Virus record (IMG/VR): IMGVR_UViG_3300042452_000984
Span: 1 to 64,000 of that record
Source of the DNA: a virus
Strand: one strand, 5' to 3'
Length of the DNA: 64,000 nucleotides
Shown here: positions 1 to 64,000 of the stretch, in pieces
Layout: each line of letters opens with the position of its first letter
Numbering within the stretch: position 1 is the first letter of the stretch
Position numbers and translations under genes: made by a program
The notes under the pieces: model-generated
The model's database searches: none
Told to the model about the DNA's origin: nothing
What the model saw: only the letters and a program-made list of their open reading frames with translations

Positions 1-1
1 C

Positions 2-418
2 TTGGGTGCACTCACTAACGCTACCCACCTGGGTAACGGTATCTGGCGAGCGGTGGTGCAACTACCGGACGCTGGCGGCGAAGTGCGCTGGTTTGCCAAC
101 GCTGGGGCGGTGCCGCTGGGGATTGATGTGGTGGATGCGGCGCCATCCGTTAGTGTCGGTGAAAACATTGCCCAGTCAATTTGGACCTACAACCAAGGCG
201 ATCGCTCCCTTTCTGGCAGCCAAGCCAATCTATTTTCTAACCTTCTATCCTTGGTGCAGGCCTTCACCCTGGGGCGCCACCGCATCGACTTTGCTGCTAG
301 TACAACCACCCAGTACAACATAGATGGCACCGTGCGACAGGTATTCAACCTCAGGGACAAGGACGGCAGCCCCGCCACCAATGCTCAGACCGCCGTTGAT
401 CGGGTGCCCCAGCCATGA
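2..418 (+). CDS. Hypothetical phage protein, 5'-truncated
   Basis: Open frame running from the window edge, co-oriented with the downstream genes. Confidence 0.6.
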   Translation: MGALTNATHLGNGIWRAVVQLPDAGGEVRWFANAGAVPLGIDVVDAAPSVSVGENIAQSIWTYNQGDRSLSGSQANLFSNLLSLVQAFTLGRHRIDFAASTTTQYNIDGTVRQVFNLRDKDGSPATNAQTAVDRVPQP

Positions 419-460
419 GCCATCTTCCCGACGTCAGCAAAAAGGTAGGGAGCTAACCCC

Positions 461-685
461 ATGCTCTACCCCCTTGGGCTAACCGGCACCCTTTACCCCC
501 TTGGGCTACACCCTGGCTTGGCAGCCATGCTGATCAAATTTTGCCTAAACCGCCTAGCGATCGCGCCATCGCCCGCCCTTGCCCTTGCCTTGATGCCATC
601 GCCCGCCCTTGCCCTTGCCTTGATGCCATCGCCGGCCCTCGATCTAGTCCTGGAGCAATGCGACCATGCTGTTGATACCTACTGA
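461..685 (+). CDS. Small hypothetical protein containing PSPALALALM repeats
   Basis: ORF overlaps the next gene; GGAG lies upstream. Confidence 0.5.
   Translation: MLYPLGLTGTLYPLGLHPGLAAMLIKFCLNRLAIAPSPALALALMPSPALALALMPSPALDLVLEQCDHAVDTY
565..639 (+). repeat. 30-bp tandem repeat, about 2.5 copies (gccatcgcccgcccttgcccttgccttgat)
   Basis: Read directly from the sequence. Confidence 0.9.
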
Positions 686-1121
686 TAGCGCCCTGGTTCT
701 ATCGGGCGATCGCTTGTACATTGGCGATACTTTTACCCTTAGCTTTAGCCTATCAGTGGAAAGCATGGAGGCTAGCTTTCGACCTAACTTGAGCCAGGTC
801 AACCTCCGCATGATCGGCAAGCGTAACCCAGGCGACCCGGACGAGAAGGCGTTATTTGATAGCGCTCGGGCGACTAATCCCTACTGCACGATCGCCACTG
901 ATCCACCGGTAGGCACCACCTTGAGCGGACGCATCACCATCAACGGCGCGGCGACCGCCAGCCTAAAAACCTTCAAGCCCCAACCAGAGCTAGCCAGCCC
1001 AACGACCCAGCAAGCGGTGTTGCACTTCGCCTTTACCGCCCTCTACCAAGGCGAAAGCCGCCGCAAGGTGTTAGAGACTGGTGAAATTGTATTGCGCCGC
1101 GATCGCATCGAAGATCCATGA
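666..1121 (+). CDS. Hypothetical, possibly a beta-rich virion accessory protein
   Basis: 151-aa ORF coupled to the next gene by ATGA. Confidence 0.6.
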   Translation: MLLIPTDSALVLSGDRLYIGDTFTLSFSLSVESMEASFRPNLSQVNLRMIGKRNPGDPDEKALFDSARATNPYCTIATDPPVGTTLSGRITINGAATASLKTFKPQPELASPTTQQAVLHFAFTALYQGESRRKVLETGEIVLRRDRIEDP

Positions 1122-1843
1122 TTTACTACCGTTTCTATGGATGTTTGTACGAGCACCGGGGTGATCGCCTGTGCAAGGTAGCGGTCGGCACGATGCAGAC
1201 CCGTAATGGTGTCCAGTACCAGCTAAACCAAAACCATCGCTGGCAACGGATCAAAGATTTTGCTGTCCATGAGGGTGATGAGGTAGGGCGCAATGTGGCG
1301 GCATGGAAAGCGGGTAAGGTAATTGGCGGAGCGGTCGCTAACCACGCGATCGCCATGGGTGCTGACCCGATGGCCGCCCAATTGATTTCAGAAACCGTGG
1401 TGCAGGCAGGTACGGCAACAGCGCTATGGGTCGCCCAGCAAGCCCGTAAAGGCACCCTTACCGCCGAAGGGTTAGCGGCTTACTTTGTCCAACAATCAGC
1501 GGCGGCAGCCCTTGGCAAGATGGCCCACCACGAGGCAGAACATTGGTTGCATACCTACAATGCCCAAGCGATCGCCCAGCAGGTAGGACCGATCCTAGCG
1601 GGCAAGGGGGCAGGGTTAGGGACGGTTGCCACGACCGCTAAGACCAAAGCCCATACCGCCTTGGTAGACTGGGTGGTTAGCCGCGGCAAGCATGACCTAG
1701 CGATGCTGGGCAAGGTGTTTGGCCATGACCTAGCCAAGGCGGCTGACCCGCAGGCGATCGCATTGTTGTGGCAATTGCACCAGGCTGGTATTGCCATGGC
1801 CGCTATGCAGTTGAGGTATGCCCATGATGAACATCAGCCCTGA
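1118..1843 (+). CDS. Putative head-cargo protein with a NGVQYQLNQNHRW mini-module and an Ala-rich helical region
   Basis: Mini-module shared with the ORFs at 12889 and 24711; LCKV and LAKA motifs. Confidence 0.6.
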   Translation: MIYYRFYGCLYEHRGDRLCKVAVGTMQTRNGVQYQLNQNHRWQRIKDFAVHEGDEVGRNVAAWKAGKVIGGAVANHAIAMGADPMAAQLISETVVQAGTATALWVAQQARKGTLTAEGLAAYFVQQSAAAALGKMAHHEAEHWLHTYNAQAIAQQVGPILAGKGAGLGTVATTAKTKAHTALVDWVVSRGKHDLAMLGKVFGHDLAKAADPQAIALLWQLHQAGIAMAAMQLRYAHDEHQP

Positions 1844-1973
1844 ACGCGCCGAACTATTGAAGCTAAAGGCCATGAGCGACGAGGAGCGGCTTAGTTACTT
1901 GCTAGCCCGCCACGCGCTTATCCCCCTTGGCAGCCCATTGCCGCCCATCCATCAAGTGCTATGCGAACCCTAA
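1824..1973 (+). CDS. Small hypothetical protein (49 aa, MMNISPERAELL...)
   Basis: Translated by hand; bridges the flanking ORFs with short overlaps. Confidence 0.4.
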   Translation: MMNISPERAELLKLKAMSDEERLSYLLARHALIPLGSPLPPIHQVLCEP

Positions 1974-4900
1974 CGCCAAAGTCTAAACGCAAGCCATTGC
2001 GCCCCAAGGGTGTGTTTGATCTGGAGATCCAGCCCGGCGATCGCCTGTACTTTGTCGGCGATGACTGCGAGCTGTACCGCGGCGAGCAATGCTTGGGGCG
2101 CTACGGCTACCACTGGGAGGATGAGCTAACCAAGGCGGTACAGCGCACCCAACTAGCCCTGGTGGAGGGCGAAGAAAAGCCGGTCAAAGGTCCTAATGTC
2201 ACCAGCATGAAGCCGGAGGCAAAGGCACCCAGGGCACCCAAGGCACCGCCTAAACCTGAGGAACAACCCCAAACCGGCGAACGATGGATTACTATCCACC
2301 CCAATAAGGACAACCCGGACTCCTACGTCAGGGTAAAGATCCGTCAGCACTCAGACGGCACCGCCAGTGTCATTGCAGGTGCCGGGGGCAAACTGAACCA
2401 GTTGCGCCTGACCAAGCTACGCAGCCCGGAGGAATGGAAAGAACGCGCCGCTGAACGCAAGCAAAAACGCCTGGAGAAAGAAGAAAAGCGCCGGGCGGAG
2501 CTAAGTGAGGGCGATCGCCAAGCAGAAGACGACGAAACCACCCAAGCCCGGGAGTACCACCGGGGCGAACGGCACCGTAATGCCAAGGCTACTTTAGACG
2601 CCTACCAGGAGGCAGGGCTAGACCACGGGCTAACGCCGGAGCACCTAGCCGCCCTCGATACCCCCGCCAGCGCTGACACCGACCCGGAGGAAGCTAAGCA
2701 GGTTGAAGCCTTGGCACGAGAGGCGGTCCAAAAGGCGGCAACTATCCAAAAAGCCTACGAACAACGCCTTGTCCAAGACCACGATGCCCGGGCCGCCGCC
2801 AAGCTTGGTGATGAATCCTTGGAGGGGCTAGGCAACCCCCTGCAGCAGGACATTGACCATAGCGCCTATGGCACCGACGGCAATACCATCTCTAACCTCA
2901 CCCAACTGCCTAATGGGCAATGGCTAGTCACCGGCGGCGATAAGGCGGATGCTACCTTTGACACCTGGCAGGAGGCGGCTAAGTATCACCTGGGTAATGT
3001 CAACGAGTACGACGGCACCGCCGGCGATCGCAGCCAGCCCGATGATTTCTATAACCCGAAGCTATGGGTGGCTAACCCGGATGGCGTTGACTTCTCCCCC
3101 CAACTAGCTGGGCAGATGGCAGCCCTGGCCCTGCAGCGCAAAGAGATTGATCGCTCTGATAAAGCAGCCGGTAAGGCTATCAAAAAGAAAATGCCATGGA
3201 AGCGAGAACAGGGGTTTGACATTGGTGGGGTCAGCGGCATCGACGACCAAGCCGCGATCGCTCAGTTGGACCAGGATGCCAAAACCATCGAGGATGCCCT
3301 CACCCACGGCAAGCTATTGGATATGGCGGGGCTGTTGGACCCCCAAGCGATGGCCAAACACCTGCAGACCGGTGGCATGGCCCAACTTGGGGAAATCGCC
3401 TCTGACGTGCTCAAAGTTGCCCAGGTTGATCCGGCAATCATCGCCCAGATGGGCCACGATGAAGCGGCCAAGCTGATTGCCTACCAGATCCGTCAGGCGG
3501 TGGGGGATAGGGAGTATCAGGCGATCGCCGCAGCCCAGGCGGCCCACCACGGCCAATGGTCCACCGAGTACGCTAACCAAGTGATTGCCGAAAATCAACC
3601 CCGCCTGGACGCCCTGCGCGACATCCACCGCCGTATGCAGGAAATCGAAGCGGCCAAGGACGGCGACTATACCCCCGACCAATTGATTGAATTGGATACC
3701 CTCTCCTACCAGTCGGAAACATTGCAGAAGTCGTTGCAGCAATCCATCGGCACCGCCCTGGGGCAATTACAGGCCAGTGCGGCCATGACCCTGGCGCTAG
3801 AGTCTAAGCCCCGTAGTTTGCGCTTTGCCGTCAAGGGTAGCCATGGCGATGTGGCCGACGTGCCCGGGCTATTGTCTACCGATGACAGCCCATCAATCTG
3901 GAGCAGCTACGGACTAACCGCTGAAGACTTTAGCCTGGAGGATGGCCCGGACGGGCAACTGGTATCCATCCAGCCCAGCGGCATGGAAAAGCTTGCCAGC
4001 GCCACCTATAACCCGGAAGACCGGGACGCCTACGAGGACGCGATCGCCATCAAACGCGGTGCCTACGATGAGGACGGGTTCACCCCCGCCGGGTTTGCCT
4101 ATCGGCCTGAGTCCACCTTCACCGATGTGCGGGCCGAGGCACAGCAGTTTGATACCACCTTCAACTACCAGCCGGAGATGGATGATGCCGGTGTGGAGCA
4201 GGCAATTAAACAATACCTGGGTGCCCGGGTTGCCAATGGCGACGATCCGTTGTCAGTACGCCGGGATTTATTTTCGCCGGAGCTTTACCTAAACCTTGGG
4301 CTGAACCAGGATGATGCCCTGCGGGTTAATGGGGCGGTGCAGGCGATGGACCTGAAGCTATTCGGCAAGGATGCCCCCGGGCAAGCCCAGATCCGCAGCG
4401 CCTACCAAGAGCTAGGCGACCAAGCCGCCGCCGCCCAGCGTAGCGCCCGGGCGACCGATGACCTGCAAGCGCTCCACAGCCAAAACCTCAACACCGATAC
4501 CGCCAAGGAAGCCGCCCACCGTGCCCTAGCCGCTATGCCCATGGCAAGGGCTGTCCTCAAGCCCATGGACCAGCTTTCTACCCAGGAACGCAAATACTTG
4601 AGGGACTATGCCATCACCGAAGTGATGGGCGAAACGCTGGAGGCACCAGCCAAGAAAGAAGCTACCCCCGAGGAGGACGTACCTCAGACCGGCTCCCTAT
4701 TCGACCTAGGCAGCTACGACGAACCCGGCGACAAGCCCACCAACGACTACCGCGAACCATCCCAGTGGGATCGGTTTTGCCGCATCATGGGCGGTGAGCA
4801 GAAAGCCTATGATGCCATCCGCGATCGCCTTAAGGGTAATTTCTATAGCCGTTTTGCTAGTGCCTATAGCGCCATCGAAGGCAAGCCATTGCTGACTGGC

Positions 4901-6958
4901 AGCCAAACCCTCACCCATGTAGATCGCTTGGCCGCCGCTAGCCTGCCGCCAGCGGAGCGGGATGAACTACTGGCCCACCTGCGATCGCTGGACCAGTCCG
5001 AAATGGCTCAAGCCCGTAACCGCCAGGGGGGTAAGTTTGCCGTTGAGATGGATGACTGGCTGGACAAGTATCACGAACTAAAGGGCAAGGACCGGCAGCT
5101 AGGGCTACTCACCACCGAGACAGAACGGCAGGGCGTCGATAATACTCAATGGCAACGCACCACCCTAGGCACCCAGGCGGAGCAGGACTTAAACGATGCC
5201 CTCCAAAGCGTCCTGCCGGGCTTTGAGCAAGTCAACTCAGCGGTAAACATCTACCCCGAAGTACGCTGGAATGGTGGCTTTGTCGCCCATCAGCGCGGGC
5301 TAAAGCTACTAGAACGCCAAAAGAAGATCGGCATGCACTATAGTGCTGGATCTGGAAAAACTGCGGGAATGCTCGGTGCTTTCACCCATTTGCAAAACCA
5401 GGGTAAAGTCACTCGCACCCTGGTAGCGGTGCCCTCCGGCATTCTGGGGCAGGCGGTGGGGGAATGTGCCACCTTCCTAGAACCTGGCAAATACAATTAC
5501 TCCGCCAATATTGGCTGGGACCGGGAGAAGCGCATCGAGGCACTGCGTAACCCCGATATGCACCTCCATTTTACCACCCGGGAATCCCTAGCCGGTGATC
5601 TATTGCACCTGGTGGAAAAACACACTGGCATCGGGGCGGAGGACTTTCAAAATACCGATGCTCGCAGTGAGGACGATCGCCGATCGCTCCTCCTAACCGC
5701 CCTACAGCAAGAAGGCATCGACCCCAGCAGCCTGCTATTCAGTGTTGATGAAGCCCACGACCTATCCCGCCGTCAGGGTGTATCACCGTCCCGGCGATCG
5801 CTGGTCCTTGATGCCCTGGCCCACCATAGCGCCTACCATATCAGCGCCACCGGCACGCCCTTAAAGAATGATGCTTCTGAGATTGCCGACTTCCTGCAAA
5901 AGGTGGGGGCACCTGAAGTAAAGGACGTTGGCGCCTTTATGGCCCGCTATGGCAAAAATACCCAGGCCAGCCGCCGTAGCTTACAGCGATTGGTAGCTAA
6001 GTACGCCTACGCGATCGCCGTCAAGCCTACCACCAAGGACGGGCAGGAGTTATCCATGCGGATGGAGCAGCCTAAGATCGCCCTGTCTGACCACCAAAAG
6101 ACTCAGCGGGCAGAACTACTAAAGCACTACGACACCCTACAAGCCTGGCGGGAGCAGGAACTACCCAAGATAATGGCGGCTAAGCGAGAGCGGGGCGATA
6201 ACTCACCCCTCAATGCCAAAGACCTTGCCCATGCCTGGGAGGATGAGGGCGTTAGAGCCGCGATCGCCGCCCTATCGCCTGAGTCCTACGGCAAGCTAGA
6301 CGATGCCACCAAGCAAGCCAAGGCAGGCGGGCAATTGCTAGGCGCCTCCGCGCTTAAGTACGCCGCCCTATCGCGGCTCTACCACCAGACTGACTACGCC
6401 AACAACGGCAAGGCGCAGCACGTCGTTAAAATGGCCGCCCAAGCCAAGGCAGGCGGTAAACCCATGGTGATCTTTGCCGCCTCCGCCCAGGCCGCCCAGA
6501 TGTTGCGGAACCAGCTTGCCAAGGAGGGGCACCGGGTTGGCTATATCGACGGCAACCTAGGGCCAGAGGAGAAGGACAAAGAACGCCTACGGTTCTCCCC
6601 TGTTGCGGACGAACAGGCGGAGACCGACATTCTAGTGACCACCGACGCCGCCCAGACCGGGCTTAACCTGCAACGGGGTAAGTTACTAGTCCACTACGAT
6701 ATTCCCCTTACCCAAAAATCATGGGACCAGCGCTCAGCCCGTATCTACCGCCGGGGCCAGACTGAGGACGTTGACGTTCATACTTTGGTCGCTGATGCCC
6801 CGGAGGACGCGATCGCCCTGGCCCGGATGCAGCGCAAAGGTAGTGACAGCGAACTATTCCAGGGTGCTGATGCCACCCAGGGCCATGCTGAACTACTAGA
6901 CGATACTGGACTAGCCGCCGCGATCGCGGAGTTTATGCAAGAGGATGATCCGGGTTGA
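1961..6958 (+). CDS. Large polyvalent protein with a C-terminal SNF2/SF2 helicase (DarB-like role)
   Basis: Motifs YSAGSGKT (I), VDEAH (II), SATGTP (III), TDAAQTGLNLQ (V) and QRSARIYRRGQ (VI). N-terminal LTKA and a WITIHPN...GAGGKLN module typical of phage head-associated proteins. Confidence 0.85.
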   Translation: MRTLTPKSKRKPLRPKGVFDLEIQPGDRLYFVGDDCELYRGEQCLGRYGYHWEDELTKAVQRTQLALVEGEEKPVKGPNVTSMKPEAKAPRAPKAPPKPEEQPQTGERWITIHPNKDNPDSYVRVKIRQHSDGTASVIAGAGGKLNQLRLTKLRSPEEWKERAAERKQKRLEKEEKRRAELSEGDRQAEDDETTQAREYHRGERHRNAKATLDAYQEAGLDHGLTPEHLAALDTPASADTDPEEAKQVEALAREAVQKAATIQKAYEQRLVQDHDARAAAKLGDESLEGLGNPLQQDIDHSAYGTDGNTISNLTQLPNGQWLVTGGDKADATFDTWQEAAKYHLGNVNEYDGTAGDRSQPDDFYNPKLWVANPDGVDFSPQLAGQMAALALQRKEIDRSDKAAGKAIKKKMPWKREQGFDIGGVSGIDDQAAIAQLDQDAKTIEDALTHGKLLDMAGLLDPQAMAKHLQTGGMAQLGEIASDVLKVAQVDPAIIAQMGHDEAAKLIAYQIRQAVGDREYQAIAAAQAAHHGQWSTEYANQVIAENQPRLDALRDIHRRMQEIEAAKDGDYTPDQLIELDTLSYQSETLQKSLQQSIGTALGQLQASAAMTLALESKPRSLRFAVKGSHGDVADVPGLLSTDDSPSIWSSYGLTAEDFSLEDGPDGQLVSIQPSGMEKLASATYNPEDRDAYEDAIAIKRGAYDEDGFTPAGFAYRPESTFTDVRAEAQQFDTTFNYQPEMDDAGVEQAIKQYLGARVANGDDPLSVRRDLFSPELYLNLGLNQDDALRVNGAVQAMDLKLFGKDAPGQAQIRSAYQELGDQAAAAQRSARATDDLQALHSQNLNTDTAKEAAHRALAAMPMARAVLKPMDQLSTQERKYLRDYAITEVMGETLEAPAKKEATPEEDVPQTGSLFDLGSYDEPGDKPTNDYREPSQWDRFCRIMGGEQKAYDAIRDRLKGNFYSRFASAYSAIEGKPLLTGSQTLTHVDRLAAASLPPAERDELLAHLRSLDQSEMAQARNRQGGKFAVEMDDWLDKYHELKGKDRQLGLLTTETERQGVDNTQWQRTTLGTQAEQDLNDALQSVLPGFEQVNSAVNIYPEVRWNGGFVAHQRGLKLLERQKKIGMHYSAGSGKTAGMLGAFTHLQNQGKVTRTLVAVPSGILGQAVGECATFLEPGKYNYSANIGWDREKRIEALRNPDMHLHFTTRESLAGDLLHLVEKHTGIGAEDFQNTDARSEDDRRSLLLTALQQEGIDPSSLLFSVDEAHDLSRRQGVSPSRRSLVLDALAHHSAYHISATGTPLKNDASEIADFLQKVGAPEVKDVGAFMARYGKNTQASRRSLQRLVAKYAYAIAVKPTTKDGQELSMRMEQPKIALSDHQKTQRAELLKHYDTLQAWREQELPKIMAAKRERGDNSPLNAKDLAHAWEDEGVRAAIAALSPESYGKLDDATKQAKAGGQLLGASALKYAALSRLYHQTDYANNGKAQHVVKMAAQAKAGGKPMVIFAASAQAAQMLRNQLAKEGHRVGYIDGNLGPEEKDKERLRFSPVADEQAETDILVTTDAAQTGLNLQRGKLLVHYDIPLTQKSWDQRSARIYRRGQTEDVDVHTLVADAPEDAIALARMQRKGSDSELFQGADATQGHAELLDDTGLAAAIAEFMQEDDPG

Positions 6959-7011
6959 CAAAGCATATACGCTACAGACAAAGCTAAAGCATATATGCTA
7001 TAAATAAATTA

Positions 7012-7230
7012 TTGCGCACGGAGCGATCTATGAGAACTGTAGAAATCAAGGACTTGGACTCCGGGAAAATAGTGTGGAGAGGACATTACTGGTTCTTTTA
7101 TCAAGCTAAGGAGCGCGCGAAACTACACTTACCCCCTGGGTCCTACGCTATTCAAGGCACCAATAGCTCTGCCTGTAATCCGCGAATCACCCACCGTCAA
7201 TGGCTAAGTGCGGAAACCTTCGAAATATAA
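7012..7230 (+). CDS. Small hypothetical protein; start more likely ATG 7030
   Basis: GGAG lies before ATG 7030; AT-rich promoter region upstream. Confidence 0.5.
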   Translation: MRTERSMRTVEIKDLDSGKIVWRGHYWFFYQAKERAKLHLPPGSYAIQGTNSSACNPRITHRQWLSAETFEI

Positions 7231-7282
7231 GCCTTGACCAAAAGAGCATATATACTAAAGGGGTCGTGTTGGAGATACCCCG

Positions 7283-7420
7283 ATGACTGTTGAGCAAATT
7301 ATCACTGAACTAGAAGATATTGCCGCTGTCCTGCGCAGCGATGCCGCTGTTGACCAGGAGGCGATCGTGGCCAGGGCGGAGCGGGTAAGGGACGAAATGC
7401 TGGCGGCAAGCCAGGAATGA
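7283..7420 (+). CDS. Small helical protein (45 aa, MTVEQIITELEDIAA...)
   Basis: Translated by hand; GGAG RBS; followed by a terminator. Confidence 0.55.
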   Translation: MTVEQIITELEDIAAVLRSDAAVDQEAIVARAERVRDEMLAASQE

Positions 7421-7437
7421 TTTAGCGTTAGGCGTTG

Positions 7438-7473
7438 GCAGACCCCCAGCGATCGCTGGGGGTTTTGCTTTGG
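7438..7473 (+). terminator. Intrinsic terminator, repeat copy 1, with HIP1 at its centre
   Basis: acccccagcgatcgctgggggt followed by tttgcttt. Confidence 0.8.
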
Positions 7474-7492
7474 GGGGCTATTGCAAATAGCC

Positions 7493-7550
7493 TATCGGAA
7501 AGTGTTGACGATTCGATAGGCAGAAGGTATATTGAAATTGTTGAACCACT
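7493..7550 (+). promoter_or_regulatory. Sigma70-type promoter with a TATCG-N16-CGATA inverted repeat, copy 1
   Basis: TTGACG-17 nt-TATATT; near-identical copy at 24543-24601 on the minus strand. Confidence 0.8.
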
Positions 7551-7566
7551 CAGAGAGGACCGACCA

Positions 7567-7845
7567 ATGGTTGCTACACTTTCTTTTGACGATTTCCTAG
7601 CTACTGTCCAGGCTGAAGAGAATTTCCCTGAAGAGCGGGTTACAGCCCGCAATTTTCTTGCTCAGTACCCGCATTGGCAAGCATCTACTACTAAACCTTG
7701 GTACGAGCTAGAGTACCGGGGGTGGGCTGTGACCTACAGCAGCGTTGGGTGGGAGTACTCATTCAATGGGATCACCTGCCAAGGTGATTCCTTGGTGGAT
7801 GCTAAGTTGCGCCACCACGCTAAATATCAAGCGCACTTGGCTTAG
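7567..7845 (+). CDS. Moron-like hypothetical protein (MVATLSFDDF...)
   Basis: Start reassigned to the ATG downstream of the promoter and GAGG RBS. Confidence 0.7.
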   Translation: MVATLSFDDFLATVQAEENFPEERVTARNFLAQYPHWQASTTKPWYELEYRGWAVTYSSVGWEYSFNGITCQGDSLVDAKLRHHAKYQAHLA

Positions 7846-7851
7846 TTTAAC

Positions 7852-7898
7852 CCACCGCTTTCCCGCAGACCCCCGGCTTAGCTGGGGGTTTTGTTCTG
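7852..7898 (+). terminator. Intrinsic terminator, repeat copy 2
   Basis: gcagacccccggcttagctgggggttttgtt. Confidence 0.75.
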
Positions 7899-7953
7899 GG
7901 GTCGACCAGGGCTCTCCCCTGCTTTATCACGCTTAAATTGTTGAGGTGAAGTT

Positions 7954-8643
7954 ATGGCTACTGGAATTGAATGGACTAACGAAACCTGGAACCCTACCAC
8001 GGGATGCAACAAAGTTTCTCCCGGCTGCGCTCATTGCTACGCCGAGGAAATGACCCGACGATTCCCCCATGCCTGGCCAGAGGGGTTTGCTTTCACTCTC
8101 AAGCCAGAACGGTTACAGCAGCCTCTGAAGTGGCGAAAGCCTAAGCGGGTGTTTGTCAACTCCATGTCTGACCTGTTTCATAAAGAGATGCCTTTGGACT
8201 ATCTGAAACAGATTTTTGCCGTCATGGAGTCCACCCCCAGGCATAGCTACCAAGTCTTGACTAAGCGGGCTGAGCGGCTAGCTGAGCTGGCCCCTGGGCT
8301 TCCTTGGCCAGACAACGTATGGATGGGTGTATCGGTTGAAAGTCAGGACTACACTAGCCGGATAGACTTTCTGCGAATGGTTCCGGCTGCGGTGCGGTTT
8401 TTGTCTTGTGAGCCATTGCTAGGGCCGCTGGAGCTTGACTTAAGTGGCATCCACTGGGTGATCGTTGGTGGCGAGTCTGGCCTAAAGCATAGGCCCATTG
8501 ATCCGGCCTGGGTCCGATCCATCCGTGACCAGTGCCAAGCTCAGGGAGTCGCGTTTTTCTTTAAGCAGTGGGGTGGCAGGACTAGCAAGGCTAACGGGCG
8601 CTTGCTTGACGGACAAGTATGGGAACAATACCCAGCAGCCTAA
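7954..8643 (+). CDS. Phage Gp37/Gp68 (DUF5131) family radical-SAM-like protein
   Basis: IEWTNETWNP, CNKVSPGCAHCYA, FVNSMSDLFH, FLSCEPLLG, WVIVGGESG and FFFKQWGG. Confidence 0.92.
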   Translation: MATGIEWTNETWNPTTGCNKVSPGCAHCYAEEMTRRFPHAWPEGFAFTLKPERLQQPLKWRKPKRVFVNSMSDLFHKEMPLDYLKQIFAVMESTPRHSYQVLTKRAERLAELAPGLPWPDNVWMGVSVESQDYTSRIDFLRMVPAAVRFLSCEPLLGPLELDLSGIHWVIVGGESGLKHRPIDPAWVRSIRDQCQAQGVAFFFKQWGGRTSKANGRLLDGQVWEQYPAA

Positions 8644-8648
8644 GCCCA

Positions 8649-8697
8649 CCACCGTCTTCCCGCAGACCCCCAGCGATCGCTGGGGGTTTTGCTTTGG
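8649..8697 (+). terminator. Intrinsic terminator, repeat copy 3
   Basis: cccgcagacccccagcgatcgctgggggttttgcttt. Confidence 0.8.
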
Positions 8698-8767
8698 CAT
8701 TTCTCCGTAGCAAAAACGCTATAGACGTGTTAAAAATACACTTGTGTTTTATTTTTGCTACACGCCT

Positions 8768-9880
8768 ATGCCTGGCATTCGCACTTTATACCCCCGTGGC
8801 AGTAAAGAGGACGGTCTAGGCGTATTCCTAGCCAAAATGGGCAAGCACAAGCTTCTCACCCCTGCCCAGGAGATAGAGCTAGGGCGCCAAGTGCAGGAGG
8901 GGCTATGGGCGGCGGCAACGGTCCTAAGCGATCGCGATCGCCGTCAGCCACTACAAGAAGATTTTGAACGCCAGCACCGTAGCGAACACGGTGAACTACC
9001 AACCCAGGTGGAAATTGACACCTACTTTGACGAGGCACGGCAGCGGTTAATTGATACCTACCGCCAGGGCCACCCGGAGGCGACAGAGGCGGAGATGCGA
9101 CGCCATTTTGAACGGGTAGCCCGGCAGGGTAAGAAAGCTTGCGACCAGATGGTGATTCGTAACCTGCGCCTAGTAGTGAGTGTGGCCCACAAATATTCCA
9201 AGCACGGGCTAGAGCTAGGGGATTTAATCCAGGAGGGCGTCGTTGGATTAGTGCGAGGGGTGGAAAAGTTTGACCCGGCCAAGGGCTATAAATTTTCGAC
9301 CTATGCCTACTGGTGGATTCGTCAGGCGATCACCCGGGCCATCAGCAACAAGGCAAAGTCGATCCGCCTACCGATCCACGTCGTTGACGTACTCAATAAG
9401 GTGCGCCGCTATGGGCATGTTTTCCGGGCTCAGCACGGACGCTACCCAAGCGATCGCGAAGTGGCCGAGCATTTCTCCTCCCGCAATGGTGTCTCCGTCG
9501 ATGAATGGATGAGGCGGCTACAGCAGTTCAAGGCGATGAATATCGCGCCGACTAGCCTGGACCATGTGGTGGATAACGGCGATCGCGCTAAAAGCACAAT
9601 CCACGACCTTGTAGGGGGTATCGATGATAGTTCTGTCAGTTTGTTTGGAGATCAGGTTATCGAGGAATTGGGCGCCGCTGTGGTGGGCTTGCCGACCCGG
9701 GAGCGGCAGGTGGTGGAGCTAAAGTACGGGCTGCTCAGCGGCACACCCAAATCCCTCAGTGAAGTAGCCAGGGAGATGGATGCACCACTGGCGACGGTAC
9801 GAACGATCCACGTCAGGGCATTACGACGATTGTCTAGGGAGCGGCGAGGCTTGCGATCGCTGCTCGAAGGACTGGAGTGA
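8768..9880 (+). CDS. RpoD-family (group 2-like) RNA polymerase sigma factor
   Basis: Region 1.2 [11 protein letters not shown]; region 2 [18 protein letters not shown] and [26 protein letters not shown]; region 4 HTH. Confidence 0.93.
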
Positions 9881-9921
9881 ACCTCGGTAGAATGGGGAGT
9901 AAATTACCCCTCCCCTACCCC

Positions 9922-12879
9922 ATGGCTATTACTACCCTGCGCCCGCTGCGCCCCCGGCGGGCTATTTTATTGCGCAAAGACGCCCAGCTAGGTTTATTTG
10001 GCGGTGAGACTGAGGTTAAACCGACAGCGGCGGCCAAGCGTCGGGAGCGAATGCTGCAGCCCAAGGCACCGCCTAAGCCACCCAAGCCCAGCACCAGGGC
10101 GACAGCACCCAAAGAGGGTGACACCCGTATCAACCGGGCAGGCAATGAGGAGGTATTGCGGGCAGGGCGGTGGCGATTGGCTAGTAACCCTAAGGTGGTT
10201 GCCAAGGATAGGGGAAGCGCTGCGATCGTCCCGGTGGTGGAGGCGGAAAAGCCTATGCCTGAAATGGACGAGGACGCGATCGGCCCGGCTGTGGAAGAAC
10301 CCATGGTGGAGGCGAAACAAAACGTCAGCGCTGAAGAGGCAATGATGCAGCGCTATGCTGCACCTGATGTCACCTACACCTCAGATGGTCCGACGCAAGG
10401 CTTTCCTGGAGGCTACGACGAATCCTTTGCGCGAAAAACCGTTAGAAGCCTCAAGACGCGACTAGATCTTCTGCGTTCGAGCGAAGCGATCGCAAGGCGG
10501 AATGCCAAATATTCTCCGAAAGCTTATGCTGAAAGCTATGAAAAGCATCAAAGAACCAAGCAAGCATTTTTGTCAAGCTTGACGCCTTTAGATGACAGGC
10601 TAATAGACCTATTGCCGCCAGAAAATACTAAAAGGCAAGTTGAAATAGACAAAAAAATAGTAGAAGAGTGGATGGACTTGAACCCTGTCCGTGTTTCTGC
10701 TGACTACGTTCGAGTGCTAGCTGCAATGACTCCCGAGGAAGTCATAAAAAGGAACATGAGATCTGTTCCAAATCAAACCTTGTCTGACGAGTTTGCCAAG
10801 TATGCCGTAAGAAGCGGGCTGTATTGGACAGACTCCCGAACGGGAGGCAGCTTTCAGCTAGGGCCAGATTTAACTCGAGAACTTAAGCTAGCCGACAGAG
10901 CTAAGCGAATTTTTGGAATCAGTGTGGCGGAAACTCCAGACGACAGGGGGCAGATAAACAAACCTGCCGCCAAACCCAAAAGCCGACGCAAACCAGTAGA
11001 ACCGGAACCCACCGCCGTCCCCGCCGAGGTGATTGACGATGCACCCAAACCTACCAAGCTAGGCGATCGCATCCGAGCGATCGCCAATGACCTGCGTGAC
11101 GAAAATGATGAGCAGAAAAAGATCGCGGCCCGCATCCTAGGCGCAGCGGCCCAGATGGCACAGAACTACGACAACTTAGTGGGTGAAGTTGTGGATATGG
11201 TGGGCGAGGACTTGGGTGAGGACATCAGAAGCCTTAACCCAGACGCCACCCAGGCGGACGTAGAGATGGTAGCCAGAGACGGCGGCAACGAGCCACCCCC
11301 CACCCGACTGGCTGACAAAATGAAGGCGATCGCTAATGACCTGCGCAACGAAACCAACGAGCAGGTTAAGGCAACCGCCCGCATCCTTGACGCTGCCGCC
11401 CAAATCGCTCAGAACTACGACAACCTAGTCGATGAAGTGGCGGAGATGGTTGGCGAAGACCTTGAGGCGGGAGGGGGTGCGATCTCGCCTGCTGTGGAGG
11501 AACCCATGGTGGAGGCGGAGGAATCCCAGAAAGAAAAATTTGAGCGCATATACAGCCTTAGCACAGGCAAAAGGCTTAGAGCCTTAAATGAACTACCAAA
11601 CGATGAATGGCAAGCCTATTCAGAATGGGAAAAAAACAAAGGAAATGAGACCGCTTCTCCGCCAGAACCTCAAGAAAAAAGTGAGCCTGTAGCGGAAGAA
11701 GAAAAAGACGATCTTTTGTCCGATCCCTTCGCCGCCGACATTTCGCTATCTATGGCGCGACAGGCTCATGCAGGCACCTCTTTTGATCCAGACAAGCGCG
11801 GAGAAGATGAGGTCCGCGATTATGTGCAGCATTTACGCGCTGTCCAGAATAGCTTAAACAATATTGCCGAGACTCCAGAACAGCAAGCACTGGCGGCGGC
11901 GGAGTTTGATCGCTATCGGCAAGGCTACCAACGTCGCTACACCGACAGCCTAGCCCGCCGTGGTCGGATCGTATCTCCGATGATAGTTGGCCCAGCACGG
12001 TTCCCCGTTGACCAGATGGAAAAACGGCGTAGCTCCTACGAGCGATCTATCAATGAACTACTGGAATGGAGCGATCGCGCCCAAAACGCAGCCAAGAAGG
12101 CAGTCCTTGCCGCCGCCCCTGGCGGTGACCCGACCGCGCCAATATCCAGCGATGACCCTGACGCTATAAAAAAATTGCAGGCTCAGATTGATGCTGCTGA
12201 AAAGCGACAGGCGGCAATGAAGGCTGGCAATAAGATCGTGGTCGATAAGACTCTGACCGATGGTCAGAAACTTGCCAAGTTGATCGAGCTAGGCATTGAA
12301 AAATCTGATGCAGAATATGCACTTAGACGAGATGGTACTGACTCTCGCCCATACGGGTTCCAACGCTTTCAATTCTCTAATAACAGCGCCAACATTCGCC
12401 GGATGAAGCAGCGGATCGTCACATTAGAAAAAAAGCGTAGTCAATCAACTCGTTCCATCACTGTTGGCGACATCAAAATCACTGACGATGTAGAGGCAAA
12501 TCGTTTGCGGTTAGTATTCCCTGGTAAACCGTCAAGCGAGGTACGCGACAAGCTAAAGCGATCCGGCTTTAGGTGGTCTCCGAAAGAAGGCGCATGGCAA
12601 CGGATGAGAAGCAATGACGCTATTTATGCCGCAGAGCAAGCACTAGGGATCAAGCTCACCAAATCCTTGCCCCCTGGCCCCGTCTTCACCCTAATGGGCG
12701 CGCCCTATATCTTCGACCCTAACCGCGCCGTCCTACGCAAGGCTGGCACCAGTTGGGAGCAATTTGTGGCTGACCTCAGCAAGGAAGCTGATGACGACCC
12801 ATGCTGGAAGGGCTACGAGGCTGTAGGTATGAAAAAGAAACGCGGCAAGATGGTTCCGAATTGCGTCCCCATTAACTAA
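9922..12879 (+). CDS. Polyvalent head-cargo protein with a duplicated helical module, a DUF3560-like region and a C-terminal CWKGY...VPNCV module
   Basis: SPMIVGPARFP, ISSDDPDAIKKL, SNNSANIRR and GFRWSPKEGAWQR resemble polyvalent/anti-restriction proteins of mobile elements. Also carries LRKD, LTKS and LRKA motifs. ATG 9922 is preferred as start. Confidence 0.7.
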   Translation: MAITTLRPLRPRRAILLRKDAQLGLFGGETEVKPTAAAKRRERMLQPKAPPKPPKPSTRATAPKEGDTRINRAGNEEVLRAGRWRLASNPKVVAKDRGSAAIVPVVEAEKPMPEMDEDAIGPAVEEPMVEAKQNVSAEEAMMQRYAAPDVTYTSDGPTQGFPGGYDESFARKTVRSLKTRLDLLRSSEAIARRNAKYSPKAYAESYEKHQRTKQAFLSSLTPLDDRLIDLLPPENTKRQVEIDKKIVEEWMDLNPVRVSADYVRVLAAMTPEEVIKRNMRSVPNQTLSDEFAKYAVRSGLYWTDSRTGGSFQLGPDLTRELKLADRAKRIFGISVAETPDDRGQINKPAAKPKSRRKPVEPEPTAVPAEVIDDAPKPTKLGDRIRAIANDLRDENDEQKKIAARILGAAAQMAQNYDNLVGEVVDMVGEDLGEDIRSLNPDATQADVEMVARDGGNEPPPTRLADKMKAIANDLRNETNEQVKATARILDAAAQIAQNYDNLVDEVAEMVGEDLEAGGGAISPAVEEPMVEAEESQKEKFERIYSLSTGKRLRALNELPNDEWQAYSEWEKNKGNETASPPEPQEKSEPVAEEEKDDLLSDPFAADISLSMARQAHAGTSFDPDKRGEDEVRDYVQHLRAVQNSLNNIAETPEQQALAAAEFDRYRQGYQRRYTDSLARRGRIVSPMIVGPARFPVDQMEKRRSSYERSINELLEWSDRAQNAAKKAVLAAAPGGDPTAPISSDDPDAIKKLQAQIDAAEKRQAAMKAGNKIVVDKTLTDGQKLAKLIELGIEKSDAEYALRRDGTDSRPYGFQRFQFSNNSANIRRMKQRIVTLEKKRSQSTRSITVGDIKITDDVEANRLRLVFPGKPSSEVRDKLKRSGFRWSPKEGAWQRMRSNDAIYAAEQALGIKLTKSLPPGPVFTLMGAPYIFDPNRAVLRKAGTSWEQFVADLSKEADDDPCWKGYEAVGMKKKRGKMVPNCVPIN

Positions 12880-12888
12880 CACTCCACC

Positions 12889-14541
12889 ATGAAAACTTTT
12901 ACCCTTGCAGGCGATCGCTACACCGCGATCGCGTCCCCCCGTGGCATCGTCTTTCGCAAAGCGGCGGACTTTGACACCCGGCTACCGATGGATGCTGAAC
13001 AGCGGGGCAGCATTGGCGCCGACCTGAATGCCTTGCTGTGTTCGCTAATAGACCTACGCCTATCGCTGCAACTAGCCCACTGGAATGTGAAGGGCATTAA
13101 TTTCCAGCAATTGCATGAACTTTTCGATAAGTTGCAAAAAAGCCTATTGCCCCACATTGACCTGGTGGCTGAGAATGTAGCCACCCTGGGGATGGTGGTG
13201 GTAGGCACTGCGGACGATATCGGCGATCGCACCATCCTGATGCCCTACAGCAATGGCAGCGACCAGTACGCCATCCTAGACGAACTAGCGGACCGCTACG
13301 CTTACCTAATCCGCCACATGATGGACTTGGTTGAGGAGCTACTGGCTGATGGCATCCAGGGGATTGCTGACGTACTGATAGGCATCCACATGGACATGGA
13401 ACGCAACGGCCTTTATTTTCTAGAATCCCATATCCCTAGCGCTAACCTACAGAAGGCAGCCAGGCGATCCATGCTGGAGGAGGGCGCTACCAAGGAACAC
13501 AACGGCGTCACCTACCGGCTCAATAAAAACCGTCGCTGGGAACGGAGCGATCGAGGCAGTAAGCCAGCCAGGAGCAGAAAGCCAAAGCCTCCCGGTGGTG
13601 TAGTGCCCGTCATCGCTATGGATGGCGCTAAAGCAAAAGGTAAGCCGAAAGCAATGCGCTTTGACAGCCGTCCCCCGGGCGGCGCCCAGGCGATGCAGCA
13701 GGGCAAGTTAAACGCTAAGGCACAGCGGGCGGCGGCCAAGGTAACGCCCAAAGCATCCCCCGCGAGTAAGCCTGCTAAGGCGAAAGCGGCCCCGGCGGAT
13801 AAGGTAAAGCCGAAGACGAAAAGAGCTGAGGTAAAGCCGAAGGCAGAGAAAGCCCAGCCAAAGGCAAAAGCGATCGCGTCCTATGGTGAGTTCAAAAACG
13901 AAGTTGCTAGGATCTACGACAAGCTCAACACTGAAGAAAACCTAGGCAACATGGTGCCTATCTATCGCATTCGCCGCGAGCTAGGCGATCGCGTCTCCCG
14001 TGCGCAATTCAGAGAATGGTTGCTTGACGTGCAAGCGGAGGACAAGATCCAAATGATGGGCGGTGTTACGGAGGGCTCAACCGACGATCAACGAGCCGAT
14101 GGCATTATGATGCCGGGCGGCAGAATTAGGTTTTACGTCAAAAAGCTAAAGGACTTTGACGGCAACGACGAGGCAGATTCATCTAACGCTCGCCAGCAGC
14201 CTAAGCCATCAACGCCGTTGCAACCTAAGGCGAAAACAACGCCCATCAAGTCCTACGACGACTTTAAGAGCGAAGTAGCCAGCACCTATGACAGGCTGAA
14301 CAAGGACTACAACCTAGGCGGTTTAGTTCCTATCCACCGCATCCGCCGCGAGCTAGGCAACCGTGTCTCACGCAAGCAGTTTGATAACTGGTTGATCGAT
14401 GTCCAGGTCGACGATCATGTGCAGCTGATGGGCGGCGCCTTGCCCAACGCTACCCAGGCAGACAAAGATGATGCCCTGCAGATAATGGGAAATCTCCGCT
14501 TCTACGTCAAAAAGTTGAGAGACTTTGGCGGTAAGCCTTAA
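12889..14541 (+). CDS. Dps/ferritin-like domain fused to a cargo leader, a basic linker and two repeated putative DNA-binding domains
   Basis: Dps signature AHWNVKGINFQQLHELFD...IDLVAE; two ~90-aa repeats containing VPI[YH]RIRRELG.RVSR.QF..WL. Confidence 0.8.
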   Translation: MKTFTLAGDRYTAIASPRGIVFRKAADFDTRLPMDAEQRGSIGADLNALLCSLIDLRLSLQLAHWNVKGINFQQLHELFDKLQKSLLPHIDLVAENVATLGMVVVGTADDIGDRTILMPYSNGSDQYAILDELADRYAYLIRHMMDLVEELLADGIQGIADVLIGIHMDMERNGLYFLESHIPSANLQKAARRSMLEEGATKEHNGVTYRLNKNRRWERSDRGSKPARSRKPKPPGGVVPVIAMDGAKAKGKPKAMRFDSRPPGGAQAMQQGKLNAKAQRAAAKVTPKASPASKPAKAKAAPADKVKPKTKRAEVKPKAEKAQPKAKAIASYGEFKNEVARIYDKLNTEENLGNMVPIYRIRRELGDRVSRAQFREWLLDVQAEDKIQMMGGVTEGSTDDQRADGIMMPGGRIRFYVKKLKDFDGNDEADSSNARQQPKPSTPLQPKAKTTPIKSYDDFKSEVASTYDRLNKDYNLGGLVPIHRIRRELGNRVSRKQFDNWLIDVQVDDHVQLMGGALPNATQADKDDALQIMGNLRFYVKKLRDFGGKP

Positions 14542-14605
14542 CTAACGCTTATTTGCAATAAGTAACCCCAGGCTATACTGAGGCTGTCCTCCTTCTTTAG
14601 GCACC

Positions 14606-15046
14606 ATGGGCACTCAACAGGACCTCTACAAAATGCTGGCGGAAGGCGGCACCCGCCTTAGGGATACCCGACGCATCCACCAGCAGGCGATCGCAGGCAT
14701 CGCCGCTCAGCAACAGCAAACCCTATCCGAGCTATCGCGGCTGCGCGATCGCATCGAGTCAGCCGGTATCGGCAACGACCCGGAGGCGGAGGCGCAATAC
14801 CTGAAATTGCTGGCCACCAAGCGCAAGCTGGAGCAAGTACACCAGATGAACCCGGTGCTCGCCTCCATGCCACCTGTGGCCCTCCAGAAGGCGTTGGACT
14901 ATGGCTTATTTCTATTGCAGGTCTACAGCGGCGGACGGCTTTCTAAGGCATCTGGCGGCGACATAGAGGCCCATATCCTGCGGCTAAAGCGCTACCGTCA
15001 CCCGGCAGCAGTAGCCCAAATCAACGCACTGGAGCAATTACTGTGA
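14606..15046 (+). CDS. Hypothetical helical protein with LQKA and LSKA motifs
   Basis: ORF coupled to the next gene. Confidence 0.6.
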   Translation: MGTQQDLYKMLAEGGTRLRDTRRIHQQAIAGIAAQQQQTLSELSRLRDRIESAGIGNDPEAEAQYLKLLATKRKLEQVHQMNPVLASMPPVALQKALDYGLFLLQVYSGGRLSKASGGDIEAHILRLKRYRHPAAVAQINALEQLL

Positions 15047-15909
15047 ACCACCCGATCCTTGACGATGGGCTATGCACGCCAGACGGGCGATCGCTAGCCT
15101 GGACGGACAATGCCTACCTGCTAACCTGGCCCGGTGAACTGGTCTACGGTGAACCCTTGCCGGTGGCAACCGACCAGCCCGAGCAATTTGAAGACCGTAA
15201 GAAAGAGTGGGACTATGACAGCGATCGCGGGCGTCCCCGCCGGCGGGAGAAGCGATCGCCGGTGGATGTACCGGACCAACCGCTGAACCGACTCAGGCGA
15301 CTACTGAGCAATGGCAGGCCGGAGACGGTTGAACCGGGGCCACGCTTTGCACGACCGGACCAAGCCTCTGCCTTTGCCATGCAGCAGGGCCACCTATCGC
15401 GTAGTGCGCTCCTAGACGAGCTAGAATGCCGTGTGCTGCTAGGGGATTGGCCGATGGGTGGTGAGACACCCCTAACCTTCTATGCAGGCGCTCAGACGGT
15501 CCTAGATGCCCTGGCGACCGACTTCTTTAATGAACCGATTATCCCGCCGGTGCTATTGAATGCGATCGGGCCTAGGCGGGCGGGGGAGGTGTTAGCGGGC
15601 TATATGGGTAGCCCCCATGCCCAGGAGATTGTTAGGCGTTGGCGGGATGGCACCTGGCGCACTATCGACCAACGGCTAGACGAAAAGTTGCAGCTGTGCC
15701 AGGAGTCCATGTTCAGTTGGGCGGCGGCGGGGCAAAAGCCTGTCCTATCCCCTGAGGGTGAGCCAGACGCTATCCTTATCCTGGCTAGTGCAGCAACGGC
15801 AACGGTCGCGGTTTATCACCTAGCCAACCTGGGGCAAGCGTTGAAGGATTTTCAGAAGAGCGGTAGGGATGCGATCGCGGGGGTGTTAGATGGGTTGGCT
15901 GGCGATTAA
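15043..15909 (+). CDS. Hypothetical phage protein
   Basis: 288-aa ORF with codon style matching its neighbours. Confidence 0.65.
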   Translation: MNHPILDDGLCTPDGRSLAWTDNAYLLTWPGELVYGEPLPVATDQPEQFEDRKKEWDYDSDRGRPRRREKRSPVDVPDQPLNRLRRLLSNGRPETVEPGPRFARPDQASAFAMQQGHLSRSALLDELECRVLLGDWPMGGETPLTFYAGAQTVLDALATDFFNEPIIPPVLLNAIGPRRAGEVLAGYMGSPHAQEIVRRWRDGTWRTIDQRLDEKLQLCQESMFSWAAAGQKPVLSPEGEPDAILILASAATATVAVYHLANLGQALKDFQKSGRDAIAGVLDGLAGD

Positions 15910-16009
15910 TTAAAACAGGAACGTAATTCCGCCGTCACAGCGCTTATATGCTTTAAGCAATGTGCGCTAACATAAGTCTGTATGAACTCATGTTGAGATA
16001 GGCGGGCGC

Positions 16010-17485
16010 ATGGTTACTACGAGTTTTGAAATACGTCCTGAAACAAGGTTTGATGAGCAAGTCATTAAACCATCAGTGATTGGCGACCTTGAGAATTTTT
16101 CGGCGGCGATTCTGGAGCGGCAATCACAGGAAAAGGAGCTATTTAAGCCTGGGCTTCATGTGTGTTCATCTTGCGCTGCTGCTGTGTTGGCAAAAATGGG
16201 GGATTCAGAGGCTTGGCGGTTTAGAGACCGATCTGTATTAGAACAGTGTGATAGAGAGGGGCACAGCGATCGGGTCGAAGGTGGGCAAGCGATCTTGCAC
16301 AAAAATCGCCTAATCAGCGACGGCAGAGTTCACCCTAAAATTGCCACCCGGTTTGTTGCTTGCTCAGACAAACACTTGAAAGCGCCTGATGGTCGCCGGG
16401 CAAGCTACCGCCACTTGCCCGGTCACGGTGAAAACTGCAGGGCAGACACCGAACACGAAAGAATAACCGATCGATTGAGATCCGTTTTCACCAACGAGCT
16501 AAAAGCGCTTTACCCTGACTGTAATATCACCGACCAGCTAAACCTAAAAGCCTCAGACGACCTCAACCAGCGACCGGATATTAAATTCACCATCAAGGGG
16601 GATACCCCGTCAGGGCCGGTCGATTTCGCGATCGCCGTCGAAGTGCAGCAGTCTAAAATCGCCTTTGATGCCTGGGAAAATCGCAACCAAGGGCTATTGA
16701 CTGTTGCTACCCCTGTAGTGTGGGTCTTCAAGCAAAGCAGGTCTGGGGGCTCATTCAAGCCTATTCTAACTTCTATGGTGGAGGGCGACTTGCCTGCCTG
16801 GGTTTACCACATTGAAGGTGAGCCCGGCAGTGATGATGGCAACTTGATATTGACGCCCGCAAAAGATGGCTACCCTAATTTTTGGGGTGGGTTCGATACA
16901 CCGAATCAGCCCAAAGAAAATCTAGTCTGCCAAAACGCTTACCATCGGAGACGCAAAGAGATCGCTGAAACCTATCGGGTTGGAGTATCAGGCAGATCCG
17001 AAGTGACTTTGATCGGTGGACTTGCCCAGCTTAGAAGTATTTTGCCAGGGCTAGCTGCGCCCCAATCTGTTCATCCGACACCGGCGGCGCTAGATGCAGC
17101 TCCGGCAGAAACCACAACCCCGACGAGGCATTGGAAAGGTGGGTTGGTGTGGTGGGATTTCAGTGTAGGATCTTATGTTGCGCTTGAGGGAGGACTCTAT
17201 GGAATCCTTGTCCCTAAGCCGCGAGAATGGTGCCTCAGTCAAACATTTCCCAGCCCTGATCCGCTTCTTTATGTGCGATACAAAGGTAGATGCACGTTTC
17301 ACCCCGCTCTTTTCAATAAATCAGAATCGGAGTTGTCTTCAGGCTTTTATCGGCTGAAGAACGGCAAAGTCATTGAAATTCTTACAGAGTGCCATTCTGA
17401 GGCGCAATCAAACGCAGTTACAGCGCATCGGCTCAGTCAGCTTACCTTTTTCGAGAACCCTATAAACGGAATATCTCGGCTTTAA
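16010..17485 (+). CDS. CoiA-like PD-(D/E)XK nuclease domain protein
   Basis: TEHERI...QRPDI...IAVEVQQS...ENRNQ pattern; more AT-rich, with its own upstream AT-rich region. Confidence 0.6.
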   Translation: MVTTSFEIRPETRFDEQVIKPSVIGDLENFSAAILERQSQEKELFKPGLHVCSSCAAAVLAKMGDSEAWRFRDRSVLEQCDREGHSDRVEGGQAILHKNRLISDGRVHPKIATRFVACSDKHLKAPDGRRASYRHLPGHGENCRADTEHERITDRLRSVFTNELKALYPDCNITDQLNLKASDDLNQRPDIKFTIKGDTPSGPVDFAIAVEVQQSKIAFDAWENRNQGLLTVATPVVWVFKQSRSGGSFKPILTSMVEGDLPAWVYHIEGEPGSDDGNLILTPAKDGYPNFWGGFDTPNQPKENLVCQNAYHRRRKEIAETYRVGVSGRSEVTLIGGLAQLRSILPGLAAPQSVHPTPAALDAAPAETTTPTRHWKGGLVWWDFSVGSYVALEGGLYGILVPKPREWCLSQTFPSPDPLLYVRYKGRCTFHPALFNKSESELSSGFYRLKNGKVIEILTECHSEAQSNAVTAHRLSQLTFFENPINGISRL

Positions 17486-18180
17486 CCCGCCTCCCGTCGC
17501 CATCTAGCCTCTAACAATTCCCGATAGCCGATCGCATCAATCAGCACCCGTGGCTCATTCTGTAGGTTCCATTCCGCATCATCTAGCCCGGGGCAACGGT
17601 AGCGGTAGATCGTCTCGCAGGTGATATTCTTCTCCCGCAGGTATAGGTCCTCCGGGTTGGCGGGGTGGGTAAGGTGAATCAGGCGTTTAACGCTCATCGC
17701 CTCACCGGTGGGTTCGCTCAAGGGTAGGGCACCCTCTAGGGGCACCTGAAGCACATTGGCGCCATAGACAACGGTTTGATGGGCGATGATGTCCCCCTGC
17801 ACCGTGGCACGAATAATCCGCAGCCGTACCGATCGCCGTAGTGACTGCAATTCATCAATCAACTCCCGACGCCGATCGCGATCGTCACCCGCCTCCTCCA
17901 TCAATTTGATAAACCGCGCCTGGTAGCCTAGTAGCTTATGGTTGGCCCAGGGCGGCACCGGCAGGCACCGGTCTAAGCGAATGCAACGCTTAGGCGTCTC
18001 TGGCGGTAGCTCCGGTTGTCGTTGACGGCGGTATGTCTGTACCAGACGATCAATAGACTCGTCTAAAATATGGACGGTGGCATCAAGCTCGACGCTAGCG
18101 CCCTGGCCCGCTTTGATGCCTAGCCTATCTAAGGTATTGAAGGCAGACTGTAAATTATCATGGGGGATCGTGATGGCCAT
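17482..18180 (-). CDS. Hypothetical protein; start likely ATG 18180
   Basis: Long ORF; its upstream extension overlaps the opposite-strand gene. Confidence 0.55.
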   Translation of the reverse strand: MAITIPHDNLQSAFNTLDRLGIKAGQGASVELDATVHILDESIDRLVQTYRRQRQPELPPETPKRCIRLDRCLPVPPWANHKLLGYQARFIKLMEEAGDDRDRRRELIDELQSLRRSVRLRIIRATVQGDIIAHQTVVYGANVLQVPLEGALPLSEPTGEAMSVKRLIHLTHPANPEDLYLREKNITCETIYRYRCPGLDDAEWNLQNEPRVLIDAIGYRELLEARWRREAG

Positions 18181-18421
18181 AGTAGACTTTTCCCAGGTGG
18201 CGGCAGCAGCCTTTAGCGATATGCTGATCCTACGCGATCGCGTCCTGCACGAACGCGAAACCTTCCGCAATGAGTCTGCCAACTGGCAAGAGCTAACCAA
18301 GCTCGATGAACCCGCCCTCCAGGACCGGCTGATGCGCTGTGAAATCCTAAACCGCACCGAGGCGTTGATCCGCACCACAGACCTACGCTGTCACCCCCTG
18401 GAGGTGCTGAACTGTGATTAA
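18173..18421 (+). CDS. Hypothetical protein
   Basis: First gene of a coupled run leading to MuF. Confidence 0.5.
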   Translation: MAIVDFSQVAAAAFSDMLILRDRVLHERETFRNESANWQELTKLDEPALQDRLMRCEILNRTEALIRTTDLRCHPLEVLNCD

Positions 18422-18626
18422 TTGGCGTTCCTACCTAGAAGGCGTCCGGGATGCGCTGTGCGCCTTTGATAAGCCTACCGCGTTCGATATTCTGGAACTA
18501 GCGATGCGCTTTAACGAGACCGGCGATCGCGCTGACATTTACCAAGCCTGGCGCTCCATGTTTCCCCATTGGCGACCAACACGGGATATGGAGCGTCAAA
18601 GCTTCCAGCGTTGGGGCGTCGAATAA
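18414..18626 (+). CDS. Small hypothetical protein
   Basis: Coupled to MuF by TAATG. Confidence 0.55.
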   Translation: MINWRSYLEGVRDALCAFDKPTAFDILELAMRFNETGDRADIYQAWRSMFPHWRPTRDMERQSFQRWGVE

Positions 18627-19657
18627 TGTGGTCCCCCCTTGCCCCCGATGACTTCAGCCAGTTTGAACCGACCGATATTATCGCGTTCCTGGATTGGTTT
18701 GAGCGACAGTACGAGGACGCGATCGCGCTTGGCATTGTCGATGGCTATGTGGAGGGGGTAACCGAACCCTATTTGGTGAATATCTCCACCGGCCAACCGA
18801 TACCGGAGTGGGTAGCGACCGTCCTCAAGGTACGAGAGGTGGCCCAGTGGGCGTACCAACAACAGGAACCGATTGCCGCCCGCCTGCGCCGCAACTTGGC
18901 CGCCATCATCCCGGATGACCAGGTGGCAGGCTACGCCGCCCGGTTCAGGGTGACACCGCAGGACATTGCTAACGTCCCCCCGGCGGTGAGGGAAAGCTTT
19001 AACCAGGGCGCTCGCTTTTCATTGGACTGGGTGAAACGCCTATCCGATGACGCCCGGGGCATGATGCGCGATGTGCTGGCGGTGGAGTCGCTAAAGAACC
19101 GTAACCCCGCCGGGGCCGTACCCATCCTTGAAAACCTATTGCGCCGCGATCTAATCGCCCAGGAGCTAGGCGCTGACCCTAGCGCTGTCACCCCGGCCAT
19201 GGTGCAGGAGTGGTTGATTAATACCGAGTCACGGTTGTTAAATGCGATCGCGTCCCGGGCGCAGACCATCTCCCGCACCGAATCTATGCGGATGATGAAC
19301 CTAGGCATCCTGGCCACGCTAGAGGCAAGCGAACAACGGTTGGCCTACGTCATGCCCCACGCGGGCTCCTGCGAGCATTGCCGCCGGTTGATTGACGGTC
19401 GCGTTTTTACAATAGAGGTGCTAAAGCGCAACCTATTTGCTAATTTTGGCGTTCGCCCTGATGCTTGGGTAGCCAGCCTACCTCAGCACCCTAACTGTCG
19501 CCATTCGGCTGGCAAGATACCGGTTAAATTCAGGCGCAAGCTTGTCAACCTGGACATCCCACCAGAGGGGCTGGTGCTGCAATACTACGGCTTGCCTGGC
19601 GGTAAAACATCCATGGATGCCTTGGAACTGCCAGAGGTGGAATGGCTAGAGCCCTAG
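18626..19657 (+). CDS. Phage minor head/morphogenesis protein (MuF / SPP1 gp7-like)
   Basis: RAQTISRTE...N.G, SCEHCRRLIDGRVF and PQHPNCRH. Confidence 0.8.
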   Translation: MWSPLAPDDFSQFEPTDIIAFLDWFERQYEDAIALGIVDGYVEGVTEPYLVNISTGQPIPEWVATVLKVREVAQWAYQQQEPIAARLRRNLAAIIPDDQVAGYAARFRVTPQDIANVPPAVRESFNQGARFSLDWVKRLSDDARGMMRDVLAVESLKNRNPAGAVPILENLLRRDLIAQELGADPSAVTPAMVQEWLINTESRLLNAIASRAQTISRTESMRMMNLGILATLEASEQRLAYVMPHAGSCEHCRRLIDGRVFTIEVLKRNLFANFGVRPDAWVASLPQHPNCRHSAGKIPVKFRRKLVNLDIPPEGLVLQYYGLPGGKTSMDALELPEVEWLEP

Positions 19658-19896
19658 CTAAGTCCCAGGATCGTCAGCCTGTCTTGATCGTAATCCTCTA
19701 ATACTAGAACGCACTCCGCTCCATTGCAGATGAAGTTGAGCGTGATCTGGGTATCTACATGACTCTTTAGCCATCGGGCTGCCACCGCCCCGCAGGCGCC
19801 ATCCACGCCCTTAAAACGCAAGCGATCGCCATCGCTGACAATGTACAGCGCATTTTCTCCGGGAACATACCGAAAACTTTTGAGCGTCATGTGCAT
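19654..19896 (-). CDS. Small hypothetical protein
   Basis: 80-aa ORF with an AGAAGGGG RBS-like sequence upstream on the minus strand. Confidence 0.5.
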   Translation of the reverse strand: MHMTLKSFRYVPGENALYIVSDGDRLRFKGVDGACGAVAARWLKSHVDTQITLNFICNGAECVLVLEDYDQDRLTILGLS

Positions 19897-19941
19897 GGCT
19901 AGCCCCTTCTCCGTGAAATCACTAGATTATTGCATATTTGC

Positions 19942-19970
19942 TTGACCATTGCTTATTTGCAATATACTAT
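19942..19970 (+). promoter_or_regulatory. Sigma70-type promoter flanked and overlapped by GCWTATTTGC boxes
   Basis: TTGACC-17 nt-TACTAT; boxes at 19932 and 19951. Confidence 0.75.
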
Positions 19971-20034
19971 TTGAAATGTGAGCCACGGGGTTCACGACAC
20001 TCAAAAGACCACTCAAAAGACCACGGAGAAGACT

Positions 20035-20343
20035 ATGAAAAGCTTTATTGTTGCCACCCTGATCGCTACCCTGCTCCCCACCGCTGCCATGGCCACCACC
20101 GGGATGCCCGGGCGAGGCGGGGATGGGCACTGCCCCATCAAGGAGTTGGCCACAGACCCCGACTGCGCCCGCGAGGGCGCCCAATGGCGGGGCACTGGCC
20201 GGGAGCAAGCCAAGTCTAAGCGGGACGAATTCCCCCAGTGCCGAGCTAGCGGTGGCGGTCAGCAGACCGTCTACACCTGCAAGGGTAACCCCCGCAATGA
20301 GTTCCCTGGCGATCGCCCCCGGCAACCCCGCCACCTTGGCTAA
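20035..20343 (+). CDS. Secreted small protein with a signal peptide and an RGTGR motif (PatX-like)
   Basis: MKSFIVATLIATLLPTAAMA signal peptide; RGTGR at 20188-20202; four Cys; GGAG RBS. Confidence 0.6.
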   Translation: MKSFIVATLIATLLPTAAMATTGMPGRGGDGHCPIKELATDPDCAREGAQWRGTGREQAKSKRDEFPQCRASGGGQQTVYTCKGNPRNEFPGDRPRQPRHLG

Positions 20344-20410
20344 TTGACTGACCCTTTGGGGCTGGCTTCGGCTGGCCCCCATTTCGTTTATTTAGGAGAA
20401 CCAGGCAACT

Positions 20411-21181
20411 ATGGCAGACATTGATCCAAATTTGGCGATCGCACTCGCGTTAGAGGAGATCGCGGCATCCTTGAAGGCGATTGCGCTATCGGCAATACCC
20501 AAAAGTACTCAGCCCCTAGGCTTCCAGGCGGACGCCGGGCGGCCAGAGTTTATCTTTGCCAACCTTGTCAAAGGGAATGGCGATGGCTGGTATCGGCTAC
20601 TGGAAAATAACCAACAGGAAACCATGCCCCCTGCGTTCTGGGGTTTGGTGAAGGATTTGCGGTTTGTCCAGCGGGAACGGCGAGGCGAAGACGTTACCAA
20701 ACTCGACTTGGTGATGGAGGGTGAAGACGGCAAGACTTATATTTTCGAGTCTGGCGCCCAGTCATTTTTTAGCCGCTCCCTACTGACCGCCTTAAGCCTA
20801 TGCCCTGTAGCTGACTTACAGCAACCCATTCGATTGTTTAGCTACATTTCAGAGCTACAGACCGGCGACAAAACTCTAAACGTCAGCATCACCTCGCAAT
20901 CCGGCAAGCTCCAGGCTAGCTGGAAGGCGGATGACGACTGGCGGGCGATCGCTACCGAGGCAAAAACCAGGGTTTACAAAGCCTTGGGCAAAGAAGCGCC
21001 AGCACCGGAACCCACCACCCAACCAGCGGCACCGCCACCAACCCGCAATAGTCCCCCGGCAGGTAATCCACCTGGCGGAGCCCGCGATCGCATTGCCCAA
21101 CGTGCCAACGCTAAGCCCGTCGCCGCTAAAGTGACAGACTCGCGGGCGGCAACTGATTGGGATGAAGAGATACCGTTCTAG
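20411..21181 (+). CDS. Putative single-stranded DNA-binding protein
   Basis: Beta-rich N-terminus, Pro-rich linker and an acidic tail DWDEEIPF like SSB C-termini; AGGAG RBS. Confidence 0.6.
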   Translation: MADIDPNLAIALALEEIAASLKAIALSAIPKSTQPLGFQADAGRPEFIFANLVKGNGDGWYRLLENNQQETMPPAFWGLVKDLRFVQRERRGEDVTKLDLVMEGEDGKTYIFESGAQSFFSRSLLTALSLCPVADLQQPIRLFSYISELQTGDKTLNVSITSQSGKLQASWKADDDWRAIATEAKTRVYKALGKEAPAPEPTTQPAAPPPTRNSPPAGNPPGGARDRIAQRANAKPVAAKVTDSRAATDWDEEIPF

Positions 21182-21189
21182 GAGTAGTT

Positions 21190-21387
21190 ATGAACCAACC
21201 TATTCAGCTATCGACTGAGGCAGAGTTTGCGATCGCCCAATTTCAGCGATCGCTAGAAAGCCTGGAGTTTACCCGGGAAAACTTCAACGAACTCAAGACC
21301 ATCGCCCTTGGCTTAAAGCGTCTGGAGGCGGCCCAACGGGCGTTTCTGGTAGCTCAGGTAAAAGAGTCCTGGGGGAGGCCATTATGA
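21190..21387 (+). CDS. nblA: NblA-like phycobilisome degradation protein
   Basis: MNQPIQLSTEAEFAIAQF...VKESWG parallels cyanobacterial NblA (MNQPIELSLEQQFSIRSF...LKHQWG); 65 aa. Confidence 0.7.
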   Translation: MNQPIQLSTEAEFAIAQFQRSLESLEFTRENFNELKTIALGLKRLEAAQRAFLVAQVKESWGRPL

Positions 21388-21617
21388 CCAACCTCAACCG
21401 CCTAGTTGACTTAATGCGACAAGCCCGACAGCGGGCAGTATCGGAGCGATCGCTAGTCATGCCCACTAGCTACTCATCGCGCCGTGGCGTTTCCCATGCT
21501 TTTCTCTGTTTGAACTGCAAGTTCTACAACCCTACCACCCAAGCTTACTTGCGGTGTGCGGTTCACCCTGAAGGGCCGAAGAGCGATACCTTCTGCACTG
21601 ACAAGGAGGAGCGATGA
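21384..21617 (+). CDS. DUF6464-like Cys-rich small protein
   Basis: CLNCKFYN...YLRCAVHPEGP...C. Confidence 0.6.
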   Translation: MTNLNRLVDLMRQARQRAVSERSLVMPTSYSSRRGVSHAFLCLNCKFYNPTTQAYLRCAVHPEGPKSDTFCTDKEER

Positions 21618-22156
21618 GGAGACTGTTATTGCTCGACCACACCGCCCTGGTGCAGCACCGGAATGGCCCCGGTGTCTACATCAACAACCGGGACAATATG
21701 ACATTGGTTCCAGGCATTCTAGGCGCCCTGGAGCCCTACGTTGACAGGAACTACAACGTCGCCATCTGTAGCAACCAGGGCGGCGTCGAGAAAGGCCACC
21801 TAGCGTTCGGTGCTTGCCAAAACCTATTCGGTGAAATGTTCAAGCTGTCCAACTATTGGGTTCAGGCCATTTGGTTTTGCCCCCTAGCCCGGGGCAGCAC
21901 CGGCAGTTATGCCATTCAAATGACGATGCCCTACGAACCCAAGACCTATACCAAATGCCAAAAGTATGCCACCACCGGCTACCGGATGCCCCAGGCGGGC
22001 ATGATTTTGGCCGCCATGGACTGGTTTGGGGTAACGCCTGAGCAGACCACCATGGTGGGCTTACAGCCGGAGGCTTACTATGCCGCCGCTGATGCAGGCG
22101 TCAAAAAGTTTGTCCACAGTTCGTACTTTGTTGAAAAAGCGGGAGTATTGCAATGA
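21614..22156 (+). CDS. HAD-IIIA (GmhB/PNKP-like) fold protein with degenerate catalytic motifs
   Basis: SNQGGV, R.P.AGMIL and MVG...AA..AGV are retained; DxD, Lys and GD..D appear substituted. Confidence 0.7.
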   Translation: MRRLLLLDHTALVQHRNGPGVYINNRDNMTLVPGILGALEPYVDRNYNVAICSNQGGVEKGHLAFGACQNLFGEMFKLSNYWVQAIWFCPLARGSTGSYAIQMTMPYEPKTYTKCQKYATTGYRMPQAGMILAAMDWFGVTPEQTTMVGLQPEAYYAAADAGVKKFVHSSYFVEKAGVLQ

Positions 22157-23271
22157 AATTTACAGTAGATGCGGGTGATCTGGCAGAGGCGATCGCGCTG
22201 TGCGATCGCGCTATCCCTAAGCGCCCTAGCCGCCCTATCCTGGGCCACATGCTAATGCAGCTAGACAATGGCAGCCTTACCCTAAAAGGGTTTGACGAGG
22301 CGCTAGGGATTAGCTTCTCGTTGCCAGTGGATATGGAGCAATCCGGTGATTGTTGCATATCCCCAACCTACCTAAAGCCCATCCTGGAGCGCCTATCCGG
22401 GCAGGTGGCCTTAGACCTGCAATACCCTGTCCTGGTGCTAACCACCCTGGGCGCCGAGTACCGGATTAACACCCTCCTGGCTGAGGACTACCCCAACTTG
22501 CCCGAGGTGGACGGTACCCCGGTGGAGTTGTCTATCTCGTCAGAGGAACTACGAGCCGCGATCGCGGCTACGGTGTTCTGCGCCAGTACTGACGAAAGCA
22601 AGCAGGTACTTACCGGCGTTCACTTCTCCGTTACCCCCGGCGAAGGGGGGGAGGCAGGGGTGATGGAGTTAGCGGCCACCGATGGCCATCGGATGATCGC
22701 CTACCCGCTACCCGGTAGCGTTGTCATCCCCGATGACTATCGCCCCGTCACCCTGCCCGGGAAGAGCCTGCGGGAACTGCTAACCGTCCTGAAGGGCGAG
22801 GGTGCCGTCAAGCTGACGTTTGATGACGTGTCTGTGCGTGCCCTATGCGGGGACACCGAGCTCTATAGCCGGGTTATCGAGGGGCAATACCCCAACTACC
22901 GGCAGCTATTCCCCAAGGTGTTCTCTAAGGTGGCGACCTGCGATCGCAAGCCATTCTTAGCCGCCCTCGATCGCACCTTGGTGGTGGCCGGTGAAAACAA
23001 GGACATCGTTAAGCTGGAGTTTGACACCACTGGGCTGGTGATGAGTGCAGAGGCAAAAGAAGCGGCCAAAGCTCAGGAACATGTCGAGGGCGTAACCTGT
23101 AGCGAACCCATCACCCTAGCGGGGAACGGTAAGTACATCAAGGAGGCGCTAACCAATGCGATCGTGGGTGAAACCTTCACTATGGAAATGAATAAGCCAG
23201 AAAGCCCAGTGGTTTTTACAGATGGGTCCCCGGCGACCTATTTAATGATGCCCATTCAGATTAGGGGTTAA
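22153..23271 (+). CDS. dnaN: DNA polymerase III beta sliding clamp
   Basis: 372 aa; RPSRPIL, STDESKQVLTGV, AATDGHR, IEGQYPNYRQLFP and YLMMPIQI. Confidence 0.93.
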   Translation: MKFTVDAGDLAEAIALCDRAIPKRPSRPILGHMLMQLDNGSLTLKGFDEALGISFSLPVDMEQSGDCCISPTYLKPILERLSGQVALDLQYPVLVLTTLGAEYRINTLLAEDYPNLPEVDGTPVELSISSEELRAAIAATVFCASTDESKQVLTGVHFSVTPGEGGEAGVMELAATDGHRMIAYPLPGSVVIPDDYRPVTLPGKSLRELLTVLKGEGAVKLTFDDVSVRALCGDTELYSRVIEGQYPNYRQLFPKVFSKVATCDRKPFLAALDRTLVVAGENKDIVKLEFDTTGLVMSAEAKEAAKAQEHVEGVTCSEPITLAGNGKYIKEALTNAIVGETFTMEMNKPESPVVFTDGSPATYLMMPIQIRG

Positions 23272-23273
23272 CC

Positions 23274-23453
23274 ATGGACCTACAGCCCGGTTACGCGATC
23301 GCCTATCGTCCATCCACGGAAGAGCCCTGGCAGCAAGCGTCTGTCTTTGCGGTCATTGGCGACAAGGTGATGGTTAAGTTGCCCCTGGGCGGCAACACGT
23401 CCAGAATCGTCACGGTGGACATTGACAGTGGTTTGATAGGGCCACCGTTCTGA
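23274..23453 (+). CDS. Small hypothetical protein (59 aa, MDLQPGYAIAYRP...)
   Basis: Translated by hand; TGATG coupling to the next gene. Confidence 0.55.
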   Translation: MDLQPGYAIAYRPSTEEPWQQASVFAVIGDKVMVKLPLGGNTSRIVTVDIDSGLIGPPF

Positions 23454-24193
23454 TGCAGGAGTTTTACATAGGCTGGCATCAGCCCGTCAACGGCCTGTCT
23501 GGCTGCGGGGATTTTCCCCGGTGCATGGTGTCAGTCAATCGACTTCTAAGGCGTCGCTCTCCCTTCCCGGTTCAGTCCTGGATATTGGATAGCGGCGCTT
23601 TTACTCGCATTGCTGGCGGACAAGGGCACCTGCCATTAGAAGACTATGCCAAAGAGATCCGGCGATGGGCAAAAAACGGCAACCTTGTGGCAGCTGTGGC
23701 ACAGGACTATATGTGTGAACCATTTATCCTTGGCAAGACCGGGCTAACAATCCAAGACCACCAACGGCTAACCATAGAGAACTACGATCGCCTGCTTGCC
23801 CTAAATACCGGCGTCTATATCATGCCAGTATTACAGGGCTACTCTCCCGCTGACTACGTTAGACACCTGCACGATTACGGCGATCGCTTGCACCATGGAC
23901 AATGGGTAGGGGTGGGTTCTGTCTGCAAGCGAAACAGCAACCCTGGGGCAATTGAAGCCGTCTTGATGGCGATTAAGGCGGCCCGCCCCGATCTGAGGTT
24001 GCACGGGTTTGGCGTTAAGAAGACCGCCCTAGAATCTTCAATTGTGTGGGACTTACTTTACTCAGCAGACAGCCAAGCCCATAGCTTTGCAGCACGGATG
24101 GAGAACCGAAACGCCAATTGCCCAAAGGTTGCGCTTAATTACGCCAAAGGCATCGGCAGCCCCTTGCAGGCATCCATATTTTCAGCGTTCTGA
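23453..24193 (+). CDS. DpdA-like / tRNA-guanine transglycosylase-like DNA deazaguanine-inserting enzyme
   Basis: ILDSGAF, AQDYMCEP, PVLQG, VGVGSVCKR, LHGFGVK and SADS motifs of the TGT fold. Confidence 0.75.
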   Translation: MQEFYIGWHQPVNGLSGCGDFPRCMVSVNRLLRRRSPFPVQSWILDSGAFTRIAGGQGHLPLEDYAKEIRRWAKNGNLVAAVAQDYMCEPFILGKTGLTIQDHQRLTIENYDRLLALNTGVYIMPVLQGYSPADYVRHLHDYGDRLHHGQWVGVGSVCKRNSNPGAIEAVLMAIKAARPDLRLHGFGVKKTALESSIVWDLLYSADSQAHSFAARMENRNANCPKVALNYAKGIGSPLQASIFSAF

Positions 24194-24204
24194 TGCCGCA
24201 CCCA

Positions 24205-24247
24205 AAACAAAACACCCCGGCCAAATGACGACCGGGGTGTTTTGTTG
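24205..24247. terminator. Bidirectional intrinsic terminator
   Basis: aacaaaacaccccgg...ccggggtgttttgtt between convergent genes. Confidence 0.85.
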
Positions 24248-24258
24248 CTTGGATGACG

Positions 24259-24528
24259 CTATTCAACCTCAGCCTTCCTAAGAGCTTGCCAAATGTCTTG
24301 AAAATCAGTCTCTTCCTCAAGGTTAATAGGCTCGCACTCTTCTAACGCGGCTAAAGCTTGGGCGGCATAATACTCGCCAGAGGCGTAATCGTCAAAGATT
24401 TTGATAACAGTAGGGCTTACGTTTTCGGCCATTAACCCAGAATAGGGATTAACGTTTGTGTCAGCATTTAACCGAGAAAAAGCTTGATTGATTTGAGTGG
24501 CATAGTCAGCAGCAGTAGCAGTAGTCAT
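24259..24528 (-). CDS. Acidic moron-like protein (MTTATAADYATQ...)
   Basis: Has its own promoter and GGAG RBS; AT-rich. Confidence 0.7.
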   Translation of the reverse strand: MTTATAADYATQINQAFSRLNADTNVNPYSGLMAENVSPTVIKIFDDYASGEYYAAQALAALEECEPINLEEETDFQDIWQALRKAEVE

Positions 24529-24542
24529 AATTGGTAACTCCA

Positions 24543-24601
24543 AGTGGTTCAACAATTTCAATAGTAAAAGACCTTTATCGTATTGTCAACACTTTTCGAT
24601 A
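24543..24601 (-). promoter_or_regulatory. Sigma70-type promoter with TATCG-N16-CGATA, copy 2
   Basis: TTGACA-17 nt-TACTAT followed by TGAAATTGTTGAACCACT, as at 7493-7550. Confidence 0.8.
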
Positions 24602-24710
24602 AATTAGTTAAACCGTCGCGATCGCGTGTCAACCCAACCATTTCTCGAACCTACGCTAAGATAGGCATAGCGTAGGCATAATTTATTTTTTCCTAGTCCG
24701 TATCTCCTCC

Positions 24711-27700
24711 ATGGTTCTTCCTCTGGAGGCTATCCTGTCCAAGTCAGCCGATATGGTTGTGGGCGGGGTAGCCTCCAATTTTTTTAGAGATCTTGACGGC
24801 GATGCCATTTGCCCGGACGCGATTCAACGCGCTATTCCTGGCTTCATGGCAACCCGTGGCCCGGACGGGCTAAAGGGTGGCCCCATTCGCCTGCACCATG
24901 GTTTTTGGGAGCGATTTCTAAAGCAGTCCATCTCTGCCCTTAATATTCCCTACGACCAGCAAGTGGGGCTACTTGCCGCGATCGCGCTCCCCCTGGGCCG
25001 GGTGACTGAGATGAGCGTTGATAGCGATGGCACTACGCGTTGGCGGGGTGTTCTATCTGGCGCTAACCCCATCGCCCGGGTGGTGTGGAATATGCTCAAA
25101 GAGGGCATGGTTCACCTTGGCGTTAGCGTTGGCGGCAAGATCAACGGTGTACGCCCCGGTAGAGATGCGATCGGGCGGACCTGTAACCTAATTACCGACG
25201 TGCGGCTCGATGAGCTCAGCATCACTGACAACCCAGCCAATCGATTAATTGAGTCCGAGACCCCCGACAATGGCGCGTACATTACCGCGCTTGCTAAATC
25301 TGTGGGTAATACCATGCTCGCTCAGAAACAACAGCCTTACATCTACCTGAATGGCATCGCCTATACCGCTCACCCTAGCGAGGAACATGGCATTGTCCTA
25401 CGCAAGGCAGGACGGCGGCGGGCACCCTCCCCGGGCCAGCTAGGCTTGTTTGGTGGGCACAATGAGGGCGATACCAAGGTAGAGGACGGTGTTACCTATC
25501 GGCTAAATAGCAATAGCCGGTGGGAGCGGATGGATAAACCCAAGGCCAGCGGTAAGCCGTCTGGCGGGAAGAAGAAGGCGGAAAAGCCTGCGATCGTCCC
25601 GGTGGTGGAGGCGGAGAAACGAGCAGAGACACCAGCAAAGGCAAAAGCGGCTAAGCCGAAGGCAAGACGACAAAAGGAGCCAAAACCATATCTAGAAGAT
25701 CAAAGCCCTTCATTATTGGCGGCAGAGCTAGACAAAATTAAGAATTTTCTGGCATTGGCTGATGCTGGACTTGTAAGCATAACTCCCAGAAAGCGCAAGC
25801 AAACCGAGGCTTACCTGAAGCAGGTCAAAGACGCACTTTTTGAAATAACCAAGCCTGACGACGACGCGCCAAGCATGTCTGACAACGATCTCCTGCAGGA
25901 GCTAGGCGTAGCAGGCATGTCTGACGACGACCTTATGCGAGAGCTAGGCGTTGAACCCGCCGCCCAGAACCCCGAACCCACCGTTGGCGAAATGCTGGAA
26001 CAGCAGCAAGCGGAGATAGCTGAGTCGAAACCAGTTATCTCAGGCAGGCAATTTGTCGAAGAGTTTATTTCCGCCTGGAATGACACCCATGGTTCAGAGT
26101 GGAACCGCGATGCTGCGGGGTACACAAAGGCCAAAATATGGGACAAAAAAGACGGGGAGATCCGGGTTTACTTTGGCTCCGTTAAGCAGCCATTGGTTTT
26201 CAGAAAGCAAGATAATGGCGAATACGTCGCCGCTGTAACCCCTGGTAAGTATGGACTTGACGAACAAATCGCCCCTATCCTTGACGATCTAAATTCACGG
26301 TTTTCTACCAAGCCTGAAAGCACTAAGGCTGACCAAGGCTCTGCCGGAACCCAGCAACGAGTATTGATGCAAGAAGACGAAGACGGCGTTGTTGCACCTG
26401 CAGGACAACACGAACGTGGCGTCCATATCGTGCGGGAATGGTACGAGTCAGAACCATCTCCCAAGCCCACCGTTGGCGAAATGCTGGAACAGCAGCAAGC
26501 CGCGATCGCGGATGAGCCTATGCCTGAGAGTGAGGCGATGGAGGGGGCGGAGGATGGTGCGGCACCCACATGGGAAGACGTGCCTCAACTTTTTGAAAGC
26601 GGTGACTACGAAAAAATCCCTCAAGCCCTAGGAGTAGATCCTAGATATGGGCTGTCCCCGAGTCAGGCGTCTAGGTTTCTAAACATCCTTGGAATAAAAG
26701 AAGCTAAAGCCAAAAAGATTCTTGGGCAGGGCTACCTAGAGCAAGAGCGAAAAGAATACCCAAGCATTCAACCCGATCCCGATCCTAAACGCTACTACGA
26801 TCTTGATAAGCTCGTTGACGCCATTAACGAGGCAAAGGCGTTTAAGGGAGTCAAGGCGCTGCAAAAACCTAAGGCAGAGCGCCCTAAGCGCGAACTAAAA
26901 GAAGAAGAGCTTACGCTAACGGATAATGACTGGAAGAGGCTAGCCAAGCTAAAAGGCGCCATGCCTTTCTCACCAAATTTTCTAGGTGATGGAGTTGGTG
27001 CGGAAACCTACTATTGGGTGCCAAATCATGCAATAAAAGACGCCGAATACCTAAAAAGAAAGTTAGGTTTTTATATAAAGCGCGATTTTAGCTGGAACAG
27101 AATAGAAGGCGCCAACTTTGTTATGCGGGAAGACGTCATTGATAATGTACTTGGCTACATTATTAAACCTAAATCCGAGCCCGCCGCCCAGGACCCCGAA
27201 CCCACTCTCACCAAATCTCTCACCCCCTCACTCCCCATGACTATCGATAACTTCCTCCGCAAAGCCCTGGGTAATCCTGGGCGTGAGTTTGGTTCTGGCT
27301 CATGGCGGGATACGGGCATCCCGGCGATGGGCCGTAAAGTTGACGCCAAAAGCCCGCAGCCCAAGGGCGGCAAAAAGGTACAAATGGATGAGTCCGGTAG
27401 TGCCCATGCCGGTAAGGGTATCGGTGGCAAACAACCCAAGGCCCATCGCCCCTACTCTTCCGGCGGCATGCCCCCCACCGATGTATTTGGTATCACCATC
27501 ACCCAACTAACCCGCAACTTGGCCAAAGCCTGCTACATGGACAAAGATGCCTGGGGTAGCCCGGAGACCGTTTCTTTCTTGACCGACAGCGCCAGGGCGA
27601 TCGCGGGCATGACTGACACCCCGACCGACCCGATGGTGAACTTTGTCCGGTTTTTGCAATACTGCACCCGTTTCGCCCAAGAATTGCCGTTTATGAACGA

Positions 27701-27875
27701 CTACCAGGCGGCGGGGACGGTGAAGGCGATGAATGCCGACCTAACCAAAGCGCTGGACGAATTCGTAGAGAAGATGCCTGAGGAGCTAAAGGGAAAACCT
27801 TTGCGCCCTGCCGGTTCACCCGGCGTTGTGGGCATCGACGTTCAGTTTCCCCAACAGTACGTTATTTACTCCTAG
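24711..27875 (+). CDS. Prohead (maturation) protease with a large in-frame cargo insert and a C-terminal helical domain
   Basis: N-terminal ~195 aa show the HK97-like protease pattern RDLDGD, IRLHH, VSVGG, LDELSITDNPAN; lies upstream of scaffold and capsid. Confidence 0.8.
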   Translation: MVLPLEAILSKSADMVVGGVASNFFRDLDGDAICPDAIQRAIPGFMATRGPDGLKGGPIRLHHGFWERFLKQSISALNIPYDQQVGLLAAIALPLGRVTEMSVDSDGTTRWRGVLSGANPIARVVWNMLKEGMVHLGVSVGGKINGVRPGRDAIGRTCNLITDVRLDELSITDNPANRLIESETPDNGAYITALAKSVGNTMLAQKQQPYIYLNGIAYTAHPSEEHGIVLRKAGRRRAPSPGQLGLFGGHNEGDTKVEDGVTYRLNSNSRWERMDKPKASGKPSGGKKKAEKPAIVPVVEAEKRAETPAKAKAAKPKARRQKEPKPYLEDQSPSLLAAELDKIKNFLALADAGLVSITPRKRKQTEAYLKQVKDALFEITKPDDDAPSMSDNDLLQELGVAGMSDDDLMRELGVEPAAQNPEPTVGEMLEQQQAEIAESKPVISGRQFVEEFISAWNDTHGSEWNRDAAGYTKAKIWDKKDGEIRVYFGSVKQPLVFRKQDNGEYVAAVTPGKYGLDEQIAPILDDLNSRFSTKPESTKADQGSAGTQQRVLMQEDEDGVVAPAGQHERGVHIVREWYESEPSPKPTVGEMLEQQQAAIADEPMPESEAMEGAEDGAAPTWEDVPQLFESGDYEKIPQALGVDPRYGLSPSQASRFLNILGIKEAKAKKILGQGYLEQERKEYPSIQPDPDPKRYYDLDKLVDAINEAKAFKGVKALQKPKAERPKRELKEEELTLTDNDWKRLAKLKGAMPFSPNFLGDGVGAETYYWVPNHAIKDAEYLKRKLGFYIKRDFSWNRIEGANFVMREDVIDNVLGYIIKPKSEPAAQDPEPTLTKSLTPSLPMTIDNFLRKALGNPGREFGSGSWRDTGIPAMGRKVDAKSPQPKGGKKVQMDESGSAHAGKGIGGKQPKAHRPYSSGGMPPTDVFGITITQLTRNLAKACYMDKDAWGSPETVSFLTDSARAIAGMTDTPTDPMVNFVRFLQYCTRFAQELPFMNDYQAAGTVKAMNADLTKALDEFVEKMPEELKGKPLRPAGSPGVVGIDVQFPQQYVIYS

Positions 27876-27890
27876 CTAGGTAACTAGAAA

Positions 27891-28715
27891 ATGGACCCAC
27901 AAACCCTACAAGCCTTGATGGGAGTATTCCAACAAGGCTTACAAATTCTGCAATCTGCCCAGGCGGGTGCCGGCGCGCCCCCTACCGCTGGTGCCCCCGC
28001 CGCCAATGGTGCCCCCGCCGCCAATGGTGCGCCACCCATGGCCGCCGGTGCCCCTCCCGCCATGGACCCCGACGACGAGGACATGGAAGAGGATGACGAG
28101 GACATGGATGCCCCCGATGCCATGGATGCTGATGATGACGAAGACGACATGGACGACAGCGGCATGGGTGGTTCCTCCCTGCACGATCGCGTCAGTCAGC
28201 TAGAAAACCACACCGGCCTTAAGAAAAGCGCCCGGGGTGGCTCCTTACTTGATGCCGTCGCTGCCCTCGAAGAAACTATCCTTGGCACCGAATACGAAGG
28301 TCCCCTAGTAGATCGCGTCAACCAATTAGAGAAAGCGGCAGGTATCAGCCAACGCGCCCAGGACCAAGCACCGGACGAAATCCCGCTAGAAAACTTGATC
28401 AAAAGCGCGATCGAATCCGGCATCCAACAAGCCATGGCAACCCGTGACCCGGAGGCCAACGAAGACCCGGACGCTATCCCCGACCTACGCCAGATGCGCA
28501 AAGCAGCCAAGGGCCAGCGTTATGGCAGTCGTAAGGGCGTCGCTGGCGCGATCGTCAGTGATGAGGACCTGGTAAAGAGTGCTGCCAGCCTTGGCTGGGA
28601 CGGCGATGACCTGGACCGCCCCGTGTCCTTCGGTGATGCGCTGTTGCTGCAATACCATTCACAACAAGCGGGTGAGCCACTGCCATTTTCAGCCGATGAG
28701 GCTGACGACGATTAA
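27891..28715 (+). CDS. Capsid scaffold-like acidic protein
   Basis: Between protease and capsid; acidic and coiled; LKKS, LEKA, LIKS, MRKA and LVKS motifs. Confidence 0.7.
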   Translation: MDPQTLQALMGVFQQGLQILQSAQAGAGAPPTAGAPAANGAPAANGAPPMAAGAPPAMDPDDEDMEEDDEDMDAPDAMDADDDEDDMDDSGMGGSSLHDRVSQLENHTGLKKSARGGSLLDAVAALEETILGTEYEGPLVDRVNQLEKAAGISQRAQDQAPDEIPLENLIKSAIESGIQQAMATRDPEANEDPDAIPDLRQMRKAAKGQRYGSRKGVAGAIVSDEDLVKSAASLGWDGDDLDRPVSFGDALLLQYHSQQAGEPLPFSADEADDD

Positions 28716-28743
28716 TTTAGCTACGACATAAGGACCCCAAACC

Positions 28744-29733
28744 ATGACAAACGCTGCGCTTACCCGTCGGGCGCTACTGAAATCGCTAGGCATTAGCGAT
28801 GGCGGTGGTGCCGAGGTTACCCTCCAAACCACGATCGCCTCCGAGGTGATCCCCCTGATCCGGCAACAATGCTTCATGCGGCAGATCGCTGACCGCAGCA
28901 AGAGCCTGATCAATATGACCAAGCCCAAGATCCGCATCCCCAAGCTGGTACGCGCCCAAGGTGCCTACAGCGTCAAAGCGGGCCAACCGGCGCCGGAATT
29001 TAAGGCACGACTCGACAGCATCGACCTAGTGCCCGAGAAGCTGATGACCTGGCTACCCGTGGACCAGGAAGTATTCGAGGACAGCACTATTCGAGATATT
29101 GAAGGGATGCTCAAAGAGGAAATGGCACGGGAATTTGCCCAGGCGGAAGAACTTGCCTTCCTGCTAGGGGATACCACCGTCGACCATGGCCCCGGCGACC
29201 CTAAGAATGTTTTTAATGGGTTATTCGCCCAAGCTGGAGCAACGCCCTACACCTACGACGCCTCCCTTGACACCAGCGCTAACGCTGTTGAGGCCGGTAC
29301 TGTCACCAGCAACCTGGTACGCGCCATGCGCTACCTAGGCATCTACGGACGCAATAAGCGCGACGTAGTGGTGATGGTGGGCCTAGCCTGGGAGGAAGCC
29401 CTCCTGCGTAACCGTAGCTTCCAAACCATGAGCAGCTACGCCTATGGCTCTGGCGCTGGTATCTTCACCGGTGAGATCGGACGCCTAGCCGGTGCCCCGG
29501 TCATTGCTACCACCTTCCTGGATGCGCAACCCGGTGAAACCTACGGAAAAGCCCTGGTAATGAACCAATCAGCCTTTGCTATTGGGGACTGGCAGCGATT
29601 TAACATCAGGGTATACAACGAGATCCTGAGCCAGACAGACCAAACTGCAATCAGGGCAAGGGAACGTTTAGCCTTTACCGTTCGCTACCCTGAAGCTATT
29701 GTTGAAATTCTCAACGTTCCGTCTCAACCGTAG
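28744..29733 (+). CDS. Major capsid protein (HK97 fold)
   Basis: 329 aa; EMAREFAQAEELAFLLGD, FNGLF, GRLAGAPVI and RARERLAFTVRYPEAIV. Confidence 0.9.
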   Translation: MTNAALTRRALLKSLGISDGGGAEVTLQTTIASEVIPLIRQQCFMRQIADRSKSLINMTKPKIRIPKLVRAQGAYSVKAGQPAPEFKARLDSIDLVPEKLMTWLPVDQEVFEDSTIRDIEGMLKEEMAREFAQAEELAFLLGDTTVDHGPGDPKNVFNGLFAQAGATPYTYDASLDTSANAVEAGTVTSNLVRAMRYLGIYGRNKRDVVVMVGLAWEEALLRNRSFQTMSSYAYGSGAGIFTGEIGRLAGAPVIATTFLDAQPGETYGKALVMNQSAFAIGDWQRFNIRVYNEILSQTDQTAIRARERLAFTVRYPEAIVEILNVPSQP

Positions 29734-29735
29734 TC

Positions 29736-30239
29736 ATGAAACAGTTAACCCTACATAGCGATCGCTTCCCTGGGCTAGGCGCACCGGTTCCACAGGTGCC
29801 GGGCGGCAAGCCTGGGGAGAAGGGTTCATTCACCTTTGCGGTGGATGTGCCCTACGAGGTAAGCGATGACACCGCCGCCGCGATCGCTGCCTTGCTTGAG
29901 TCCTTCGAGCCGCGCATCCAACGCCATTTCCGCCTATCGCTGGTGGACCTGAGTACGGATGCGGTAGCGATCGCCGCCCCGGTTGAGCCGGAGGCAACAC
30001 CAGAACCGGTGGCAGAACCCTTTGTCCTATCTACCGATGACCTGGAGTTAATCCAGGTGGAGGTAGAAAAGTTGAAGGGACTAACGATCGCCCAATCGAC
30101 GCCCATCGTTGAAAATACGGCTCTCAATGAAACCTTGCCGGTTGAACTGCGCCGCGCCTACCTACAGGCGGTAATCGACGCGGATACAAGCAAGGGTGTT
30201 GAAAAAAAGGCACAGGAACTCCTTAGCATCCTTAGCTAA
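29736..30239 (+). CDS. Hypothetical head-associated protein
   Basis: Position directly after the capsid gene. Confidence 0.55.
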   Translation: MKQLTLHSDRFPGLGAPVPQVPGGKPGEKGSFTFAVDVPYEVSDDTAAAIAALLESFEPRIQRHFRLSLVDLSTDAVAIAAPVEPEATPEPVAEPFVLSTDDLELIQVEVEKLKGLTIAQSTPIVENTALNETLPVELRRAYLQAVIDADTSKGVEKKAQELLSILS

Positions 30240-31576
30240 TGCCTGTCACCTATGGCACCTCGTTCGAGTATCCCTGGTTGGATAATTGGCCCATTGACAT
30301 ACAGTTGTGGGCCAACTCCAACCGGGGACCGGGCGATGAACTCGACCTAACACCGGCTACTATTACCGTCCTGGGGGTAAGTGTCCCCAGGGCATTGACG
30401 GTACGCTGGCGGGATGGCAACAATGCGATCGCGGTCAGTAGCACGACGGTAATTAGCATCCGCCATGCCAAACGGGGCGTGGTGCGGGTGGTGCCAGACC
30501 AAAGCATCTGGGACAAGATCAAACTTGACCAGGGCTATACGCTGGAGGTAATCGCCTATGGCACCCTTCAGCATAGTGAACCCTTCACCACCGCTACGCC
30601 GCCCAAGGCGACTAGCTACTGTGTCAACGGTGCTCTAGTCTATGCCGCCCCTAGGGAGGTGCTAGAGGTGCTAGGAAGCGTCCCTGGCGCATCGGTTCAG
30701 ATTGCCGTCCCCCTGGTGGGGCTGGACTGGGAACTAAATGCCCTAGGTTACTGGGAGGCGGAACTAGCCGACGACCAGGTGTTGTATGGGCTATGGGTGG
30801 ATGACCAACACGCTGCCCAGGTGGATTACAAAGACTTGGCTACCCGCTACGAACGGAGCTGGGCCAGGGTAGGCAGCACCCTTTACTACAACGGCCCGGA
30901 GAACCTAACGACAACCTACGTGGAAACCGCCTATAGCCGCTATGTACTGCGATGCCTGGAGGAAGCGACGGCTGAAGCAGAGCGCCGCACCGGTAGACGG
31001 TTTGCCAAATGGCGATACATCCGTCAGGCGTACAATGGCCTTAGCCGTCAGCGACAGGTCCACCTGCGCGAACGTCCTTTGGTTATTGATGAATTTTTTA
31101 GGATAGATGCCCTCAGCTATAGCCGCACCCTATTTAGGCGCTATACCGAAAAGGACTTTAACCCGCTCAATATTCGCAGCAGCGGCGCCCAATTGCTCCA
31201 CGGCGACGCCGAGACCGGTGTAGTCACCATCAACCAAAATATTTGGGACTATTGGGACTGGGGCTATGCCGTTGGCGCTGATATTGGCATTGGTACGTTT
31301 GCTACCCTACCGCCCGGTATGAACAACGTAGAACTTACCTACACCGCCGGGTGGGACAAGATCCCCACCGACATTGCTGAGGCGATCGCCAACATGGCCG
31401 CCGTCCGGCAAGCAATTTTCTGGCAACAAGCGCTCACCCAGGGGATGCAGGCGCTTTCGATTGGTTGTGTGAATTTGAACTTTGGACAACTGTTCACCCA
31501 GTTTTCACCAAGCTGGCAACTATCGGCCAACTTGATACTAGATAGCTACGCTCGACTTGACCTAGACATTTTGTAA
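30239..31576 (+). CDS. Head-tail adaptor (gp6/gp15-like C-terminus)
   Basis: EEATAEAERRTGRRF and NVELTYTAGWDKIPTDIAEA; position. Confidence 0.65.
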   Translation: MPVTYGTSFEYPWLDNWPIDIQLWANSNRGPGDELDLTPATITVLGVSVPRALTVRWRDGNNAIAVSSTTVISIRHAKRGVVRVVPDQSIWDKIKLDQGYTLEVIAYGTLQHSEPFTTATPPKATSYCVNGALVYAAPREVLEVLGSVPGASVQIAVPLVGLDWELNALGYWEAELADDQVLYGLWVDDQHAAQVDYKDLATRYERSWARVGSTLYYNGPENLTTTYVETAYSRYVLRCLEEATAEAERRTGRRFAKWRYIRQAYNGLSRQRQVHLRERPLVIDEFFRIDALSYSRTLFRRYTEKDFNPLNIRSSGAQLLHGDAETGVVTINQNIWDYWDWGYAVGADIGIGTFATLPPGMNNVELTYTAGWDKIPTDIAEAIANMAAVRQAIFWQQALTQGMQALSIGCVNLNFGQLFTQFSPSWQLSANLILDSYARLDLDIL

Positions 31577-31586
31577 GGAAACGACC

Positions 31587-32405
31587 ATGCCTCTCAATCC
31601 CCAAACCTCCCCCTTTCCCCCCATCTCTCAGCCCGAGCAAGGCTGGGAGCATAGCCTACGCAAAAGCCTGGAATACCTACAACCCGGTGAAGGCATCCGC
31701 GCCGGGCTAGAGCTAGGCTTGCCGCTCAGTAGCGGTGCGGTAACGACCGGGCTCACCCCTACCCTTACCTCTGGCGTGATCGTCGAGGGCGACAAGATCA
31801 TTGGCCCCTACGGCCCCAAGGTGACCGCTGCGGCTGCCAAAAACCTGAGCAACAAAAATATCTACTTCGGGCTCCAAGGGCTCACCTACGGCGATACCAA
31901 CAACGCCGCGCCCCTAGTCAGCGATGTGCTAATCGGTAGCCTTTCTACCGACAATGAAGCCACCGCCTCAATCCTGCACATTGGCCAGCAGTACAACTAT
32001 GGCGCCTGTCGCTTTGGCGTGCGGGGTGTCGTTAACCTAGCCAAATGCGCCAAGGGTTCAGACGTTACCTTTTTCACCTGGAGCGTCCCTGCTATCGGGC
32101 TTAAGAATGTACGGCTGACCTATGCCCATGCCCGAGTCGCGATCGCGGCTACCGCTGGCAATACTACAGGCGACGACTTTCTGTTGAAGGTGAAGCAAGG
32201 CGCCGCTAGCGCTGAAACTTTGGTGACCATTGCTGCCGCTTCCTTGGTAACCGCTGGCACCGTCGTTCGAGATGTGGCTGCTAGTGCTGACGCCCTGTCC
32301 TGGTACGATGTACCTTCTCTGACCTTCCAGTACAACCAGACCGACACCTCCACCGTGATCGCCGGTGGGGCTATCGAGGTGATGGCTATCCTGGAAATGT
32401 TCTAG
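31587..32405 (+). CDS. Virion structural protein (decoration or fibre-like)
   Basis: Beta-rich and Thr/Ala/Gly-rich; lies in the morphogenesis operon. Confidence 0.5.
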   Translation: MPLNPQTSPFPPISQPEQGWEHSLRKSLEYLQPGEGIRAGLELGLPLSSGAVTTGLTPTLTSGVIVEGDKIIGPYGPKVTAAAAKNLSNKNIYFGLQGLTYGDTNNAAPLVSDVLIGSLSTDNEATASILHIGQQYNYGACRFGVRGVVNLAKCAKGSDVTFFTWSVPAIGLKNVRLTYAHARVAIAATAGNTTGDDFLLKVKQGAASAETLVTIAAASLVTAGTVVRDVAASADALSWYDVPSLTFQYNQTDTSTVIAGGAIEVMAILEMF

Positions 32406-32407
32406 TC

Positions 32408-32917
32408 ATGCAGCCTAGCCTCGGTTTTACAGAGACACCGCAAGGCATCTTCATTCGCCAGGCGATCGCCGCGATCGCGTCCAATCCAATGGTTGGCACC
32501 ACTGTCTACCATTGGAAGGCGGTGGAGGCCAAGCAGGCGACCTACAACGAGGCTGGGCAGCCTGACTATTTAGCGCCTGCAAGCGGGTTGTTTGACTCCG
32601 GCATCGACTACCGGCCCAACCCAAACAACCCACTGAAGGGCATTTTCTGCAGGCCCAAACAAACGCCATTCCAGGACAAGGGCGGCATCTACTACCAGGG
32701 CGAGGCAAGCCTTTACCTGGCGCAAGATCCGGGTGAGGTATTTGTGGTGGTCAACGATCGCCCAAAGCGTCAGGACCGATTTCAGATAGCAGGCGGCATC
32801 TATTACGCCACCGCGCCGGTGATGCCGTGCCAGATGGGTGATACCGTTGCCGCCTTTCAAGTTTTTCTATCCCGCGAACGGTTTGGAGTAAAAGAAGATG
32901 GGTTATCGCGTTATTGA
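32408..32917 (+). CDS. Putative head closure/neck protein
   Basis: Size and position. Confidence 0.5.
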   Translation: MQPSLGFTETPQGIFIRQAIAAIASNPMVGTTVYHWKAVEAKQATYNEAGQPDYLAPASGLFDSGIDYRPNPNNPLKGIFCRPKQTPFQDKGGIYYQGEASLYLAQDPGEVFVVVNDRPKRQDRFQIAGGIYYATAPVMPCQMGDTVAAFQVFLSRERFGVKEDGLSRY

Positions 32918-33104
32918 TACCACCGGCGAGATTAAGCAAGGTTCCATCTACCTACCGGTAGCTAAGCTGGTAGCGATCGGGGAGCCGGTGGTGGGTGTGC
33001 AGGTAGTCGCCCTCCAGGAGGAGTTAAGCGCTATCTATGGCGATCGCTTCAAGGTAGAAGAAATCACCGCCCCCAAGCCCGCTAAGGAAGCCGCAGCTAA
33101 ATAA
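32898..33104 (+). CDS. Small virion-operon protein
   Basis: Coupled to its neighbours. Confidence 0.55.
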   Translation: MGYRVIDTTGEIKQGSIYLPVAKLVAIGEPVVGVQVVALQEELSAIYGDRFKVEEITAPKPAKEAAAK

Positions 33105-33697
33105 TGGCTTACCGCTATGCCATCAACCTGAAGTCTGGCCAGTTTGGGCTGGGCCAGGTGAAGGAGCTGATCCCTGAGATCGCCAAGGTAGCGATCCAGG
33201 ATGCCTCCGACCTAATTACCACCTACGGCAAAGAGCACCTAAGCGGGGTGCCCTTCAGCAGCCGTACTGGCGGCCATGTCATTCAAAAACGCACCGGACG
33301 CGGTGCCGCTAGCGTCCAGGCGGAGTATCCCTACGGTTCTCCCTTTCGCTCTCGCATCTATGCCTCTGCGATGACCCGCTACGCGGACAACCCGGAGGAA
33401 TGGAACTACCTTGCCATCCTGGAGACAGGCCGGGGTGAGGTGCGCCCTAAGTACACCCCTAGCGCTAAGGCTGGCTATGCGTCCAAAGCACGACTTACGA
33501 TCCCAGGCGGCAATCATCAGCTTGTCAATGGCGAGAACGGCTTTAGGGGCATTAGTGGCCGTTATTTCTTTGCCAAGACGTTACCGCCAATGGCTGGTAA
33601 GTACTGGTTCGAGTCAGCCGTCAACCGGGCGGACCCGGAAATCCAACAGGCGATCGCGGCGGCGGTTCAAGACGTTCTAAAGGAGCATGGCTTCTGA
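33104..33697 (+). CDS. Neck protein (HK97 gp10-like)
   Basis: RTG...SV, YLAILETG and PPMAGKYWFESA pattern. Confidence 0.6.
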   Translation: MAYRYAINLKSGQFGLGQVKELIPEIAKVAIQDASDLITTYGKEHLSGVPFSSRTGGHVIQKRTGRGAASVQAEYPYGSPFRSRIYASAMTRYADNPEEWNYLAILETGRGEVRPKYTPSAKAGYASKARLTIPGGNHQLVNGENGFRGISGRYFFAKTLPPMAGKYWFESAVNRADPEIQQAIAAAVQDVLKEHGF

Positions 33698-33748
33698 TGC
33701 TATGGTTTATCGCGATCGCCGCTTTCTTGATCATTCTCCTCTTCGAGA

Positions 33749-34504
33749 TTGCCATCAATGGATAGCAACCTAGCGGGAGGTGAAAGCGCCCTTTTCGGGG
33801 AACGGTTCCCCTACCCCTGTGATGGAAAAACCGTCCTACTAGACATTGCCCGACAATTTGCCAAGGACGTTAATGAGGCGGCCATCAAGCGCCTTAAAAC
33901 AGACCATGGGGATAGTCGCGCTAGCCAATGGCTACCATTGGATGTGACTAGCGCCTATCCGACCGCCCGTCAACACTGCCCGCGCATCGCTATCCTCCGG
34001 CTCGGCTCAACCAATAAACCCACCGGGGTGGACTTGGACTGGCATGAAGAGCCCGTACAACTGCCCGGGCGTGGGTTGACGGTTCGTAAATTTTCAGGGC
34101 TACTGGTTAACGACCAACTAGAGGCGGCCATCTGTTGTACTAATGAACGCCTACGCGATGACCTGCATATCTGGTTCCAGCAATATTGCCTAGACGCGAC
34201 GCTGTGGGCACTTCCACAACTGAGGACACTCGGCTTTTATCAACTGAACTGTACTAATGCCGCCGATGACCAGGTGGAGTACCAAGGCACCCAGAGTCAG
34301 CCAGGGTTTGAGTTTTACGTGTCCCGCCTAACCTTTGCTGCCACCTACGACCTATCGGTAGTGACTGATGTGGATCAGTTGCAGCACATTTTCAGTTGGG
34401 AAAATTTCACCGCCGGTGGCCAATGGTCTGGTGCAGCAGGCGAAGGGTTGAACCAACTTAACGACATCACTCCCCCGGATAGACTCTATGCCGATAACGC
34501 TTGA
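33749..34504 (+). CDS. Putative tail terminator/completion protein
   Basis: Position before the sheath gene. Confidence 0.5.
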   Translation: MPSMDSNLAGGESALFGERFPYPCDGKTVLLDIARQFAKDVNEAAIKRLKTDHGDSRASQWLPLDVTSAYPTARQHCPRIAILRLGSTNKPTGVDLDWHEEPVQLPGRGLTVRKFSGLLVNDQLEAAICCTNERLRDDLHIWFQQYCLDATLWALPQLRTLGFYQLNCTNAADDQVEYQGTQSQPGFEFYVSRLTFAATYDLSVVTDVDQLQHIFSWENFTAGGQWSGAAGEGLNQLNDITPPDRLYADNA

Positions 34505-34640
34505 ATTATTCGCTAATCAATACCTGTCAGACCATCAACGCGCCGCCGCCCTGGCAACGCTGGCAGACTACACCGAGCCGCGATCGCTAGACGAATGGCG
34601 ACGGCTATGGCAACGGGCATTACTCACTCCAGTTCAATAG
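34488..34640 (+). CDS. Small protein (50 aa, MPITLELFANQY...)
   Basis: Translated by hand; fills the gap before the sheath gene. Confidence 0.5.
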   Translation: MPITLELFANQYLSDHQRAAALATLADYTEPRSLDEWRRLWQRALLTPVQ

Positions 34641-34649
34641 GAAACTCCC

Positions 34650-37064
34650 ATGGCTTCTAGTGTTGTTTTCGGTCGGCCCGTCAGCCGTATTTTGCAACCC
34701 GGTGCCTACACCCAGGTGGATGCCTCCGCCCTGGAGTTGGCCCAGGAATTTGCCCCCAATGTTGTTTGTGTGCTAGGTGCAGCCCTAGGTGGCACGCCCC
34801 TGACCACCTACGCATTCAAAAATGCTAACCAAGCCCAGCAGGTATTTGGTGCTGGTTCACCCTTGGCTGATGCCATCACCCTTACCTTTCGCGGTGGCGT
34901 CAAGGGCGGTGCGCCCCTAGTGCTAGGGGTACGGGCGGACAATTCCGCCAAAGCCTCCGGCACCCTCACCAACAATGGCACCACCCTAGTGGGTGAATTT
35001 AAGGACTTTGGCGGCTACGGCAATACCTTCAGTGTTCAGTTTTTACCCGGCTCCATCCAGGGTACCCAGGCGGTGATTGCTGGCACCCAACTCAATGGGA
35101 CAGCCTATAAGCAGACCATTGACAATGTCCCCTCTGTCTCCCAGTTGCTTGAGCGCTTAAATGCTGAGTCACCGGTATCGGTGCGGGCCACCGCTGGCGG
35201 CACCAAGGCAACCCAGACCCTAACGATCGCTACTTCCACCAGTGACGGCAAGGCAACACTGACCGGCGCTAGTGAGATTACCAATGCCGCATTCTTCTAC
35301 CAATACCCGGCTAGCTTGCGGGTGAATACCACCGACTCGCTCGCCTTCTCCTGGGATGGGACTAACCTAACCCCAACGCCTGCCACCGTGACGGTATCAG
35401 CGGCCCTGCCCGCCACTGTCAACGGCACCTACAACGTTGTCCGCAAGGAGAACGTTTACACCCAAGCGGTTACTAACATGGCGGTCACCACCACCGCCTA
35501 TGGTGCTAATATCTACCGCTTTGCCCTGCCTAGTGGCCAAACCTGGCAGCATGCCACCAACAAAGGTATTATTGGCTCTACCTTTACCATCGCCTCCGGT
35601 GACTACGCCGGCACCTATCAGATTGTTCATTACGAATGGGATGGCACCGGCTTAGACCGGGTGCGCACGGTGCAAAAGCTAGACGCTGGCACCATTGCCG
35701 CTGGCACCGCCGCTAGTGCGTCCCTAGTGTTCCGGCAAACCCTGGTGGTAGATCCGCCCTCCCAGCCTGCCACTGAAGCGATCGAGACCCAGCTACCCGC
35801 CAATGGCATCCTGCAACGGGGTGGCCAATACCTGAGCCTGTCGCTTACCCCCAGCGATCGCGCCGAAGGCCCCCTAACGGTGTTCTACTCCACCCTGCCT
35901 GGCGATACCATCCAGGCGGTAGGCATCGAGCTAGCCCGACTAATTAACGAGTCCAATGACTGGAGCGCCTACGCTGTTGCCAGCGCCGCCTACAATGCAG
36001 GCACCTACACCAGCACCATCACCCTGACCGCCGTGCCCCCGGGCATCAGCGCCAATGGCTGGAAGACTAATATCCTGGTTAACACCCAGACGACGGTGCT
36101 GGTGGCCGCCGGTGGTGTTGCCCTGGCCGGTGGCATTGACCCATTGCCGCCCAGCGGTTCCATTATCCTTAGCGGTGGCTTCGACTCTGTTCCTACCCTG
36201 CAACGATGGCTGGAAGCCCTCGATAAGGTGAAATATACGCCCCTGCGCTACTTGGTGCCCGCTGGCGTCACCGATGCAGGCGTCCAAGCGGCCTTTGCCG
36301 ACCATTGTCGATTGATGTCTACCACCGCCCAACGGCGGGAACGCATCTGCATCCTAGGCCACGCCCTAGGCTGGACTCAATCACAAATCCGGGCCAGGGC
36401 GGAAACCTTTAACAGCGAGCGGGTAGTATTTGTCTCCCCCGGACTGCGCATGGCGGACCTGGTGACCGGCAGCCAACGTACCTACTCCTCTGCCTATGCC
36501 ACTACCGCGATCGTGGCGGGGATGCTAGCGGCTGAAGGGAATGGCGTCTCTGACCCGATTACCCATACCTTCCTAACCAATATCACCGCTGCTGAATTTG
36601 AGTACCAACCCGGTAGCACCGAGCTAGATGATGCGATCGTCTCCGGCATTCTAACCATCGAGCGGGACCCTACCCTGGTGCGGGAGTCCCGGGGCTTCCG
36701 GGTGACCCGGGCCATTACCACCGCCCGTTCCTCTGTGGTATTTGAGCAAATCTCGATCATCAACCAGAGCGACTACGTGGCTCAGACGGTACGCGACCTG
36801 GAGGAAACCCTATTTATCGGCAAGGCGCTAGACGGCACCACCCTGGGGCTTATCCGCGAGGCGGTGAACCTGACTCTAGATCGGCTCAGCGGCCAAGCCA
36901 TTATCTATGGCTACGACCCTAGCTTTACGGTGGCGACGCTCAACCAAACCAACCGCAGCGCGATCGACGTGACCTACAAGATCTACCCGGCCCCCGCGAT
37001 CGACTTTATCCTGAACTCGCAAATCCTGGCGCCGGTGCCAGATACCGCCACCGTGGCCGCGTAA
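34650..37064 (+). CDS. Contractile tail sheath protein
   Basis: N-terminal QPGAYTQVD; LSGGFD; AIVAGMLA; C-terminal YKIYPAPAIDFI. Confidence 0.88.
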   Translation: MASSVVFGRPVSRILQPGAYTQVDASALELAQEFAPNVVCVLGAALGGTPLTTYAFKNANQAQQVFGAGSPLADAITLTFRGGVKGGAPLVLGVRADNSAKASGTLTNNGTTLVGEFKDFGGYGNTFSVQFLPGSIQGTQAVIAGTQLNGTAYKQTIDNVPSVSQLLERLNAESPVSVRATAGGTKATQTLTIATSTSDGKATLTGASEITNAAFFYQYPASLRVNTTDSLAFSWDGTNLTPTPATVTVSAALPATVNGTYNVVRKENVYTQAVTNMAVTTTAYGANIYRFALPSGQTWQHATNKGIIGSTFTIASGDYAGTYQIVHYEWDGTGLDRVRTVQKLDAGTIAAGTAASASLVFRQTLVVDPPSQPATEAIETQLPANGILQRGGQYLSLSLTPSDRAEGPLTVFYSTLPGDTIQAVGIELARLINESNDWSAYAVASAAYNAGTYTSTITLTAVPPGISANGWKTNILVNTQTTVLVAAGGVALAGGIDPLPPSGSIILSGGFDSVPTLQRWLEALDKVKYTPLRYLVPAGVTDAGVQAAFADHCRLMSTTAQRRERICILGHALGWTQSQIRARAETFNSERVVFVSPGLRMADLVTGSQRTYSSAYATTAIVAGMLAAEGNGVSDPITHTFLTNITAAEFEYQPGSTELDDAIVSGILTIERDPTLVRESRGFRVTRAITTARSSVVFEQISIINQSDYVAQTVRDLEETLFIGKALDGTTLGLIREAVNLTLDRLSGQAIIYGYDPSFTVATLNQTNRSAIDVTYKIYPAPAIDFILNSQILAPVPDTATVAA

Positions 37065-37100
37065 GCCTAACCAACCTTATTCACCCCAGGAGGTGTTATT

Positions 37101-37667
37101 TTGGCCTTCCGTACCCAATACAGCAGGGTTGAAAATTCTGTCCTTGCTAGGGCTGAATACAGCCTTGACATTGCTCTAGTCATCAACGGGTTACGCCTAG
37201 GGCGAATCCAGTCGATTTCGATCTCCGCCCAAACCCAGGCAAGACCCGCTATCGAAATTGGCAGCGATCGCGCTGTCGAATTTGTCCCTGGCATCAAACA
37301 ATACCAAGGGCGAATCAGCTCCATGCTGCTCAAGTATGGCGACTTGATGAAACGCTTGGCATCGGTGTCTGGTGGCATCATCGATCGCACCAGCCGAGCG
37401 GCGACCATCACCAACATGCCCGAGTTCGACATTGTGATTGCCCGTCGGGGCAGTGCCGGGGTAGGCGTCCCTCAGCTCTATGCCCCCACCCAAGGCCCCC
37501 AGGACCTATCCGGTGGTGGCGGCATCATTGGCACGATCTTTGGTTGTGTGATCAACTCCTGGGAGTGTAATTTCACCGCCCAGGACACCTTGATCATGGA
37601 AAACGTGTCCTTCTCAGCGATTGACCAAACCCTAAGCGATGGCGGCGGGTTGATCGCGCTTCCCTAG
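37101..37667 (+). CDS. Tail tube protein
   Basis: Follows the sheath; IEIGSDRAVEFVPG and IMENVSFSA; AGGAGG RBS with TTG start. Confidence 0.8.
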   Translation: MAFRTQYSRVENSVLARAEYSLDIALVINGLRLGRIQSISISAQTQARPAIEIGSDRAVEFVPGIKQYQGRISSMLLKYGDLMKRLASVSGGIIDRTSRAATITNMPEFDIVIARRGSAGVGVPQLYAPTQGPQDLSGGGGIIGTIFGCVINSWECNFTAQDTLIMENVSFSAIDQTLSDGGGLIALP

Positions 37668-37687
37668 TTCTTTAATGCGAGTGCAAA

Positions 37688-38125
37688 ATGACGACCGTAA
37701 CAATGACCGTGACGGGGTTTGAGCGGCTAGGCACCTTAGTCGTTCGACCCCGCACCTTTAACGACTCCATGTTTTTAATTCCTGCTTGCCAGGACCGGTT
37801 CATTAACCGTGCCCTGGCGGAGGCAGGCATTGAGGGGGTAGACGCAGGCGACCAGCTACGGTATAACGCCCTGGTGGTAGCGATCGCCCAGGCGGTGATT
37901 GTAGAACCAGTCGGGTTTGTGGAGCAGTTGCTAACCTCTACCAATTCAGAGGACTTTCAATTTTTTGGCAAATTTGCTGAGGAGTATTCCGCCTGGTTGG
38001 ACCAGCAGGTTGAGGATGCCCAAGCAAAAAAATCTGGGACGGTAGCGACAGCGGACGATGGGAAAAAATCTGTTTCATCCTCCGCGATCGCTACCGACTC
38101 CTCCCAACTGACCCTCGATGGTTAG
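37688..38125 (+). CDS. Tail assembly chaperone (G-like)
   Basis: Between tube and tape measure; contains a slippery site. Confidence 0.75.
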   Translation: MTTVTMTVTGFERLGTLVVRPRTFNDSMFLIPACQDRFINRALAEAGIEGVDAGDQLRYNALVVAIAQAVIVEPVGFVEQLLTSTNSEDFQFFGKFAEEYSAWLDQQVEDAQAKKSGTVATADDGKKSVSSSAIATDSSQLTLDG

Positions 38126-38298
38126 CAATGACAGAGGCTCAGGTGATCCTAGAGTATCGGCAAGTGATTGAGCTAGAGCAAGAACGCAATGCCGACGGCA
38201 ATCCAGACAATAACGAATTCCACGACGATAGCTACCAGCAAGAGCTAAGGGAACTTGGGGTAACGCCTGAGATGCTCGACCAGATGCGTGGGAAATAG
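38026..38298 (+). other. Programmed -1 frameshift (A AAA AAA) and GT-type extension
   Basis: The -1 frame stays open to TAG 38296-38298 and encodes ...RYRLLPTDPRWLAMTEAQVILEY... Confidence 0.75.
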
Positions 38299-38320
38299 CT
38301 TTAAGTTGCACCCGCAAGAT

Positions 38321-38365
38321 GCCCCCGTTGTTACCTCCCTCGTAACGACGGGGGCTTTTCTTATT
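38321..38365 (+). terminator. Hairpin / intrinsic terminator before the tape measure gene
   Basis: gcccccgttgttac...gtaacgacgggggc followed by ttttctt. Confidence 0.65.
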
Positions 38366-38372
38366 TACGGCC

Positions 38373-41300
38373 ATGGCTGACCAAGAACATAAGTTAGAGT
38401 ACGTCCTAAACCTAGACCCGAGTGGCTTCATTGAAGGGGCAGAACGCGCCATCAATAAGCAACAGGACCTAGAACGCCATTTCAGCACCGGTGCGCCCTC
38501 AGCGGCGGCAGCCTCAGCGGCAGGTGGTGGGGGTTCCTTTGAGCCATTGCCGCGCCCTACCACTGACACCGGTGGGGCATTGCCACCGCCCCCGCAGCCA
38601 ACCACCGACAGGGGCACCCTAGGCGACTTCCAGCAACGAGTGCAAGCGGTACAGGCGATCGCGCCCAATGCGCCGGACGTGGCCAATATGGCCGCCTCCC
38701 GCCTGCAAACCTCGATCCTCCATGCGTCGTTGAAGGACCCGGATAGCGCTAAGGACTATCAAGACCTAATCAACTCCCTGCGGGAACTACGCAATTCATT
38801 GCAGGAGGACGGCAAAAAGAAGGACGGCACTAACGACTTGCTTGGCTGGATGAAAAATCTAGCCATCATGCAAACCGCCGTCAACGTAGGCTCATCGGTA
38901 GCTGGCAATGCCATGCAGGGCAATATCGGCGCCGCCGCTGGTGGTGCGGTGGGGGCAGGCATCGGCGGACTGCTTGGCATGTTGGGCGGCCCTGCCGGGA
39001 TGATGACCGGGCTAGGGGTAGGTGCTTCCATCGGTAGCGGCATCGGCGGCATGGTGGATCGCCTTGTCCGAGGCGCTGATCAATCCCTCGCCTACGAAAC
39101 CCAGATCGCGGACATTAACCAGCGCTTTGGCGTAGGCAACGTTGGCAGGCTGCGTAATTTTGAACTAGGCACCCAGAACGGGTTTAGGGTAGAAGAAACC
39201 GCCGGGCTGATTGACCAGCTACGGGAAAACCGAGCCCTGAGTAACCCGGCCATGGCTGGACCCCTGGTAAATACCATCCAGGAGCTTACCCGGGCGCTAG
39301 GGCTCAACGTAGAGGCTACCGCCAATATGGCTGGCATCTACTCTCGCACTGGCGGCGAGAAGGGTGCTGAAGGCGTTCGTGGCTACCTATCCGACGTGGT
39401 AGGTGGTGCCATCCGCGCCGGGTTCGAGTCCAACATTCAGCAGTACGCTGACATGATGGGTAGCGCCCGCATGCAGGCGGTGCAGCAGACCGGCCAGGGG
39501 ATGAGCGATCGCGCCTTTGGCTTGCTCCAGGACGTAATGGCAGGGCTAACCGGTGGCAATTCCCGCACCTCCGCCCTGTTTAGGGATAATGTCCAGATGG
39601 CTGGGGCGGGCTTGCAAAGCTTCCTGTCCTACGGTGGCACCGCTGACCCCTATAGCACCTCAGCAGCCTACCTGAGGCTAGCAGGCGTCGATGAGGCGGC
39701 CCTAGACTCGCGGTTTAATTCACCTGAGCAGATGATGGCCAATGCGCAGCGGGTGCTGCGGATGACCACCAACCGGGTGCAGGGCATCTCCGGGATGGGT
39801 GCCGATGAATTTAGGGCGGCGGCGGCTAGTGATCCGAATTTCGTCCAGAACTTAATTGCTGGCAATTCAGGGCTACAGCGGCAAACCTCAACCACACTGC
39901 AGGGCATCCTAGGACGACAAGCGACCGCCCAGGACCTCCGCACCTTTGAAGAGCTCGCCAATATCAGCGCTGCCAATGGCGGACGGCTGCCAACCGGCCC
40001 GGGCGGTGATGGCGGACGGGTGGAGCAATTGCTAGCCCAGCTACAGGAAAGCCCAGGCGACCAAGCGCGGAAATTAGAGGCGGAGGCGCATAACCTGACC
40101 ATCAAAGCGATGTCTAACCTCAATGAGGCGTCGCTGAAGATGAAGGAAACCCAGGTGGAGCTATTGAAGCAGCTCAATGGGTTACCCCTTGAAGAGATCG
40201 GCGAAGGACTTACGGCAGCCATAGACGGAATACTTAAATTCATTCGTGAGGCGGGACCACAGATCGCCAACCTAGTTAAAGAAGGCATATCCGCCTTCCA
40301 TAAACTCAGGGATACGATGAATGATTTTAGGAATAGCGCGATCGGTAGGCTGATCTTTGGGGGTGACACCAATTCAAGGGAAATTGGGGAACAGGTTGGC
40401 AGCGCCATCTCTAGCCCAGTAGGGCGATCCGCAGCACTTTCTTTTGCCGCCGGATTGCCCGGACCTATTGGCTCCATAGCAACGGCGGCCAATATCGTTC
40501 GGACTATCGAGGAGAACCCTGAAGCCATAAGTGTTGAAAATGCGCAGCAAGGCGCTGAGTACATTCGGCGCCATGGACCCTTTGGCGAACCCGCTAGGCG
40601 GATAATCCCTAGGGCTTTGAGAAGTGCTACAAACTACATTGGCGGCTTGATTGATGGTGCTTTCAACGACACCCCCGGCAGCGTTACCGCTGGACCTGGC
40701 TACAACGTTTTTGAGTTCGCCCCAGGGGATGTTGTCTCCGCCCGCATGGGTGGCACCAGCGGCGGTGCATCTCTGACTGACATCTTCCAGGTGCTTCGAG
40801 AGTCCAACCTGATGGATATTCAGGCGTACCAAACCGCCAGCGAACAGCGTAAGCTGCTGCAAGACGTAACCAACGACATCCTGAAGACCGACCTATTGAT
40901 TCACGTCAACTCTGAAATCAATACCCAGCGGCAATTGCCCAGCATCATTCAAATGATGCAAGCCTTTTTCCCTCAGCTTATTTCAGCGGTGGACTCCGTA
41001 CGGGAAGCATTGGTGTCAACGCTTAATTCAGTGATGGGTGGAGCAGGCGGTGGTGGTGGTGGGGCCAGTGGCGCTTTTGCTTCCGGGTTGTTCACTGGCC
41101 CTAGTCAATTTATCGGCGGCAGCACATCTAACCATATTGACAGCAAATTCAGAACAACCCTGTCCTGGGAGGAAATTGACGGTTATTTCATGCAAATGGC
41201 GCAAGCCTACACTGAGCAAGGGCGACGGATAGAATTTAGCAATGATGCTGTTTCTGGGCAGGTTTACGATCCAAGCGCTCCACAAGCTGAACGCATTCGG

Positions 41301-42326
41301 TTATTGCAACGCGCCGCCGCCGCTCATAGCCATAGTCAACATGAAGGCTGGTACAGCTTTGACTACTTCATCCCTATGGGTAATGATGCCCGCAGCACTG
41401 CGCCCGGAAGCAGCTCCGCCGGTGCTGAAATTTACCTGCCTACTGTGCCAGACGGGCGGGTAAATTATGGCACTACAGGGAATTATGGGAACTATGCCAA
41501 TATCTACGACGAGAACGGCAACTTAATTATTAAAACCGGACATGGGGATAACCGCCGCGATCGCCCCCAAGGCAGGACGTTCCCCAGTCAGCCAGCGGCA
41601 GCGGGTGGCGGTGGTGTCAACCTCAGCACTGGCTACGAGTCCCTAGAGCAGCTAAGCGGACAGCTAACCAGCCTAGACCCCCGGTTTAATACCAGTACCC
41701 CAGACGGACGGGCCGCACTCGCGATCGCTTTGGCGATCGGCGGGACTGAGGTTTATGGGCGCGGAGCAACAGGCACCGACTTCTTTACTCGACGCGGCGG
41801 AACAGGCAACAACATGCTGGGGTTTGCTCAATTTAACCTTGGCTTTCACCGAGCTAACACCGACACCCCAGGCGAATATACCGACTTTCTGGCGGACATC
41901 CTGACCGGCGATCGCGCCCAACCGAATGGACGCCAAGGGCGAAACTGGAGCGCCGAACTATCCAGGGCAGTACAGAGCGGGCAAATTGGCAGCGGAGCGG
42001 AGCTGCAGCAGTGGCTAAGGCGGAGCGGGCTAGGCGGTAGTAACTGGCAGGGCATTGACGACGGCTGGAGTCGAGTGCCTGGACTACCTGATCGACTGTT
42101 TCAAATGCTTCGGAGTGGCGGCGACAACCGCCAAGCCTCCAACAACCGCACTACCAACATCACCGTCAACATCGCCAGCGCCACCGACCCCGCTCGCACT
42201 CGGCAGGAGGTAACCAACGCCATCCACGCCGCCCGGCCCTACCTGGACGAATTTGAGCAAACCCGCCAAGGTAGCCGCGATCGCAACCCGCGCAATAGCG
42301 GCAACCTATCGCCGGTGTATGGGTAA
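38373..42326 (+). CDS. Tape measure protein with putative C-terminal cell-wall hydrolase-like domains
   Basis: 1317 aa, Gly/Ala-rich and helical; C-terminal HxH, YGNY and GHG motifs resemble M23-type domains. Confidence 0.85.
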   Translation: MADQEHKLEYVLNLDPSGFIEGAERAINKQQDLERHFSTGAPSAAAASAAGGGGSFEPLPRPTTDTGGALPPPPQPTTDRGTLGDFQQRVQAVQAIAPNAPDVANMAASRLQTSILHASLKDPDSAKDYQDLINSLRELRNSLQEDGKKKDGTNDLLGWMKNLAIMQTAVNVGSSVAGNAMQGNIGAAAGGAVGAGIGGLLGMLGGPAGMMTGLGVGASIGSGIGGMVDRLVRGADQSLAYETQIADINQRFGVGNVGRLRNFELGTQNGFRVEETAGLIDQLRENRALSNPAMAGPLVNTIQELTRALGLNVEATANMAGIYSRTGGEKGAEGVRGYLSDVVGGAIRAGFESNIQQYADMMGSARMQAVQQTGQGMSDRAFGLLQDVMAGLTGGNSRTSALFRDNVQMAGAGLQSFLSYGGTADPYSTSAAYLRLAGVDEAALDSRFNSPEQMMANAQRVLRMTTNRVQGISGMGADEFRAAAASDPNFVQNLIAGNSGLQRQTSTTLQGILGRQATAQDLRTFEELANISAANGGRLPTGPGGDGGRVEQLLAQLQESPGDQARKLEAEAHNLTIKAMSNLNEASLKMKETQVELLKQLNGLPLEEIGEGLTAAIDGILKFIREAGPQIANLVKEGISAFHKLRDTMNDFRNSAIGRLIFGGDTNSREIGEQVGSAISSPVGRSAALSFAAGLPGPIGSIATAANIVRTIEENPEAISVENAQQGAEYIRRHGPFGEPARRIIPRALRSATNYIGGLIDGAFNDTPGSVTAGPGYNVFEFAPGDVVSARMGGTSGGASLTDIFQVLRESNLMDIQAYQTASEQRKLLQDVTNDILKTDLLIHVNSEINTQRQLPSIIQMMQAFFPQLISAVDSVREALVSTLNSVMGGAGGGGGGASGAFASGLFTGPSQFIGGSTSNHIDSKFRTTLSWEEIDGYFMQMAQAYTEQGRRIEFSNDAVSGQVYDPSAPQAERIRLLQRAAAAHSHSQHEGWYSFDYFIPMGNDARSTAPGSSSAGAEIYLPTVPDGRVNYGTTGNYGNYANIYDENGNLIIKTGHGDNRRDRPQGRTFPSQPAAAGGGGVNLSTGYESLEQLSGQLTSLDPRFNTSTPDGRAALAIALAIGGTEVYGRGATGTDFFTRRGGTGNNMLGFAQFNLGFHRANTDTPGEYTDFLADILTGDRAQPNGRQGRNWSAELSRAVQSGQIGSGAELQQWLRRSGLGGSNWQGIDDGWSRVPGLPDRLFQMLRSGGDNRQASNNRTTNITVNIASATDPARTRQEVTNAIHAARPYLDEFEQTRQGSRDRNPRNSGNLSPVYG

Positions 42327-42425
42327 AGCAAATTTGCAACCCTATCGCCAATCTGCGCGAACCGATAGTATCCTAGAACTAGGGTGGGCATCGTCTAATC
42401 AATAGCCCTACAGCTTTCCAGAAAA

Positions 42426-43217
42426 ATGCACCAGCTAGCCCTGTTCAATACCATTGACAATAAGCCAATGGCCGACGATCGCATCCGGTTCTACCGTGGC
42501 GACGCGATCGCGGTCCTGAAGCAACGGCTAGCGGCAGGCGATCGCTGGGACTATTGCCTTACCTCCCCTCCCTATTACGGCCAGATAGACTATGGCCACG
42601 AAGGGCAACACGGGCTAGAGGATAGCCTAGACGCCTACCTGGATACGTTGCAGCAGGTTTTTAGGCTGGTATACCAGGGGTTAGCCGAGGGCGGGGTGTG
42701 CTGGATTGTGATAGGCGATACCAGCAACAACTACAGCCCGATACGCGCCAAGGGACAACGGCGACAAGCAGGAGAATGGCTCTACCGCCGTAGCCTGGAG
42801 GACGACTACCGCGAGAAAGAACCCTTACTGGTGCCTATCCGCCTGGCGGAGCGACTACGGGCTGATGGCTGGGTAATGCGGAAGATATTGATCTGGGATA
42901 AGGGTCAAAGTAGCCAGGTGGGCAAGGGTGACGCGCCACCGGAAACCCATGAATATGTCCTGATGCTGGGCAAAAGCGGCAAAAACGGGCGGCCGATGCT
43001 GAACGCCAAGCCACTGCGATCGTCGGTGTTGGTACATCGCCCCTGTGGCCATCCTAGCCACCCCTGCCCATTCCCTGACTCGTTAGTCCACGAACTATTG
43101 TCTAGCGCCACAGTGGCCGGGGCGACGGTGCTAGATCCTTACTTTGGCACCGGCACCACCGGACGGGTAGCGTCCCTGCTTGGCATAAAGTCTATCGGCA
43201 TTGACCTAGGAGCATAA
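42426..43217 (+). CDS. DNA N4-cytosine/N6-adenine methyltransferase (beta class)
   Basis: TSPPYY, HPCPFP and VLDPYFGTGTT. Confidence 0.92.
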   Translation: MHQLALFNTIDNKPMADDRIRFYRGDAIAVLKQRLAAGDRWDYCLTSPPYYGQIDYGHEGQHGLEDSLDAYLDTLQQVFRLVYQGLAEGGVCWIVIGDTSNNYSPIRAKGQRRQAGEWLYRRSLEDDYREKEPLLVPIRLAERLRADGWVMRKILIWDKGQSSQVGKGDAPPETHEYVLMLGKSGKNGRPMLNAKPLRSSVLVHRPCGHPSHPCPFPDSLVHELLSSATVAGATVLDPYFGTGTTGRVASLLGIKSIGIDLGA

Positions 43218-43961
43218 ATGCTAGTCCTTGAAATTACTGAGAACACGGTCCTAAAGCCAGGGCCGGAGCAAGCGATCGCCTACGATAAGGCAGCGACAGT
43301 GAATATCGGCAAAAGGCGATCGTTCCCGCTGTTGGCTTATCAGTTATTGCACGGCCATGTGCATTTCACCATCGACCCAAAACGGTTTGACTTGGTGAGC
43401 CTGCACCCGAGCGGCAGAAATACTTGGTGGGTATATGCGGGACACGCCAGCGATCCATCAGGGTTTGGTTCAGGCAATGATCCCAAGGATGAACCCCCGA
43501 CTCGCCGGGACGGCCATCGAATTATCCTACCAGGGTTTGAGAACGACTGCTCCAGTACTCAGCCGATCTCGTCAAAAGCGCCTAACTTCACCTGGGGTGA
43601 AGCGCTCCATGTTGCCGCCGATGGTAGCTACCGGCACCCTGAAAATGCCTCCGTGGTGTACGGCATCATTCGGGTGGCGGAGGTGATGCAGGACATTCGG
43701 GAGCGGTTTAAGCGGCCCATCAAGATCAACTCTTGGTATCGGGACCCGGCTACTAATGCCCGCGTGGGGGGCGCTCGTTTTTCTACCCACATGAAAGGCC
43801 ATGCGGTGGACTTTAATATCCCTGGGCTGTCCCTGGCGGACATTTATAACGAGTTGGATCATTGGTGGGGTGGCCAAGGTGGGCTTGCCCGGGGTAATGG
43901 GTTTATTCATATCGACTGCCGTGGCAGCCGTGCCCGGTGGGACTACCCTGGGGTTAGGTAG
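43218..43961 (+). CDS. Peptidase M15 family endolysin
   Basis: INSWYR...NARVGGARFSTHMKGHAVDF...FIHIDCRG. Confidence 0.88.
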   Translation: MLVLEITENTVLKPGPEQAIAYDKAATVNIGKRRSFPLLAYQLLHGHVHFTIDPKRFDLVSLHPSGRNTWWVYAGHASDPSGFGSGNDPKDEPPTRRDGHRIILPGFENDCSSTQPISSKAPNFTWGEALHVAADGSYRHPENASVVYGIIRVAEVMQDIRERFKRPIKINSWYRDPATNARVGGARFSTHMKGHAVDFNIPGLSLADIYNELDHWWGGQGGLARGNGFIHIDCRGSRARWDYPGVR

Positions 43962-43963
43962 CT

Positions 43964-44767
43964 ATGAAAATTTATACCCTTGCCGGGGTGCCCTATATCC
44001 CAGTGGTGACCGCTGGGGGCATTGTCCTAAGGAAAGCGGGACGACGGCACCAAGTGTCGCCAGGGCAGTTAGAGTTATTTGACACCCAACACCAGCAGGG
44101 CGAAACCCGCACCAACCAAGCGGGCCACCAGGAGGTGCTGCAAGAGGGGCGGTGGCACCTCGCTAACAGGACTGGACAGCCACAGCAGCAGCCAACAAAG
44201 AATCCTGCCACAATGCGATGGCACGTTACAGCGGCAGGAGATTTAATCCGGGAGAAAGGCTTTCAAGTTGGGCTTGGCGGTGGAGCGGGCGGTCCTCTGT
44301 CCGGCAAAGGCATTTCAGTTTGGAAAGACAAACAAAAGGCAGATCAATTTCACAAGCAAATGCAAGAACTTGAAGACATAAGGTCTTCGGGTGATCCATT
44401 AAAAGCGGCAGAAGCTGCCACCAACCAGCCAATTAGCTTAACTGACGGTATGGCAGGGCTGTGGGCTGGAAAGTTAGGACGCGCACTAGACTCCCGAGAA
44501 CGTGCAATCATTCATGCTCAGTCGCTACTCAGCCCATACATACCGCCTGACTCGTTCTTTGGAGATGGGCCAAGGAGAAAATTTGAAAATCTCGCCGTCC
44601 ATGTTTCCTCTGAGTCGCAAGAAAATAGCGATGGATGGGTTAATGATGACGAAGAATTGCATAGTCCTGAAAAGGTAAAGCTGGCACAACCGCAGCAGCC
44701 AACGCTCACCATAGAAGGACTCCATGCTCTACGCCAACAAGTTGCCCAGGAGTTAGCTAGTGGATAA
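43964..44767 (+). CDS. Head-cargo protein with a possible ADP-ribosyltransferase-like domain
   Basis: Cargo leader MKIYTLAG...GIVLRKAGRR and QLELF; WHVT...IREKGF...GKGISV pattern. Confidence 0.55.
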   Translation: MKIYTLAGVPYIPVVTAGGIVLRKAGRRHQVSPGQLELFDTQHQQGETRTNQAGHQEVLQEGRWHLANRTGQPQQQPTKNPATMRWHVTAAGDLIREKGFQVGLGGGAGGPLSGKGISVWKDKQKADQFHKQMQELEDIRSSGDPLKAAEAATNQPISLTDGMAGLWAGKLGRALDSRERAIIHAQSLLSPYIPPDSFFGDGPRRKFENLAVHVSSESQENSDGWVNDDEELHSPEKVKLAQPQQPTLTIEGLHALRQQVAQELASG

Positions 44768-45017
44768 ATCCCACATCGATCGCGCCTGTCAGTGGTACAT
44801 CGACAACCGCGACCTCATCCGCACCATGCTACCGCTGGAGTTGCGCCACCCCAATGGCCAAAGCCTTAGCCTATACCCGGCCAATTGGGATATTACCTAC
44901 TGGGTAACCCGTTGGCAGGAGAACCGGCTAGCTACCAGCGACGCGGAGCAACTTATCTGTGCCCAGTTGCGACCCTTGTTTGACGTGGTGCGCGATCGCC
45001 GGGTGAGCCATGGTTAG
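44760..45017 (+). CDS. Small hypothetical protein
   Basis: Coupled on both sides. Confidence 0.55.
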   Translation: MDKSHIDRACQWYIDNRDLIRTMLPLELRHPNGQSLSLYPANWDITYWVTRWQENRLATSDAEQLICAQLRPLFDVVRDRRVSHG

Positions 45018-46740
45018 AACCATTGGCATTTACAATCCCGCTGGCATGGGTGTCACCTCTGGCCATGAGTCCACGGTGCGTTTTGACCTGCGGATTATGA
45101 CCCGCACCGGGGAGACCGTGGTGGACTTTGGCGAGTTTAAGGACTTGCTCAGCTACAACGACACCCTGAGCGTCGAAAGCCCTGCCGGTAGCTGGAACCT
45201 AAAGATGCGATCGCGGCTTGACAATGAAACGCTCCTAAAGCGCATCCATCCAGGCATGGTGATCGAAGTCTACGCCTCTCGCAACCAGGACCCGTTGACC
45301 AACGTAGAAGCATTTGTCCCCCAGGACCCGGACACTAACCCGGTGGTATTCCAGACCGCTGATGGCAGTGGCTCTAACTTGAGTGATGCCTACGCGCCTG
45401 CCAATGGCCAACCTAAGCCACCCCCTGAGCCCGACTGGGAAGATTACCTAGACAAGGCACCCTACCTACTGATGCGTGGCATTACTAGCGCCTACGGACG
45501 GTCCTCAGCGGTAATGGGAGGCGGTGGGGCGGAGACTACCCTAACCTTATCGGGTGAGTCCTACGGCGCCATCTACCGCAATGCCCAAGTACTTACCGAC
45601 ACCAACGCGCCTACGTCCCTAGGGCGATCGCTGGAGGTACGGTTCCAGACCGTTGATGTCAATACTGTCGTTCCCATCTATTACGGCATCCTGCGCCACT
45701 GGGTAGAACAATTCTGGTTTGACCCAAGCGACGGGCAAGGTGAAACCGGCTGGGAGGCTAGAACCCGACCAATCCCGATCCCGCCGGACGTATTCGCCAG
45801 GATTGCCAACGAGGGCAGCGCCTGGAGTGCGCTTCAGTACCTAACCGTCAATGGCATCTTTCAAATGTTTGTGGACCATACCGGCGCGATCGTGTGGGAA
45901 AAGCTACCTTACTCCGGCAAGTGTCAGACGGTGCTGGATTCGGAATACCTGAAATGGAGCGATCGCCCGCTACGCAACTGGGAAGACCTACCCTTTGTCC
46001 AGTGTCCATCGTCTAGCATCATCGCCTGGGCGGACAGGCTATCCTGCGATCGCATTGCTAACTATGTTCGTTGTACCCTCCAGGGGCAGATGGGCGCCTC
46101 CGCCGGTGATACCGCCATGGATGCAGGCCAGTGCTACAACATGGGCAGCATCAAGCAGTATGGCGGGCCGCGCAAGATGGAAATCGCTATCCCTGCTAGG
46201 CTTGCCAATAGCGGTAACAAAGATATTGACATAGAGCGAGACGGACGGGCTAGCACGTTTATGGACCTGATCGCCCTCGAAGTCATCCGCTGGTACGATC
46301 GCCCGGTGCAGCGTTGCACCCTATCGGTACGGGGTGAGCCGGGCTGGCGCATTAATACCTGTGTGGAGGTGACAGAGAACTGGCATAACCCCGAGGCGGT
46401 GCCAGGACAGTACTTAATCCTTAGCCGTAGCCATAGCATCGAGCTAGCTACTGGCAGCTGGACAACTCAACTAGAATGTATCCGCGATCGGCGCAATCGT
46501 TACCTGGGCGCCGGGCTAACCGAAGACCGGGACCAGCTAGGCGGCGAGGGGGAGGTAAACCCAGAACGCGCCTCCGGGCCAGTATCGACCGATGAGGAGC
46601 TAGAGGACTTTATCAGCCCCATCGAGCCTGACTTTTACTACTGGTATAACCGCAAGGGCAACAAGATGGAAGCGATCGGCGGGGCGGAAGAGTATAACGC
46701 GCTGATTCAGGAGTATTTGCCGGAAGAATGCAAGAGCTAA
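45010..46740 (+). CDS. Baseplate hub protein (gp27/gpD-like)
   Basis: Position; IKQYG...TLSVRGEPGWRIN...YLILSRSHSI...WTTQLEC. Confidence 0.7.
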   Translation: MVRTIGIYNPAGMGVTSGHESTVRFDLRIMTRTGETVVDFGEFKDLLSYNDTLSVESPAGSWNLKMRSRLDNETLLKRIHPGMVIEVYASRNQDPLTNVEAFVPQDPDTNPVVFQTADGSGSNLSDAYAPANGQPKPPPEPDWEDYLDKAPYLLMRGITSAYGRSSAVMGGGGAETTLTLSGESYGAIYRNAQVLTDTNAPTSLGRSLEVRFQTVDVNTVVPIYYGILRHWVEQFWFDPSDGQGETGWEARTRPIPIPPDVFARIANEGSAWSALQYLTVNGIFQMFVDHTGAIVWEKLPYSGKCQTVLDSEYLKWSDRPLRNWEDLPFVQCPSSSIIAWADRLSCDRIANYVRCTLQGQMGASAGDTAMDAGQCYNMGSIKQYGGPRKMEIAIPARLANSGNKDIDIERDGRASTFMDLIALEVIRWYDRPVQRCTLSVRGEPGWRINTCVEVTENWHNPEAVPGQYLILSRSHSIELATGSWTTQLECIRDRRNRYLGAGLTEDRDQLGGEGEVNPERASGPVSTDEELEDFISPIEPDFYYWYNRKGNKMEAIGGAEEYNALIQEYLPEECKS

Positions 46741-47378
46741 ATCGCTGGTATCGGGTGCTAACCTATGACCCGATCGCTCAGACCTGTGTGCTAGCGCCTG
46801 CTAGTCAGCATCAGTCAGGCATCATCTATGACGTACCCATCCTAGCCTGGGGCGGCAATTGGCAGGACCAAAAGCGCGTCCCATTGCAGCTTACCCAACC
46901 GGTTGACCCGGGCGCCTGGGGCAGTAGCGACCAGGGGCCACGCTGGGGGGTAGCCTTCCCGGTGCAGCAGGGCGACCTAGCCAAGGTGGAGTACCTAGAC
47001 GGCGCCGCCGTAGTGACGGGCTTTGCCAAAGGTATTCTTGGTAGCCAAGGACCGGCGATCGCGGCTGAGGAGCAGGGCGAATCCATCGAGGACCGCTTTG
47101 ACCTATTGCTACCCTCCGGCGCATGGGCGCGATCGCTAGGCGATGGTAGCTGGGTGCTAAGTACTGGCCCGGTGGGTAACCCCGCCGCCCAAATTACCCT
47201 AGCCGCTGATGGGACGATCACCCTAAACGGCAGCGCCTTGGTGATCAATACGCCCACTATCACCGTCAATGGCCAGACCAACTTTACTGAGGCAGGGCAG
47301 GCGATCAACGGCAAGGAGATCGCGGTGGTTGGTGCTGTTGATAGCGCTGGGCACCCGCTGACGGGCTCTAATCAATAA
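46728..47378 (+). CDS. Baseplate spike (gpV/gp45-like)
   Basis: PVQQGDLAKVEY OB-fold-like segment followed by beta-helix ITL/INT/VNG repeats. Confidence 0.7.
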   Translation: MQELNRWYRVLTYDPIAQTCVLAPASQHQSGIIYDVPILAWGGNWQDQKRVPLQLTQPVDPGAWGSSDQGPRWGVAFPVQQGDLAKVEYLDGAAVVTGFAKGILGSQGPAIAAEEQGESIEDRFDLLLPSGAWARSLGDGSWVLSTGPVGNPAAQITLAADGTITLNGSALVINTPTITVNGQTNFTEAGQAINGKEIAVVGAVDSAGHPLTGSNQ

Positions 47379-47451
47379 AAAAGCCCAGCGTTTAGCCGGG
47401 CCACTGTCCTCTTTTCCAATCATGCTGCCCCCACTATAGCCGAGGTATTCC

Positions 47452-47850
47452 ATGCTCAAATCATTCCTGATCGGACTACTCAAGACCGTCATCAATACCG
47501 ATGAATTTCGCGCTGTCATTGCCGATGGCGTCAAAAGCGCGATCGCATCTAGCCGCACCACTGCTAGCTTTGCCGACAAGGCAAACGAGATCGTTGGCGT
47601 GACCTCCGTCCGCTATGACGCGCTAGGGCTCAAGGGTAAATTGCTGAAGGGCTACCTGCTGCAATTGCTAAAAGAGCTTGCCAACGAAAGCCCTGCGATC
47701 GCGACGGGGTTACGCCATGGTGAGCCTTACCTAAAAGCAGTGCTTGACGGCATCAGCCCGGACGAGATCGCCACCGTCAGCATGTCGTTGTATAGCTTTC
47801 TGAAAATCCAGGCGATCAAGGTGGCTAAGGAGCAAGGGTTAGCTGAGTGA
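47452..47850 (+). CDS. Hypothetical protein
   Basis: GAGG RBS; coupled to the next gene. Confidence 0.6.
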   Translation: MLKSFLIGLLKTVINTDEFRAVIADGVKSAIASSRTTASFADKANEIVGVTSVRYDALGLKGKLLKGYLLQLLKELANESPAIATGLRHGEPYLKAVLDGISPDEIATVSMSLYSFLKIQAIKVAKEQGLAE

Positions 47851-49040
47851 GTAAGAGCGATCGCGCCCGTTATGCCAGGGCAAACCATATTTTCTTTCGG
47901 CACGTTGGCCAGGAAACCAAGGACGTTTACTTTCGCGTAAACCCCCAGGCGATCCGTGTGCAACAGCAAAGTAAGGGTTCAGTAGTTGATACCCTGGGCG
48001 GGTACTTCAGAGAAATTCTGTACTCTGAAGACCCGCAGCGTAATGGGTTGATGCTACCGGACCTGACGATTGAATGTGACACCGGCGCGGGCTACCGCAA
48101 GGAGTTACAAAAGCTGGAATGGATATGGCGCAACCACGGCACGCCCAAGGAGGATGGCTCCCCGGCGGATACCTACTTTATGGACATGGCGGACGAGGAT
48201 ACGCTTTGGTTTGATGGGGCAACGCCCACTAACCCGTGGACCGATGGCGGCATTGGTGCAGGGCTCCCCCAGGGGACTGACCCAACGCCGCCCACCAACC
48301 CCGGGCTAACCCAGGCGCAACTACAAAAGGCGGTGGACCTAAAGCGGCAGTACAAGAGCAGCATCGCCAAGACCCTCAAGGGTAGTCGCTTTGTACCCCG
48401 GTGCTATCGCATTGAAATCCTTAGCTTTGCCTGGGATGAATCGGTGCAAGACCCTTACCGCATTCGGTTTAACTTTCGGTGCAAGATCCTCAAGGATGAA
48501 TTTTGGCAAGTAGATCAACCCCTGGCTGAAGGCACCGCAGTACAACCGCTCGAAGAATGGACTGATGGCGGCATCGGGCCGACCAAAGCGCCCATTGGCG
48601 ACAAGGGCAAAATGGTAGAAGAGGCGCTTAAGAAAAGTACCGACTTCCCCCTGAACCCCGCCGCCCAGGTAGCATTGATCCGAACCACCCTAGGCTTGCT
48701 GCCTGGCAACGTAGGCGCGATCGTGACGCCCTTAATCAATACGGTGATGGACTCCGTTGGACTAGGGGAAACCCAGATGCTTGCCAATGCCATGGAGCAG
48801 GGCTGGAGCGCCTATGACCCCGAGTTAGGGCAACGGCTCTATTGGCGCTCTGAATTTTCAGGTGTTCAGGCCACCCAAAATATGACTGAGCAACTAAAAA
48901 ATGTTTACCCGGCCCTCCCCGCCTCCGTGCAGGCGGTACTGAGTCAGACGGGGATGCAGGTGGGGCCATGGTCGCCGGCGGCGGTGGATGGGCTATCAGC
49001 AGCGGTGCAGACGCTTAGCATTTTGGGAGTCAAAATCTAA
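47847..49040 (+). CDS. Baseplate / tail tube initiator-like protein
   Basis: FRVNPQAI...TLGG...FNFRC pattern; position. Confidence 0.55.
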   Translation: MSKSDRARYARANHIFFRHVGQETKDVYFRVNPQAIRVQQQSKGSVVDTLGGYFREILYSEDPQRNGLMLPDLTIECDTGAGYRKELQKLEWIWRNHGTPKEDGSPADTYFMDMADEDTLWFDGATPTNPWTDGGIGAGLPQGTDPTPPTNPGLTQAQLQKAVDLKRQYKSSIAKTLKGSRFVPRCYRIEILSFAWDESVQDPYRIRFNFRCKILKDEFWQVDQPLAEGTAVQPLEEWTDGGIGPTKAPIGDKGKMVEEALKKSTDFPLNPAAQVALIRTTLGLLPGNVGAIVTPLINTVMDSVGLGETQMLANAMEQGWSAYDPELGQRLYWRSEFSGVQATQNMTEQLKNVYPALPASVQAVLSQTGMQVGPWSPAAVDGLSAAVQTLSILGVKI

Positions 49041-49369
49041 TGCCCCTCCTTCTCCCTAGCGAATATTCCCCGGAAGCCTTGATGGCCGATATACCTTTGC
49101 AACGGGCCGCCGTAAACCAGCTAACCATGCAGGTAGTCGCCCTTGATGAAGGCATCAACCTACCCATCTCGCCCACCGTTGGCCCAACCCGCCAGGGTGT
49201 ACGCCAGTACGAGGTAGGCACCTTTGAAACGCTCCCCACGATCGCGGCTAAGGTGTACGGTTCCCCCGACCGATGGACTGCGATCGCGGCGGCGAATGGG
49301 CTTAGCTATCCGTACATTGTCACCCCTGGCCAGTTGCTAACCCTACCGGAGCTACCCGTCGATGGCTGA
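49040..49369 (+). CDS. LysM / tail X-like baseplate protein
   Basis: ETLPTIAAKVYGSPDRWTAIAAANGL...PGQLLTLP. Confidence 0.8.
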   Translation: MPLLLPSEYSPEALMADIPLQRAAVNQLTMQVVALDEGINLPISPTVGPTRQGVRQYEVGTFETLPTIAAKVYGSPDRWTAIAAANGLSYPYIVTPGQLLTLPELPVDG

Positions 49370-49796
49370 TGTGATTGAGTCGATCTTTGGCAGCGACATT
49401 GCCTTTGATGCTTCGCCCGGGCTAACCGATGCGATCGCCAGTAGCACGGAGACGGACCTAGCCTACCGGGTGGGGGTACTGAGCCTGCGGGAGGAGATCG
49501 AGCGGCTATTTATGACCCCCAAAGGTAGCTTTGTCGATGATCCGACCTACGGCATCGACTGGGGGTTAATTGGCACCAACTTTGACCCACGGGTAAGCCT
49601 GGGGATGGCCCGACTAGCGGCCCTCAATGCACTCCAACACCCTAGCTTTAGAACCCGCTTTAGGGTGCGGCAACTGGAGACCGACTATAGCTTCCAGACG
49701 CCTAATGCTATCTACGTCTACGGACTACTAGAGGTATTTGGCTTTAGCGGTGCCGCATTTCAGTTCGGACCGATCGCCCTTCAACTCATGGGATAG
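49362..49796 (+). CDS. Baseplate wedge gp25/gpW-like protein
   Basis: LFMTPKGSFVDDPTYG. Confidence 0.8.
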   Translation: MADVIESIFGSDIAFDASPGLTDAIASSTETDLAYRVGVLSLREEIERLFMTPKGSFVDDPTYGIDWGLIGTNFDPRVSLGMARLAALNALQHPSFRTRFRVRQLETDYSFQTPNAIYVYGLLEVFGFSGAAFQFGPIALQLMG

Positions 49797-49798
49797 CT

Positions 49799-51154
49799 AT
49801 GGCTGACAATGTACGGTTTCTCACCTGGCAGGAAGTATTGGACCAGATGCTATCCTTCCTGCCACCCCAATGGCGTGCCAACTTTACCGGCAAGCTATTT
49901 AAGCGCCTCCTGGTGGCCTTCAGCCTATCGATGGAGGGATTATATGGGTTTCTCTCCCACGTGCTGCGGATGAGCATCCTAGCCACCAGTGAAGGGCAGT
50001 GGCTCAGGCAATTGGTAGCAGGCTTTGGCATGAGCGCCAATGCGGGCATTGCAGCGGTGGCGGCGGTGCGCTTTGAACGCTACGGGGCGACAACAACCGC
50101 GGTTACCATCCCTGTGGGGACGGCGGTACAAACCAGTGGTGGGCTTGTCTTTACCACCAATTCATCGGCAACGCTGGCGATCGCTCAAAGCTCGACCTTG
50201 GTAATTTGCACCTGTAGCCAGCCAGGGACGGTGGGCAATGTGGTTGGGGGCAGCATCAACGCGCTGCGATCGCCGATTGTGGGTATTGACAACGTGATAA
50301 ACCTGGACCCGGCGGTGGGTGGTGCCGACCCGGAGGCGGACGCGTCGATTAAGGCCAGGGTGCCCCAGCATTTAGCAATGTTGCACCGGGCCACCATACC
50401 AGCCACCGAGGCGGCAATCCTGGGCCAGCCCGCGTTATTCCCGTCGGTGGTGAGCTTTATCACTGAACGGCGATCGGACCTACCCGGCTACGTGCGAGGG
50501 GTGCTAGCCGATGCCAGCGGCGGCGACCTATTTCGCCCAGGCACCTGGCAAACGACGGACCTACCCGGCACCTATTACGTGGTGACCAGTCAAACGCCCC
50601 AGGGGTTAATCGAGGCGGGTTGGCCCTGCAAGCGCTTTGGTGTGGTTAGCCAAACCACCGACGGCAGGGAGCAATGGAACCCGTCTGACTCAGCGGTGAC
50701 CGTCTCCCAGGGTAATTACCGATGGTTCTATGACACCAGTAACAGCCGCCTCTATGCCCGGGGAAATGGCGGCAACTTGAATAGCCTGGAGATGGTGATC
50801 TACGCGGGGGTGGTATGGCAGGCGGTGCAGGAGCTAGAAACCAAATGGGTAGCGGCAGGGGTTGGGGTTGATGTGATCGTCCCCACCACCAGCCGGGTTG
50901 CCTTTATCCTGTCCTATGCCCTAGAACCTGGCTACACCGCCAGCACCGTAGAGGCTGCCCTGGCCGCTGCGGTCAATAGCTACGTTGGCACCCTGCGGAT
51001 GGGCCAAACCTTAGAGGTAGAGGCACTCTATGGTGTCCTAGGCGGCGTCCCCGGTGCCGGTGGCATATTGCTGATCTCGCCTGCCACCAACGTGACGGTG
51101 GAGCGCGGCTACATTATCCGGGTGGCATCGGTGCAAGTTATCAGACGAGGTTAA
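49799..51154 (+). CDS. Baseplate J-like protein
   Basis: ATSEGQWL, IPVGTAV, PGTVGNV and GGADPEADASIKAR. Confidence 0.88.
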   Translation: MADNVRFLTWQEVLDQMLSFLPPQWRANFTGKLFKRLLVAFSLSMEGLYGFLSHVLRMSILATSEGQWLRQLVAGFGMSANAGIAAVAAVRFERYGATTTAVTIPVGTAVQTSGGLVFTTNSSATLAIAQSSTLVICTCSQPGTVGNVVGGSINALRSPIVGIDNVINLDPAVGGADPEADASIKARVPQHLAMLHRATIPATEAAILGQPALFPSVVSFITERRSDLPGYVRGVLADASGGDLFRPGTWQTTDLPGTYYVVTSQTPQGLIEAGWPCKRFGVVSQTTDGREQWNPSDSAVTVSQGNYRWFYDTSNSRLYARGNGGNLNSLEMVIYAGVVWQAVQELETKWVAAGVGVDVIVPTTSRVAFILSYALEPGYTASTVEAALAAAVNSYVGTLRMGQTLEVEALYGVLGGVPGAGGILLISPATNVTVERGYIIRVASVQVIRRG

Positions 51155-51217
51155 CCACCGCGAACCCCGTTAAAATAGGCAGTAAATTGCGCTCTTTATC
51201 TCCTTCGGGTTCTGCCA

Positions 51218-52720
51218 TTGGCGGAACCCATTTTTATGGCAACCCCTGTTAACCCTGCCTACCAATTAGACGCCTTCCAGGAATTTGAGCGGCACCTACC
51301 GCCCACCTGGTTTCGGCAATTGCACCAGCGACAGGGACCGCTTTACCCAGTGGTATGGGCATTGTGTGGCGCGATCGCGGGCGCCCGGGAATCTATCGAC
51401 TCAGCGCGATCGATGGCGATACCGCAAACCTCAGAAGGCTTTTGGCTATCGCTACACCTGCTAGGGCTAGGGCTAACCCGCCGTAGTGCTGAGAGCGACG
51501 CTCAAGCCCGCACCCGATACCGCCTTGAATTTAGCCAGTCTCGCAATACCCGCCAAGGACTCCAGCTATCGCTGACCACCTTCAGTGGACTATCCGCCAA
51601 TGAGCTACGGCTAGAGACAGCCTTTTCAGAAAGGCGCTACGGTGAATTATCCTTAGTCGTTGATACCACCGACCCGTGGTTTGATATTGATTGGTGGTGG
51701 CTAGAGGATCTATTTACTAAGCGCGTTGCCAATGGCATCAACTACAAAGCATCTATAACCGCCCAGGGGCTAGAGACGGTCGCCCTGCCGCCCTGGGACT
51801 ATTACACCCGTTTCCCTACCTCCACGGACCTATTAGCGCCCTTTTGGCAGCGACCCGCCTTCATTAATGAGCTGCGCATCATTGACAGTGACTTGTTGCT
51901 CGAAGAGGTAGTTAGCCTTTCGCTAGGTAGCTATAGCCTACCGGCTAGCGCTGATGCCCTGGACCTACCCGCCAGTGCCGATAGCTACGACCTGCCGGTG
52001 ACCATCACCGCGATCGCGCTCACCCCGACCGCTATCAGCAATAGTCCCTTCTCTCGTAATGTGCTGGGCTTCATTTGCCGCACCAATTGGAATAACCATA
52101 GCCTGCGGTTAGCGGAGCTATGGCGCAACCTAGCCTATACCCAACAGCCGGGGCAACCCTTTTTCTATGTCGGTGAGGATAACGATTGTTCTCACCTAGT
52201 GGTTGATACCATCACCCTACCGACGCCTCCCTTTGTGGGCGATACCGCTGATGACCTATTTGGTTACGGGCCATGGCGATTGGCGCTAGGCAATAGCACC
52301 GCGGTAGCAACCACTATCACAAGCCCGATCGCGACTTTACCCCTAGCTGGACAATGGTGGACCGATGGCGACGTGGAGGAGCGATCGCCGACACCAATCA
52401 TCGAGGCGGGTGTCCGTTACTTGATGCTGGAATTTTTGTTGCCTAAGACCAGCACCGGGACAACCATTCGACAGTTAGAACTACTCCTAGGCTATGACCA
52501 AACTAACTATGACGTCGTACTGGACTGGAGTTTGCCAAGTAGTGCAGATGAATGGCTAGTGTCCCTCGAAAACCAATGGTTTCTGACAGCCGGCGAGGAC
52601 AATGATGCCTTGACGCCTAACCTGCCTAGCCGTAGCAGCATCCATTACCGCACTGTCAACTTGACGGTGCCACCTGATGTGAATACAGCCTTTTTATTGT
52701 TGCTGGAGTATAGCCCGTGA
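51218..52720 (+). CDS. Baseplate wedge protein (gpI-like N-terminus)
   Basis: TSEGFWL...GLTRRSAESDAQARTR; follows baseplate J. Confidence 0.65.
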   Translation: MAEPIFMATPVNPAYQLDAFQEFERHLPPTWFRQLHQRQGPLYPVVWALCGAIAGARESIDSARSMAIPQTSEGFWLSLHLLGLGLTRRSAESDAQARTRYRLEFSQSRNTRQGLQLSLTTFSGLSANELRLETAFSERRYGELSLVVDTTDPWFDIDWWWLEDLFTKRVANGINYKASITAQGLETVALPPWDYYTRFPTSTDLLAPFWQRPAFINELRIIDSDLLLEEVVSLSLGSYSLPASADALDLPASADSYDLPVTITAIALTPTAISNSPFSRNVLGFICRTNWNNHSLRLAELWRNLAYTQQPGQPFFYVGEDNDCSHLVVDTITLPTPPFVGDTADDLFGYGPWRLALGNSTAVATTITSPIATLPLAGQWWTDGDVEERSPTPIIEAGVRYLMLEFLLPKTSTGTTIRQLELLLGYDQTNYDVVLDWSLPSSADEWLVSLENQWFLTAGEDNDALTPNLPSRSSIHYRTVNLTVPPDVNTAFLLLLEYSP

Positions 52721-54918
52721 GCCTGAATGTTTACCGTCATGCCCGGGACTTAGCGATCCTTTGGCTGGGGCAGCAGTCTGATACCGATAGCCGGGTGCCG
52801 ACCGCCGAGGAATTGGCGGCGACCGAGGATATTATCCGCAGCCATGTCAGTGCTACCCGGCGATCGCGTCCCAATGGGTTACTGAACCGTCCTACCTTCA
52901 CTGGCGGCAGCCAGACGGTGACCCTATCCTCCCTATCGCCTTGGCTCCATAGCCACCCTGGGTTAGCTACTATCCCATCGACGGCGGTGGAGCTACCACC
53001 TTTAACCAGTGGCGCTGTTGTCAACCGCTACGACTACCTTTACCTGGTGGCCATGGCGGTACAGGTGGGCGCCGCCCAGGATGCTAACGTAGCGCTTACG
53101 TTTCAATGGCGCAGCGGCAACCTATTGCAGTCAGTCACCCGTGAAAATACGGCACGACTGCGTTCTGTCTATGGCATTTGGGTATCCCAGGGGGAGATGA
53201 GTGCCGCTGCGATCGCAACGGCGATCGGCAACAGCATTGCTGTCTCCACCTCAGCACCGCTTATCTATGGCAACAGTCGCCTTTACCTGAGTGATACCGC
53301 CCTGGCTGATGGCGTCACCTACGCTATCAATGGCACGCCGGAGGTAATTAGCCTATTGCGAGCATGGCGGGTACAGGGCAATACCATTGACGGATGGCAA
53401 TGGGGGCCAACGGAGCAACCGCTCGAGGCCGCCATTCACTTGCAGCCAACCTATCGCTATGTGGGCGACGGGTGGGACAATTGGCGCGATCGCTTGCAAG
53501 AAAGCGTCTATCGACTAATGCGCGGTGAACCCTTGCAGAACGCACCAACCCAGGCAAGAGGTGTTTATAACTTGCTCAACGGGCAAGTGGGCAGCAATAC
53601 GGCAGCGCCAGGGGTGGCAACCACCTCCCCCAATGGCTCGACGATGCTGGCCAATGAGCAGCGCATTACCTTCACCAATGAGGCGATCATTCAGACCACC
53701 TACGCGATCGCGCTAACCACGACCAGTGATGGCAGCAGCCCAGCTAAGGCACAGGCGACCATTAACTTTGCTGGCAATTCACCCACCGGGGCCACCTTTG
53801 CCAGTAGCGGCCATGCCATCTTTGATGGCACCGGCGCTAATATCAGCGCCAATGGCAGCTTTACCGGCGGTGGTGGCACCGCCGCCCTAACCTGGACGGC
53901 AACGACAGCCGGCACACCTGCAGTTGGCACAACGCTTTACTTGGTTCCCGCCATCTCCTACCCAGCAGGTTCAGGGTTACCCATCTGTGGAGCAATTGAA
54001 AAAGTCTACCTAAATGGCACCGCCCTGAGCCCTGCCAACGTGCGGGAGGCAGACATTACCGGCTATACCAACCCGGCAGCGGCGGAAAGCTACATTGTGG
54101 TGATGAACCGCAACAATGCAGCCGTTCAGTGGATTTACCGCAAATTTACAGTTACCTCCAGCGGCTCCGGCATCGTCACCCTACCCAGTGGCGCCCGGGG
54201 TGAAATCGCCTGGATTAGTGGCACCAATGCCCCCACGACGCGCCAGGATGCGCCGGTCATCACCGGGCTAGCCAATAGCAGCGAGTATTCTATCCTGTGC
54301 TACCACGCACCGCCCGCTAGTGAGCAATGGCAATTTCAGCTATTGTCTCCCGCCTATGCTGGCACCTTAGATCGGGCTTGGCTGAATGGCGCACGGGTGA
54401 CGACGGCCCCCATGGCGATCGCTCACTCGCTTGGCGGTGGCACCACCTTTAACCCCCCTAGCCGCCCATTGCCGGACGGAGAGGTGCTGGGCCATTGTGT
54501 CGCGTGGCGGTTGCCGCGCAATAGTGAAGCGTTAGCGGTGGCTGACCATACCCTTAATGCTGAAATTAACCTGGGTGGGTTATTTAGCCGCAATGCGCCC
54601 TTTGTTGTTTTCCCCGTCTCTACGCCAGAGGCAGGTTTAGCTGGGCTACGGCCCGGGCAGGTGGTAAGCGTCACCAACTTAGTTGCCACCTACCCGCGAT
54701 CTATGGCGGCAACGCTAACTGCCAGAGGCACTGCGATCGGGGTATTTAAGCCAACCCTTAGCAATAGCAAGGCGTACCAATTGGTGATCTTTTGCGGGTT
54801 AGAAAAGGACGGCGACCATCGGTTTTTGGTGCTTACCTTCAACGGTAGCGGCAACAGCCTAGCGGCAAGCACCGATAGCACTGGCTATGCCGGGATTGAT
54901 GTTTTTAGGTATTACTAA
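52717..54918 (+). CDS. Baseplate or tail fibre-associated protein
   Basis: 733 aa, beta-rich; position. Confidence 0.6.
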   Translation: MSLNVYRHARDLAILWLGQQSDTDSRVPTAEELAATEDIIRSHVSATRRSRPNGLLNRPTFTGGSQTVTLSSLSPWLHSHPGLATIPSTAVELPPLTSGAVVNRYDYLYLVAMAVQVGAAQDANVALTFQWRSGNLLQSVTRENTARLRSVYGIWVSQGEMSAAAIATAIGNSIAVSTSAPLIYGNSRLYLSDTALADGVTYAINGTPEVISLLRAWRVQGNTIDGWQWGPTEQPLEAAIHLQPTYRYVGDGWDNWRDRLQESVYRLMRGEPLQNAPTQARGVYNLLNGQVGSNTAAPGVATTSPNGSTMLANEQRITFTNEAIIQTTYAIALTTTSDGSSPAKAQATINFAGNSPTGATFASSGHAIFDGTGANISANGSFTGGGGTAALTWTATTAGTPAVGTTLYLVPAISYPAGSGLPICGAIEKVYLNGTALSPANVREADITGYTNPAAAESYIVVMNRNNAAVQWIYRKFTVTSSGSGIVTLPSGARGEIAWISGTNAPTTRQDAPVITGLANSSEYSILCYHAPPASEQWQFQLLSPAYAGTLDRAWLNGARVTTAPMAIAHSLGGGTTFNPPSRPLPDGEVLGHCVAWRLPRNSEALAVADHTLNAEINLGGLFSRNAPFVVFPVSTPEAGLAGLRPGQVVSVTNLVATYPRSMAATLTARGTAIGVFKPTLSNSKAYQLVIFCGLEKDGDHRFLVLTFNGSGNSLAASTDSTGYAGIDVFRYY

Positions 54919-55298
54919 TGGCCACATACACTGTCGAAAATGGTTACAAAAAGCTGGTCCTGGACGATGCGTCCAAGGTGGATGTTGTCGCTCCCTTGTC
55001 GCTCGACGAAGGACAATTTGTCCGACTTATCCCAGCTCAGCTAACGGTCCTCAACAATATCAAGACCGGCGTTGATACCCTCAACGCGGCAACCGGTGCC
55101 AACGATGCCCAGCTTGTCCTTAATGCTGAAGACCTGGCGATCGCCTACACCTACAACGACCCTGGCACCGCCAACCAACGCATTGCCACCGTCGTCTATA
55201 CCAGCACCAGTGCGGGGCATACGGTGACCGATACCTACGCCTATGCCGGTAGTGCCCCCAACTATTACCTGACCTCTATCACCCGAGTAACCACCTAA
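54918..55298 (+). CDS. Tail-associated small protein
   Basis: Coupled to the upstream gene; Thr/Tyr-rich. Confidence 0.55.
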   Translation: MATYTVENGYKKLVLDDASKVDVVAPLSLDEGQFVRLIPAQLTVLNNIKTGVDTLNAATGANDAQLVLNAEDLAIAYTYNDPGTANQRIATVVYTSTSAGHTVTDTYAYAGSAPNYYLTSITRVTT

Positions 55299-55300
55299 CC

Positions 55301-56590
55301 ATGGCTTTTAACTTTGGGGATATTCCCCTAATCCTGCAAGAACTACGGCGTTATTTCGCTAGCAAAGCCCAGGGGACACTGGCCGATAGTGCTCTCCAAC
55401 CCGGCGCGATCGGCTCTACCGTTCAAGGCTATGATGCGGACCTCGCCGCCGTTGCCGCTATCACCACCACCGGAGGCATTAAACGCACCGGCGCTAATAC
55501 TTGGACCACGTTCCCCCTCACCAATGCCGGGGAGGCGGTGACAGGGGCCGCTGATGCCGCCGCCCAACGGACCGCCCTGGGGTTAACTATTGGCTCTAAT
55601 GTTCAAGCCTGGGATGCGGACCTGGATGCGATCGCTGCCATCTCAGCCACCGGACCCATAGAACGGACTGGGGCAGGTACTTGGGCGGTCAGCGATCGGG
55701 TGAGGTTGTTTGGGGGTAATGGGCAGGGCGCCAATACAGACTTTAGTACTACTGGTAATACAACCCTTGGTGACGGGTTGTATTATTTTCGCGATTTCAC
55801 CGTCAATACGGGCCACACCGTTACCATTAGCCGATTTGCTCGCATCTATTGCAGTGGCACCTTTACGGTACAAAGTGGAGCGACTATTACAGTTACTCAA
55901 GCAGCAAGGGCTCAAGGTGCTGGCCACGGCATGAGTGGCGCAGATCAACGCATTTTAGAAATTGGCAACCTGGGAGGCGTTGGAGCTATTTACAACCCGT
56001 TTGTGTTTCCCTTTGGTTCACCGGGTGCTGGTGGTTCGTGTCGGACAGAGCCCGGCGGCGTTATTCAAAACGTTCCTCAAGGCGGCGATGGAGGTGGCGC
56101 TATTTGGGTAGAAGCCAACGGCGCTATTTCAATAAGTGGCACTATTACAGCGATCGGCGACAATGGCAGTGCGGCAAATAGCCCTAGCGGCAATTACATT
56201 TCAACTGGTGGCGGTGGAGGCAGCGGCGGGGCTATTATGCTGACCAGTCTTGCCAGTATTACTATCGCCTCCACCGCCACCCTATCAGTCAGGGGCGGCA
56301 ATGGTGCAAATGGTACGGCGGGAGGTATAGCTAACGCCCGTGGCTATGGCGGCAGTGGTGGCGGCGGTGGATGGGTATGGCTAACCGCACCTACTGTAAC
56401 AACGACAGGTGCCACCATTACCCTATCCGGCGGCACCGTCGGCTCCCAAGGTAGCACCGGCGGAACTGCTACGACCACGGAAGGAATCGCCTGGGGTGGA
56501 TCATTCGCAGGAGCAGGTGGGACGGGTGCCATTGGAGCATCCGGCGGATCAGGCACCCTGGTTACTCGCACCTATAAGGCGGTGGCATAA
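55301..56590 (+). CDS. Tail fibre / receptor-binding protein, Gly-rich
   Basis: Two VQ.[YW]DADL.A.AA..RTGA.TW repeats; GGGGSGG-rich C-terminus. Confidence 0.75.
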   Translation: MAFNFGDIPLILQELRRYFASKAQGTLADSALQPGAIGSTVQGYDADLAAVAAITTTGGIKRTGANTWTTFPLTNAGEAVTGAADAAAQRTALGLTIGSNVQAWDADLDAIAAISATGPIERTGAGTWAVSDRVRLFGGNGQGANTDFSTTGNTTLGDGLYYFRDFTVNTGHTVTISRFARIYCSGTFTVQSGATITVTQAARAQGAGHGMSGADQRILEIGNLGGVGAIYNPFVFPFGSPGAGGSCRTEPGGVIQNVPQGGDGGGAIWVEANGAISISGTITAIGDNGSAANSPSGNYISTGGGGGSGGAIMLTSLASITIASTATLSVRGGNGANGTAGGIANARGYGGSGGGGGWVWLTAPTVTTTGATITLSGGTVGSQGSTGGTATTTEGIAWGGSFAGAGGTGAIGASGGSGTLVTRTYKAVA

Positions 56591-57096
56591 TGTTTTTCTT
56601 CATTGACCAAGACAATCAAATTGTTGGCTATTGCAACGACGAAAGCGTCGGCACTCCCTCCGGCTTTACCTTAGTCGAAGGGCCAGACGCTAGCCGCGAC
56701 GACCTCTATTACGACGGCACCGCCATTCAGCTAAAGCCCGATCGCCCCAGCGATACCGCCTATTGGGACAACACCACCAACACCTGGCAGGAGCCACCCC
56801 CGCCTCCACCCGCGCCAGTGCTGCCCAACTGGGGCAACCTCGCCGATCGCTTGGTGGCTGACATCGACATCCTCGCCATCTTGGCCACTAACCCGTTATT
56901 CCCTGCCTTGGTGGGCCGCCTGCAAACCCTGCGCAATGGTGGCGCCATGGGTGACCCGGAACCTTTGATAGCGCTCTGGAACCACCAGTCCTATAGCTTC
57001 ACTGAGGCACAGCTAGATACCCTCAACCTGATGGCCGAAGAGGAGCATATCCCGCTAGCGATCACGCCGGAGGGGACGTTAGCGGCTACGTCTTGA
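56590..57096 (+). CDS. Tail fibre assembly chaperone-like protein
   Basis: KPDRPSDTAYWD...W motif; follows the fibre gene. Confidence 0.6.
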   Translation: MFFFIDQDNQIVGYCNDESVGTPSGFTLVEGPDASRDDLYYDGTAIQLKPDRPSDTAYWDNTTNTWQEPPPPPPAPVLPNWGNLADRLVADIDILAILATNPLFPALVGRLQTLRNGGAMGDPEPLIALWNHQSYSFTEAQLDTLNLMAEEEHIPLAITPEGTLAATS

Positions 57097-57276
57097 AGTA
57101 GCGCCAAGTGCCGATCGCACCCCCCGCGATCGCGGCTAGGCCAGCGGCAAGCATAATTACATCCCCAGCGCGAATTTGCGCCAGTATCACTAAAAAGACC
57201 CCATAGCCTAGGCTGTGGGGTCTTTGCTTTGACCATTCAAAAGCCGCCTGGATGGCGGCCAACACCCGCATTAAAG

Positions 57277-57852
57277 TCATTGAGCAAGCGACCTAGGAGA
57301 ACTGCCTGTCATACTAGCATTATTGCTACTGGCTAGCAGGCGACCGTAGAAATGGGTGCCGTGGAAGAAGGCTTCTGGCCCCACCACGTTCAGCCAAACT
57401 GGAAAGGCGCTAATCGCCCAGAGCGATGGCACGCCAAAAGCAAGCATCGACGTTCTCAGGTTGTACGAGTACGCCCAGAAGCCGCCATAACCCAGGGCCA
57501 GTACCACCGCTATAGTAACCACGGTCCCCAAGGACCGGCTGACCACGTTGTCCGAGCTGAGCCGCTTGATTTCGCCATAGGCCAGCGGTAGCCCCTGGGG
57601 GTGGAAGGCAATGCCACTGATCACCAAGCACAGCAAGTCAGTCGCGATCGCACTACCGTAGCGAGCGATCATCCCCTCCATGCCCGCCCGGGCGGCCACT
57701 GGGGTAAAGTCTACCGTCGCCGCCGCCTTGGCGACTGCACCAATCCCCACTGCCGAATAGTGGATATTGGTGGCCATCAACAGGGCAGCGATCGCCAGGG
57801 CGCCGTAGTTCAGGCTACGGCTAATCATTGGGTTGCGGCCTATCGCGGTCAT
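57277..57852 (-). CDS. Multi-pass membrane protein
   Basis: Three to four hydrophobic segments; coupled operon. Confidence 0.65.
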   Translation of the reverse strand: MTAIGRNPMISRSLNYGALAIAALLMATNIHYSAVGIGAVAKAAATVDFTPVAARAGMEGMIARYGSAIATDLLCLVISGIAFHPQGLPLAYGEIKRLSSDNVVSRSLGTVVTIAVVLALGYGGFWAYSYNLRTSMLAFGVPSLWAISAFPVWLNVVGPEAFFHGTHFYGRLLASSNNASMTGSSPRSLAQ

Positions 57853-58526
57853 GATTTTACGTCCTTTATCAACGAAATAATCCGGTTATACTTTTCAGTC
57901 CCTTTGGACTGACCAAACACCACAGTGACGATCTTGTTTTGACTAACCCCTGCTGTTATCGCCCGCTCCACCCAAACAGACGCATTAACCAACGCCTTGC
58001 GATCGCGATAATTAGTAACCTGAGCAGGCGGTAAATGCACTGGAAAAAAGCATTTGTTTTGCTCCAACCATTCGTTAGGCGGTAGTGTTTCCACCTCACT
58101 ACAACCGGTTGCTCCACCGGTTGTACAACCAGTTGCTACAACCGGTTGTAATGCTGGTTGCACCAAGGTTTCAGGGGCATGTGAGGGGGTAGGCTCAGGG
58201 GCGGTTGCAGGTGAGTCTATGCCTACCCAGGGGTAACGCTCGATCGCTTCTATTTCTTCTTTTGAATACTTACGATCTAACTCATCCCAAAATTGCTTAG
58301 ACGCCGTTGCCCGCACTGGCGGCTTCTCCACTTCAACCCTAGCAGTAGCCATGGCTGGACTTGCTAGCCAGGGTGAACCCTCCCCGCCTGTTCTCGCCAC
58401 CAATTCCAGCTGCTCCCGCTCGTTGTCCCATTGCGCAAGCTTAGCGGCGCCAACACCTAGAGCAAGGAAGAAAAAGAAAGCGATCGCGTTACCCATATGC
58501 ACCCTCCAACCCTTAACTACCGGCAA
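57849..58526 (-). CDS. Membrane-anchored hypothetical protein
   Basis: N-terminal TM segment, Pro/Thr linker and a possible C-terminal HTH (VSQNKIVTVVFG). Confidence 0.6.
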   Translation of the reverse strand: MPVVKGWRVHMGNAIAFFFFLALGVGAAKLAQWDNEREQLELVARTGGEGSPWLASPAMATARVEVEKPPVRATASKQFWDELDRKYSKEEIEAIERYPWVGIDSPATAPEPTPSHAPETLVQPALQPVVATGCTTGGATGCSEVETLPPNEWLEQNKCFFPVHLPPAQVTNYRDRKALVNASVWVERAITAGVSQNKIVTVVFGQSKGTEKYNRIISLIKDVKS

Positions 58527-59067
58527 TCACCGCCACCAACACACCGAAAAACAATCCGGCAATAATCATTACCCCGCCGCCCTCGCCTGCCGTCTGGCTG
58601 ACGGTGATATTAGGGTTTGACTCAACGTAGATATGCTGTGGCTGTTGGGGCTGCTGCTGTTGGGCCATCATGGCCGCCAACAACGCATCAGAACGCTGTT
58701 GCTGTTGAGCCATTAACGCCATCATCTCAGAGACACCTGTAGGTGCCTCCTGAGGGCGTTGGGCGGCCTGGACGATAGCTAGGACATCAGCGGCGGTTAA
58801 GCCGCCTTCCTGGGCCGCAGAAGCGCCGGGAGTGCCGTGGTAATGGTTGTGGGTTTCATTGTGAACATTAACCACCATGACTGGCAGCCCTGCCTCTTTG
58901 CACAGCCGCACAAAGTCAGGCGGATCGTGAGTGATCGCATCCTGCAGGGTAGCCAAGTTATCAGGGCGACGCTGCACGGGCGGCAATGCCTCCCACGCAT
59001 GGCGCGCGATCGCCGCCTTTTGTCGTGGGTCAGCAAGCGCGATCGCTCTCACATCAACGGTTTCCAT
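58513..59067 (-). CDS. Gln-rich protein with a C-terminal TM anchor
   Basis: Start probably METVDV, after an AGGAGG RBS. Confidence 0.6.
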   Translation of the reverse strand: METVDVRAIALADPRQKAAIARHAWEALPPVQRRPDNLATLQDAITHDPPDFVRLCKEAGLPVMVVNVHNETHNHYHGTPGASAAQEGGLTAADVLAIVQAAQRPQEAPTGVSEMMALMAQQQQRSDALLAAMMAQQQQPQQPQHIYVESNPNITVSQTAGEGGGVMIIAGLFFGVLVAVIAGS

Positions 59068-59374
59068 TCTTCGCCTCCTTCTGCTTGGTGCGAGACATGG
59101 CGACAAGTGCCGCCACCGTGAGCCCAGCGCCAGCGGCCAGAATGCCAGGATCTAACACCGGCCCTGCCATTGGCGTATCAACCGCTGTAGTGCCCTGGGG
59201 AATACCTAGCACCTCCGCCTGGCGAGGTTCTTGCCCGGCGCAGTAGGTTGCACCATCTACCTGCACGTGGCTATCGCACTCGCGTAATTTCCGTTGCTCA
59301 ATGTCTATTGCGGACAGGCACTCACTGGTCGTGCCGTCCTCGTATTCAAACTCCGTGCATTGGTTATCTTCCAT
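59054..59374 (-). CDS. Small Cys-containing protein with a C-terminal TM segment
   Basis: ORF overlapping the next gene. Confidence 0.6.
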   Translation of the reverse strand: MEDNQCTEFEYEDGTTSECLSAIDIEQRKLRECDSHVQVDGATYCAGQEPRQAEVLGIPQGTTAVDTPMAGPVLDPGILAAGAGLTVAALVAMSRTKQKEAKNGNR

Positions 59375-59442
59375 CGGTCTTTTGAGTGGTGGTTAGGAAA
59401 GGCGATCGCATAACGAAGGCGCTACGCGATCGCCTGGAGCAG

Positions 59443-59856
59443 TCATTCAGCCTTGCAATCCACCGATGAGGCGGAGGAAGGGCTCAAAGTTGCCTTGCTT
59501 GGCTGCCAAGACAACGCGGGCAGTGGTTCTAGGTCCAGGGCCACTGCCGCCGTGGACTTTGGGAGCGTTTCCAATTCCTCCTGAAGCAACTGCGCTGTGC
59601 GCCCCCACATCAGCTGTCCGCTCATAGCAGCGGCCAAAAACTGAGCGTTCTGATGGGCCACCCGGTCAATAGCCGCGATCGCGGCCTCCTGGATGCCTGC
59701 AGCATGGTCCCGCTGTTCTTTTAGCGCTAGCTGGAGAGGGTGAGAAACAGAAAGGCTGCTTGCCTCATTGGGTACACCCGGACCCGACTGGGTACAGTTG
59801 GGTACAGTCGCCCCCGGATTGCGGGGTTGGTTGAGCTTGTCGGTATTTAGAGCCAT
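59443..59856 (-). CDS. Hypothetical helical protein
   Basis: Start probably MALNTDK, after AGGAG. Confidence 0.55.
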   Translation of the reverse strand: MALNTDKLNQPRNPGATVPNCTQSGPGVPNEASSLSVSHPLQLALKEQRDHAAGIQEAAIAAIDRVAHQNAQFLAAAMSGQLMWGRTAQLLQEELETLPKSTAAVALDLEPLPALSWQPSKATLSPSSASSVDCKAE

Positions 59857-60148
59857 TAGTTTTCTCCTGACGATATTTTTCAACTTGCCTGAGGGTGTAG
59901 TCCAACGCCTCTTGGTGGGTGTAACCCCAGCTCATGCACTGCCCGTAACAAACCAGCGCTAGGGCATCCTCCTGATCCCACTGCCGCCGGCGGCCAGGCT
60001 GACCAGGTTCATAGCCCAGTTTTGCCATCCACCGGGATAGCGTGGAAGTAGGAATACTTCCACGGCTCAAACTCTCTGCCAGCAAGGCTTTGAGTTCAGT
60101 GTAGGTGTAGGTGACGGTTACTTCCATGGAACTTCGTGGAACTTCCAC
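59765..60148 (-). CDS. MerR/excisionase-like HTH protein
   Basis: IPTSTLSRWMAKLG...GRRRQWDQED. Confidence 0.55.
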   Translation of the reverse strand: MEVPRSSMEVTVTYTYTELKALLAESLSRGSIPTSTLSRWMAKLGYEPGQPGRRRQWDQEDALALVCYGQCMSWGYTHQEALDYTLRQVEKYRQEKTNGSKYRQAQPTPQSGGDCTQLYPVGSGCTQ

Positions 60149-60264
60149 GCTCTAGGACTCTTGTACTGTAGTTCCGCTATATCCTCCCTGTCAACCCCCT
60201 ATCTAGGGGTTAAGTAGGGAGAAAGCGCTAAAATGGGCGCACTACCTCGATGGAGTAAAATCAG

Positions 60265-60513
60265 ATGTTCCCCATCACAGAACCGATGCCTGCTAGCAAG
60301 CGGAGACTGAAAGAAATCAAGATCAACGTCCCCGAGGATTTACTGGAAGACGCCCAGCGATTGTTTGAAGCGATCGGGGTTACTGATGGCGATGGCCACC
60401 GCGACGTATGGATGGATGGAGTCTATCGCCTTGCGGAACGGTACAACAAAATTTTAGTTAGCAGGAAATTACTTAGGGATTCTGTCAAGGCAGACGAAAC
60501 TGGTGATAATTAA
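60265..60513 (+). CDS. Ribbon-helix-helix-like regulator
   Basis: KEIKINVPEDLLEDAQRLF. Confidence 0.55.
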   Translation: MFPITEPMPASKRRLKEIKINVPEDLLEDAQRLFEAIGVTDGDGHRDVWMDGVYRLAERYNKILVSRKLLRDSVKADETGDN

Positions 60514-60535
60514 TTCAGTACTTCTACTTACTTCC

Positions 60536-60889
60536 ATGGCATTTTTACCACCGCCTCCATTAAGCGCGATCGCGCAACTGATAGCGGCTAACCTTGGCCC
60601 GCTTGTGCCCGCTGGCTGTGATATGCAGCTAAAGCGCCACCCCAAAGGGGGATATGTAATTTACTTTTATGTAGCTAACGCTACCATCGGCGCTCTTATT
60701 GCAAATAATCTTTTATCTGTTATTGGTATTGCTAAAAACATAATTCCCCTAACCTCTGTCGAAGTCAGGGGAGGGTTTGAGCTGAAGGTAGATGCAGCAC
60801 GGCTAGAAAAGCTATACCCTGATGAGACGAAACTGGTGGACGGAAGGATTGACCTTGCTCTTAGGGGTTGTGGTTTGCCTCCTTCCTGA
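60536..60889 (+). CDS. Hypothetical protein
   Basis: AT-rich ORF; start probably MAFLPP. Confidence 0.5.
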   Translation: MAFLPPPPLSAIAQLIAANLGPLVPAGCDMQLKRHPKGGYVIYFYVANATIGALIANNLLSVIGIAKNIIPLTSVEVRGGFELKVDAARLEKLYPDETKLVDGRIDLALRGCGLPPS

Positions 60890-61211
60890 TGGTATGTCCG
60901 TAAACGTCCATCTCGCCAAGCAGCACTTTGGTCAGGTCATCTATTGATGGACGAGCCGTGCTTTCAAAAAAGGTAAATTCCGGCACCCTCGATAATGCCA
61001 CTAGCACAATCCAGGCCGGAGTTTTTGCCAACCGTCCCCCACGGTACAGAATGTCCTTGCTTAGCGGGATGCCAGAGCGATCGCTTATCCACTGGGTAAA
61101 ATCTGTCCAGGGTAAATTGTCGCGTTTTGCTCTTAAAGCATCGACTAACCGCTTAAAGTTGCGGTTGCCCTCATCCGTCACGTAGCTTCTTCGTTCATCA
61201 GCCATTTTCAA
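60861..61211 (-). CDS. Putative HTH repressor-like protein
   Basis: Helical (WTDFTQWISDRSGIPLSKDILYR); divergent from the replication operon. Confidence 0.45.
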   Translation of the reverse strand: MKMADERRSYVTDEGNRNFKRLVDALRAKRDNLPWTDFTQWISDRSGIPLSKDILYRGGRLAKTPAWIVLVALSRVPEFTFFESTARPSIDDLTKVLLGEMDVYGHTIRKEANHNP

Positions 61212-61320
61212 CTACCTACAAGTAACACCCGGTCTATCGCAATTCTAAACCCCAGTTGCAAAAATGTGAAAACTAGCACATTTGCACTACAATGAGGCGC
61301 AGTTAGTTGTAGGTGATGAT

Positions 61321-61680
61321 ATGGCCGAGTACAGACGGATTGCATTGCCCCGGCGCTATACCCGGGTAGTAATGGGCGCTGCCGCCCTAAAGAACATGAA
61401 GCCGATCGCTTACCAGGAGAAAATCCTGGTGGCAGCGGCAAAGAAGGTGATTGAAGCGGGGCCGGACGGTAAAGGATTTAAGGCGATCGCCCGCAAGCCC
61501 GGCGAGCCGAATTTAGCCTTAATCTTTACCAAGGAAGGCTACGATACAATCAGGGCAGCCGTTCAGATCGAGGGGTTGAACCCTCCACAATTTGCCGTGA
61601 AGCATTTATTGCCCAGGGCGTTCAAGGACATTGAAGCTGGCTTCAGAGCCATTAAGGCTACCTACGACGGAGCAGCGTAA
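61321..61680 (+). CDS. Hypothetical, possible Cro-like regulator
   Basis: AGGTG RBS before ATG 61321. Confidence 0.5.
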   Translation: MAEYRRIALPRRYTRVVMGAAALKNMKPIAYQEKILVAAAKKVIEAGPDGKGFKAIARKPGEPNLALIFTKEGYDTIRAAVQIEGLNPPQFAVKHLLPRAFKDIEAGFRAIKATYDGAA

Positions 61681-61681
61681 T

Positions 61682-61720
61682 AAAAAAGGCGATCGCCGGT
61701 TATGCGATCGCCTTTTTGTT
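61682..61720. terminator. Bidirectional terminator built from two HIP1 sites
   Basis: aaaaaaggcgatcgc-cggttat-gcgatcgcctttttgtt. Confidence 0.8.
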
Positions 61721-61820
61721 GTTTATTGCCAATAACCACCAGTAAAGGCAATAGAGGTTTAATCGATGAGAGTAACACCTACCAGAGTATTACCAACAGA
61801 ATCATTGAGGTAATTTTACC

Positions 61821-62342
61821 ATGAAATATTTCAAGCACGACCTTTTATCCCGCGAGGATGATAAAATTTGGGAACTCATTGACAGCCACGGGATGCAGGG
61901 GTATGGCATCTGGTGGGTCATCCTAGAAGAGCTTTACAAGACAGAGGCTACAGACTTCCAGGTGGAAGCAACCGATATTTGGCTAAAACGCCTTAGCCGC
62001 CAGCTAGGGTTAAGCGATTGGCTGACCATGGTGCGAACCCTCGATAGGCTTGCTGAACTAAACCTGATTGATGGGCAACTGTGGCGCGATCGCGTGATCT
62101 ATGCCCACGGCATCGCCAAGCTGCACAGGGACGGAGCGTACAGGAGACACAGAGATGCTGTTTTCGAGCGCGATAGGTATTGCTGTGTTTACTGCAGCGC
62201 GACGGAGGATTTAACCCTTGACCATGTGATTCCCTACAGCAAGGGTGGTTCTGATGAGCCAGACAATTTGGCCACCTGCTGCCGCTCCTGCAACAGCAGA
62301 AAACACGCTCGCACACCACAAGAATGGCTAGGAGGTCTGTAA
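61821..62342 (+). CDS. Replication-protein-type N-terminal domain (Lin1244/DUF4373-like) fused to an HNH endonuclease
   Basis: YFKHD...GYGIWWVILEEL; VFERDRYCCVYC, LTLDHVIP and NLATCCRSCN. Confidence 0.85.
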   Translation: MKYFKHDLLSREDDKIWELIDSHGMQGYGIWWVILEELYKTEATDFQVEATDIWLKRLSRQLGLSDWLTMVRTLDRLAELNLIDGQLWRDRVIYAHGIAKLHRDGAYRRHRDAVFERDRYCCVYCSATEDLTLDHVIPYSKGGSDEPDNLATCCRSCNSRKHARTPQEWLGGL

Positions 62343-62343
62343 C

Positions 62344-63531
62344 ATGCAATGGTTTCGTTTTTACAGTGAATTTAGATGCGACCCCAAGTTGTCATTGATG
62401 ACCCCTCACCACCAGTGGGCTTTCATCATCCTCCTATGCCTTGCTTCAGACAATTCAGAACGAGGAAGGATTGACAACCTGACCGACGAAGAAATTGCCT
62501 ACCAAATCAGAATGCCGGTCGAGGACTGGCAAACCTTAAAAGCTAAATTCAAAGTAAAAGGCATGATCGATTGGGATGAGACGGGAATCAAGATCACCCA
62601 TTGGGCAAGACGCCAGTTTGAATCTGACAACTCCACCGAAAGAGTGCGAAAGCACCGTGAACAAAAGCGTTTAGCTACAGCTACGACAAAAGAAACGGGA
62701 GTGAAACGTTTCAGTAACGTTAATGCAACGCCCCCAGATACAGATACAGATCCAGATTCAGATCCGGAGATCGTTAAAAATCTATTAGAAAGTTCTATAC
62801 CTAAGTGTCCGGAACCGAACATCGAGCCGCTTTGTAGCGCTGACGCGCTACGCGATCGCGTTTCTGAAGAAAAACATTCAGAACCCGAACCGGCTAAACA
62901 GGAAACAGCCGATACCTTTCCCCCTCTGGATAGCCAGGTAGAAAAACCTGGGGCTCAACCAAAACCCCGGACAAGAAAAAAATCTGGCGGCAGCGCGCGA
63001 AAAATTAGCACACCCAAAAACCATCCCGAGCAGTTTGATGCTGCATGGGATTCCTACCGCAAGTTTTGCATAGCCGTAGAGAGCACTGTCGCCCTCTCTC
63101 AGGCGCGCAAAGAGGCTGTTAGGGAGTGGGACAAGCTAATAGAGGGCGGAGACGCCTTAGAGGCGATTCTGGACGGGCTGAACTTCTACATGGAGGTAAA
63201 GCGGGTTGAGCATCAACGCAAAGGGGAAGCGTTTGGCATTTCCCACTTTTGCCGGTTTCTGTCTAACCGCAAATGGGAGGCCGCGATCGCCTACCGCGAG
63301 CAAAAGCGATCGCAGCCCGCCCCCGCCAAAGACATCACTGCCAACGTCCACGCGGACCTGCAGGACATCACCGTCCTGCTACGTCAATTAGGCCGCTCCG
63401 CTGTGCTGCCCCCCGAGTGGCAGGAACGCACCGGCAAAACCTTTACCCGCCAGTTGGACGCCGTTGAAAGCGACGACTATGTCGCCTACCTCAAGGGCGA
63501 ACTAGAGCGTCTTGCTGTGGCCAATCCGTAG
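62344..63531 (+). CDS. Phage replication initiator / replisome organizer
   Basis: MQWFRFYSEF..DPK, WARRQFESD.STERVRKHR and the DTDTDPDSD linker; C-terminal FDAAW..Y...FLSNRKW. Confidence 0.8.
   Translation: MQWFRFYSEFRCDPKLSLMTPHHQWAFIILLCLASDNSERGRIDNLTDEEIAYQIRMPVEDWQTLKAKFKVKGMIDWDETGIKITHWARRQFESDNSTERVRKHREQKRLATATTKETGVKRFSNVNATPPDTDTDPDSDPEIVKNLLESSIPKCPEPNIEPLCSADALRDRVSEEKHSEPEPAKQETADTFPPLDSQVEKPGAQPKPRTRKKSGGSARKISTPKNHPEQFDAAWDSYRKFCIAVESTVALSQARKEAVREWDKLIEGGDALEAILDGLNFYMEVKRVEHQRKGEAFGISHFCRFLSNRKWEAAIAYREQKRSQPAPAKDITANVHADLQDITVLLRQLGRSAVLPPEWQERTGKTFTRQLDAVESDDYVAYLKGELERLAVANP
62737..62770 (+). repeat. Short GAT(A/C/T)CA tandem array inside the initiator gene (possible origin iterons)
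   Basis: gatacagatacagatccagattcagatccgga. Confidence 0.45.
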
Positions 63532-63602
63532 CAAATTTAATATAACTTTGCTGTTGCATATTTGCTTTATGCAGCGTATGGTTGTGTTAGGAGGTGATAC
63601 CG

Positions 63603-64000
63603 ATGAACCATAATCCGTTGGAGCCCGAAGAGCTGCGATCGCTGATGGCGACGCTGTGCGAAGCTCAGGGCTGGCGCCCTATTAGTGATGAGCTTTTGCA
63701 GCAATTTTGGCGGGAGGTTAAGGATATTTCTGGGCATGAGGTTATCCGCATGTTCGGGAACTCTATGGCAACGCCATACCTGAAGCCTGCCATGTTGCTA
63801 GATGGGCTTAAGCAAGAGCGCCGCCGACTGCTTGAGGAGCAGGTGGCTAGTGTCCCTAGTGGGCACAAACGTTACGCGGACATGTCGCCTAAAGAGCAGG
63901 CTGCCTATATGGCGGCTCAAAAGCTGGCAAGGGACAAGCTTAAGGCTGATTTGGCTAGTTTGTACCAACAAGGCAAAATCCCTACTACTCGTGTAGGAGG
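63603..64000 (+). CDS. Partial ORF after the initiator, possibly a helicase loader or inhibitor
   Basis: AGGAGG RBS; MNHNPLEPEELRSLM... open to the window end (translated by hand). Confidence 0.6.
   Translation, partial: MNHNPLEPEELRSLMATLCEAQGWRPISDELLQQFWREVKDISGHEVIRMFGNSMATPYLKPAMLLDGLKQERRRLLEEQVASVPSGHKRYADMSPKEQAAYMAAQKLARDKLKADLASLYQQGKIPTTRVG

Follow-up and report, generated by a model that had tools for sequence, protein, structure and literature searches.

Otherwise unrelated proteins of an uncultured phage carry the same leader element, a hairpin-like peptide of ~25 amino acids (module A) that ends in [L/F]xKA, and the corresponding motif L-x-K-[A/S] is enriched in the head proteins of the same genome. 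We give a probability of roughly 50% to the reading that module A is a clip-off capsid-entry propeptide on ejected cargo, processed by an HK97-type protease.

Phage genome and relatives

The window comprised 64,000 nucleotides (positions 1 to 64,000) of IMG/VR record IMGVR_UViG_3300042452_000984, from the 82,631-bp genome of a myovirus-like, uncultured phage of filamentous cyanobacteria. Prophage-like relatives were found in Leptolyngbya-like filamentous cyanobacteria, and no match to the protease-to-capsid DNA, the leader or the capsid protein was found among 50,697 GenBank phage records. The cargo genes lie between the portal gene and the MuF-like/protease genes. When viral contigs were scanned, all six with a leader match that included module A also carried the capsid gene of this clade, and apart from a single 37%-complete fragment module A was found on no contig without that gene; within 10 kb of the capsid gene, no module-A gene was found in five of six diverged loci. 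The leader was also used to scan genome contigs, giving 14 loci, among which L032 (the C-terminal tail of MutS, Archangium) and L043 (a polyvalent protein, Steroidobacter MAG) were inspected; neither is a prophage leader.

Architecture of the leader

The leader is composite and consists of module A, (Y/F)TLxGxxY...GIVLxKA, which five proteins of the genome carry, module B, PGQLxLF, which has the form of a beta-clamp-binding consensus, module C, GDTK..G..Y.LN.N.RW.R., and a basic linker. A preceding sequence-only reading had proposed one shared leader; module A bore this out, but its view of a single element did not hold, as the leader is multipart and modules B and C are not capsid-specific. 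The four strong copies that it had quoted have exactly those translations. A six-frame search of the 82,631-bp genome for the end of module A, using the regular expression [IVLA][IVLF][FLIV]RK[ADSG], gave five matches, all in long plus-strand ORFs: these four copies and a degenerate fifth, N-terminal in the 9877 protein (AILLRKDAQLGLFGG). Six-frame self-blastp aligned the Dps protein with the protease (47.8% over 69 aa, E 2.9e-9), the 43964 protein with the protease (41.4% over 58 aa, E 1.8e-6) and the 9877 protein with the 43964 protein (53.6% over 28 aa, E 2e-4).

Among 58 profile matches, module A was N-terminal in 52 and ended in LxKA in 46; where it is internal or C-terminal, a second LxK site lies just upstream. 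It is fused to many unrelated C-terminal parts. In 40 leaders, W was invariant and Y, K, A, G, T and R were kept at 90% or more. Searches of Pfam and PHROGs assigned no family to the leader, the scaffold, the full-length protease or the 1118 and 43964 proteins, and the protein Atlas gave no usable feature match for the leader, for which the Atlas model was poor (pLDDT 0.44).

Module C was found in 25 giant ORFs in 20 viral loci, none with a capsid of this clade nearby, among them a phage record of 98% completeness in which neither this protease family nor Pfam Phage_capsid was matched. Its occurrence in phages with other head systems rules it out as a capsid-specific element; it recurs as a general mini-module in the giant polyvalent proteins of unrelated phages. 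Beyond module C, many leaders contain a further motif:

25588..25615, + strand: motif D (IVPVVEAEK), 28 bp identical to 10220-10247 in the 9877 gene

The modules could instead be recombination joints or spacers of shuffled polyvalent proteins, with no role in addressing or processing. This would account for the exact DNA linkers of 28 and 35 bp that flank the cassettes, for leaders that are 53-80% identical across 11 homologues while their C-terminal parts are of at least four unrelated kinds (judged by eye), and for close relatives that have different passengers at the same protease site. Within one genome, however, the leader copies are only 35-48% identical in protein, and an origin as DNA repeats was rejected for them, yet specific residues are kept, which argues for selection acting on the peptide. 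The statistics of the motif given below, obtained in head proteins that are not shuffled, are likewise independent of shuffling, and we consider this explanation very unlikely.

Leader-bearing proteins

Leader elements outside the head genes were as follows.

1118..1270, + strand: degenerate leader of a 241-aa protein, with an A-like hairpin ending in LCKV, then module C (TRNGVQYQLNQNHRW), without module B
9922..10197, + strand: N-terminal leader of a 1000-aa DUF3560-like protein, with degenerate A (LLRKD), B (QLGLFGG), a basic spacer and C (GDTRINRAGNEEVLRAGRW)
12655..12747, + strand: C-terminal module A of the 9877 protein, between LTKS (residue 927) and LRKA (residue 953)
12889..12963, + strand: N-terminal module A of the Dps-fusion protein (Ferritin-like 4e-12), ending in FRKA
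13447..13557, + strand: LQKA-ARR site and module C directly 3′ of the Dps domain
43964..44179, + strand: full A-B-C leader of a 267-aa protein

The weak copy claimed at 1118 gained support from relatives, in which the cargo domain of this protein stands behind a canonical A-C leader (P0040) or behind a weak A match ending in LIKV plus module C (P0066). A second weak copy, claimed at 1961 in an SNF2 protein (LTKA at 2126), received no support from any profile and has only the loose order of LTKA followed by QLALV. The 9877 protein contains a repeated region, a DUF3560-like region and a C-terminal Cys motif, and its leader at 9922..10197 also heads P0023, a DarB-like protein of 2493 aa from a related phage that is 28% identical to P1 DarB (E 3e-82). 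In the Dps protein, the Ferritin-like domain is followed by module C and two repeated C-terminal domains, the latter seen by eye. The database gene call for the 43964 protein starts at Met84 and leaves the leader out; its description as ART-like is unconfirmed because neither Pfam nor PHROGs detected an ART or other family, although ART and PARP domains do carry the leader in relatives, as do DnaJ domains and a DarB-like methylase-helicase. N6_Mtase+SNF2, ART, Ntox46 and LPD1 domains were found in relatives.

Head genes

24711..25301, + strand: likely HK97-type (S78-like) prohead protease domain, with LSKS (residue 9) and the conserved site ALAKS (residue 194)
25335..25550, + strand: full A-B-C leader at the start of a ~630-aa passenger inside the protease
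27207..27266, + strand: LTKS (residue 833) and conserved FLRKALG (residue 849) at the end of the passenger
27891..28715, + strand: scaffold protein with four LxK[AS] (110, 146, 169, 227), versus 0.14 expected
28744..28785, + strand: capsid N-terminal peptide, non-helical, ending in LLK and followed by S at the putative cut

The protease N-domain matched Pfam PF04586 below threshold (E 0.022, 15.3 bits, cut-off 21), and of 42 homologues 7 matched Peptidase_S78 with E 0.01 or below (best 7.7e-4), other families giving no match. From these sub-threshold matches, the name given by NCBI to one homologue (HK97 family prohead protease) and the gene order, the protein is likely to be a prohead protease of this type. 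The order is protease (24711), scaffold (27891) and capsid (28744; Phage_capsid 4e-30), and is the same in six relatives. A search of PDB sequences with the protease domain gave no informative match. The capsid matched only chains named 'Major head/capsid protein', which we take to be T5-like, and the Rcc01687 capsid, presumably that of RcGTA; the cut site lies outside the alignment.

Distribution of L-x-K-[A/S]

LxK[AS] occurs seven times in the protease, versus 0.87 expected from shuffles, and once in the capsid, at residue 11, versus 0.20 expected; it is absent from the sheath (0) and the tape measure (0). These counts agree with the sequence-only reading, which had reported about seven protease sites, an N-terminal LLKS in the capsid and none in the two tail proteins; for the scaffold, its number of about five came to four when counted. 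Its proposed comparison of head with tail proteins gave a clear difference: pooled head proteins contain 17 LxK[AS] versus 1.62 expected, a count reached by 0 of 2000 composition-keeping shuffles (13 versus 1.40 without one protein added after its count was seen), tail and neck proteins contain 4 versus 2.66, and other proteins contain 8 versus 7.49. When 131 patterns of the form a.bc were scanned, L.KS was the most enriched in head proteins versus the rest and L.KA was fourth. Of 23 L.K occurrences in head proteins, 17 had A or S as the next residue, versus 20 of 91 elsewhere (p 5.7e-6). Inside cargo proteins enrichment was modest (8 versus 3.59 expected; 58 of 2000 shuffles reach the count).

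The result was repeated in six diverged loci (capsid identity 63-87%, scaffold identity 30-60%), in which the protease-scaffold-capsid trio (18 ORFs) contains 52 sites versus 5.32 expected (0 of 1000 shuffles) and the 109 other ORFs contain 12 versus 11.86. In L056, a separate phage lineage with this protease family, there are 8 versus 0.72. Five protease sites are kept in 31/39, 41/42, 36/41, 42/42 and 40/42 homologues while the middle residue varies, and 58 of the 60 distinct capsid N-termini have the capsid site, as KS or KA.

Scaffold proteins and protease tails are in general predicted to be helical, and LxK[AS] might reflect the composition or helicity of coiled-coil head proteins instead of marking a protease site. 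Such an origin is extremely improbable. Composition-keeping shuffles never reach the observed counts, positions are kept while the middle residue changes, and the N-terminal peptide that holds the capsid site is not helical; nine related control motifs also speak against this origin, as none of them was enriched (including L.R[AS], [IVA].K[AS], L.K[other], the reversed motif and L.E[AS], at 4 versus 2.37 in head proteins). Because the motif is enriched in head proteins only, recurs in relatives, is kept in position and matches HK97, which is cut at K103/S104 with L105 next (PMC10275583), LxK[A/S] likely behaves as the cut site of the prohead protease.

A passenger inside the protease

In short-form proteases (410-450 aa), about 15-25 aa separate ALAKS from FLxKALG. 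The ~630-aa insert lies exactly between these two conserved sites and is followed by a C-terminal domain of ~220 aa. In some genomes the protease has a passenger of 400-900 aa between the two processing sites: P0018, P0020 and L046 have passengers at this same place, those of P0018 and P0020 differing from that of the window and that of L046 containing the site and module B without the hairpin. As the cassette lies exactly between two putative self-processing sites, we propose that it would be released by the same cuts. No description of a prohead protease with a passenger between two processing sites was found in the literature searched.

Since a module A inside the protease needs no address, module A may serve processing and not targeting, as an exosite or timing element that presents LxKA, with prohead entry provided by module C, the basic linker, motif D or fusion to a head protein. 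Consistent with this, the gene after the portal has a copy of the capsid N-arm in place of module A, and motif D is conserved 3′ of module C. Against it, module C is present in phages with other head systems, and the L046 passenger keeps the site without the hairpin, which suggests that the hairpin is dispensable exactly where targeting is needless. We therefore judge a pure processing role distinctly unlikely.

A putative beta-clamp-binding motif

22153..23271, + strand: likely homologue of the DNA polymerase III beta clamp, encoded by the phage (translation read by eye as DnaN-like)
42426..42449, + strand: start (MHQLALF) of a DNA methyltransferase-like protein, the fourth Q[LM].LF match

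Three leaders contain QLGLF, QLGLF and QLELF, which fit the beta-clamp-binding consensus Q-phi-x-[L/M]-[F/L]; an example of the latter is in the N-terminus of Hda, in a disordered flank (PMC11139829). Module B has the strongest form, QLxLF, in a similarly disordered flank, and is a putative clamp binder. It is identical, letter for letter, to the C-terminal tail of Archangium MutS (RAPSPGQLGLFGG, L032). In the genome, Q[LM].LF occurs four times versus 0.42 expected (2 of 1000 shuffles). Among polyvalent proteins from other contexts, 10 of 50 start with [LF]xK[ASD] and then Q-x-x-LF, versus 0.37% of internal control windows, and DarB-like relatives have two or three such motifs in tandem. A search of the literature found no report of beta-clamp-binding motifs on virion proteins.

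These motif matches, together with the likely clamp homologue of the phage and the methyltransferase start, would suit a leader that is an address to the replisome or DNA, in which module B, equal to a genuine clamp-binding tail, tethers the protein to the phage or host beta clamp, modules A and C are accessory and LxKA is unrelated to head maturation. Such an address leaves unexplained why the near-invariant K-A at the end of module A is the motif enriched in head proteins only, why an internal module A is bracketed by two sites, and why a leader lies inside the prohead protease between two conserved sites. Several leaders, moreover, have no module B and pass directly from A to C, and a Q-x-x-LF-type motif lies within 45 aa in only 32 of 56 A-bearing proteins. 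An address to the replisome in place of the capsid is, in our assessment, unlikely.

Proposed mechanism

In the preferred reading, that of a capsid-entry propeptide, a serine protease of the HK97 type would mature the head, the lysine of L-x-K-[A/S] being the most likely point after which it cuts. It would process itself, the scaffold and a capsid N-terminal peptide of ~12 aa; the portal tail and the product of the next gene are probable further substrates. In each genome, five or more proteins have module A at their start or, internally, between two sites. We infer that module A lets the protein dock within the prohead during assembly and is afterwards removed, on the pattern of the targeting sequences of T4 and P1, and that the cargo is retained in the head and exits when the DNA does. 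A new N-terminus would result from the cut, with a basic stretch and PGQLxLF, then the GDTK...RW mini-module; since a clamp motif would thus be exposed, the address may be two-stage, first to the capsid and then to the clamp or DNA in the infected cell.

In its full form, which we regard as unlikely, a two-stage label would have hairpin A for prohead entry, a clamp motif exposed by the cut after LxK, a grammar general for polyvalent leaders across many phage lineages (a short hydrophobic strand, [L/F]xK[A/S/D], then Q-phi-x-L-F) and the protease linker as a cargo slot. Ejected Dps, DUF3560-like, ART/PARP and DarB-like effectors would then land on clamps of incoming or host DNA. Such a leader grammar of polyvalent proteins would be so far undescribed.

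How phages choose the proteins that are packed beside DNA has been worked out in detail in very few cases, T4 and P1 foremost, and for the widespread polyvalent effectors packaging has so far only been predicted. This clade offers a shared leader, a simple candidate cut motif and a natural cargo slot in the protease, and its parts provide a bench-testable route to the features that turn a protein into virion cargo. Both the leader and the slot in the protease may also prove useful for loading HK97-type capsids with proteins of choice. Virion delivery would be linked to a defined target inside the host cell if the clamp-binding motif exposed by the cut is real.

Comparison with known systems

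Encapsulin cargo-loading peptides are short terminal peptides that bind the inner face of an HK97-fold shell, and their cargo includes ferritin-like proteins. Compared by description, the likeness is in idea only, a Dps cargo and an HK97-fold shell.

The protease most resembles HK97 gp4 (Peptidase_S78) in the protease-scaffold-capsid order, in the predicted cut after K and before S, and in its presumed self-processing; it differs in the sub-threshold Pfam match, the ~220-aa C-terminal domain and the 400-900-aa passenger of some genomes. The protease of phage phi12 is described as cutting after R or K (PMC8569155).

Polyvalent proteins are multi-domain effectors for which packaging in the virion and delivery along with the DNA are predicted (Iyer et al. 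2017, PMC5512222), and the proteins here share with them several effector domains per polypeptide, location beside virion genes, and SNF2, methylase, ART, LPD1 and MuF contexts. In the portions of PMC5512222 available to us, no description of an N-terminal leader, an LxK site or the GDTK...RW mini-module was found. In giant phages of the phiKZ/SPN3US type, a large number of head-internal and of ejected proteins have N-terminal propeptides with repeated protease motifs (PMC10052503); the protease motif and lineage are other than those found here, and the available portions of that source describe no shared propeptide sequence.

In P1, the N-terminal 30 residues of DarB, a giant packaged methylase-helicase anti-restriction protein, are an experimentally defined capsid targeting sequence (PMC9024508, as far as available). 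Leader-bearing P0023 is homologous to DarB in the enzyme core, and P1 darB is next to genes for the portal and the protease, a position that resembles that of the cargo genes in this genome. Neither LxK[AS] nor Q-x-x-LF occurs in the first 100 residues of P1 DarB, of which the targeting sequence is a part, and in this clade, unlike P1, one recognisable leader is common to five or more proteins.

T4 gp21 belongs to a protease family separate from HK97-like enzymes, and the T4 cut motif, [L/I]-x-E, is acidic. An N-terminal capsid targeting sequence is carried by IPIII, other internal proteins and Alt, and is cut by gp21 (PMC9024508, PMC5512222, in the portions available). As here, where the site is putative, a short N-terminal peptide with a head-protease site is found on unrelated cargo, and the T4 cargo is injected, including an ADP-ribosyltransferase, as we propose for this phage. 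No sequence likeness was found, and here the motif is L-x-K-[A/S], predicted to be cut after K, the protease is HK97-like and the leader is longer and multipart. The comparison with T4 drawn by the sequence-only reading is thus apt for function and not for homology, because cut motif and protease family differ. The T4 and P1 DarB targeting sequences appear similar to this leader in working and not homologous to it, and the shared clip-off leader is most likely a variant on the capsid-targeting principle known from these two phages.

Phage genome and likely host

The window is the first 64 kb of one viral contig, which measures 82,631 bp, has 55% G+C and carries the structural genes assigned below.

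Portal: Pfam Phage_portal, 3e-25
MuF-like minor head protein: PHROG 'minor head protein'
Protease: 1054 aa, encoded in the window
Scaffold: acidic protein
HK97-fold capsid protein: Phage_capsid, 4e-30
Neck, sheath, tape-measure and baseplate genes: assigned by eye

GenBank phage records gave no match to the DNA of this phage, its capsid protein or its leader. Since the source records attribute protease homologues to Leptothoe, Leptolyngbya, Desertifilum and Coleofasciculaceae, the hosts are most likely filamentous cyanobacteria. A 36-bp exact direct repeat (7438-7473 and 8662-8697), with a 22-bp palindrome in each copy, flanks ORFs 7435-7845 and 7954-8643; the two copies probably act as operators or terminators.

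Leader copies in the genome

The four strong module copies listed in the sequence-only reading translated exactly as quoted, and its claim that otherwise unrelated proteins share the module was borne out by six-frame self-blastp, in which the protease (start 24711) was matched by the Dps protein (12889; 47.8% over 69 aa, E 2.9e-9) and by the 43964 protein (41.4% over 58 aa, E 1.8e-6). A six-frame regular expression for the end of module A hit five places, each in a long plus-strand ORF, the fifth being a degenerate A at the N-terminus of the DUF3560-like 9877 protein. Consensus sequences are (Y/F)TLxGxxY...GIVLxKA(G/A)RR for A, PGQLxLF for module B and GDTKxxNGxxYxLNxNxRWxR for module C; the leader also includes a basic linker and often motif D, (A/I)VPV(V/I)E(D/E). 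These parts are separable: in the Dps protein, A stands at the N-terminus and C downstream of the Dps domain, and the relatives include ones with A-C but no B and ones in the order A-C-B. Of the two weaker copies proposed earlier, that in the 1118 protein is a degenerate A (LCKV) plus C, and that in the SNF2 protein at 1961 was recovered by no profile.

The 43964 gene (43964-44767) is filed in a public protein collection only as a 184-aa product from Met84 (P0005); gene callers therefore missed its leader and may be missing others like it in other sequences. At its C-terminal end the 9877 protein has a Cys-rich motif, DPCWKGYEAVGMKKKRGKMVPNCVP (12790-12879). The ends of five PHROG families, all of unknown function, match this motif (best 8e-9), and the leader-bearing relatives P0017, P0021 and P0025 have it at their C-termini too.

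LxK[A/S] counts in head and other proteins

Across the whole genome, 92 non-overlapping ORFs were called, and LxK[A/S] counts were compared with shuffles of each protein.

Table. LxK[A/S] sites observed and expected from shuffles
Protease: 7 observed, 0.87 expected
Scaffold: 4 observed, 0.14 expected
Capsid: 1 observed (residue 11), 0.20 expected
Portal: 1 observed (12 residues from the C-terminal end), 0.18 expected
Gene after portal: 4 observed, 0.22 expected
Sheath: 0 observed, 0.26 expected
Tape measure: 0 observed, 0.32 expected
Head set, 5 proteins: 17 observed, 1.62 expected, reached by 0/2000 shuffles
Leader-bearing set, 5 proteins: 8 observed, 3.59 expected, reached by 58/2000 shuffles
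Tail and neck set, 23 proteins: 4 observed, 2.66 expected, reached by 588/2000 shuffles
Other set, 59 proteins: 8 observed, 7.49 expected, reached by 956/2000 shuffles

The sequence-only reading had placed about seven sites in the protease, about five in the scaffold, one at the capsid N-terminus and none in the sheath or tape measure; the counts agree, save that the scaffold has four. Comparison of head with tail proteins in this genome gave enrichment in the head set, which the gene after the portal joined post hoc, its count already known; minus this gene, the set has 13 sites against 1.40 expected. Among 131 a.bc patterns found at least three times each in head proteins, L.KS ranked first and L.KA fourth, those ranked between being acidic runs of the scaffold. 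A or S followed L.K in 17/23 cases in head proteins versus 20/91 elsewhere (p 5.7e-6), and controls comprising L.R[AS], L.E[AS], I/V/A.K[AS], L.K with other residues and the reversed motif were not enriched.

A 146-aa protein (14606-15046) has two LxKA sites against 0.13 expected and is probably another small head-internal substrate. Its homologue at locus L044, 35.6% identical, likewise has two sites, as does a similar small ORF at locus L049 that gave no tblastn match to it.

Putative processing sites in relatives

The replication set comprised six loci with capsid identity of 63-87% and scaffold identity of only 30-60%. Their protease-scaffold-capsid trios (18 ORFs) contained 52 LxK[A/S] sites versus 5.32 expected (0/1000 shuffles), and the 109 other ORFs contained 12 versus 11.86 expected. 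Locus L056, from a different phage lineage, has only the protease family in common with the window phage; its 456-aa protease-scaffold protein has eight LxKS sites versus 0.72 expected, and in the next ORF the sites lie at residues 17 and 24. LxK[A/S], as KS or KA, was present at residues 6-19 of capsid N-termini in 58 of 60 distinct full-length sequences, and the other two begin at a later Met.

When 42 protease homologues were aligned, five sites were conserved in position with a variable middle residue (31/39; 41/42, ALAKS; 36/41, FLxKALG; 42/42, mostly LxKC; 40/42). The window protease gave only a sub-threshold match to Pfam S78, the HK97-type family; His65 and Ser118 are invariant in the alignment and presumably resemble the HK97 catalytic pair. 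For comparison, the HK97 maturation cut falls at K103/S104, with L105 next (PMC10275583), and cleavage after R or K is described for phage phi12 (PMC8569155).

Protease passengers and probable cassette exchange

Typical protease homologues are 410-450 aa long; their protease domain, with ALAKS at its end, is followed by ~15-25 aa of spacer, then FLxKALG and a C-terminal domain. The extra ~630 aa of the window protease (the passenger) lie exactly between the conserved ALAKS and FLxKALG and start with a full A-B-C leader, which may represent a recently captured free-standing cargo gene. Different passengers occupy the same position in P0018 and P0020, and that of the 1340-aa protease at locus L046 begins LEKA-VRKPSPGQLGLF, without the hairpin.

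Passenger domains are separated by exact DNA linkers of 26-35 bp, and a 28-bp identity links motif D of the protease to motif D of the 9877 gene, which together point to cassette exchange. The exact or near-exact linkers between domains of the protease passenger and the 9877 protein encode EPTVGEMLEQQQA, AAQ(N/D)PEPT and PAVEEPMVEA; the pairs are given below. Short linkers are consistent with cassette shuffling via micro-homology.

25977-26011 and 26466-26500: identical
25956-25981 and 27180-27205: near-identical
10288-10314 and 11491-11517: near-identical

Leader-bearing proteins and their putative cargo

A profile built from the window copies alone matched 103 representative clusters (E <=1e-3) among 1.84 billion proteins. 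Homologues of the 43964 protein resemble it only in the first ~72 residues (53-80% identity), and behind this shared leader their C-terminal parts are of at least four unrelated kinds, judged by eye. When separate A and C profiles were run on 109 fetched proteins, 38 of which were in the alignment behind the profiles, A was found in 56 (58 matches): 52 matches in the first 70 residues, four C-terminal and two internal, both in protease homologues. A ended in LxKA in 46/58 matches. Median length was 349 aa for A-bearing and 1526 aa for C-only proteins (n = 50). Directly upstream of non-N-terminal A lies a further LxK[A/S] (e.g. DLIKAA, LAKAA, LTKS, ALAKS), so A would be excised on both sides. 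Recognizable cargo included ADP-ribosyltransferase, PARP and DnaJ domains (1/40 rows each) and DarB-like methylase-SNF2 proteins.

Distribution of modules B and C

Module B fits the clamp-binding consensus published in PMC11139829 and, together with its flank, matches the tail of Archangium MutS at the C-terminus residue for residue. A likely beta-clamp homologue is among the phage's own genes. Among C-only proteins, [LF]xK[ASD] occurred in the first 30 residues of 21/50 versus 4.3% of internal control windows, and was soon followed by Q-phi-x-[LM]-[FL] in 10/50 versus 0.37%. The DarB-like protein of a diverged relative begins ALYKA-AYQMDLFGGG.

A DNA methyltransferase-like gene (42426-43217), flanked in the tail module by the tape measure and, as read by eye, a likely peptidoglycan peptidase-like gene, starts with the clamp-binding-like MHQLALF. 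Giant polyvalent proteins of unrelated phages (L055, L064, L065, L072) carry a different leader of similar order: (L/I)xKAR(R/K)SP(R/K)L(V/I)P, a hairpin-like ...G....VWV.P, then Q.(D/S)LF.

Seven viral loci with A in the match fall on six contigs, all carrying the capsid gene of the window phage; because these are close relatives, the co-occurrence is weak evidence. The eighth A-bearing viral locus is a fragment estimated to be 37% complete. In close relatives, each genome gives 7-10 matches to the leader or to C. Among 23 further viral loci, 20 had C, in a total of 25 ORFs (479-4966 aa); these loci had no A match and no window capsid clade nearby, and only one of them had the window protease family. 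A phage record that is 98% complete and has three copies of C matched neither this family nor Pfam Phage_capsid. This distribution marks C as a mini-module general to polyvalent proteins.

The gene after the portal (80996-82495 of the whole genome, outside the window; L009:16996-18495) encodes a 499-aa protein starting ...ALQLRKSLGVDAGGGAEITVQQ, which copies the capsid N-terminus (RRALLKSLGISDGGGAEVTLQT), putative cut site included. This protein also contains LTKA with a C-like AQGRAYVFNANNRW after it, and may carry another type of capsid address, one that mimics the capsid N-arm.

Proposed mechanism and comparison with known systems

The most economical reading, with which the evidence is consistent though indirect, is that A would bring cargo into the prohead as a clip-off propeptide and then be removed by the prohead protease. 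That the cut would then expose an N-terminus that is basic and clamp-binding-like, with C behind it, is speculation from a single motif. The main internal objection to A as an address is its presence inside the protease, which should need none; the hairpin-less L046 passenger is as expected if the hairpin is an address and a fused passenger needs only the site.

Literature searches and the passages of PMC5512222 examined gave no single recognizable leader common to many cargo proteins, no L-x-K|[A/S] site grammar spelled out for proteases of this group, no cargo cassettes between two protease self-processing sites, no clamp-binding-like motif right behind the cut and no GDTK...RW mini-module. 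The first 100 residues of P1 DarB contained none of the leader motifs, although the enzyme is homologous to leader-bearing P0023 (28%, E 3e-82); experiments have shown that the 30 residues at the N-terminus of DarB serve as a capsid targeting sequence, as described in section 3.3 of PMC9024508. Three of the kinds of element discussed here are already known: capsid targeting sequences, ejection proteins that are processed, and polyvalent effectors.

Follow-up and report, generated by a model that had tools for sequence, protein, structure and literature searches.

An optional RG[ST]GR cassette in a phage-borne family of small exported-type proteins: possible mimicry of cyanobacterial HetR inhibitors

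An uncultured cyanomyovirus encodes a small, probably exported protein, P0001, which belongs to a mosaic family in which 21 of 50 members keep the sequence [WY]RG[ST]GR at one and the same position. We read this cassette, tentatively and with an expectation that stops short of probable, as functional mimicry of the PatX/PatS inhibitor of HetR, since its pattern among the relatives, more than its single occurrence in this genome, suggests a selected motif. The DNA analyzed, referred to as the window, is the first 64 kb (64,000 nt) of an 82.6-kb IMG/VR virus record, which is linear and estimated to be 78% complete.

The gene and its control region

P0001 is 102 aa long and is encoded on the plus strand at 20035-20343, with its ATG at 20035 and its TAA at 20341-20343. 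The pentapeptide RGTGR occupies residues 52-56 (20188-20202; codons CGG GGC ACT GGC CGG) and, with the Trp preceding it, makes up the WRGTGR cassette of residues 51-56 (20185-20202, plus strand); both the open reading frame and the pentapeptide, first picked out in a sequence-only reading of the window, are real. Residues 1-20 (MKSF...AAMA; 20035-20094, plus strand) form a predicted Sec-type signal peptide with Lys2, a 12-residue window from residue 3 with a mean Kyte-Doolittle value of 2.40, and A-M-A at residues 18-20, after which the cut is predicted; the prediction comes from our own heuristic, not from SignalP. The same heuristic recognizes leaders of this kind in 48 of the family's 50 proteins, all except the N-truncated P0048 and the odd P0049, and the earlier view that the protein is exported is thereby upheld as a probable one.

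The family core, residues 29-50 (GDGHCP...DPDCAREGAQ; 20119-20184, plus strand), includes G29, D30, G31, C33, P34, D41, P42, D43, and C44, which are invariant in 45 sequences. The mature protein, of about 82 aa, is rich in Gly, Pro, Arg, and Asp and contains four Cys. An AlphaFold2 model built from the 45-sequence alignment has a pLDDT of 49.7, a pTM of 0.11, and almost no secondary structure; such a low-confidence model fits a disordered chain, which would be consistent with a pro-peptide, although a poor model alone is no proof of disorder. Searches with P0001 against Pfam (E<=0.01), PHROGs, NCBIfam, PDB sequences, and the ESM Atlas returned nothing usable, the best ESM Atlas score of 0.85 lying under the 0.9 lead level.

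Upstream of the gene lies a promoter-like region (19922-19977, plus strand), in which a sigma-70-like site (-35 TTGACC at 19942-19947, a spacer of 17, -10 TACTAT at 19965-19970) is embedded in boxes, namely tandem 19-nt boxes found by repeat search (19922-19959, plus strand) and TATTTG[CA]AAT boxes (19954-19977, plus strand). The site had been called a near-consensus promoter; it matches at 9 of 12 positions, and one such site was found where shuffles give 0.8 expected, so the match alone is not significant. In favor of the call, the region 19925-19995 is almost invariant in three related loci (L002, L003, and L006), whereas the adjoining coding DNA diverges on both sides. Just 3' of the -10 hexamer, an imperfect inverted repeat, GTGAGCCACGGGGTTCAC (19978-19995, plus strand), was read by eye and is absent from the repeat-search list; it is invariant in all four group A sequences (see below) and is possibly an operator or a 5' leader hairpin. 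It is followed in the leader by a tandem 12-nt repeat from the repeat search, CACTCAAAAGAC in two copies (19998-20021, plus strand). Operator-like boxes had also been proposed here, and the tandem 19-nt and 12-nt repeats are indeed present; however, the 12-mer is unlikely to be an essential operator, because its copy number differs between loci, with one full unit in L006 and one unit plus a diverged remnant in L003. Neither the DIF1 motif TCCGGA (PMC7761841, in part) nor a HetR-box-like GAGGGG...CCCCTC (PMC4649674) was found by eye in 19897-20034.

A GGAG ribosome-binding site (20025-20028, plus strand), read directly, stands 6 nt ahead of the ATG, and the gene is followed by a terminator-like hairpin with a T-rich tail (20358-20389, plus strand; hairpin 20358-20379, nine pairs, seven of them G-C). 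Taken together, these elements give the gene the look of a self-contained unit whose control region is conserved. In one RNA run (X24, share 0.05), at 85% likeness, reads fall on the neighbor genes of a 90-95% relative, and 18983-20431 is uncovered, which proves nothing.

The virus and the protein family

The cyanophage origin put forward in the sequence-only reading is supported. HIP1 (GCGATCGC) occurs 135 times in the window against 1.08 expected, an excess that is a hallmark of cyanobacterial DNA. Searches of PHROGs and Pfam identified a sigma factor, primase, sliding clamp, TGT-like enzyme, HK97-type major head protein, portal, and methyltransferases, in addition to a tail sheath and baseplate wedge, and this gene set indicates a myovirus. 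The phage sigma factor is nearest to cyanobacterial RpoD/SigA genes located on plasmids (~33-36% identity). The window is thus from an uncultured cyanomyovirus, and a serine recombinase (L014:2226-3563) suggests that the phage is possibly temperate. A tblastn search of P0001 against 50,697 phage records and a blastn search of 18000-24000 against isolated phages gave no match, and among isolated phages the tail sheath matches only Bacillus SPO1-like phages (~28-30% identity); with no close isolated phage, no host can be taken from isolates. In twenty lake-water or freshwater metagenome runs, each from a separate coded study, 70% or more of the words sampled from 18500-23300 are present; three further runs, perhaps the source, were kept apart from these.

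The homology search with P0001 recovered 44 relatives of 88-126 aa, and an exhaustive representative search yielded only 13 clusters at 50% identity. The relatives reside on seven viral contigs (29-93 kb) and 11 metagenome contigs. Among 185,579 species genomes, the sole match was one 2.8-kb contig (L009) binned in a Limisphaerales MAG of 0.9 Mb; Limisphaerales was considered as a host and set aside as mis-binning, given that phage-like DNA in this MAG is confined to two small contigs and that no junction to DNA of a host is present. The family, found almost only on viral or metagenomic contigs, is essentially phage-borne. Its core, GDGxCP...DPDC plus R63, P67, P91, and P95, is conserved throughout the members, and in the family alignment the C-terminal halves are interchangeable modules; it is a small mosaic family.

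Members are present in at least two unrelated phage lineages. Group A comprises the window, L002, L003, and L006, which are syntenic and HIP1-rich. Group B (L004, L005, L007, L008, and L009) has no HIP1 at all, its sliding clamp is 32-34% identical to that of the window, and the window capsid protein has a match in none of four group B records. In L015, L016, and L020 the flanks are different again. Group A members differ little in the 362-aa gene upstream (97-99.7% identity) and somewhat more in the 256-aa gene downstream (74-97%), whereas the counterparts of P0001 are far less alike, at 63% (L003) and 42% (L006). Group B displays the same pattern of a variable gene between more conserved flanks, and judged from these comparisons the locus is a hot spot of allelic exchange. 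In run X6, a DNA contig departs from the window at 20012 and goes on into unlike letters that include an ATG; this branch is perhaps a further allele present in that sample.

Behavior of the RG[ST]GR cassette

Conservation of the motif in homologues had been named as the check on its significance, and the outcome is divided. RG[ST]GR is present in 19 of the first 45 proteins and 21 of 50 overall, always directly after the DPDCAREGxQ core and, as a rule, ahead of an acidic spacer (VD.., IG.., ID.. or EQ). The residue before it is W in 17 and Y in 4 of the 21 carriers, and the position between the two Gly is taken by Thr (11) or Ser (10). From the remaining 29 proteins the motif is cleanly deleted (..AREGAQ-TLSKSS..), and none contains a decayed form of it. 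All 11 proteins with the group A leader and the N-truncated P0048 are carriers, compared with 9 of 38 proteins with the other leader. The 19 full-length carriers, aligned without P0006 (frameshifted tail) and P0038 (aberrant tail), have pairwise identities of 34-99% (median 53%), and R52, G53, G55, and R56 are among only 18 invariant of 82 mature positions, the R/G/G/R of the motif being as invariant as the Cys/Asp/Pro core.

Motif status can differ within one phage lineage, L007 being without the motif and L008 with it, and all 11 metagenome loci are without it, including two with HIP1 (L015 and L020). A link between HIP1 and the motif was considered and rejected: the four window-lineage loci are all positive, but L015 and L020 have HIP1 without the motif and L008 and L009 the reverse.

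A tree of 46 rows, with P0006, P0038, P0049, and P0050 left out, is poorly resolved (21 of 43 inner branches open); the motif label changes four times on it versus a shuffled mean of 15, and the starred branches are compatible with a single motif origin. The motif codons differ at three sites in six loci, two of the differences being synonymous (GGC/GGA) and one Thr to Ser. The 18-nt cassette is identical in the window, L008, and L009, which are divergent loci with different flanking codons, and recent lateral spread may therefore explain part of the conservation. Taken further, the cassette could be a neutral, recently spread indel whose conservation comes from recombination among co-occurring phages. 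The shared 18 nt, the mosaic nature of the family, and a weakly resolved tree that allows one origin all agree with this, yet the very divergent carriers P0024 and P0046 have YRGSGR on long branches, the cassette is no less constant than the Cys/Asp core, and the W/Y, S/T, and synonymous Gly differences show that there was time to change while the pattern was never lost. We consider a neutral indel improbable.

The sequence-only reading had also allowed that so short a motif might be due to chance. When P0001 was shuffled 200,000 times, the motif turned up in 359 of the shuffles; the open reading frames of at least 100 aa in the record, 33,644 aa in all, would by chance contain it about 0.15 times; and a six-frame translation of the 82.6-kb record contains only two matches, the second in an antisense frame. 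In a large scan a single occurrence could be chance, and to that extent the caution stands; it is the behavior of the homologues that lifts the motif above chance.

Because 29 of 50 members lack it, the motif is dispensable, and the scaffold core must have some other role. This opens the way to an account unrelated to HetR, in which P0001 is a periplasmic phage protein that might, for example, exclude superinfecting phages, mask a receptor, or inhibit a cell-wall enzyme or a protease, with the Cys/Asp/Pro core doing the work and [WY]RG[ST]GR plus the acidic spacer serving as an optional loop, linker, or protease site of coincidental likeness. A basic function cannot depend on a motif that is missing from most members while the core is in all of them; hypervariability between near-identical phages is typical of host-interface and exclusion genes; the gene has its own promoter-like site and terminator-like hairpin; PatX homology is lacking; and an occasional pentapeptide match is expected when many windows are scanned. 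However, a disordered linker would hardly keep four invariant residues, a W/Y, and an S/T over 34-99% identity with no intermediates, the S/T variation equals that of the natural HetR inhibitors (PMC7761841, in part), and no known exclusion or inhibitor family was matched in Pfam, PHROGs, NCBIfam, PDB sequences, or the Atlas. Such a protein is a serious possibility, to which we give about one chance in three. As we read the alignments, the cassette is a short linear motif under selection, which an exported-type scaffold may or may not carry.

Known inhibitors, the host and a proposed role

P0001 resembles PatX (Asl2332 of Nostoc/Anabaena PCC 7120; NF047413) in being small and in having a Sec-type leader and an RG[ST]GR motif, with Thr in both, and the host range of PatX, filamentous cyanobacteria, fits the affinities of the phage lineages. 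The motif of PatX lies at or near the C-terminus, whereas that of P0001 is internal, with 46 residues after it in a protein of 102 rather than 56 aa. The phage motif is also preceded by W/Y instead of His and is optional in its family, and the gene is phage-encoded and not beside hetR, whereas patX is a chromosomal gene of HetR-containing cyanobacteria and often linked to hetR. In Pfam, the ten genes around P0001 contain no HetR (Peptidase_S48) domain; a PF03574 search for HetR in the record gave no match either, but neither did its controls, so that this search says little. In addition, the phage family has a conserved four-Cys core, a feature that goes unmentioned in the part of the PatX account drawn on here. 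None of 45 members matches NCBIfam at E<=10, four unrelated weak families aside, and a six-frame search of the 82.6-kb record with NF047413 (30-bit cut-off) returned nothing at E<=10. Going by these comparisons, P0001 is not a PatX homologue, and the former description of it as PatX-like does not hold in the sense of descent.

With PatS, P0001 has in common the pentapeptide core; PatS, however, is a cytoplasmic peptide of 13-17 aa that ends in RGSGR and has no leader, in contrast to the leader and internal motif of the phage protein. The 17-aa PatS is probably processed in the cytoplasm (PMC12756182, in part). HetN is similar to P0001 in that its motif (ERGSGR) is internal, which indicates that being embedded does not deprive the motif of biological activity (PMC7761841, in part). 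HetN is a putative ketoacyl reductase (PMC4649674), whereas P0001 has no Pfam family at E<=0.01 and a model that appears disordered. PatS, HetN, and the majority of PatX proteins have RGSGR, whereas some PatX have RGTGR (PMC7761841, in part). In the structure of the HetR hood with PatS6, main-chain bonds, both Arg, and the Ser are used, the hood touches the peptide at its free N-terminal amino group as well as at its C-terminal carboxylate region, and PatS-6 (ERGSGR), with one extra N-terminal residue, is the best HetR binder (PMC4649674). Since the hood contacts both peptide ends and the phage motif is internal, two specific cuts would be required for HetR binding.

Nostoc PatX is a 56-aa protein with a Sec signal that must be exported and is cut by the periplasmic peptidase PatP; its product HRGTGR binds HetR, whereas signal-less full-length PatX does not (PMC12756182, in part). 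PatP is near-ubiquitous in cyanobacteria, and the mapped PatX cut lies 27 residues upstream of the motif (PMC12756182, in part). The effects of PatX in Leptolyngbya BL0902 appeared largely HetR-independent (PMC11298460, in part), which speaks against mimicry of a HetR inhibitor. The peptide might act on the PatX pathway otherwise, as a decoy or competitor of PatP or on a HetR-independent PatX target as suggested for Leptolyngbya. Such an action would suit a motif embedded in and displayed on a probably disordered, exported-type chain and a periplasmic, widespread PatP whose native substrates outside Nostocales are not established (PMC12756182, in part); but in the part of the PatP account available here RG[ST]GR is no known part of recognition by the peptidase, whose one mapped cut is distant from the motif. 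The probability of this alternative is low.

Phage morons and lysogenic-conversion genes are well known, as are phages that use signaling peptides, such as arbitrium AimP and phage-borne quorum-sensing genes. P0001 appears to resemble a moron in its promoter-like site and terminator-like hairpin within a phage gene block, its small exported-type product, and its hypervariability, although what it presumably targets would be a developmental regulator of the host in neighboring filament cells and no phage receptor. An arbitrium-like signal had been suggested as well. In arbitrium, the mature peptide is the C-terminal part of a pro-peptide, the cognate receptor gene is adjacent, and the peptide differs between phages. 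A pro-peptide for communication between phages would agree with a small exported-type precursor, a possibly temperate phage with the serine recombinase, and the existence of integrated relatives of the group B terminase. However, the candidate mature peptide of P0001 is internal rather than C-terminal, none of the ten scanned surrounding genes matches a receptor-like family, the motif is missing in 29 of 50 alleles, and the peptide is the same in unrelated lineages, whereas communication codes diverge between phages. The suggestion was therefore abandoned as very improbable.

The claim of a filamentous-cyanobacterium context fared better, as the named relatives of the structural genes are mostly filamentous cyanobacteria. 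The major capsid protein of the window has 88 matches, six of which are organism-named; four are cyanobacterial at 71-74% identity (a Coleofasciculaceae MAG, Leptolyngbya sp. FACHB-36, Leptothoe spongobia, and Desertifilum), and the remaining two are MAGs of other, non-cyanobacterial phyla. Among the 120 matches listed for the terminase of group B, 11 are named, and all 11 are cyanobacteria (52-60% identity), seven with genus names (Leptolyngbya three times, Trichocoleus twice, Oculatella, and Thermoleptolyngbya); several of the matches listed lie on contigs of 1-5 Mb, which points to integrated prophages. Leptolyngbya, Trichocoleus, Oculatella, Thermoleptolyngbya, and the like are thin filamentous forms. 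Nearly all filamentous cyanobacteria are reported to have hetR and patX, which lie next to each other in Leptolyngbya BL0902 (PMC11298460, in part). In a survey of 474 genomes, patP was found in 86% and hetR plus patX mainly in Nostocales and Oscillatoriales, while a pattern of hetR plus patP only is seen, for example, in a Leptolyngbya (PMC12756182, in part). A filamentous, HetR-bearing host is likely, although the affinities come from structural genes that are 52-74% identical to those of the named relatives. The absence of HIP1 from group B, the two non-cyanobacterial MAGs among the capsid matches, and the copy binned in a Limisphaerales MAG count against the mimicry reading.

Under functional mimicry of PatX/PatS, the chain that we infer runs from export through processing, uptake, and HetR binding to a benefit for the phage. 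The gene would be a moron-like unit, transcribed on its own in a possibly temperate cyanomyovirus, and would supply a Sec-type pre-protein for export to the periplasm, where the largely disordered mature part would be the carrier that displays the optional [WY]RG[ST]GR. Periplasmic proteases, with the cyanobacterium-wide PatX peptidase PatP among the candidates, would free a hexapeptide-sized fragment, and this fragment would re-enter the producer cell and its neighbors, bind the HetR hood, and shut off HetR DNA binding, the models being PatX-derived HRGTGR and PatS-derived ERGSGR. An infected or lysogenic cell might in this way damp HetR-dependent programs along the filament, either heterocyst commitment in Nostocales or the HetR/PatX functions of thin non-heterocystous filaments. 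A bolder version, which we hold to be rather unlikely though worth stating, is that phages have repeatedly captured the host morphogen code, with an exported carrier releasing RG[ST]GR into the shared periplasm and silencing HetR in uninfected neighbors. If true, differentiation, necridium formation, or filament break-up would be blocked and a chain of susceptible, metabolically coupled cells kept, and the presence/absence polymorphism of the cassette would reflect a host-state-dependent pay-off. By mimicking a morphogen, a virus would then be manipulating the multicellular development of bacteria.

HetR and its RG[ST]GR inhibitors are the textbook case of Turing-type patterning in bacteria. 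The role of HetR/PatX in many non-heterocystous filamentous cyanobacteria is still open (PMC11298460 and PMC12756182, both in part). We found no description of a phage-encoded RG[ST]GR peptide in the part of the full-text literature on cyanophages that was covered, most subscription journals lying outside its scope. If the reading as a HetR-inhibitor mimic is true, a phage-borne, non-homologous carrier would be the first viral player in the HetR circuit and a natural experiment on which part of PatX matters, namely export plus a hexapeptide. It could also provide a handle on HetR/PatX function in thin filaments such as Leptolyngbya, and it would bear on the viral shaping of blooms and mats. 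As far as the genomic evidence goes, the virus may tamper with the cell-to-cell signaling of its host.

Allelic variation at the small-gene locus

By sequence comparison, the locus of the small gene is a hot spot of allelic variation, which takes in window positions 19966-20012 and the entire ORF (20035-20343). Between related phages, the small gene retains only 42-63% identity, compared with 97-99.7% for its upstream flanks and 74-97% for the gene downstream. One metagenome contig breaks from the window at the start of the small gene, and the letters beyond this point differ from those of the window; this diverging continuation is possibly another allele. P0005, a relative of the 102-aa window protein P0001, carries a partial tandem duplication of the cassette (WRGTGRGTGR), which was seen in one allele. 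P0006, a 103-aa relative, is the same as P0001 until just past the motif, after which it continues in an alternative frame and ends in the tail ...PATLAN, as found in the +2-frame ORF of the window (frame 20123-20347). The C-terminal half is thereby lost in P0006, with the leader, the conserved core and the motif retained, and this tail may reflect either a frameshift that exists in nature or an error in sequencing.

In addition, an 80-aa ORF (19657-19896, - strand) is transcribed away from the small gene, out of the same conserved intergenic region. It has no family match in Pfam or PHROGs, its identity in the related locus L003 is only 63%, and it could be a regulator that uses the control region jointly with the small gene.

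Oligonucleotide signatures and gene content of the second phage lineage

The window contains 135 copies of HIP1, a signature of cyanobacterial DNA, in 64 kb (approximately 2.1 per kb over the whole length), and CGATCG is over-represented 10-fold. In the group B loci, which belong to another phage lineage, HIP1 is absent, and TGGATCCA and GCTAGC are mildly in excess. The group B contig L005 encodes a Cas_CT1975 (type I-E Cas7-like) gene (28-1029, + strand; E 3.5e-45), a tyrosine integrase (3588-4592, - strand) and a small sigma-70 region-2 protein (4563-5150, + strand), all within a few kb of its copy of the small gene. Judged from its sequence, the Cas_CT1975 gene could be a phage-borne CRISPR-Cas component.

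Sigma factor and recombinase of the window's phage

The window encodes a full-length group-2-like sigma factor (8744-9880, + strand; phrog_351, E 1.2e-66). Its nearest relatives are RpoD/SigA genes on cyanobacterial plasmids, together with the sigma factors that Synechococcus phages S-CBS1 and S-CBS3 encode. Outside the window, the same viral record harbors a 446-aa serine recombinase with a Resolvase N-terminal domain (L014:2226-3563, corresponding to G000 66226-67563; - strand), the presence of which suggests a temperate lifestyle for this phage.

Follow-up and report, generated by a model that had tools for sequence, protein, structure and literature searches.

An exchangeable insert between the prohead protease domain and the C-terminal domain of an uncultivated phage protein: a candidate protease-cargo-scaffold polyprotein

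What is a passenger of more than 600 amino acids doing inside the head-protease gene of a phage, and how can such a gene tolerate it? The question is raised by ORF 24711-27875 (plus strand) of IMGVR_UViG_3300042452_000984, a linear contig of an uncultivated virus with an estimated completeness of 78%. The window analyzed here is the whole stretch of 64,000 nucleotides from position 1 to 64,000 of that record. A first-pass annotation made from the letters had proposed that a cargo gene landed in frame inside the protease and is tolerated because the protease excises it, in the manner of an intein, which would also guarantee its packaging. The reading frame is uninterrupted in the window and encodes a protein of 1054 amino acids (P0001) in three parts: a 196-aa N-terminal prohead-protease domain, an insert of about 640 to 650 aa, and a C-terminal domain of about 200 aa. 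The features of the gene and of its two downstream neighbors, all on the plus strand, are as follows.

24711-24743, +, N-terminal propeptide (aa 1-11), ending in L-S-K before S12 at predicted cut site 1; the motif is conserved in relatives
24744-25298, +, prohead serine protease domain (aa 12-196), assigned by fold and hhalign, ending in L-A-K before S197 at predicted cut site 2
25299-25406, +, leader (aa 197-232, about 4 kDa), recognized by alignment to free-standing proteins, holding M202 and ending in L-R-K before A233 at predicted cut site 3
25407-25610, +, constant cargo head (aa 233-300), with GRRR, QLGLF, a G-x-T-K...Y-x-L-N...R-W mini-module and a basic spacer ending in IVPVVE
25611-25952, +, cargo module A (aa 301-414), with a basic stretch, a helical segment and a 14-aa tandem duplicate
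25953-26024, +, linker repeat 1, an acidic, Pro/Gln-rich spacer and recombination breakpoint (repeats D1 and D3)
26025-26453, +, cargo module B (also M3; aa 439-581), a small alpha/beta domain in the AF2 model
26454-26558, +, linker repeat 2, a recombination breakpoint (second copy of D1)
26559-27176, +, cargo module C (also M4; aa 617-822), present in P0003
27177-27263, +, linker repeat 3, joined to L-T-K before S836 (predicted cut site 4) and a 16-aa spacer with F-L-R-K before A852 (predicted cut site 5)
27264-27872, +, conserved C-terminal domain (aa 852-1054), with a disordered basic stretch, a helical bundle and a conserved tail, from alignment and the AF2 model of P0026
27891-28715, +, acidic 274-aa protein between the protease and capsid genes, a candidate scaffold with four L-x-K-[S/A] motifs
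28744-29733, +, HK97-fold major capsid protein (PF05065), with a 13-aa N-terminal propeptide and L-L-K before S14

The landmarks by which the passenger had first been delimited are exact. LAKS lies at aa 194-197 (nt 25290-25301), the ATG at 25314 is M202, and LRKA (aa 230-233) is followed by QLGLF, GVTYRLN and a Lys/Pro-rich linker; the resumption is marked by LTKS (aa 833-836, nt 27207-27218) and a second LRKA (aa 849-852, nt 27255-27266). The passenger is also more A-rich than its surroundings, as had been claimed, with A = 0.299 versus 0.195 in the N-terminal and 0.229 in the C-terminal domain, and the AT skew is 0.16 to 0.35 over 25400-27200 versus -0.17 to 0.03 upstream of 25400. Its placement needs one correction: it is in frame within the same protein, but it occupies the linker between the two domains and lies outside the catalytic domain. 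The gene order of protease, 274-aa acidic protein and PF05065 capsid protein is found in the window and in five other loci (L001, L002, L003, L005, and L007). Elsewhere, the phage has its own beta clamp gene (ORF 22153-23271).

The conserved domains and the L-x-K motif

Based on profile comparison and a structure model, the N-terminal domain is a divergent assemblin-like, HK97-type prohead serine protease. We place it at the superfamily level, on a divergent branch, because it falls below curated thresholds and is reached by profile comparison only. The model is that of a relative, P0026, which is 81-83% identical to the window protein in the protease domain. It is confident over aa 18-196, and its best fold match is T4 gp21 (5jbl_A; Z 10.0, rmsd 3.4, 137 aa; Foldseek probability 0.99), followed by the VZV protease (1vzv_A, Z 8.6). 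An hhalign comparison with HK97 gp4 (85.7% probability, E 5.4e-6, 172 columns) brings H63 and S139, both invariant in 36 aligned sequences, into register with the N-H and M-S-V-G motifs of gp4, which we take to be its catalytic H65 and S114. Pfam assigns no family to the 1054-aa protein, and NCBIfam returns no match for P0001, P0026, or P0050. The thresholds of Pfam Peptidase_S78 (PF04586) and of the NCBIfam prohead protease are not reached (P0058 scores 17.1 bits against a cut-off of 21), and the match to the PHROG head maturation protease is weak (E 0.0056). A PDB sequence search with the 1054-aa protein gave no match. In tblastn searches against cultured phages, neither P0001 nor the capsid protein had a match, and the sole match of P0026, a weak one, was the capsid maturation protease of Rhodococcus phage NiceHouse (24.6% identity, E 5e-3). 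The phage collection yielded no cultured relative with virion proteomics.

The C-terminal domain of about 200 aa is conserved, up to and including its extreme tail, and its start aligns near aa 170-179 of HK97 gp4 by hhalign. In the model of P0026, aa 198-300 are disordered and aa 306-403 are helical. Because the fold matches of this part are generic helical bundles only, the capsid-targeting or scaffold-like role that we infer for it is drawn from analogy.

What connects these domains with the neighboring genes is a short motif. L-x-K-[S/A] occurs seven times in the 1054-aa protein versus 0.85 times in shuffled sequences, four times in the downstream 274-aa protein (0.15 expected), and once, at aa 11, in the capsid protein (0.16 expected); the count covered 54 ORFs, after 13 overlapping, antisense, or open-ended ones had been dropped from a set of 67 with 120 aa or more. 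The 274-aa protein has no family in Pfam, PHROGs, or NCBIfam; the number and approximate positions of its motifs are kept in L002 and in a 46%-identity relative, L001, in which the motif of the capsid gene is kept as well. In the capsid protein (PF05065, E 4.3e-30; aa 12 corresponds to position 101 of the TIGR01554 profile), L11, L12, and K13 are invariant in four relatives. Its N-terminus reads L-L-K, S-L-G, where HK97 gp5 has F-N-K, S-L-G at K103/S104, the position at which gp5 is cut (PMC10275583). The likeness to HK97 gp4 and gp5 extends from the protease fold and the aligned His and Ser motifs to a capsid cut, predicted here, after Lys and before S-L-G, and the sequence of gp4 itself has L-T-K-S and A-M-K-S.

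Within the protease family, the motifs flanking the insert are invariant or nearly so among 36 aligned relatives (L849 and K851 nearly invariant), and the C-terminal domain has two more, L-A-K-A (937-940) and L-T-K-A (1011-1014), of which L937, K939, L1011, and K1013 are invariant in the 36 sequences. Of the insert-free relatives, 32 extend to the N-terminus, and most of these have L-x-K-[S/T] at the propeptide position. The inserts themselves are different. In the 22 insert-bearing proteins, every L-x-K-[S/A/T] of the insert but one lies at most 33 aa from the N junction or at most 19 aa from the C junction, and the interiors, 9337 aa in total, hold 1 motif versus 11.5 expected from shuffles. 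These samples are not independent, because many inserts share modules, and P0058, in which the start of the C-terminal domain did not fit the pattern, was left out. From these counts, the cargo appears to avoid the motif. We conclude that L-x-K-[S/A/T] is likely the cut site of the protease. The C-side site of four close variants has F or I in place of L (FTKS, VIKS), so the motif definition is a loose one. The proposal that the passenger is bracketed by putative cleavage sites gains support from the near-invariance of the flanking motifs, their resemblance to HK97 K103/S104, and their depletion inside the inserts.

Relatives, modules and their exchange

Database searches gave 72 matches, 56 of which have both end domains. 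Among these, 34 are insert-free, with a gap of -9 to 37 aa at the junction, and 22 carry inserts of different content, 107 to 902 aa long, at exactly the same junction and in every case in frame with the C-terminal domain. This is the outcome that had been predicted for a passenger, namely homologues of about 420 aa or other inserts at the same site. The insert-free form, about 400 to 450 aa long (typically about 420), is the basic one and consists of protease and helical C-terminal domain joined by a short disordered linker, with L-x-K-[S/A/T] at each linker end. A tree of the protease domain, calculated from 48 of the 57 proteins with both domains (nine that miss more than 20 N-terminal residues were left out), requires at least six gains or losses of an insert, at least four of which are forced by well-supported branches. 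Identical protease domains are even found with inserts of 646, 462, and 437 aa (P0001, P0004, and P0005, respectively). The insert of P0013 carries two ParB_N domains and that of P0015 a DnaJ domain.

The comparison with an intein does not hold. No Hint-fold domain or intein family was detected by Pfam in the full-length protein. In insert-free relatives the junction consists of 1-37 variable residues, with the cut motifs on both sides here as well; nothing points to a re-joining of the flanks. Given cut motifs on both sides in relatives without an insert, the two halves are probably separated anyway and no re-ligation is needed. A viral polyprotein is the better analogy, and the first-pass reading as a whole is thus partly supported.

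The leader aligns with the extreme N-termini of free-standing proteins (ORF 43964, P0072, P0073, and P0091). The constant cargo head behind it is common to all 11 close protease variants and to 13 free-standing proteins, and the virus record contains two more copies of it. Lys, Arg, and Pro abound in the constant head and in module A, and the linkers are acidic and of low complexity. Module A occurs in only one (L004) of the eight loci compared (L001-L008), and also in P0002, P0005, and P0007; its tandem 40-nt repeat is D2. Two further direct repeats are D1 (53 nt, 89%) and D3 (29 nt, 93%), with a copy of D3 at 27177-27205.

Module B has homologues that include free-standing proteins of 118 to 178 aa. 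Its AF2 model (pLDDT 83.8) had no Foldseek match at E<=0.001, and its best VIA score, Z 6.4 to the KA1-like domain of METTL16, is under the level that is meaningful for VIA; we assign it no function. Module C is absent from all eight compared loci and was found in P0003; its N-terminal part also occurs in other multi-module proteins (P0084, P0085, and P0088). There is a weak match of aa 687-780 to PHROG 16184 (E 0.0041) and no usable match of module C in the protein atlas. Judging from these alignments, the leader and modules B and C are drawn on by free-standing proteins with the same leader, which amounts to a shared module pool. As none of the three modules has a recognizable function in Pfam, the protein atlas, Foldseek, or VIA, an effector role of the window cargo is a guess.

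Close relatives of the window allow the insert to be compared at the DNA level. Six IMG/VR loci (L003-L008) share 94-98% identity with the window in two blocks, about 24000/24636-25611 and 27210/27235-29000, and differ in between. Homology stops at 25611 in L003, L006, L007, and L008 and at 25618 in L005, an internal block of homology in L006 and L007 starts at 25953 and ends at 26556, and the flank homology restarts at 27210-27235 in all six loci. The breakpoints 25611, 25953, 26556, and 27210 are those of repeats D1 and D3. Judged by eye, the module map of 13 near-identical proteins contains about 12 module types, which are combined in sets of two to four. These comparisons indicate that modules are exchanged among near-identical phages, with breakpoints at the linker repeats.

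A proposed polyprotein and its alternatives

We consider it probable, though by no means assured, that the gene encodes a protease-cargo-scaffold polyprotein that would load a cargo of about 67 kDa into the prohead, cleavage and packaging both being predicted steps. Targeting of the entire chain into the nascent prohead would fall to the C-terminal domain, a role that has been ascribed to the C-termini of the HK97 and SPN3US proteases and of herpesvirus scaffolds. There, the protease would cut after the Lys of L-x-K-[S/A/T] and release itself (aa 12-196, 19.8 kDa), the 4-kDa leader, and a 603-aa, 67-kDa cargo (A233-K835), and the C-terminal domain would be chopped to pieces of at most 9.1 kDa, able to leave the shell. 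The 67-kDa cargo would stay with the DNA, because it is too large to leave. More speculatively, it might be injected with the DNA and act early in the next host, for example in counter-defense; the fast module turnover would fit such an early role.

A related and only tentative suggestion concerns the site itself. The linker may be a dedicated cargo slot, with the conserved linker repeats as exchange points and the constant head, through its QLxLF motif and R-W mini-module, steering the delivered protein to a sliding clamp or to DNA in the new host. Between two self-cleavage sites, loading and release would come free for whatever occupies such a slot. It would be somewhat like an integron, at the level of protein domains, and the reassortment of injected effector modules in a phage population would then far outpace the divergence of its head genes.

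The insert could instead be structural. It would then form an internal scaffold or core of enlarged size, or a DNA-condensing protein that fills or orders the inside of the capsid, and would have no role in the next host. Its location in a protease/scaffold gene would suit this, as would a constant head and module A that resemble histone tails in their Lys, Arg, and Pro content, the acidic low-complexity linkers, and the fact that no enzymatic domain was found in the window modules. We nevertheless consider it unlikely, given that 34 of the 56 relatives have no insert at all and that identical protease domains occur with different modules, which is unexpected for a part that fits a fixed shell. 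The ParB_N and DnaJ domains of some inserts also speak against it, as do the existence of module B as free-standing small proteins and the recurrence of the N-terminal part of module C in multi-module proteins. The DnaJ domain of P0015, together with an HPD-containing, J-like stretch in P0012 (a by-eye reading, with no family match), would be more at home in a scheme in which the modules act in the producing cell, such as a J-domain recruiting host DnaK. The fusion would then merely give late co-expression, and the pieces would be neither kept in the virion nor delivered; that encapsidation is deduced here leaves room for this. However, an insert between the protease and the conserved C-terminal domain must travel wherever the C-terminal domain goes, and the depletion of the cut motif inside inserts makes sense solely for a cargo to which the protease has access. 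The proteases of model phages, moreover, act inside the prohead, as is described for those of T4 and SPN3US (PMC7411985). We regard action confined to the producing cell as quite improbable.

An extra start at the in-frame ATG 25314 would yield a protease-less protein of leader, cargo, and C-terminal domain in higher copy, an arrangement for which the nested lambda C/Nu3 genes are a precedent and which could coexist with the polyprotein. M202 follows the LAKS site by five residues, and the stretch aligned with the N-termini of the free-standing leader proteins begins eight residues after M202. A captured gene may thus have started at this codon, and M202 is kept in 11 close variants, which make up the closest clade only. 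The Met is missing, however, in P0013, P0015, P0017, and P0020, and the region has 4 promoter-like sites versus 3.0 +/- 1.7 in shuffles, with no excess of terminator-like sites either. Start codons throughout the region lack a visible ribosome-binding site that could serve as a standard for M202, and we rate a start there as distinctly unlikely. A wrong joining of several genes into one frame, through an error of assembly or gene calling, might be suspected in a linear contig of an uncultivated virus that is an estimated 78% complete. It is all but ruled out by the frame, which is open in the window, in the independent contigs L003-L008 with their different inserts, and in all 22 insert-bearing proteins.

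Relation to known systems

The protease-cargo-scaffold polyprotein proposed here has points in common with several described systems. Polyvalent proteins with an assemblin-like peptidase were reported from phages and conjugative elements by Iyer, Burroughs, Anand, de Souza, and Aravind in 2017 (PMC5512222), who predict processing by this peptidase, then packaging and injection. Like the proteins described in that text, the present ones combine unrelated small domains in one phage polypeptide among virion genes, have mosaic orthologues, and include ParB cargo; they have at least two unrelated domains that vary among orthologues (about 12 module types, with ParB_N and DnaJ in relatives). The peptidase is C-terminal in the proteins described in the text of that publication, whose full architecture lists may include an N-terminal case (PMC5512222), whereas it is N-terminal here (aa 12-196). 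It also differs that the cargo here lies between the peptidase and a conserved C-terminal, scaffold-like domain, and that an insert-free 420-aa form is common.

HK97 gp4 likewise has a C-terminal extension beyond its catalytic domain, and its junction aligns with the insertion site here, but gp4 is a protein of 225 aa without cargo. In 2013, Duda, Oh, and Hendrix reportedly traced the targeting of proteins into the capsid to the C-terminus of gp4. The scaffold of HK97 is the capsid protein's own 103-aa delta domain, whereas the present phage has a 13-aa capsid propeptide and a separate scaffold-like gene. Herpesvirus UL26, lambda C/Nu3, and P2 gpO are protease-scaffold fusions that have scaffold sequence in the middle and are not known to carry exchangeable unrelated modules there. 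They resemble the present protein in their N-terminal protease of the assemblin fold and in self-cleavage sites, which are predicted here; their own C-terminal part presumably binds the shell. In retroviral Gag-Pro-Pol, enzymes enter the particle as fusions to a structural or targeting part, and the embedded protease then releases them there; the analogy is a functional one only, as the proteins are unrelated, the protease class differs, and the window cargo gives no enzymatic sign.

The T4 cleavage motif is L/I-x-E, in contrast to L-x-K here. T4 IPI-III and Alt carry a capsid targeting sequence that is removed by gp21 (PMC7411985), and P1 DarB has an N-terminal signal (PMC9024508). The T4 internal proteins so described are also passengers, loaded via a short, protease-removed signal and ejected with the DNA, and free-standing leader proteins of the window such as ORF 43964 resemble this class. 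The T4 and P1 cargo genes in these accounts are separate and their signal is N-terminal, whereas the cargo here lies within the protease gene and the leader is internal (aa 197-232). A T4-type targeting sequence is accordingly not what ORF 24711-27875 carries, and the free-standing ORF 43964, P0072, P0073, and P0091 would, by their alignment, fit that description. In the open-access literature that we searched, we found no paper on cargo lodged between the protease domain and the C-terminal domain of a prohead protease.

If the polyprotein reading is true, tailed phages have a simple natural route for loading arbitrary proteins into capsids, in that packaging and release would follow automatically once a gene had entered the protease-scaffold linker. 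There would then be a class of virion proteins that annotation has missed because they lie inside a "head protease" gene. Slot, linkers, and L-x-K-[S/A] sites together would represent a natural design for protein delivery by phage particles. In that case, the very fast turnover of the modules among near-identical phages would also mark them as likely players in phage-host conflict and provide a ready list of domains to test.

The protease gene and its variable slot

We conclude that the protein studied here is a divergent prohead protease whose natural interdomain linker holds an insert of shuffled content. The virus, a tailed phage, is represented by an uncultivated, linear record of 82.6 kb (completeness estimate, 78%), and a tail sheath, a head-tail adaptor, an HK97-fold capsid protein, a sigma factor, and DpdA are recognizable in the window.

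Features referred to in the text
1961-6958: 1665-aa protein with a SNF2/ResIII helicase C-terminal part; ~1100 N-terminal residues carry no assignment
8744-9880: sigma-70 family factor with regions 1.2, 2, 3, and 4
9877-12879: 1000-aa protein with PHROG primase-like and DUF3560 matches
12889-14541: 550-aa protein with a Ferritin/Dps-like domain (PF00210, E 4e-12, aa 45-166)
22153-23271: candidate beta clamp, a beta-clamp-like protein of 372 aa
23453-24193: DpdA-family transglycosylase (7-deazaguanine DNA modification; PF23859, E 5.4e-37; PHROG 1279, E 2.3e-58), directly upstream of the head genes
24711-27875, plus strand: protease gene, 1054 aa
27891-28715: acidic, scaffold-like protein of 274 aa
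28744-29733: HK97-fold capsid protein
43964-44767: free-standing protein of 267 aa with zero Pfam families

The first-pass annotation had placed a passenger in frame inside the protease gene, and this observation is confirmed. LAKS (25290), the internal ATG (25314), LTKS (27207), and LRKA (27255) are all where it put them, as are the other LRKA, QLGLF, GVTYRLN, and the basic linker. The A-richness it described is also present (A = 0.299 in the middle versus 0.195 and 0.229 in the flanks).

We identify the N-terminal domain as a prohead protease. The insert-free relative P0026, modeled with AlphaFold from a 32-sequence alignment, has a confident N-terminal domain (aa 18-196), disorder at 198-300, and a helical bundle at 306-403. 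For the N-terminal domain, the structural search ranks the prohead protease gp21 of T4 first (Z 10.0, rmsd 3.4, 137 aa; Foldseek probability 0.99), followed by the varicella-zoster protease (Z 8.6); the bundle matches generic helical proteins only. In a profile comparison with HK97 gp4 (probability 85.7%, E 5.4e-6, 172 columns), both the His and the Ser motif align, as do the point where the catalytic domain ends (A-L-A-K-S with A-A-M-K-S) and the beginning of the C-terminal part. All 36 sequences compared have H63 and S139. The domain falls short of curated Pfam and NCBIfam thresholds in the studied protein and the relatives searched, and constitutes a divergent branch of the prohead protease superfamily.

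Together, the two ends make up a single conserved protein. Among 72 relatives from two word-indexed searches (24 + 48), 56 contain the N-terminal 197 aa as well as the C-terminal ~210 aa; the remaining 16 are fragments or leader-only matches. The end parts are separated by -9 to 37 residues in the 34 insert-free proteins (total length, 372 to 449 aa) and by 107 to 902 residues in the 22 insert-bearing ones. The insert has been gained or lost repeatedly: on a maximum-likelihood tree built from 48 protease domains (17 from insert-bearing and 31 from insert-free proteins), at least six state changes are required, four of them forced by well-supported branches. P0013 (902-aa insert) and P0014 (861-aa insert) are placed beside P0027 (15 aa), and the clade of the window beside P0029 and P0030. 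The protease domains of the studied protein, P0004, and P0005 are identical, with inserts of 646, 462, and 437 aa.

Different or missing inserts at one site in protease homologues are what the first-pass annotation predicted, and to this extent its passenger interpretation stands. Its intein-like picture does not: Pfam detects no Hint domain in the 1054-aa protein, and religation of the flanks is not needed, which excludes an intein.

Cassette exchange, cargo modules, and the leader

The content of the insert is a shuffled cassette. Among eight related loci fetched from IMG/VR for DNA comparison, six match the window at 94 to 98% identity in the flanks (~24000 or 24636 to 25611 on one side, 27210-27235 to 29000 on the other) and diverge from it in between. 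Homology blocks start or stop at 25611, 25953, 26556, and 27210, and these boundaries coincide with direct repeats coding for acidic linkers, D1 (53 nt, 89%) and D3 (29 nt, 93%). When 13 near-identical proteins are split at the linkers, we read ~12 module types, with two to four per protein. The case is of interest for this striking module turnover and because it is directly testable.

Cargo modules of the insert and the proteins that share them
Module A, aa 301-414: window protein, P0002, P0005, P0007
Module B, aa 439-581: window protein, P0002, P0004
Module C, aa 617-822: window protein, P0003

With modules B and C as queries, exhaustive HMMER searching retrieved 26 proteins. Module B also occurs as free-standing proteins of 118 to 178 aa, and both modules occur in free-standing multimodule proteins that open with the same leader (P0091 and P0085). 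The model of module B is confidently folded (pLDDT 83.8), and structural searches gave no convincing known fold for it; module C had no usable match in the protein atlas. The inserts of distant relatives include two ParB_N domains (P0013) and a Pfam DnaJ domain (P0015), and the close variant P0012 holds a J-domain-like stretch in two copies, of which one contains an HPD tripeptide. Because of the latter two cases, chaperone-recruiting modules may be a recurrent cargo type. Module A holds a 14-aa tandem duplicate at 25870-25951 (40-nt repeat, 83% identical, spacing 42 nt).

Residues 197-300 form a constant head, which consists, in order, of a short hairpin-like leader ending in L-R-K-A, GRRR, QLGLF, a G-x-T-K...Y-x-L-N...R-W mini-module, and a basic spacer. 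With aa 209-280 as the query, 25 proteins were found: 11 protease-embedded copies, 13 free-standing proteins (155 to 816 aa) in which the leader begins at or near the first Met, and P0035, which looks like a fragment (336 aa, beginning within the constant head). Two further matching copies are in the same virus record (12889-14541 and 43964-44767), and the protein at 9877-12879 has a related LTKS-hairpin-LRKA cassette at its end. Since the same leader heads free-standing proteins and recurs in the record, the embedded insert appears to be a cargo gene captured together with its leader. Its start codon may survive as the ATG at 25314; this ATG is conserved within the closest clade only, and start-codon contexts are not informative on it.

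In the 12889-14541 protein, L-Q-K-S (aa 82) lies within the Ferritin/Dps-like domain; beyond the domain come L-Q-K-A (aa 187) and then the G-x-T-K...Y-R-L-N...R-W mini-module that is also present in the protease insert. This product may be another head-loaded polyprotein. The 43964-44767 protein starts with the leader of the protease insert (hairpin, L-R-K-A, GRR, QLELF) and has a candidate ADP-ribosyltransferase-like domain, as suggested in the first-pass annotation. The cassette of the 9877-12879 protein is accompanied by a conserved Cys-containing tail, an ending shared by P0024, P0068, and P0085.

Candidate cut sites and proposed processing

The motif L-x-K-[S/A/T] is a well-supported putative cut site. 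HK97 gp5 is cleaved between K103 and S104 (PMC10275583), where F-N-K is followed by S-L-G. The capsid protein studied here starts with a 13-aa stretch ending in L-L-K, then S-L-G; its residue 12 corresponds to position 101 of the TIGR01554 profile, and L11, L12, and K13 are invariant in four relatives. HK97 gp4 contains L-T-K-S and A-M-K-S. For L-x-K-[S/A], the protease gene product has seven occurrences where shuffles predict 0.85, and the acidic protein encoded downstream has four where 0.15 are expected; the capsid protein has a single one, at aa 11. Across 36 relatives with a mean identity of ~50%, four sites show complete or almost complete conservation of the Leu and Lys. At the C-side site, L is replaced by F or I in four variants. 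In a relative of 46% identity, the scaffold-like protein keeps four motifs, and the capsid protein keeps one near its N terminus. Within the inserts of the 22 insert-bearing proteins, all motifs but one in P0014 lie at most 33 aa from the N junction or 19 aa from the C junction. The interiors (9337 aa) hold one motif versus 11.5 expected, a depletion that has no clean probability, since inserts share modules.

We regard the first-pass interpretation as partly supported, on the strength of its comparative prediction, with cleavage and packaging as its putative part. The C-terminal domain would carry the chain into the prohead, where the protease would cleave after the Lys of L-x-K-[S/A/T]. All pieces except the protease and cargo would be small enough to leave, and the cargo would be retained. 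We infer entry, cutting, and retention by analogy with the C-terminal propeptide of SPN3US gp245 (PMC7411985) and with HK97 gp4, whose C terminus is reported in a 2013 paper to target proteins into the capsid; PMC7411985 also describes scaffold fragments escaping the T4 prohead. More speculatively, the cargo might be injected and act early in the next host.

Predicted products of the protease gene
N-terminal propeptide: residues 1-11, 1.2 kDa
Protease: residues 12-196, 19.8 kDa
Leader: residues 197-232, 4.0 kDa
Cargo: residues 233-835, 67.1 kDa, pI 5.3
Spacer: residues 836-851, 1.8 kDa
C-domain pieces: residues 852-939, 940-1013, and 1014-1054; 9.1, 8.2, and 4.5 kDa

Herpesvirus UL26, lambda C/Nu3, and P2 gpO have the same protease-to-scaffold layout but are not known to carry exchangeable modules. 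Polyvalent proteins are predicted to be packaged and injected (Iyer et al. 2017, PMC5512222). Those described in the text of that paper as having an assemblin-like peptidase carry it at the C terminus; in the present protein the peptidase occupies the N terminus, with the cargo placed ahead of a scaffold-like tail, and thus the architecture is a different one of the same general idea. A protease-embedded cargo arrangement was not found described in the open-access literature searched. T4 (PMC7411985) and P1 (PMC9024508) place N-terminal targeting signals on separate genes, an arrangement similar to that of the free-standing leader proteins in this phage.

Just past the predicted cut site lie QLGLF (25434-25448) in the protease insert and QLELF (44063) in the 43964-44767 protein, both of which resemble QLxLF, the sliding-clamp-binding consensus.
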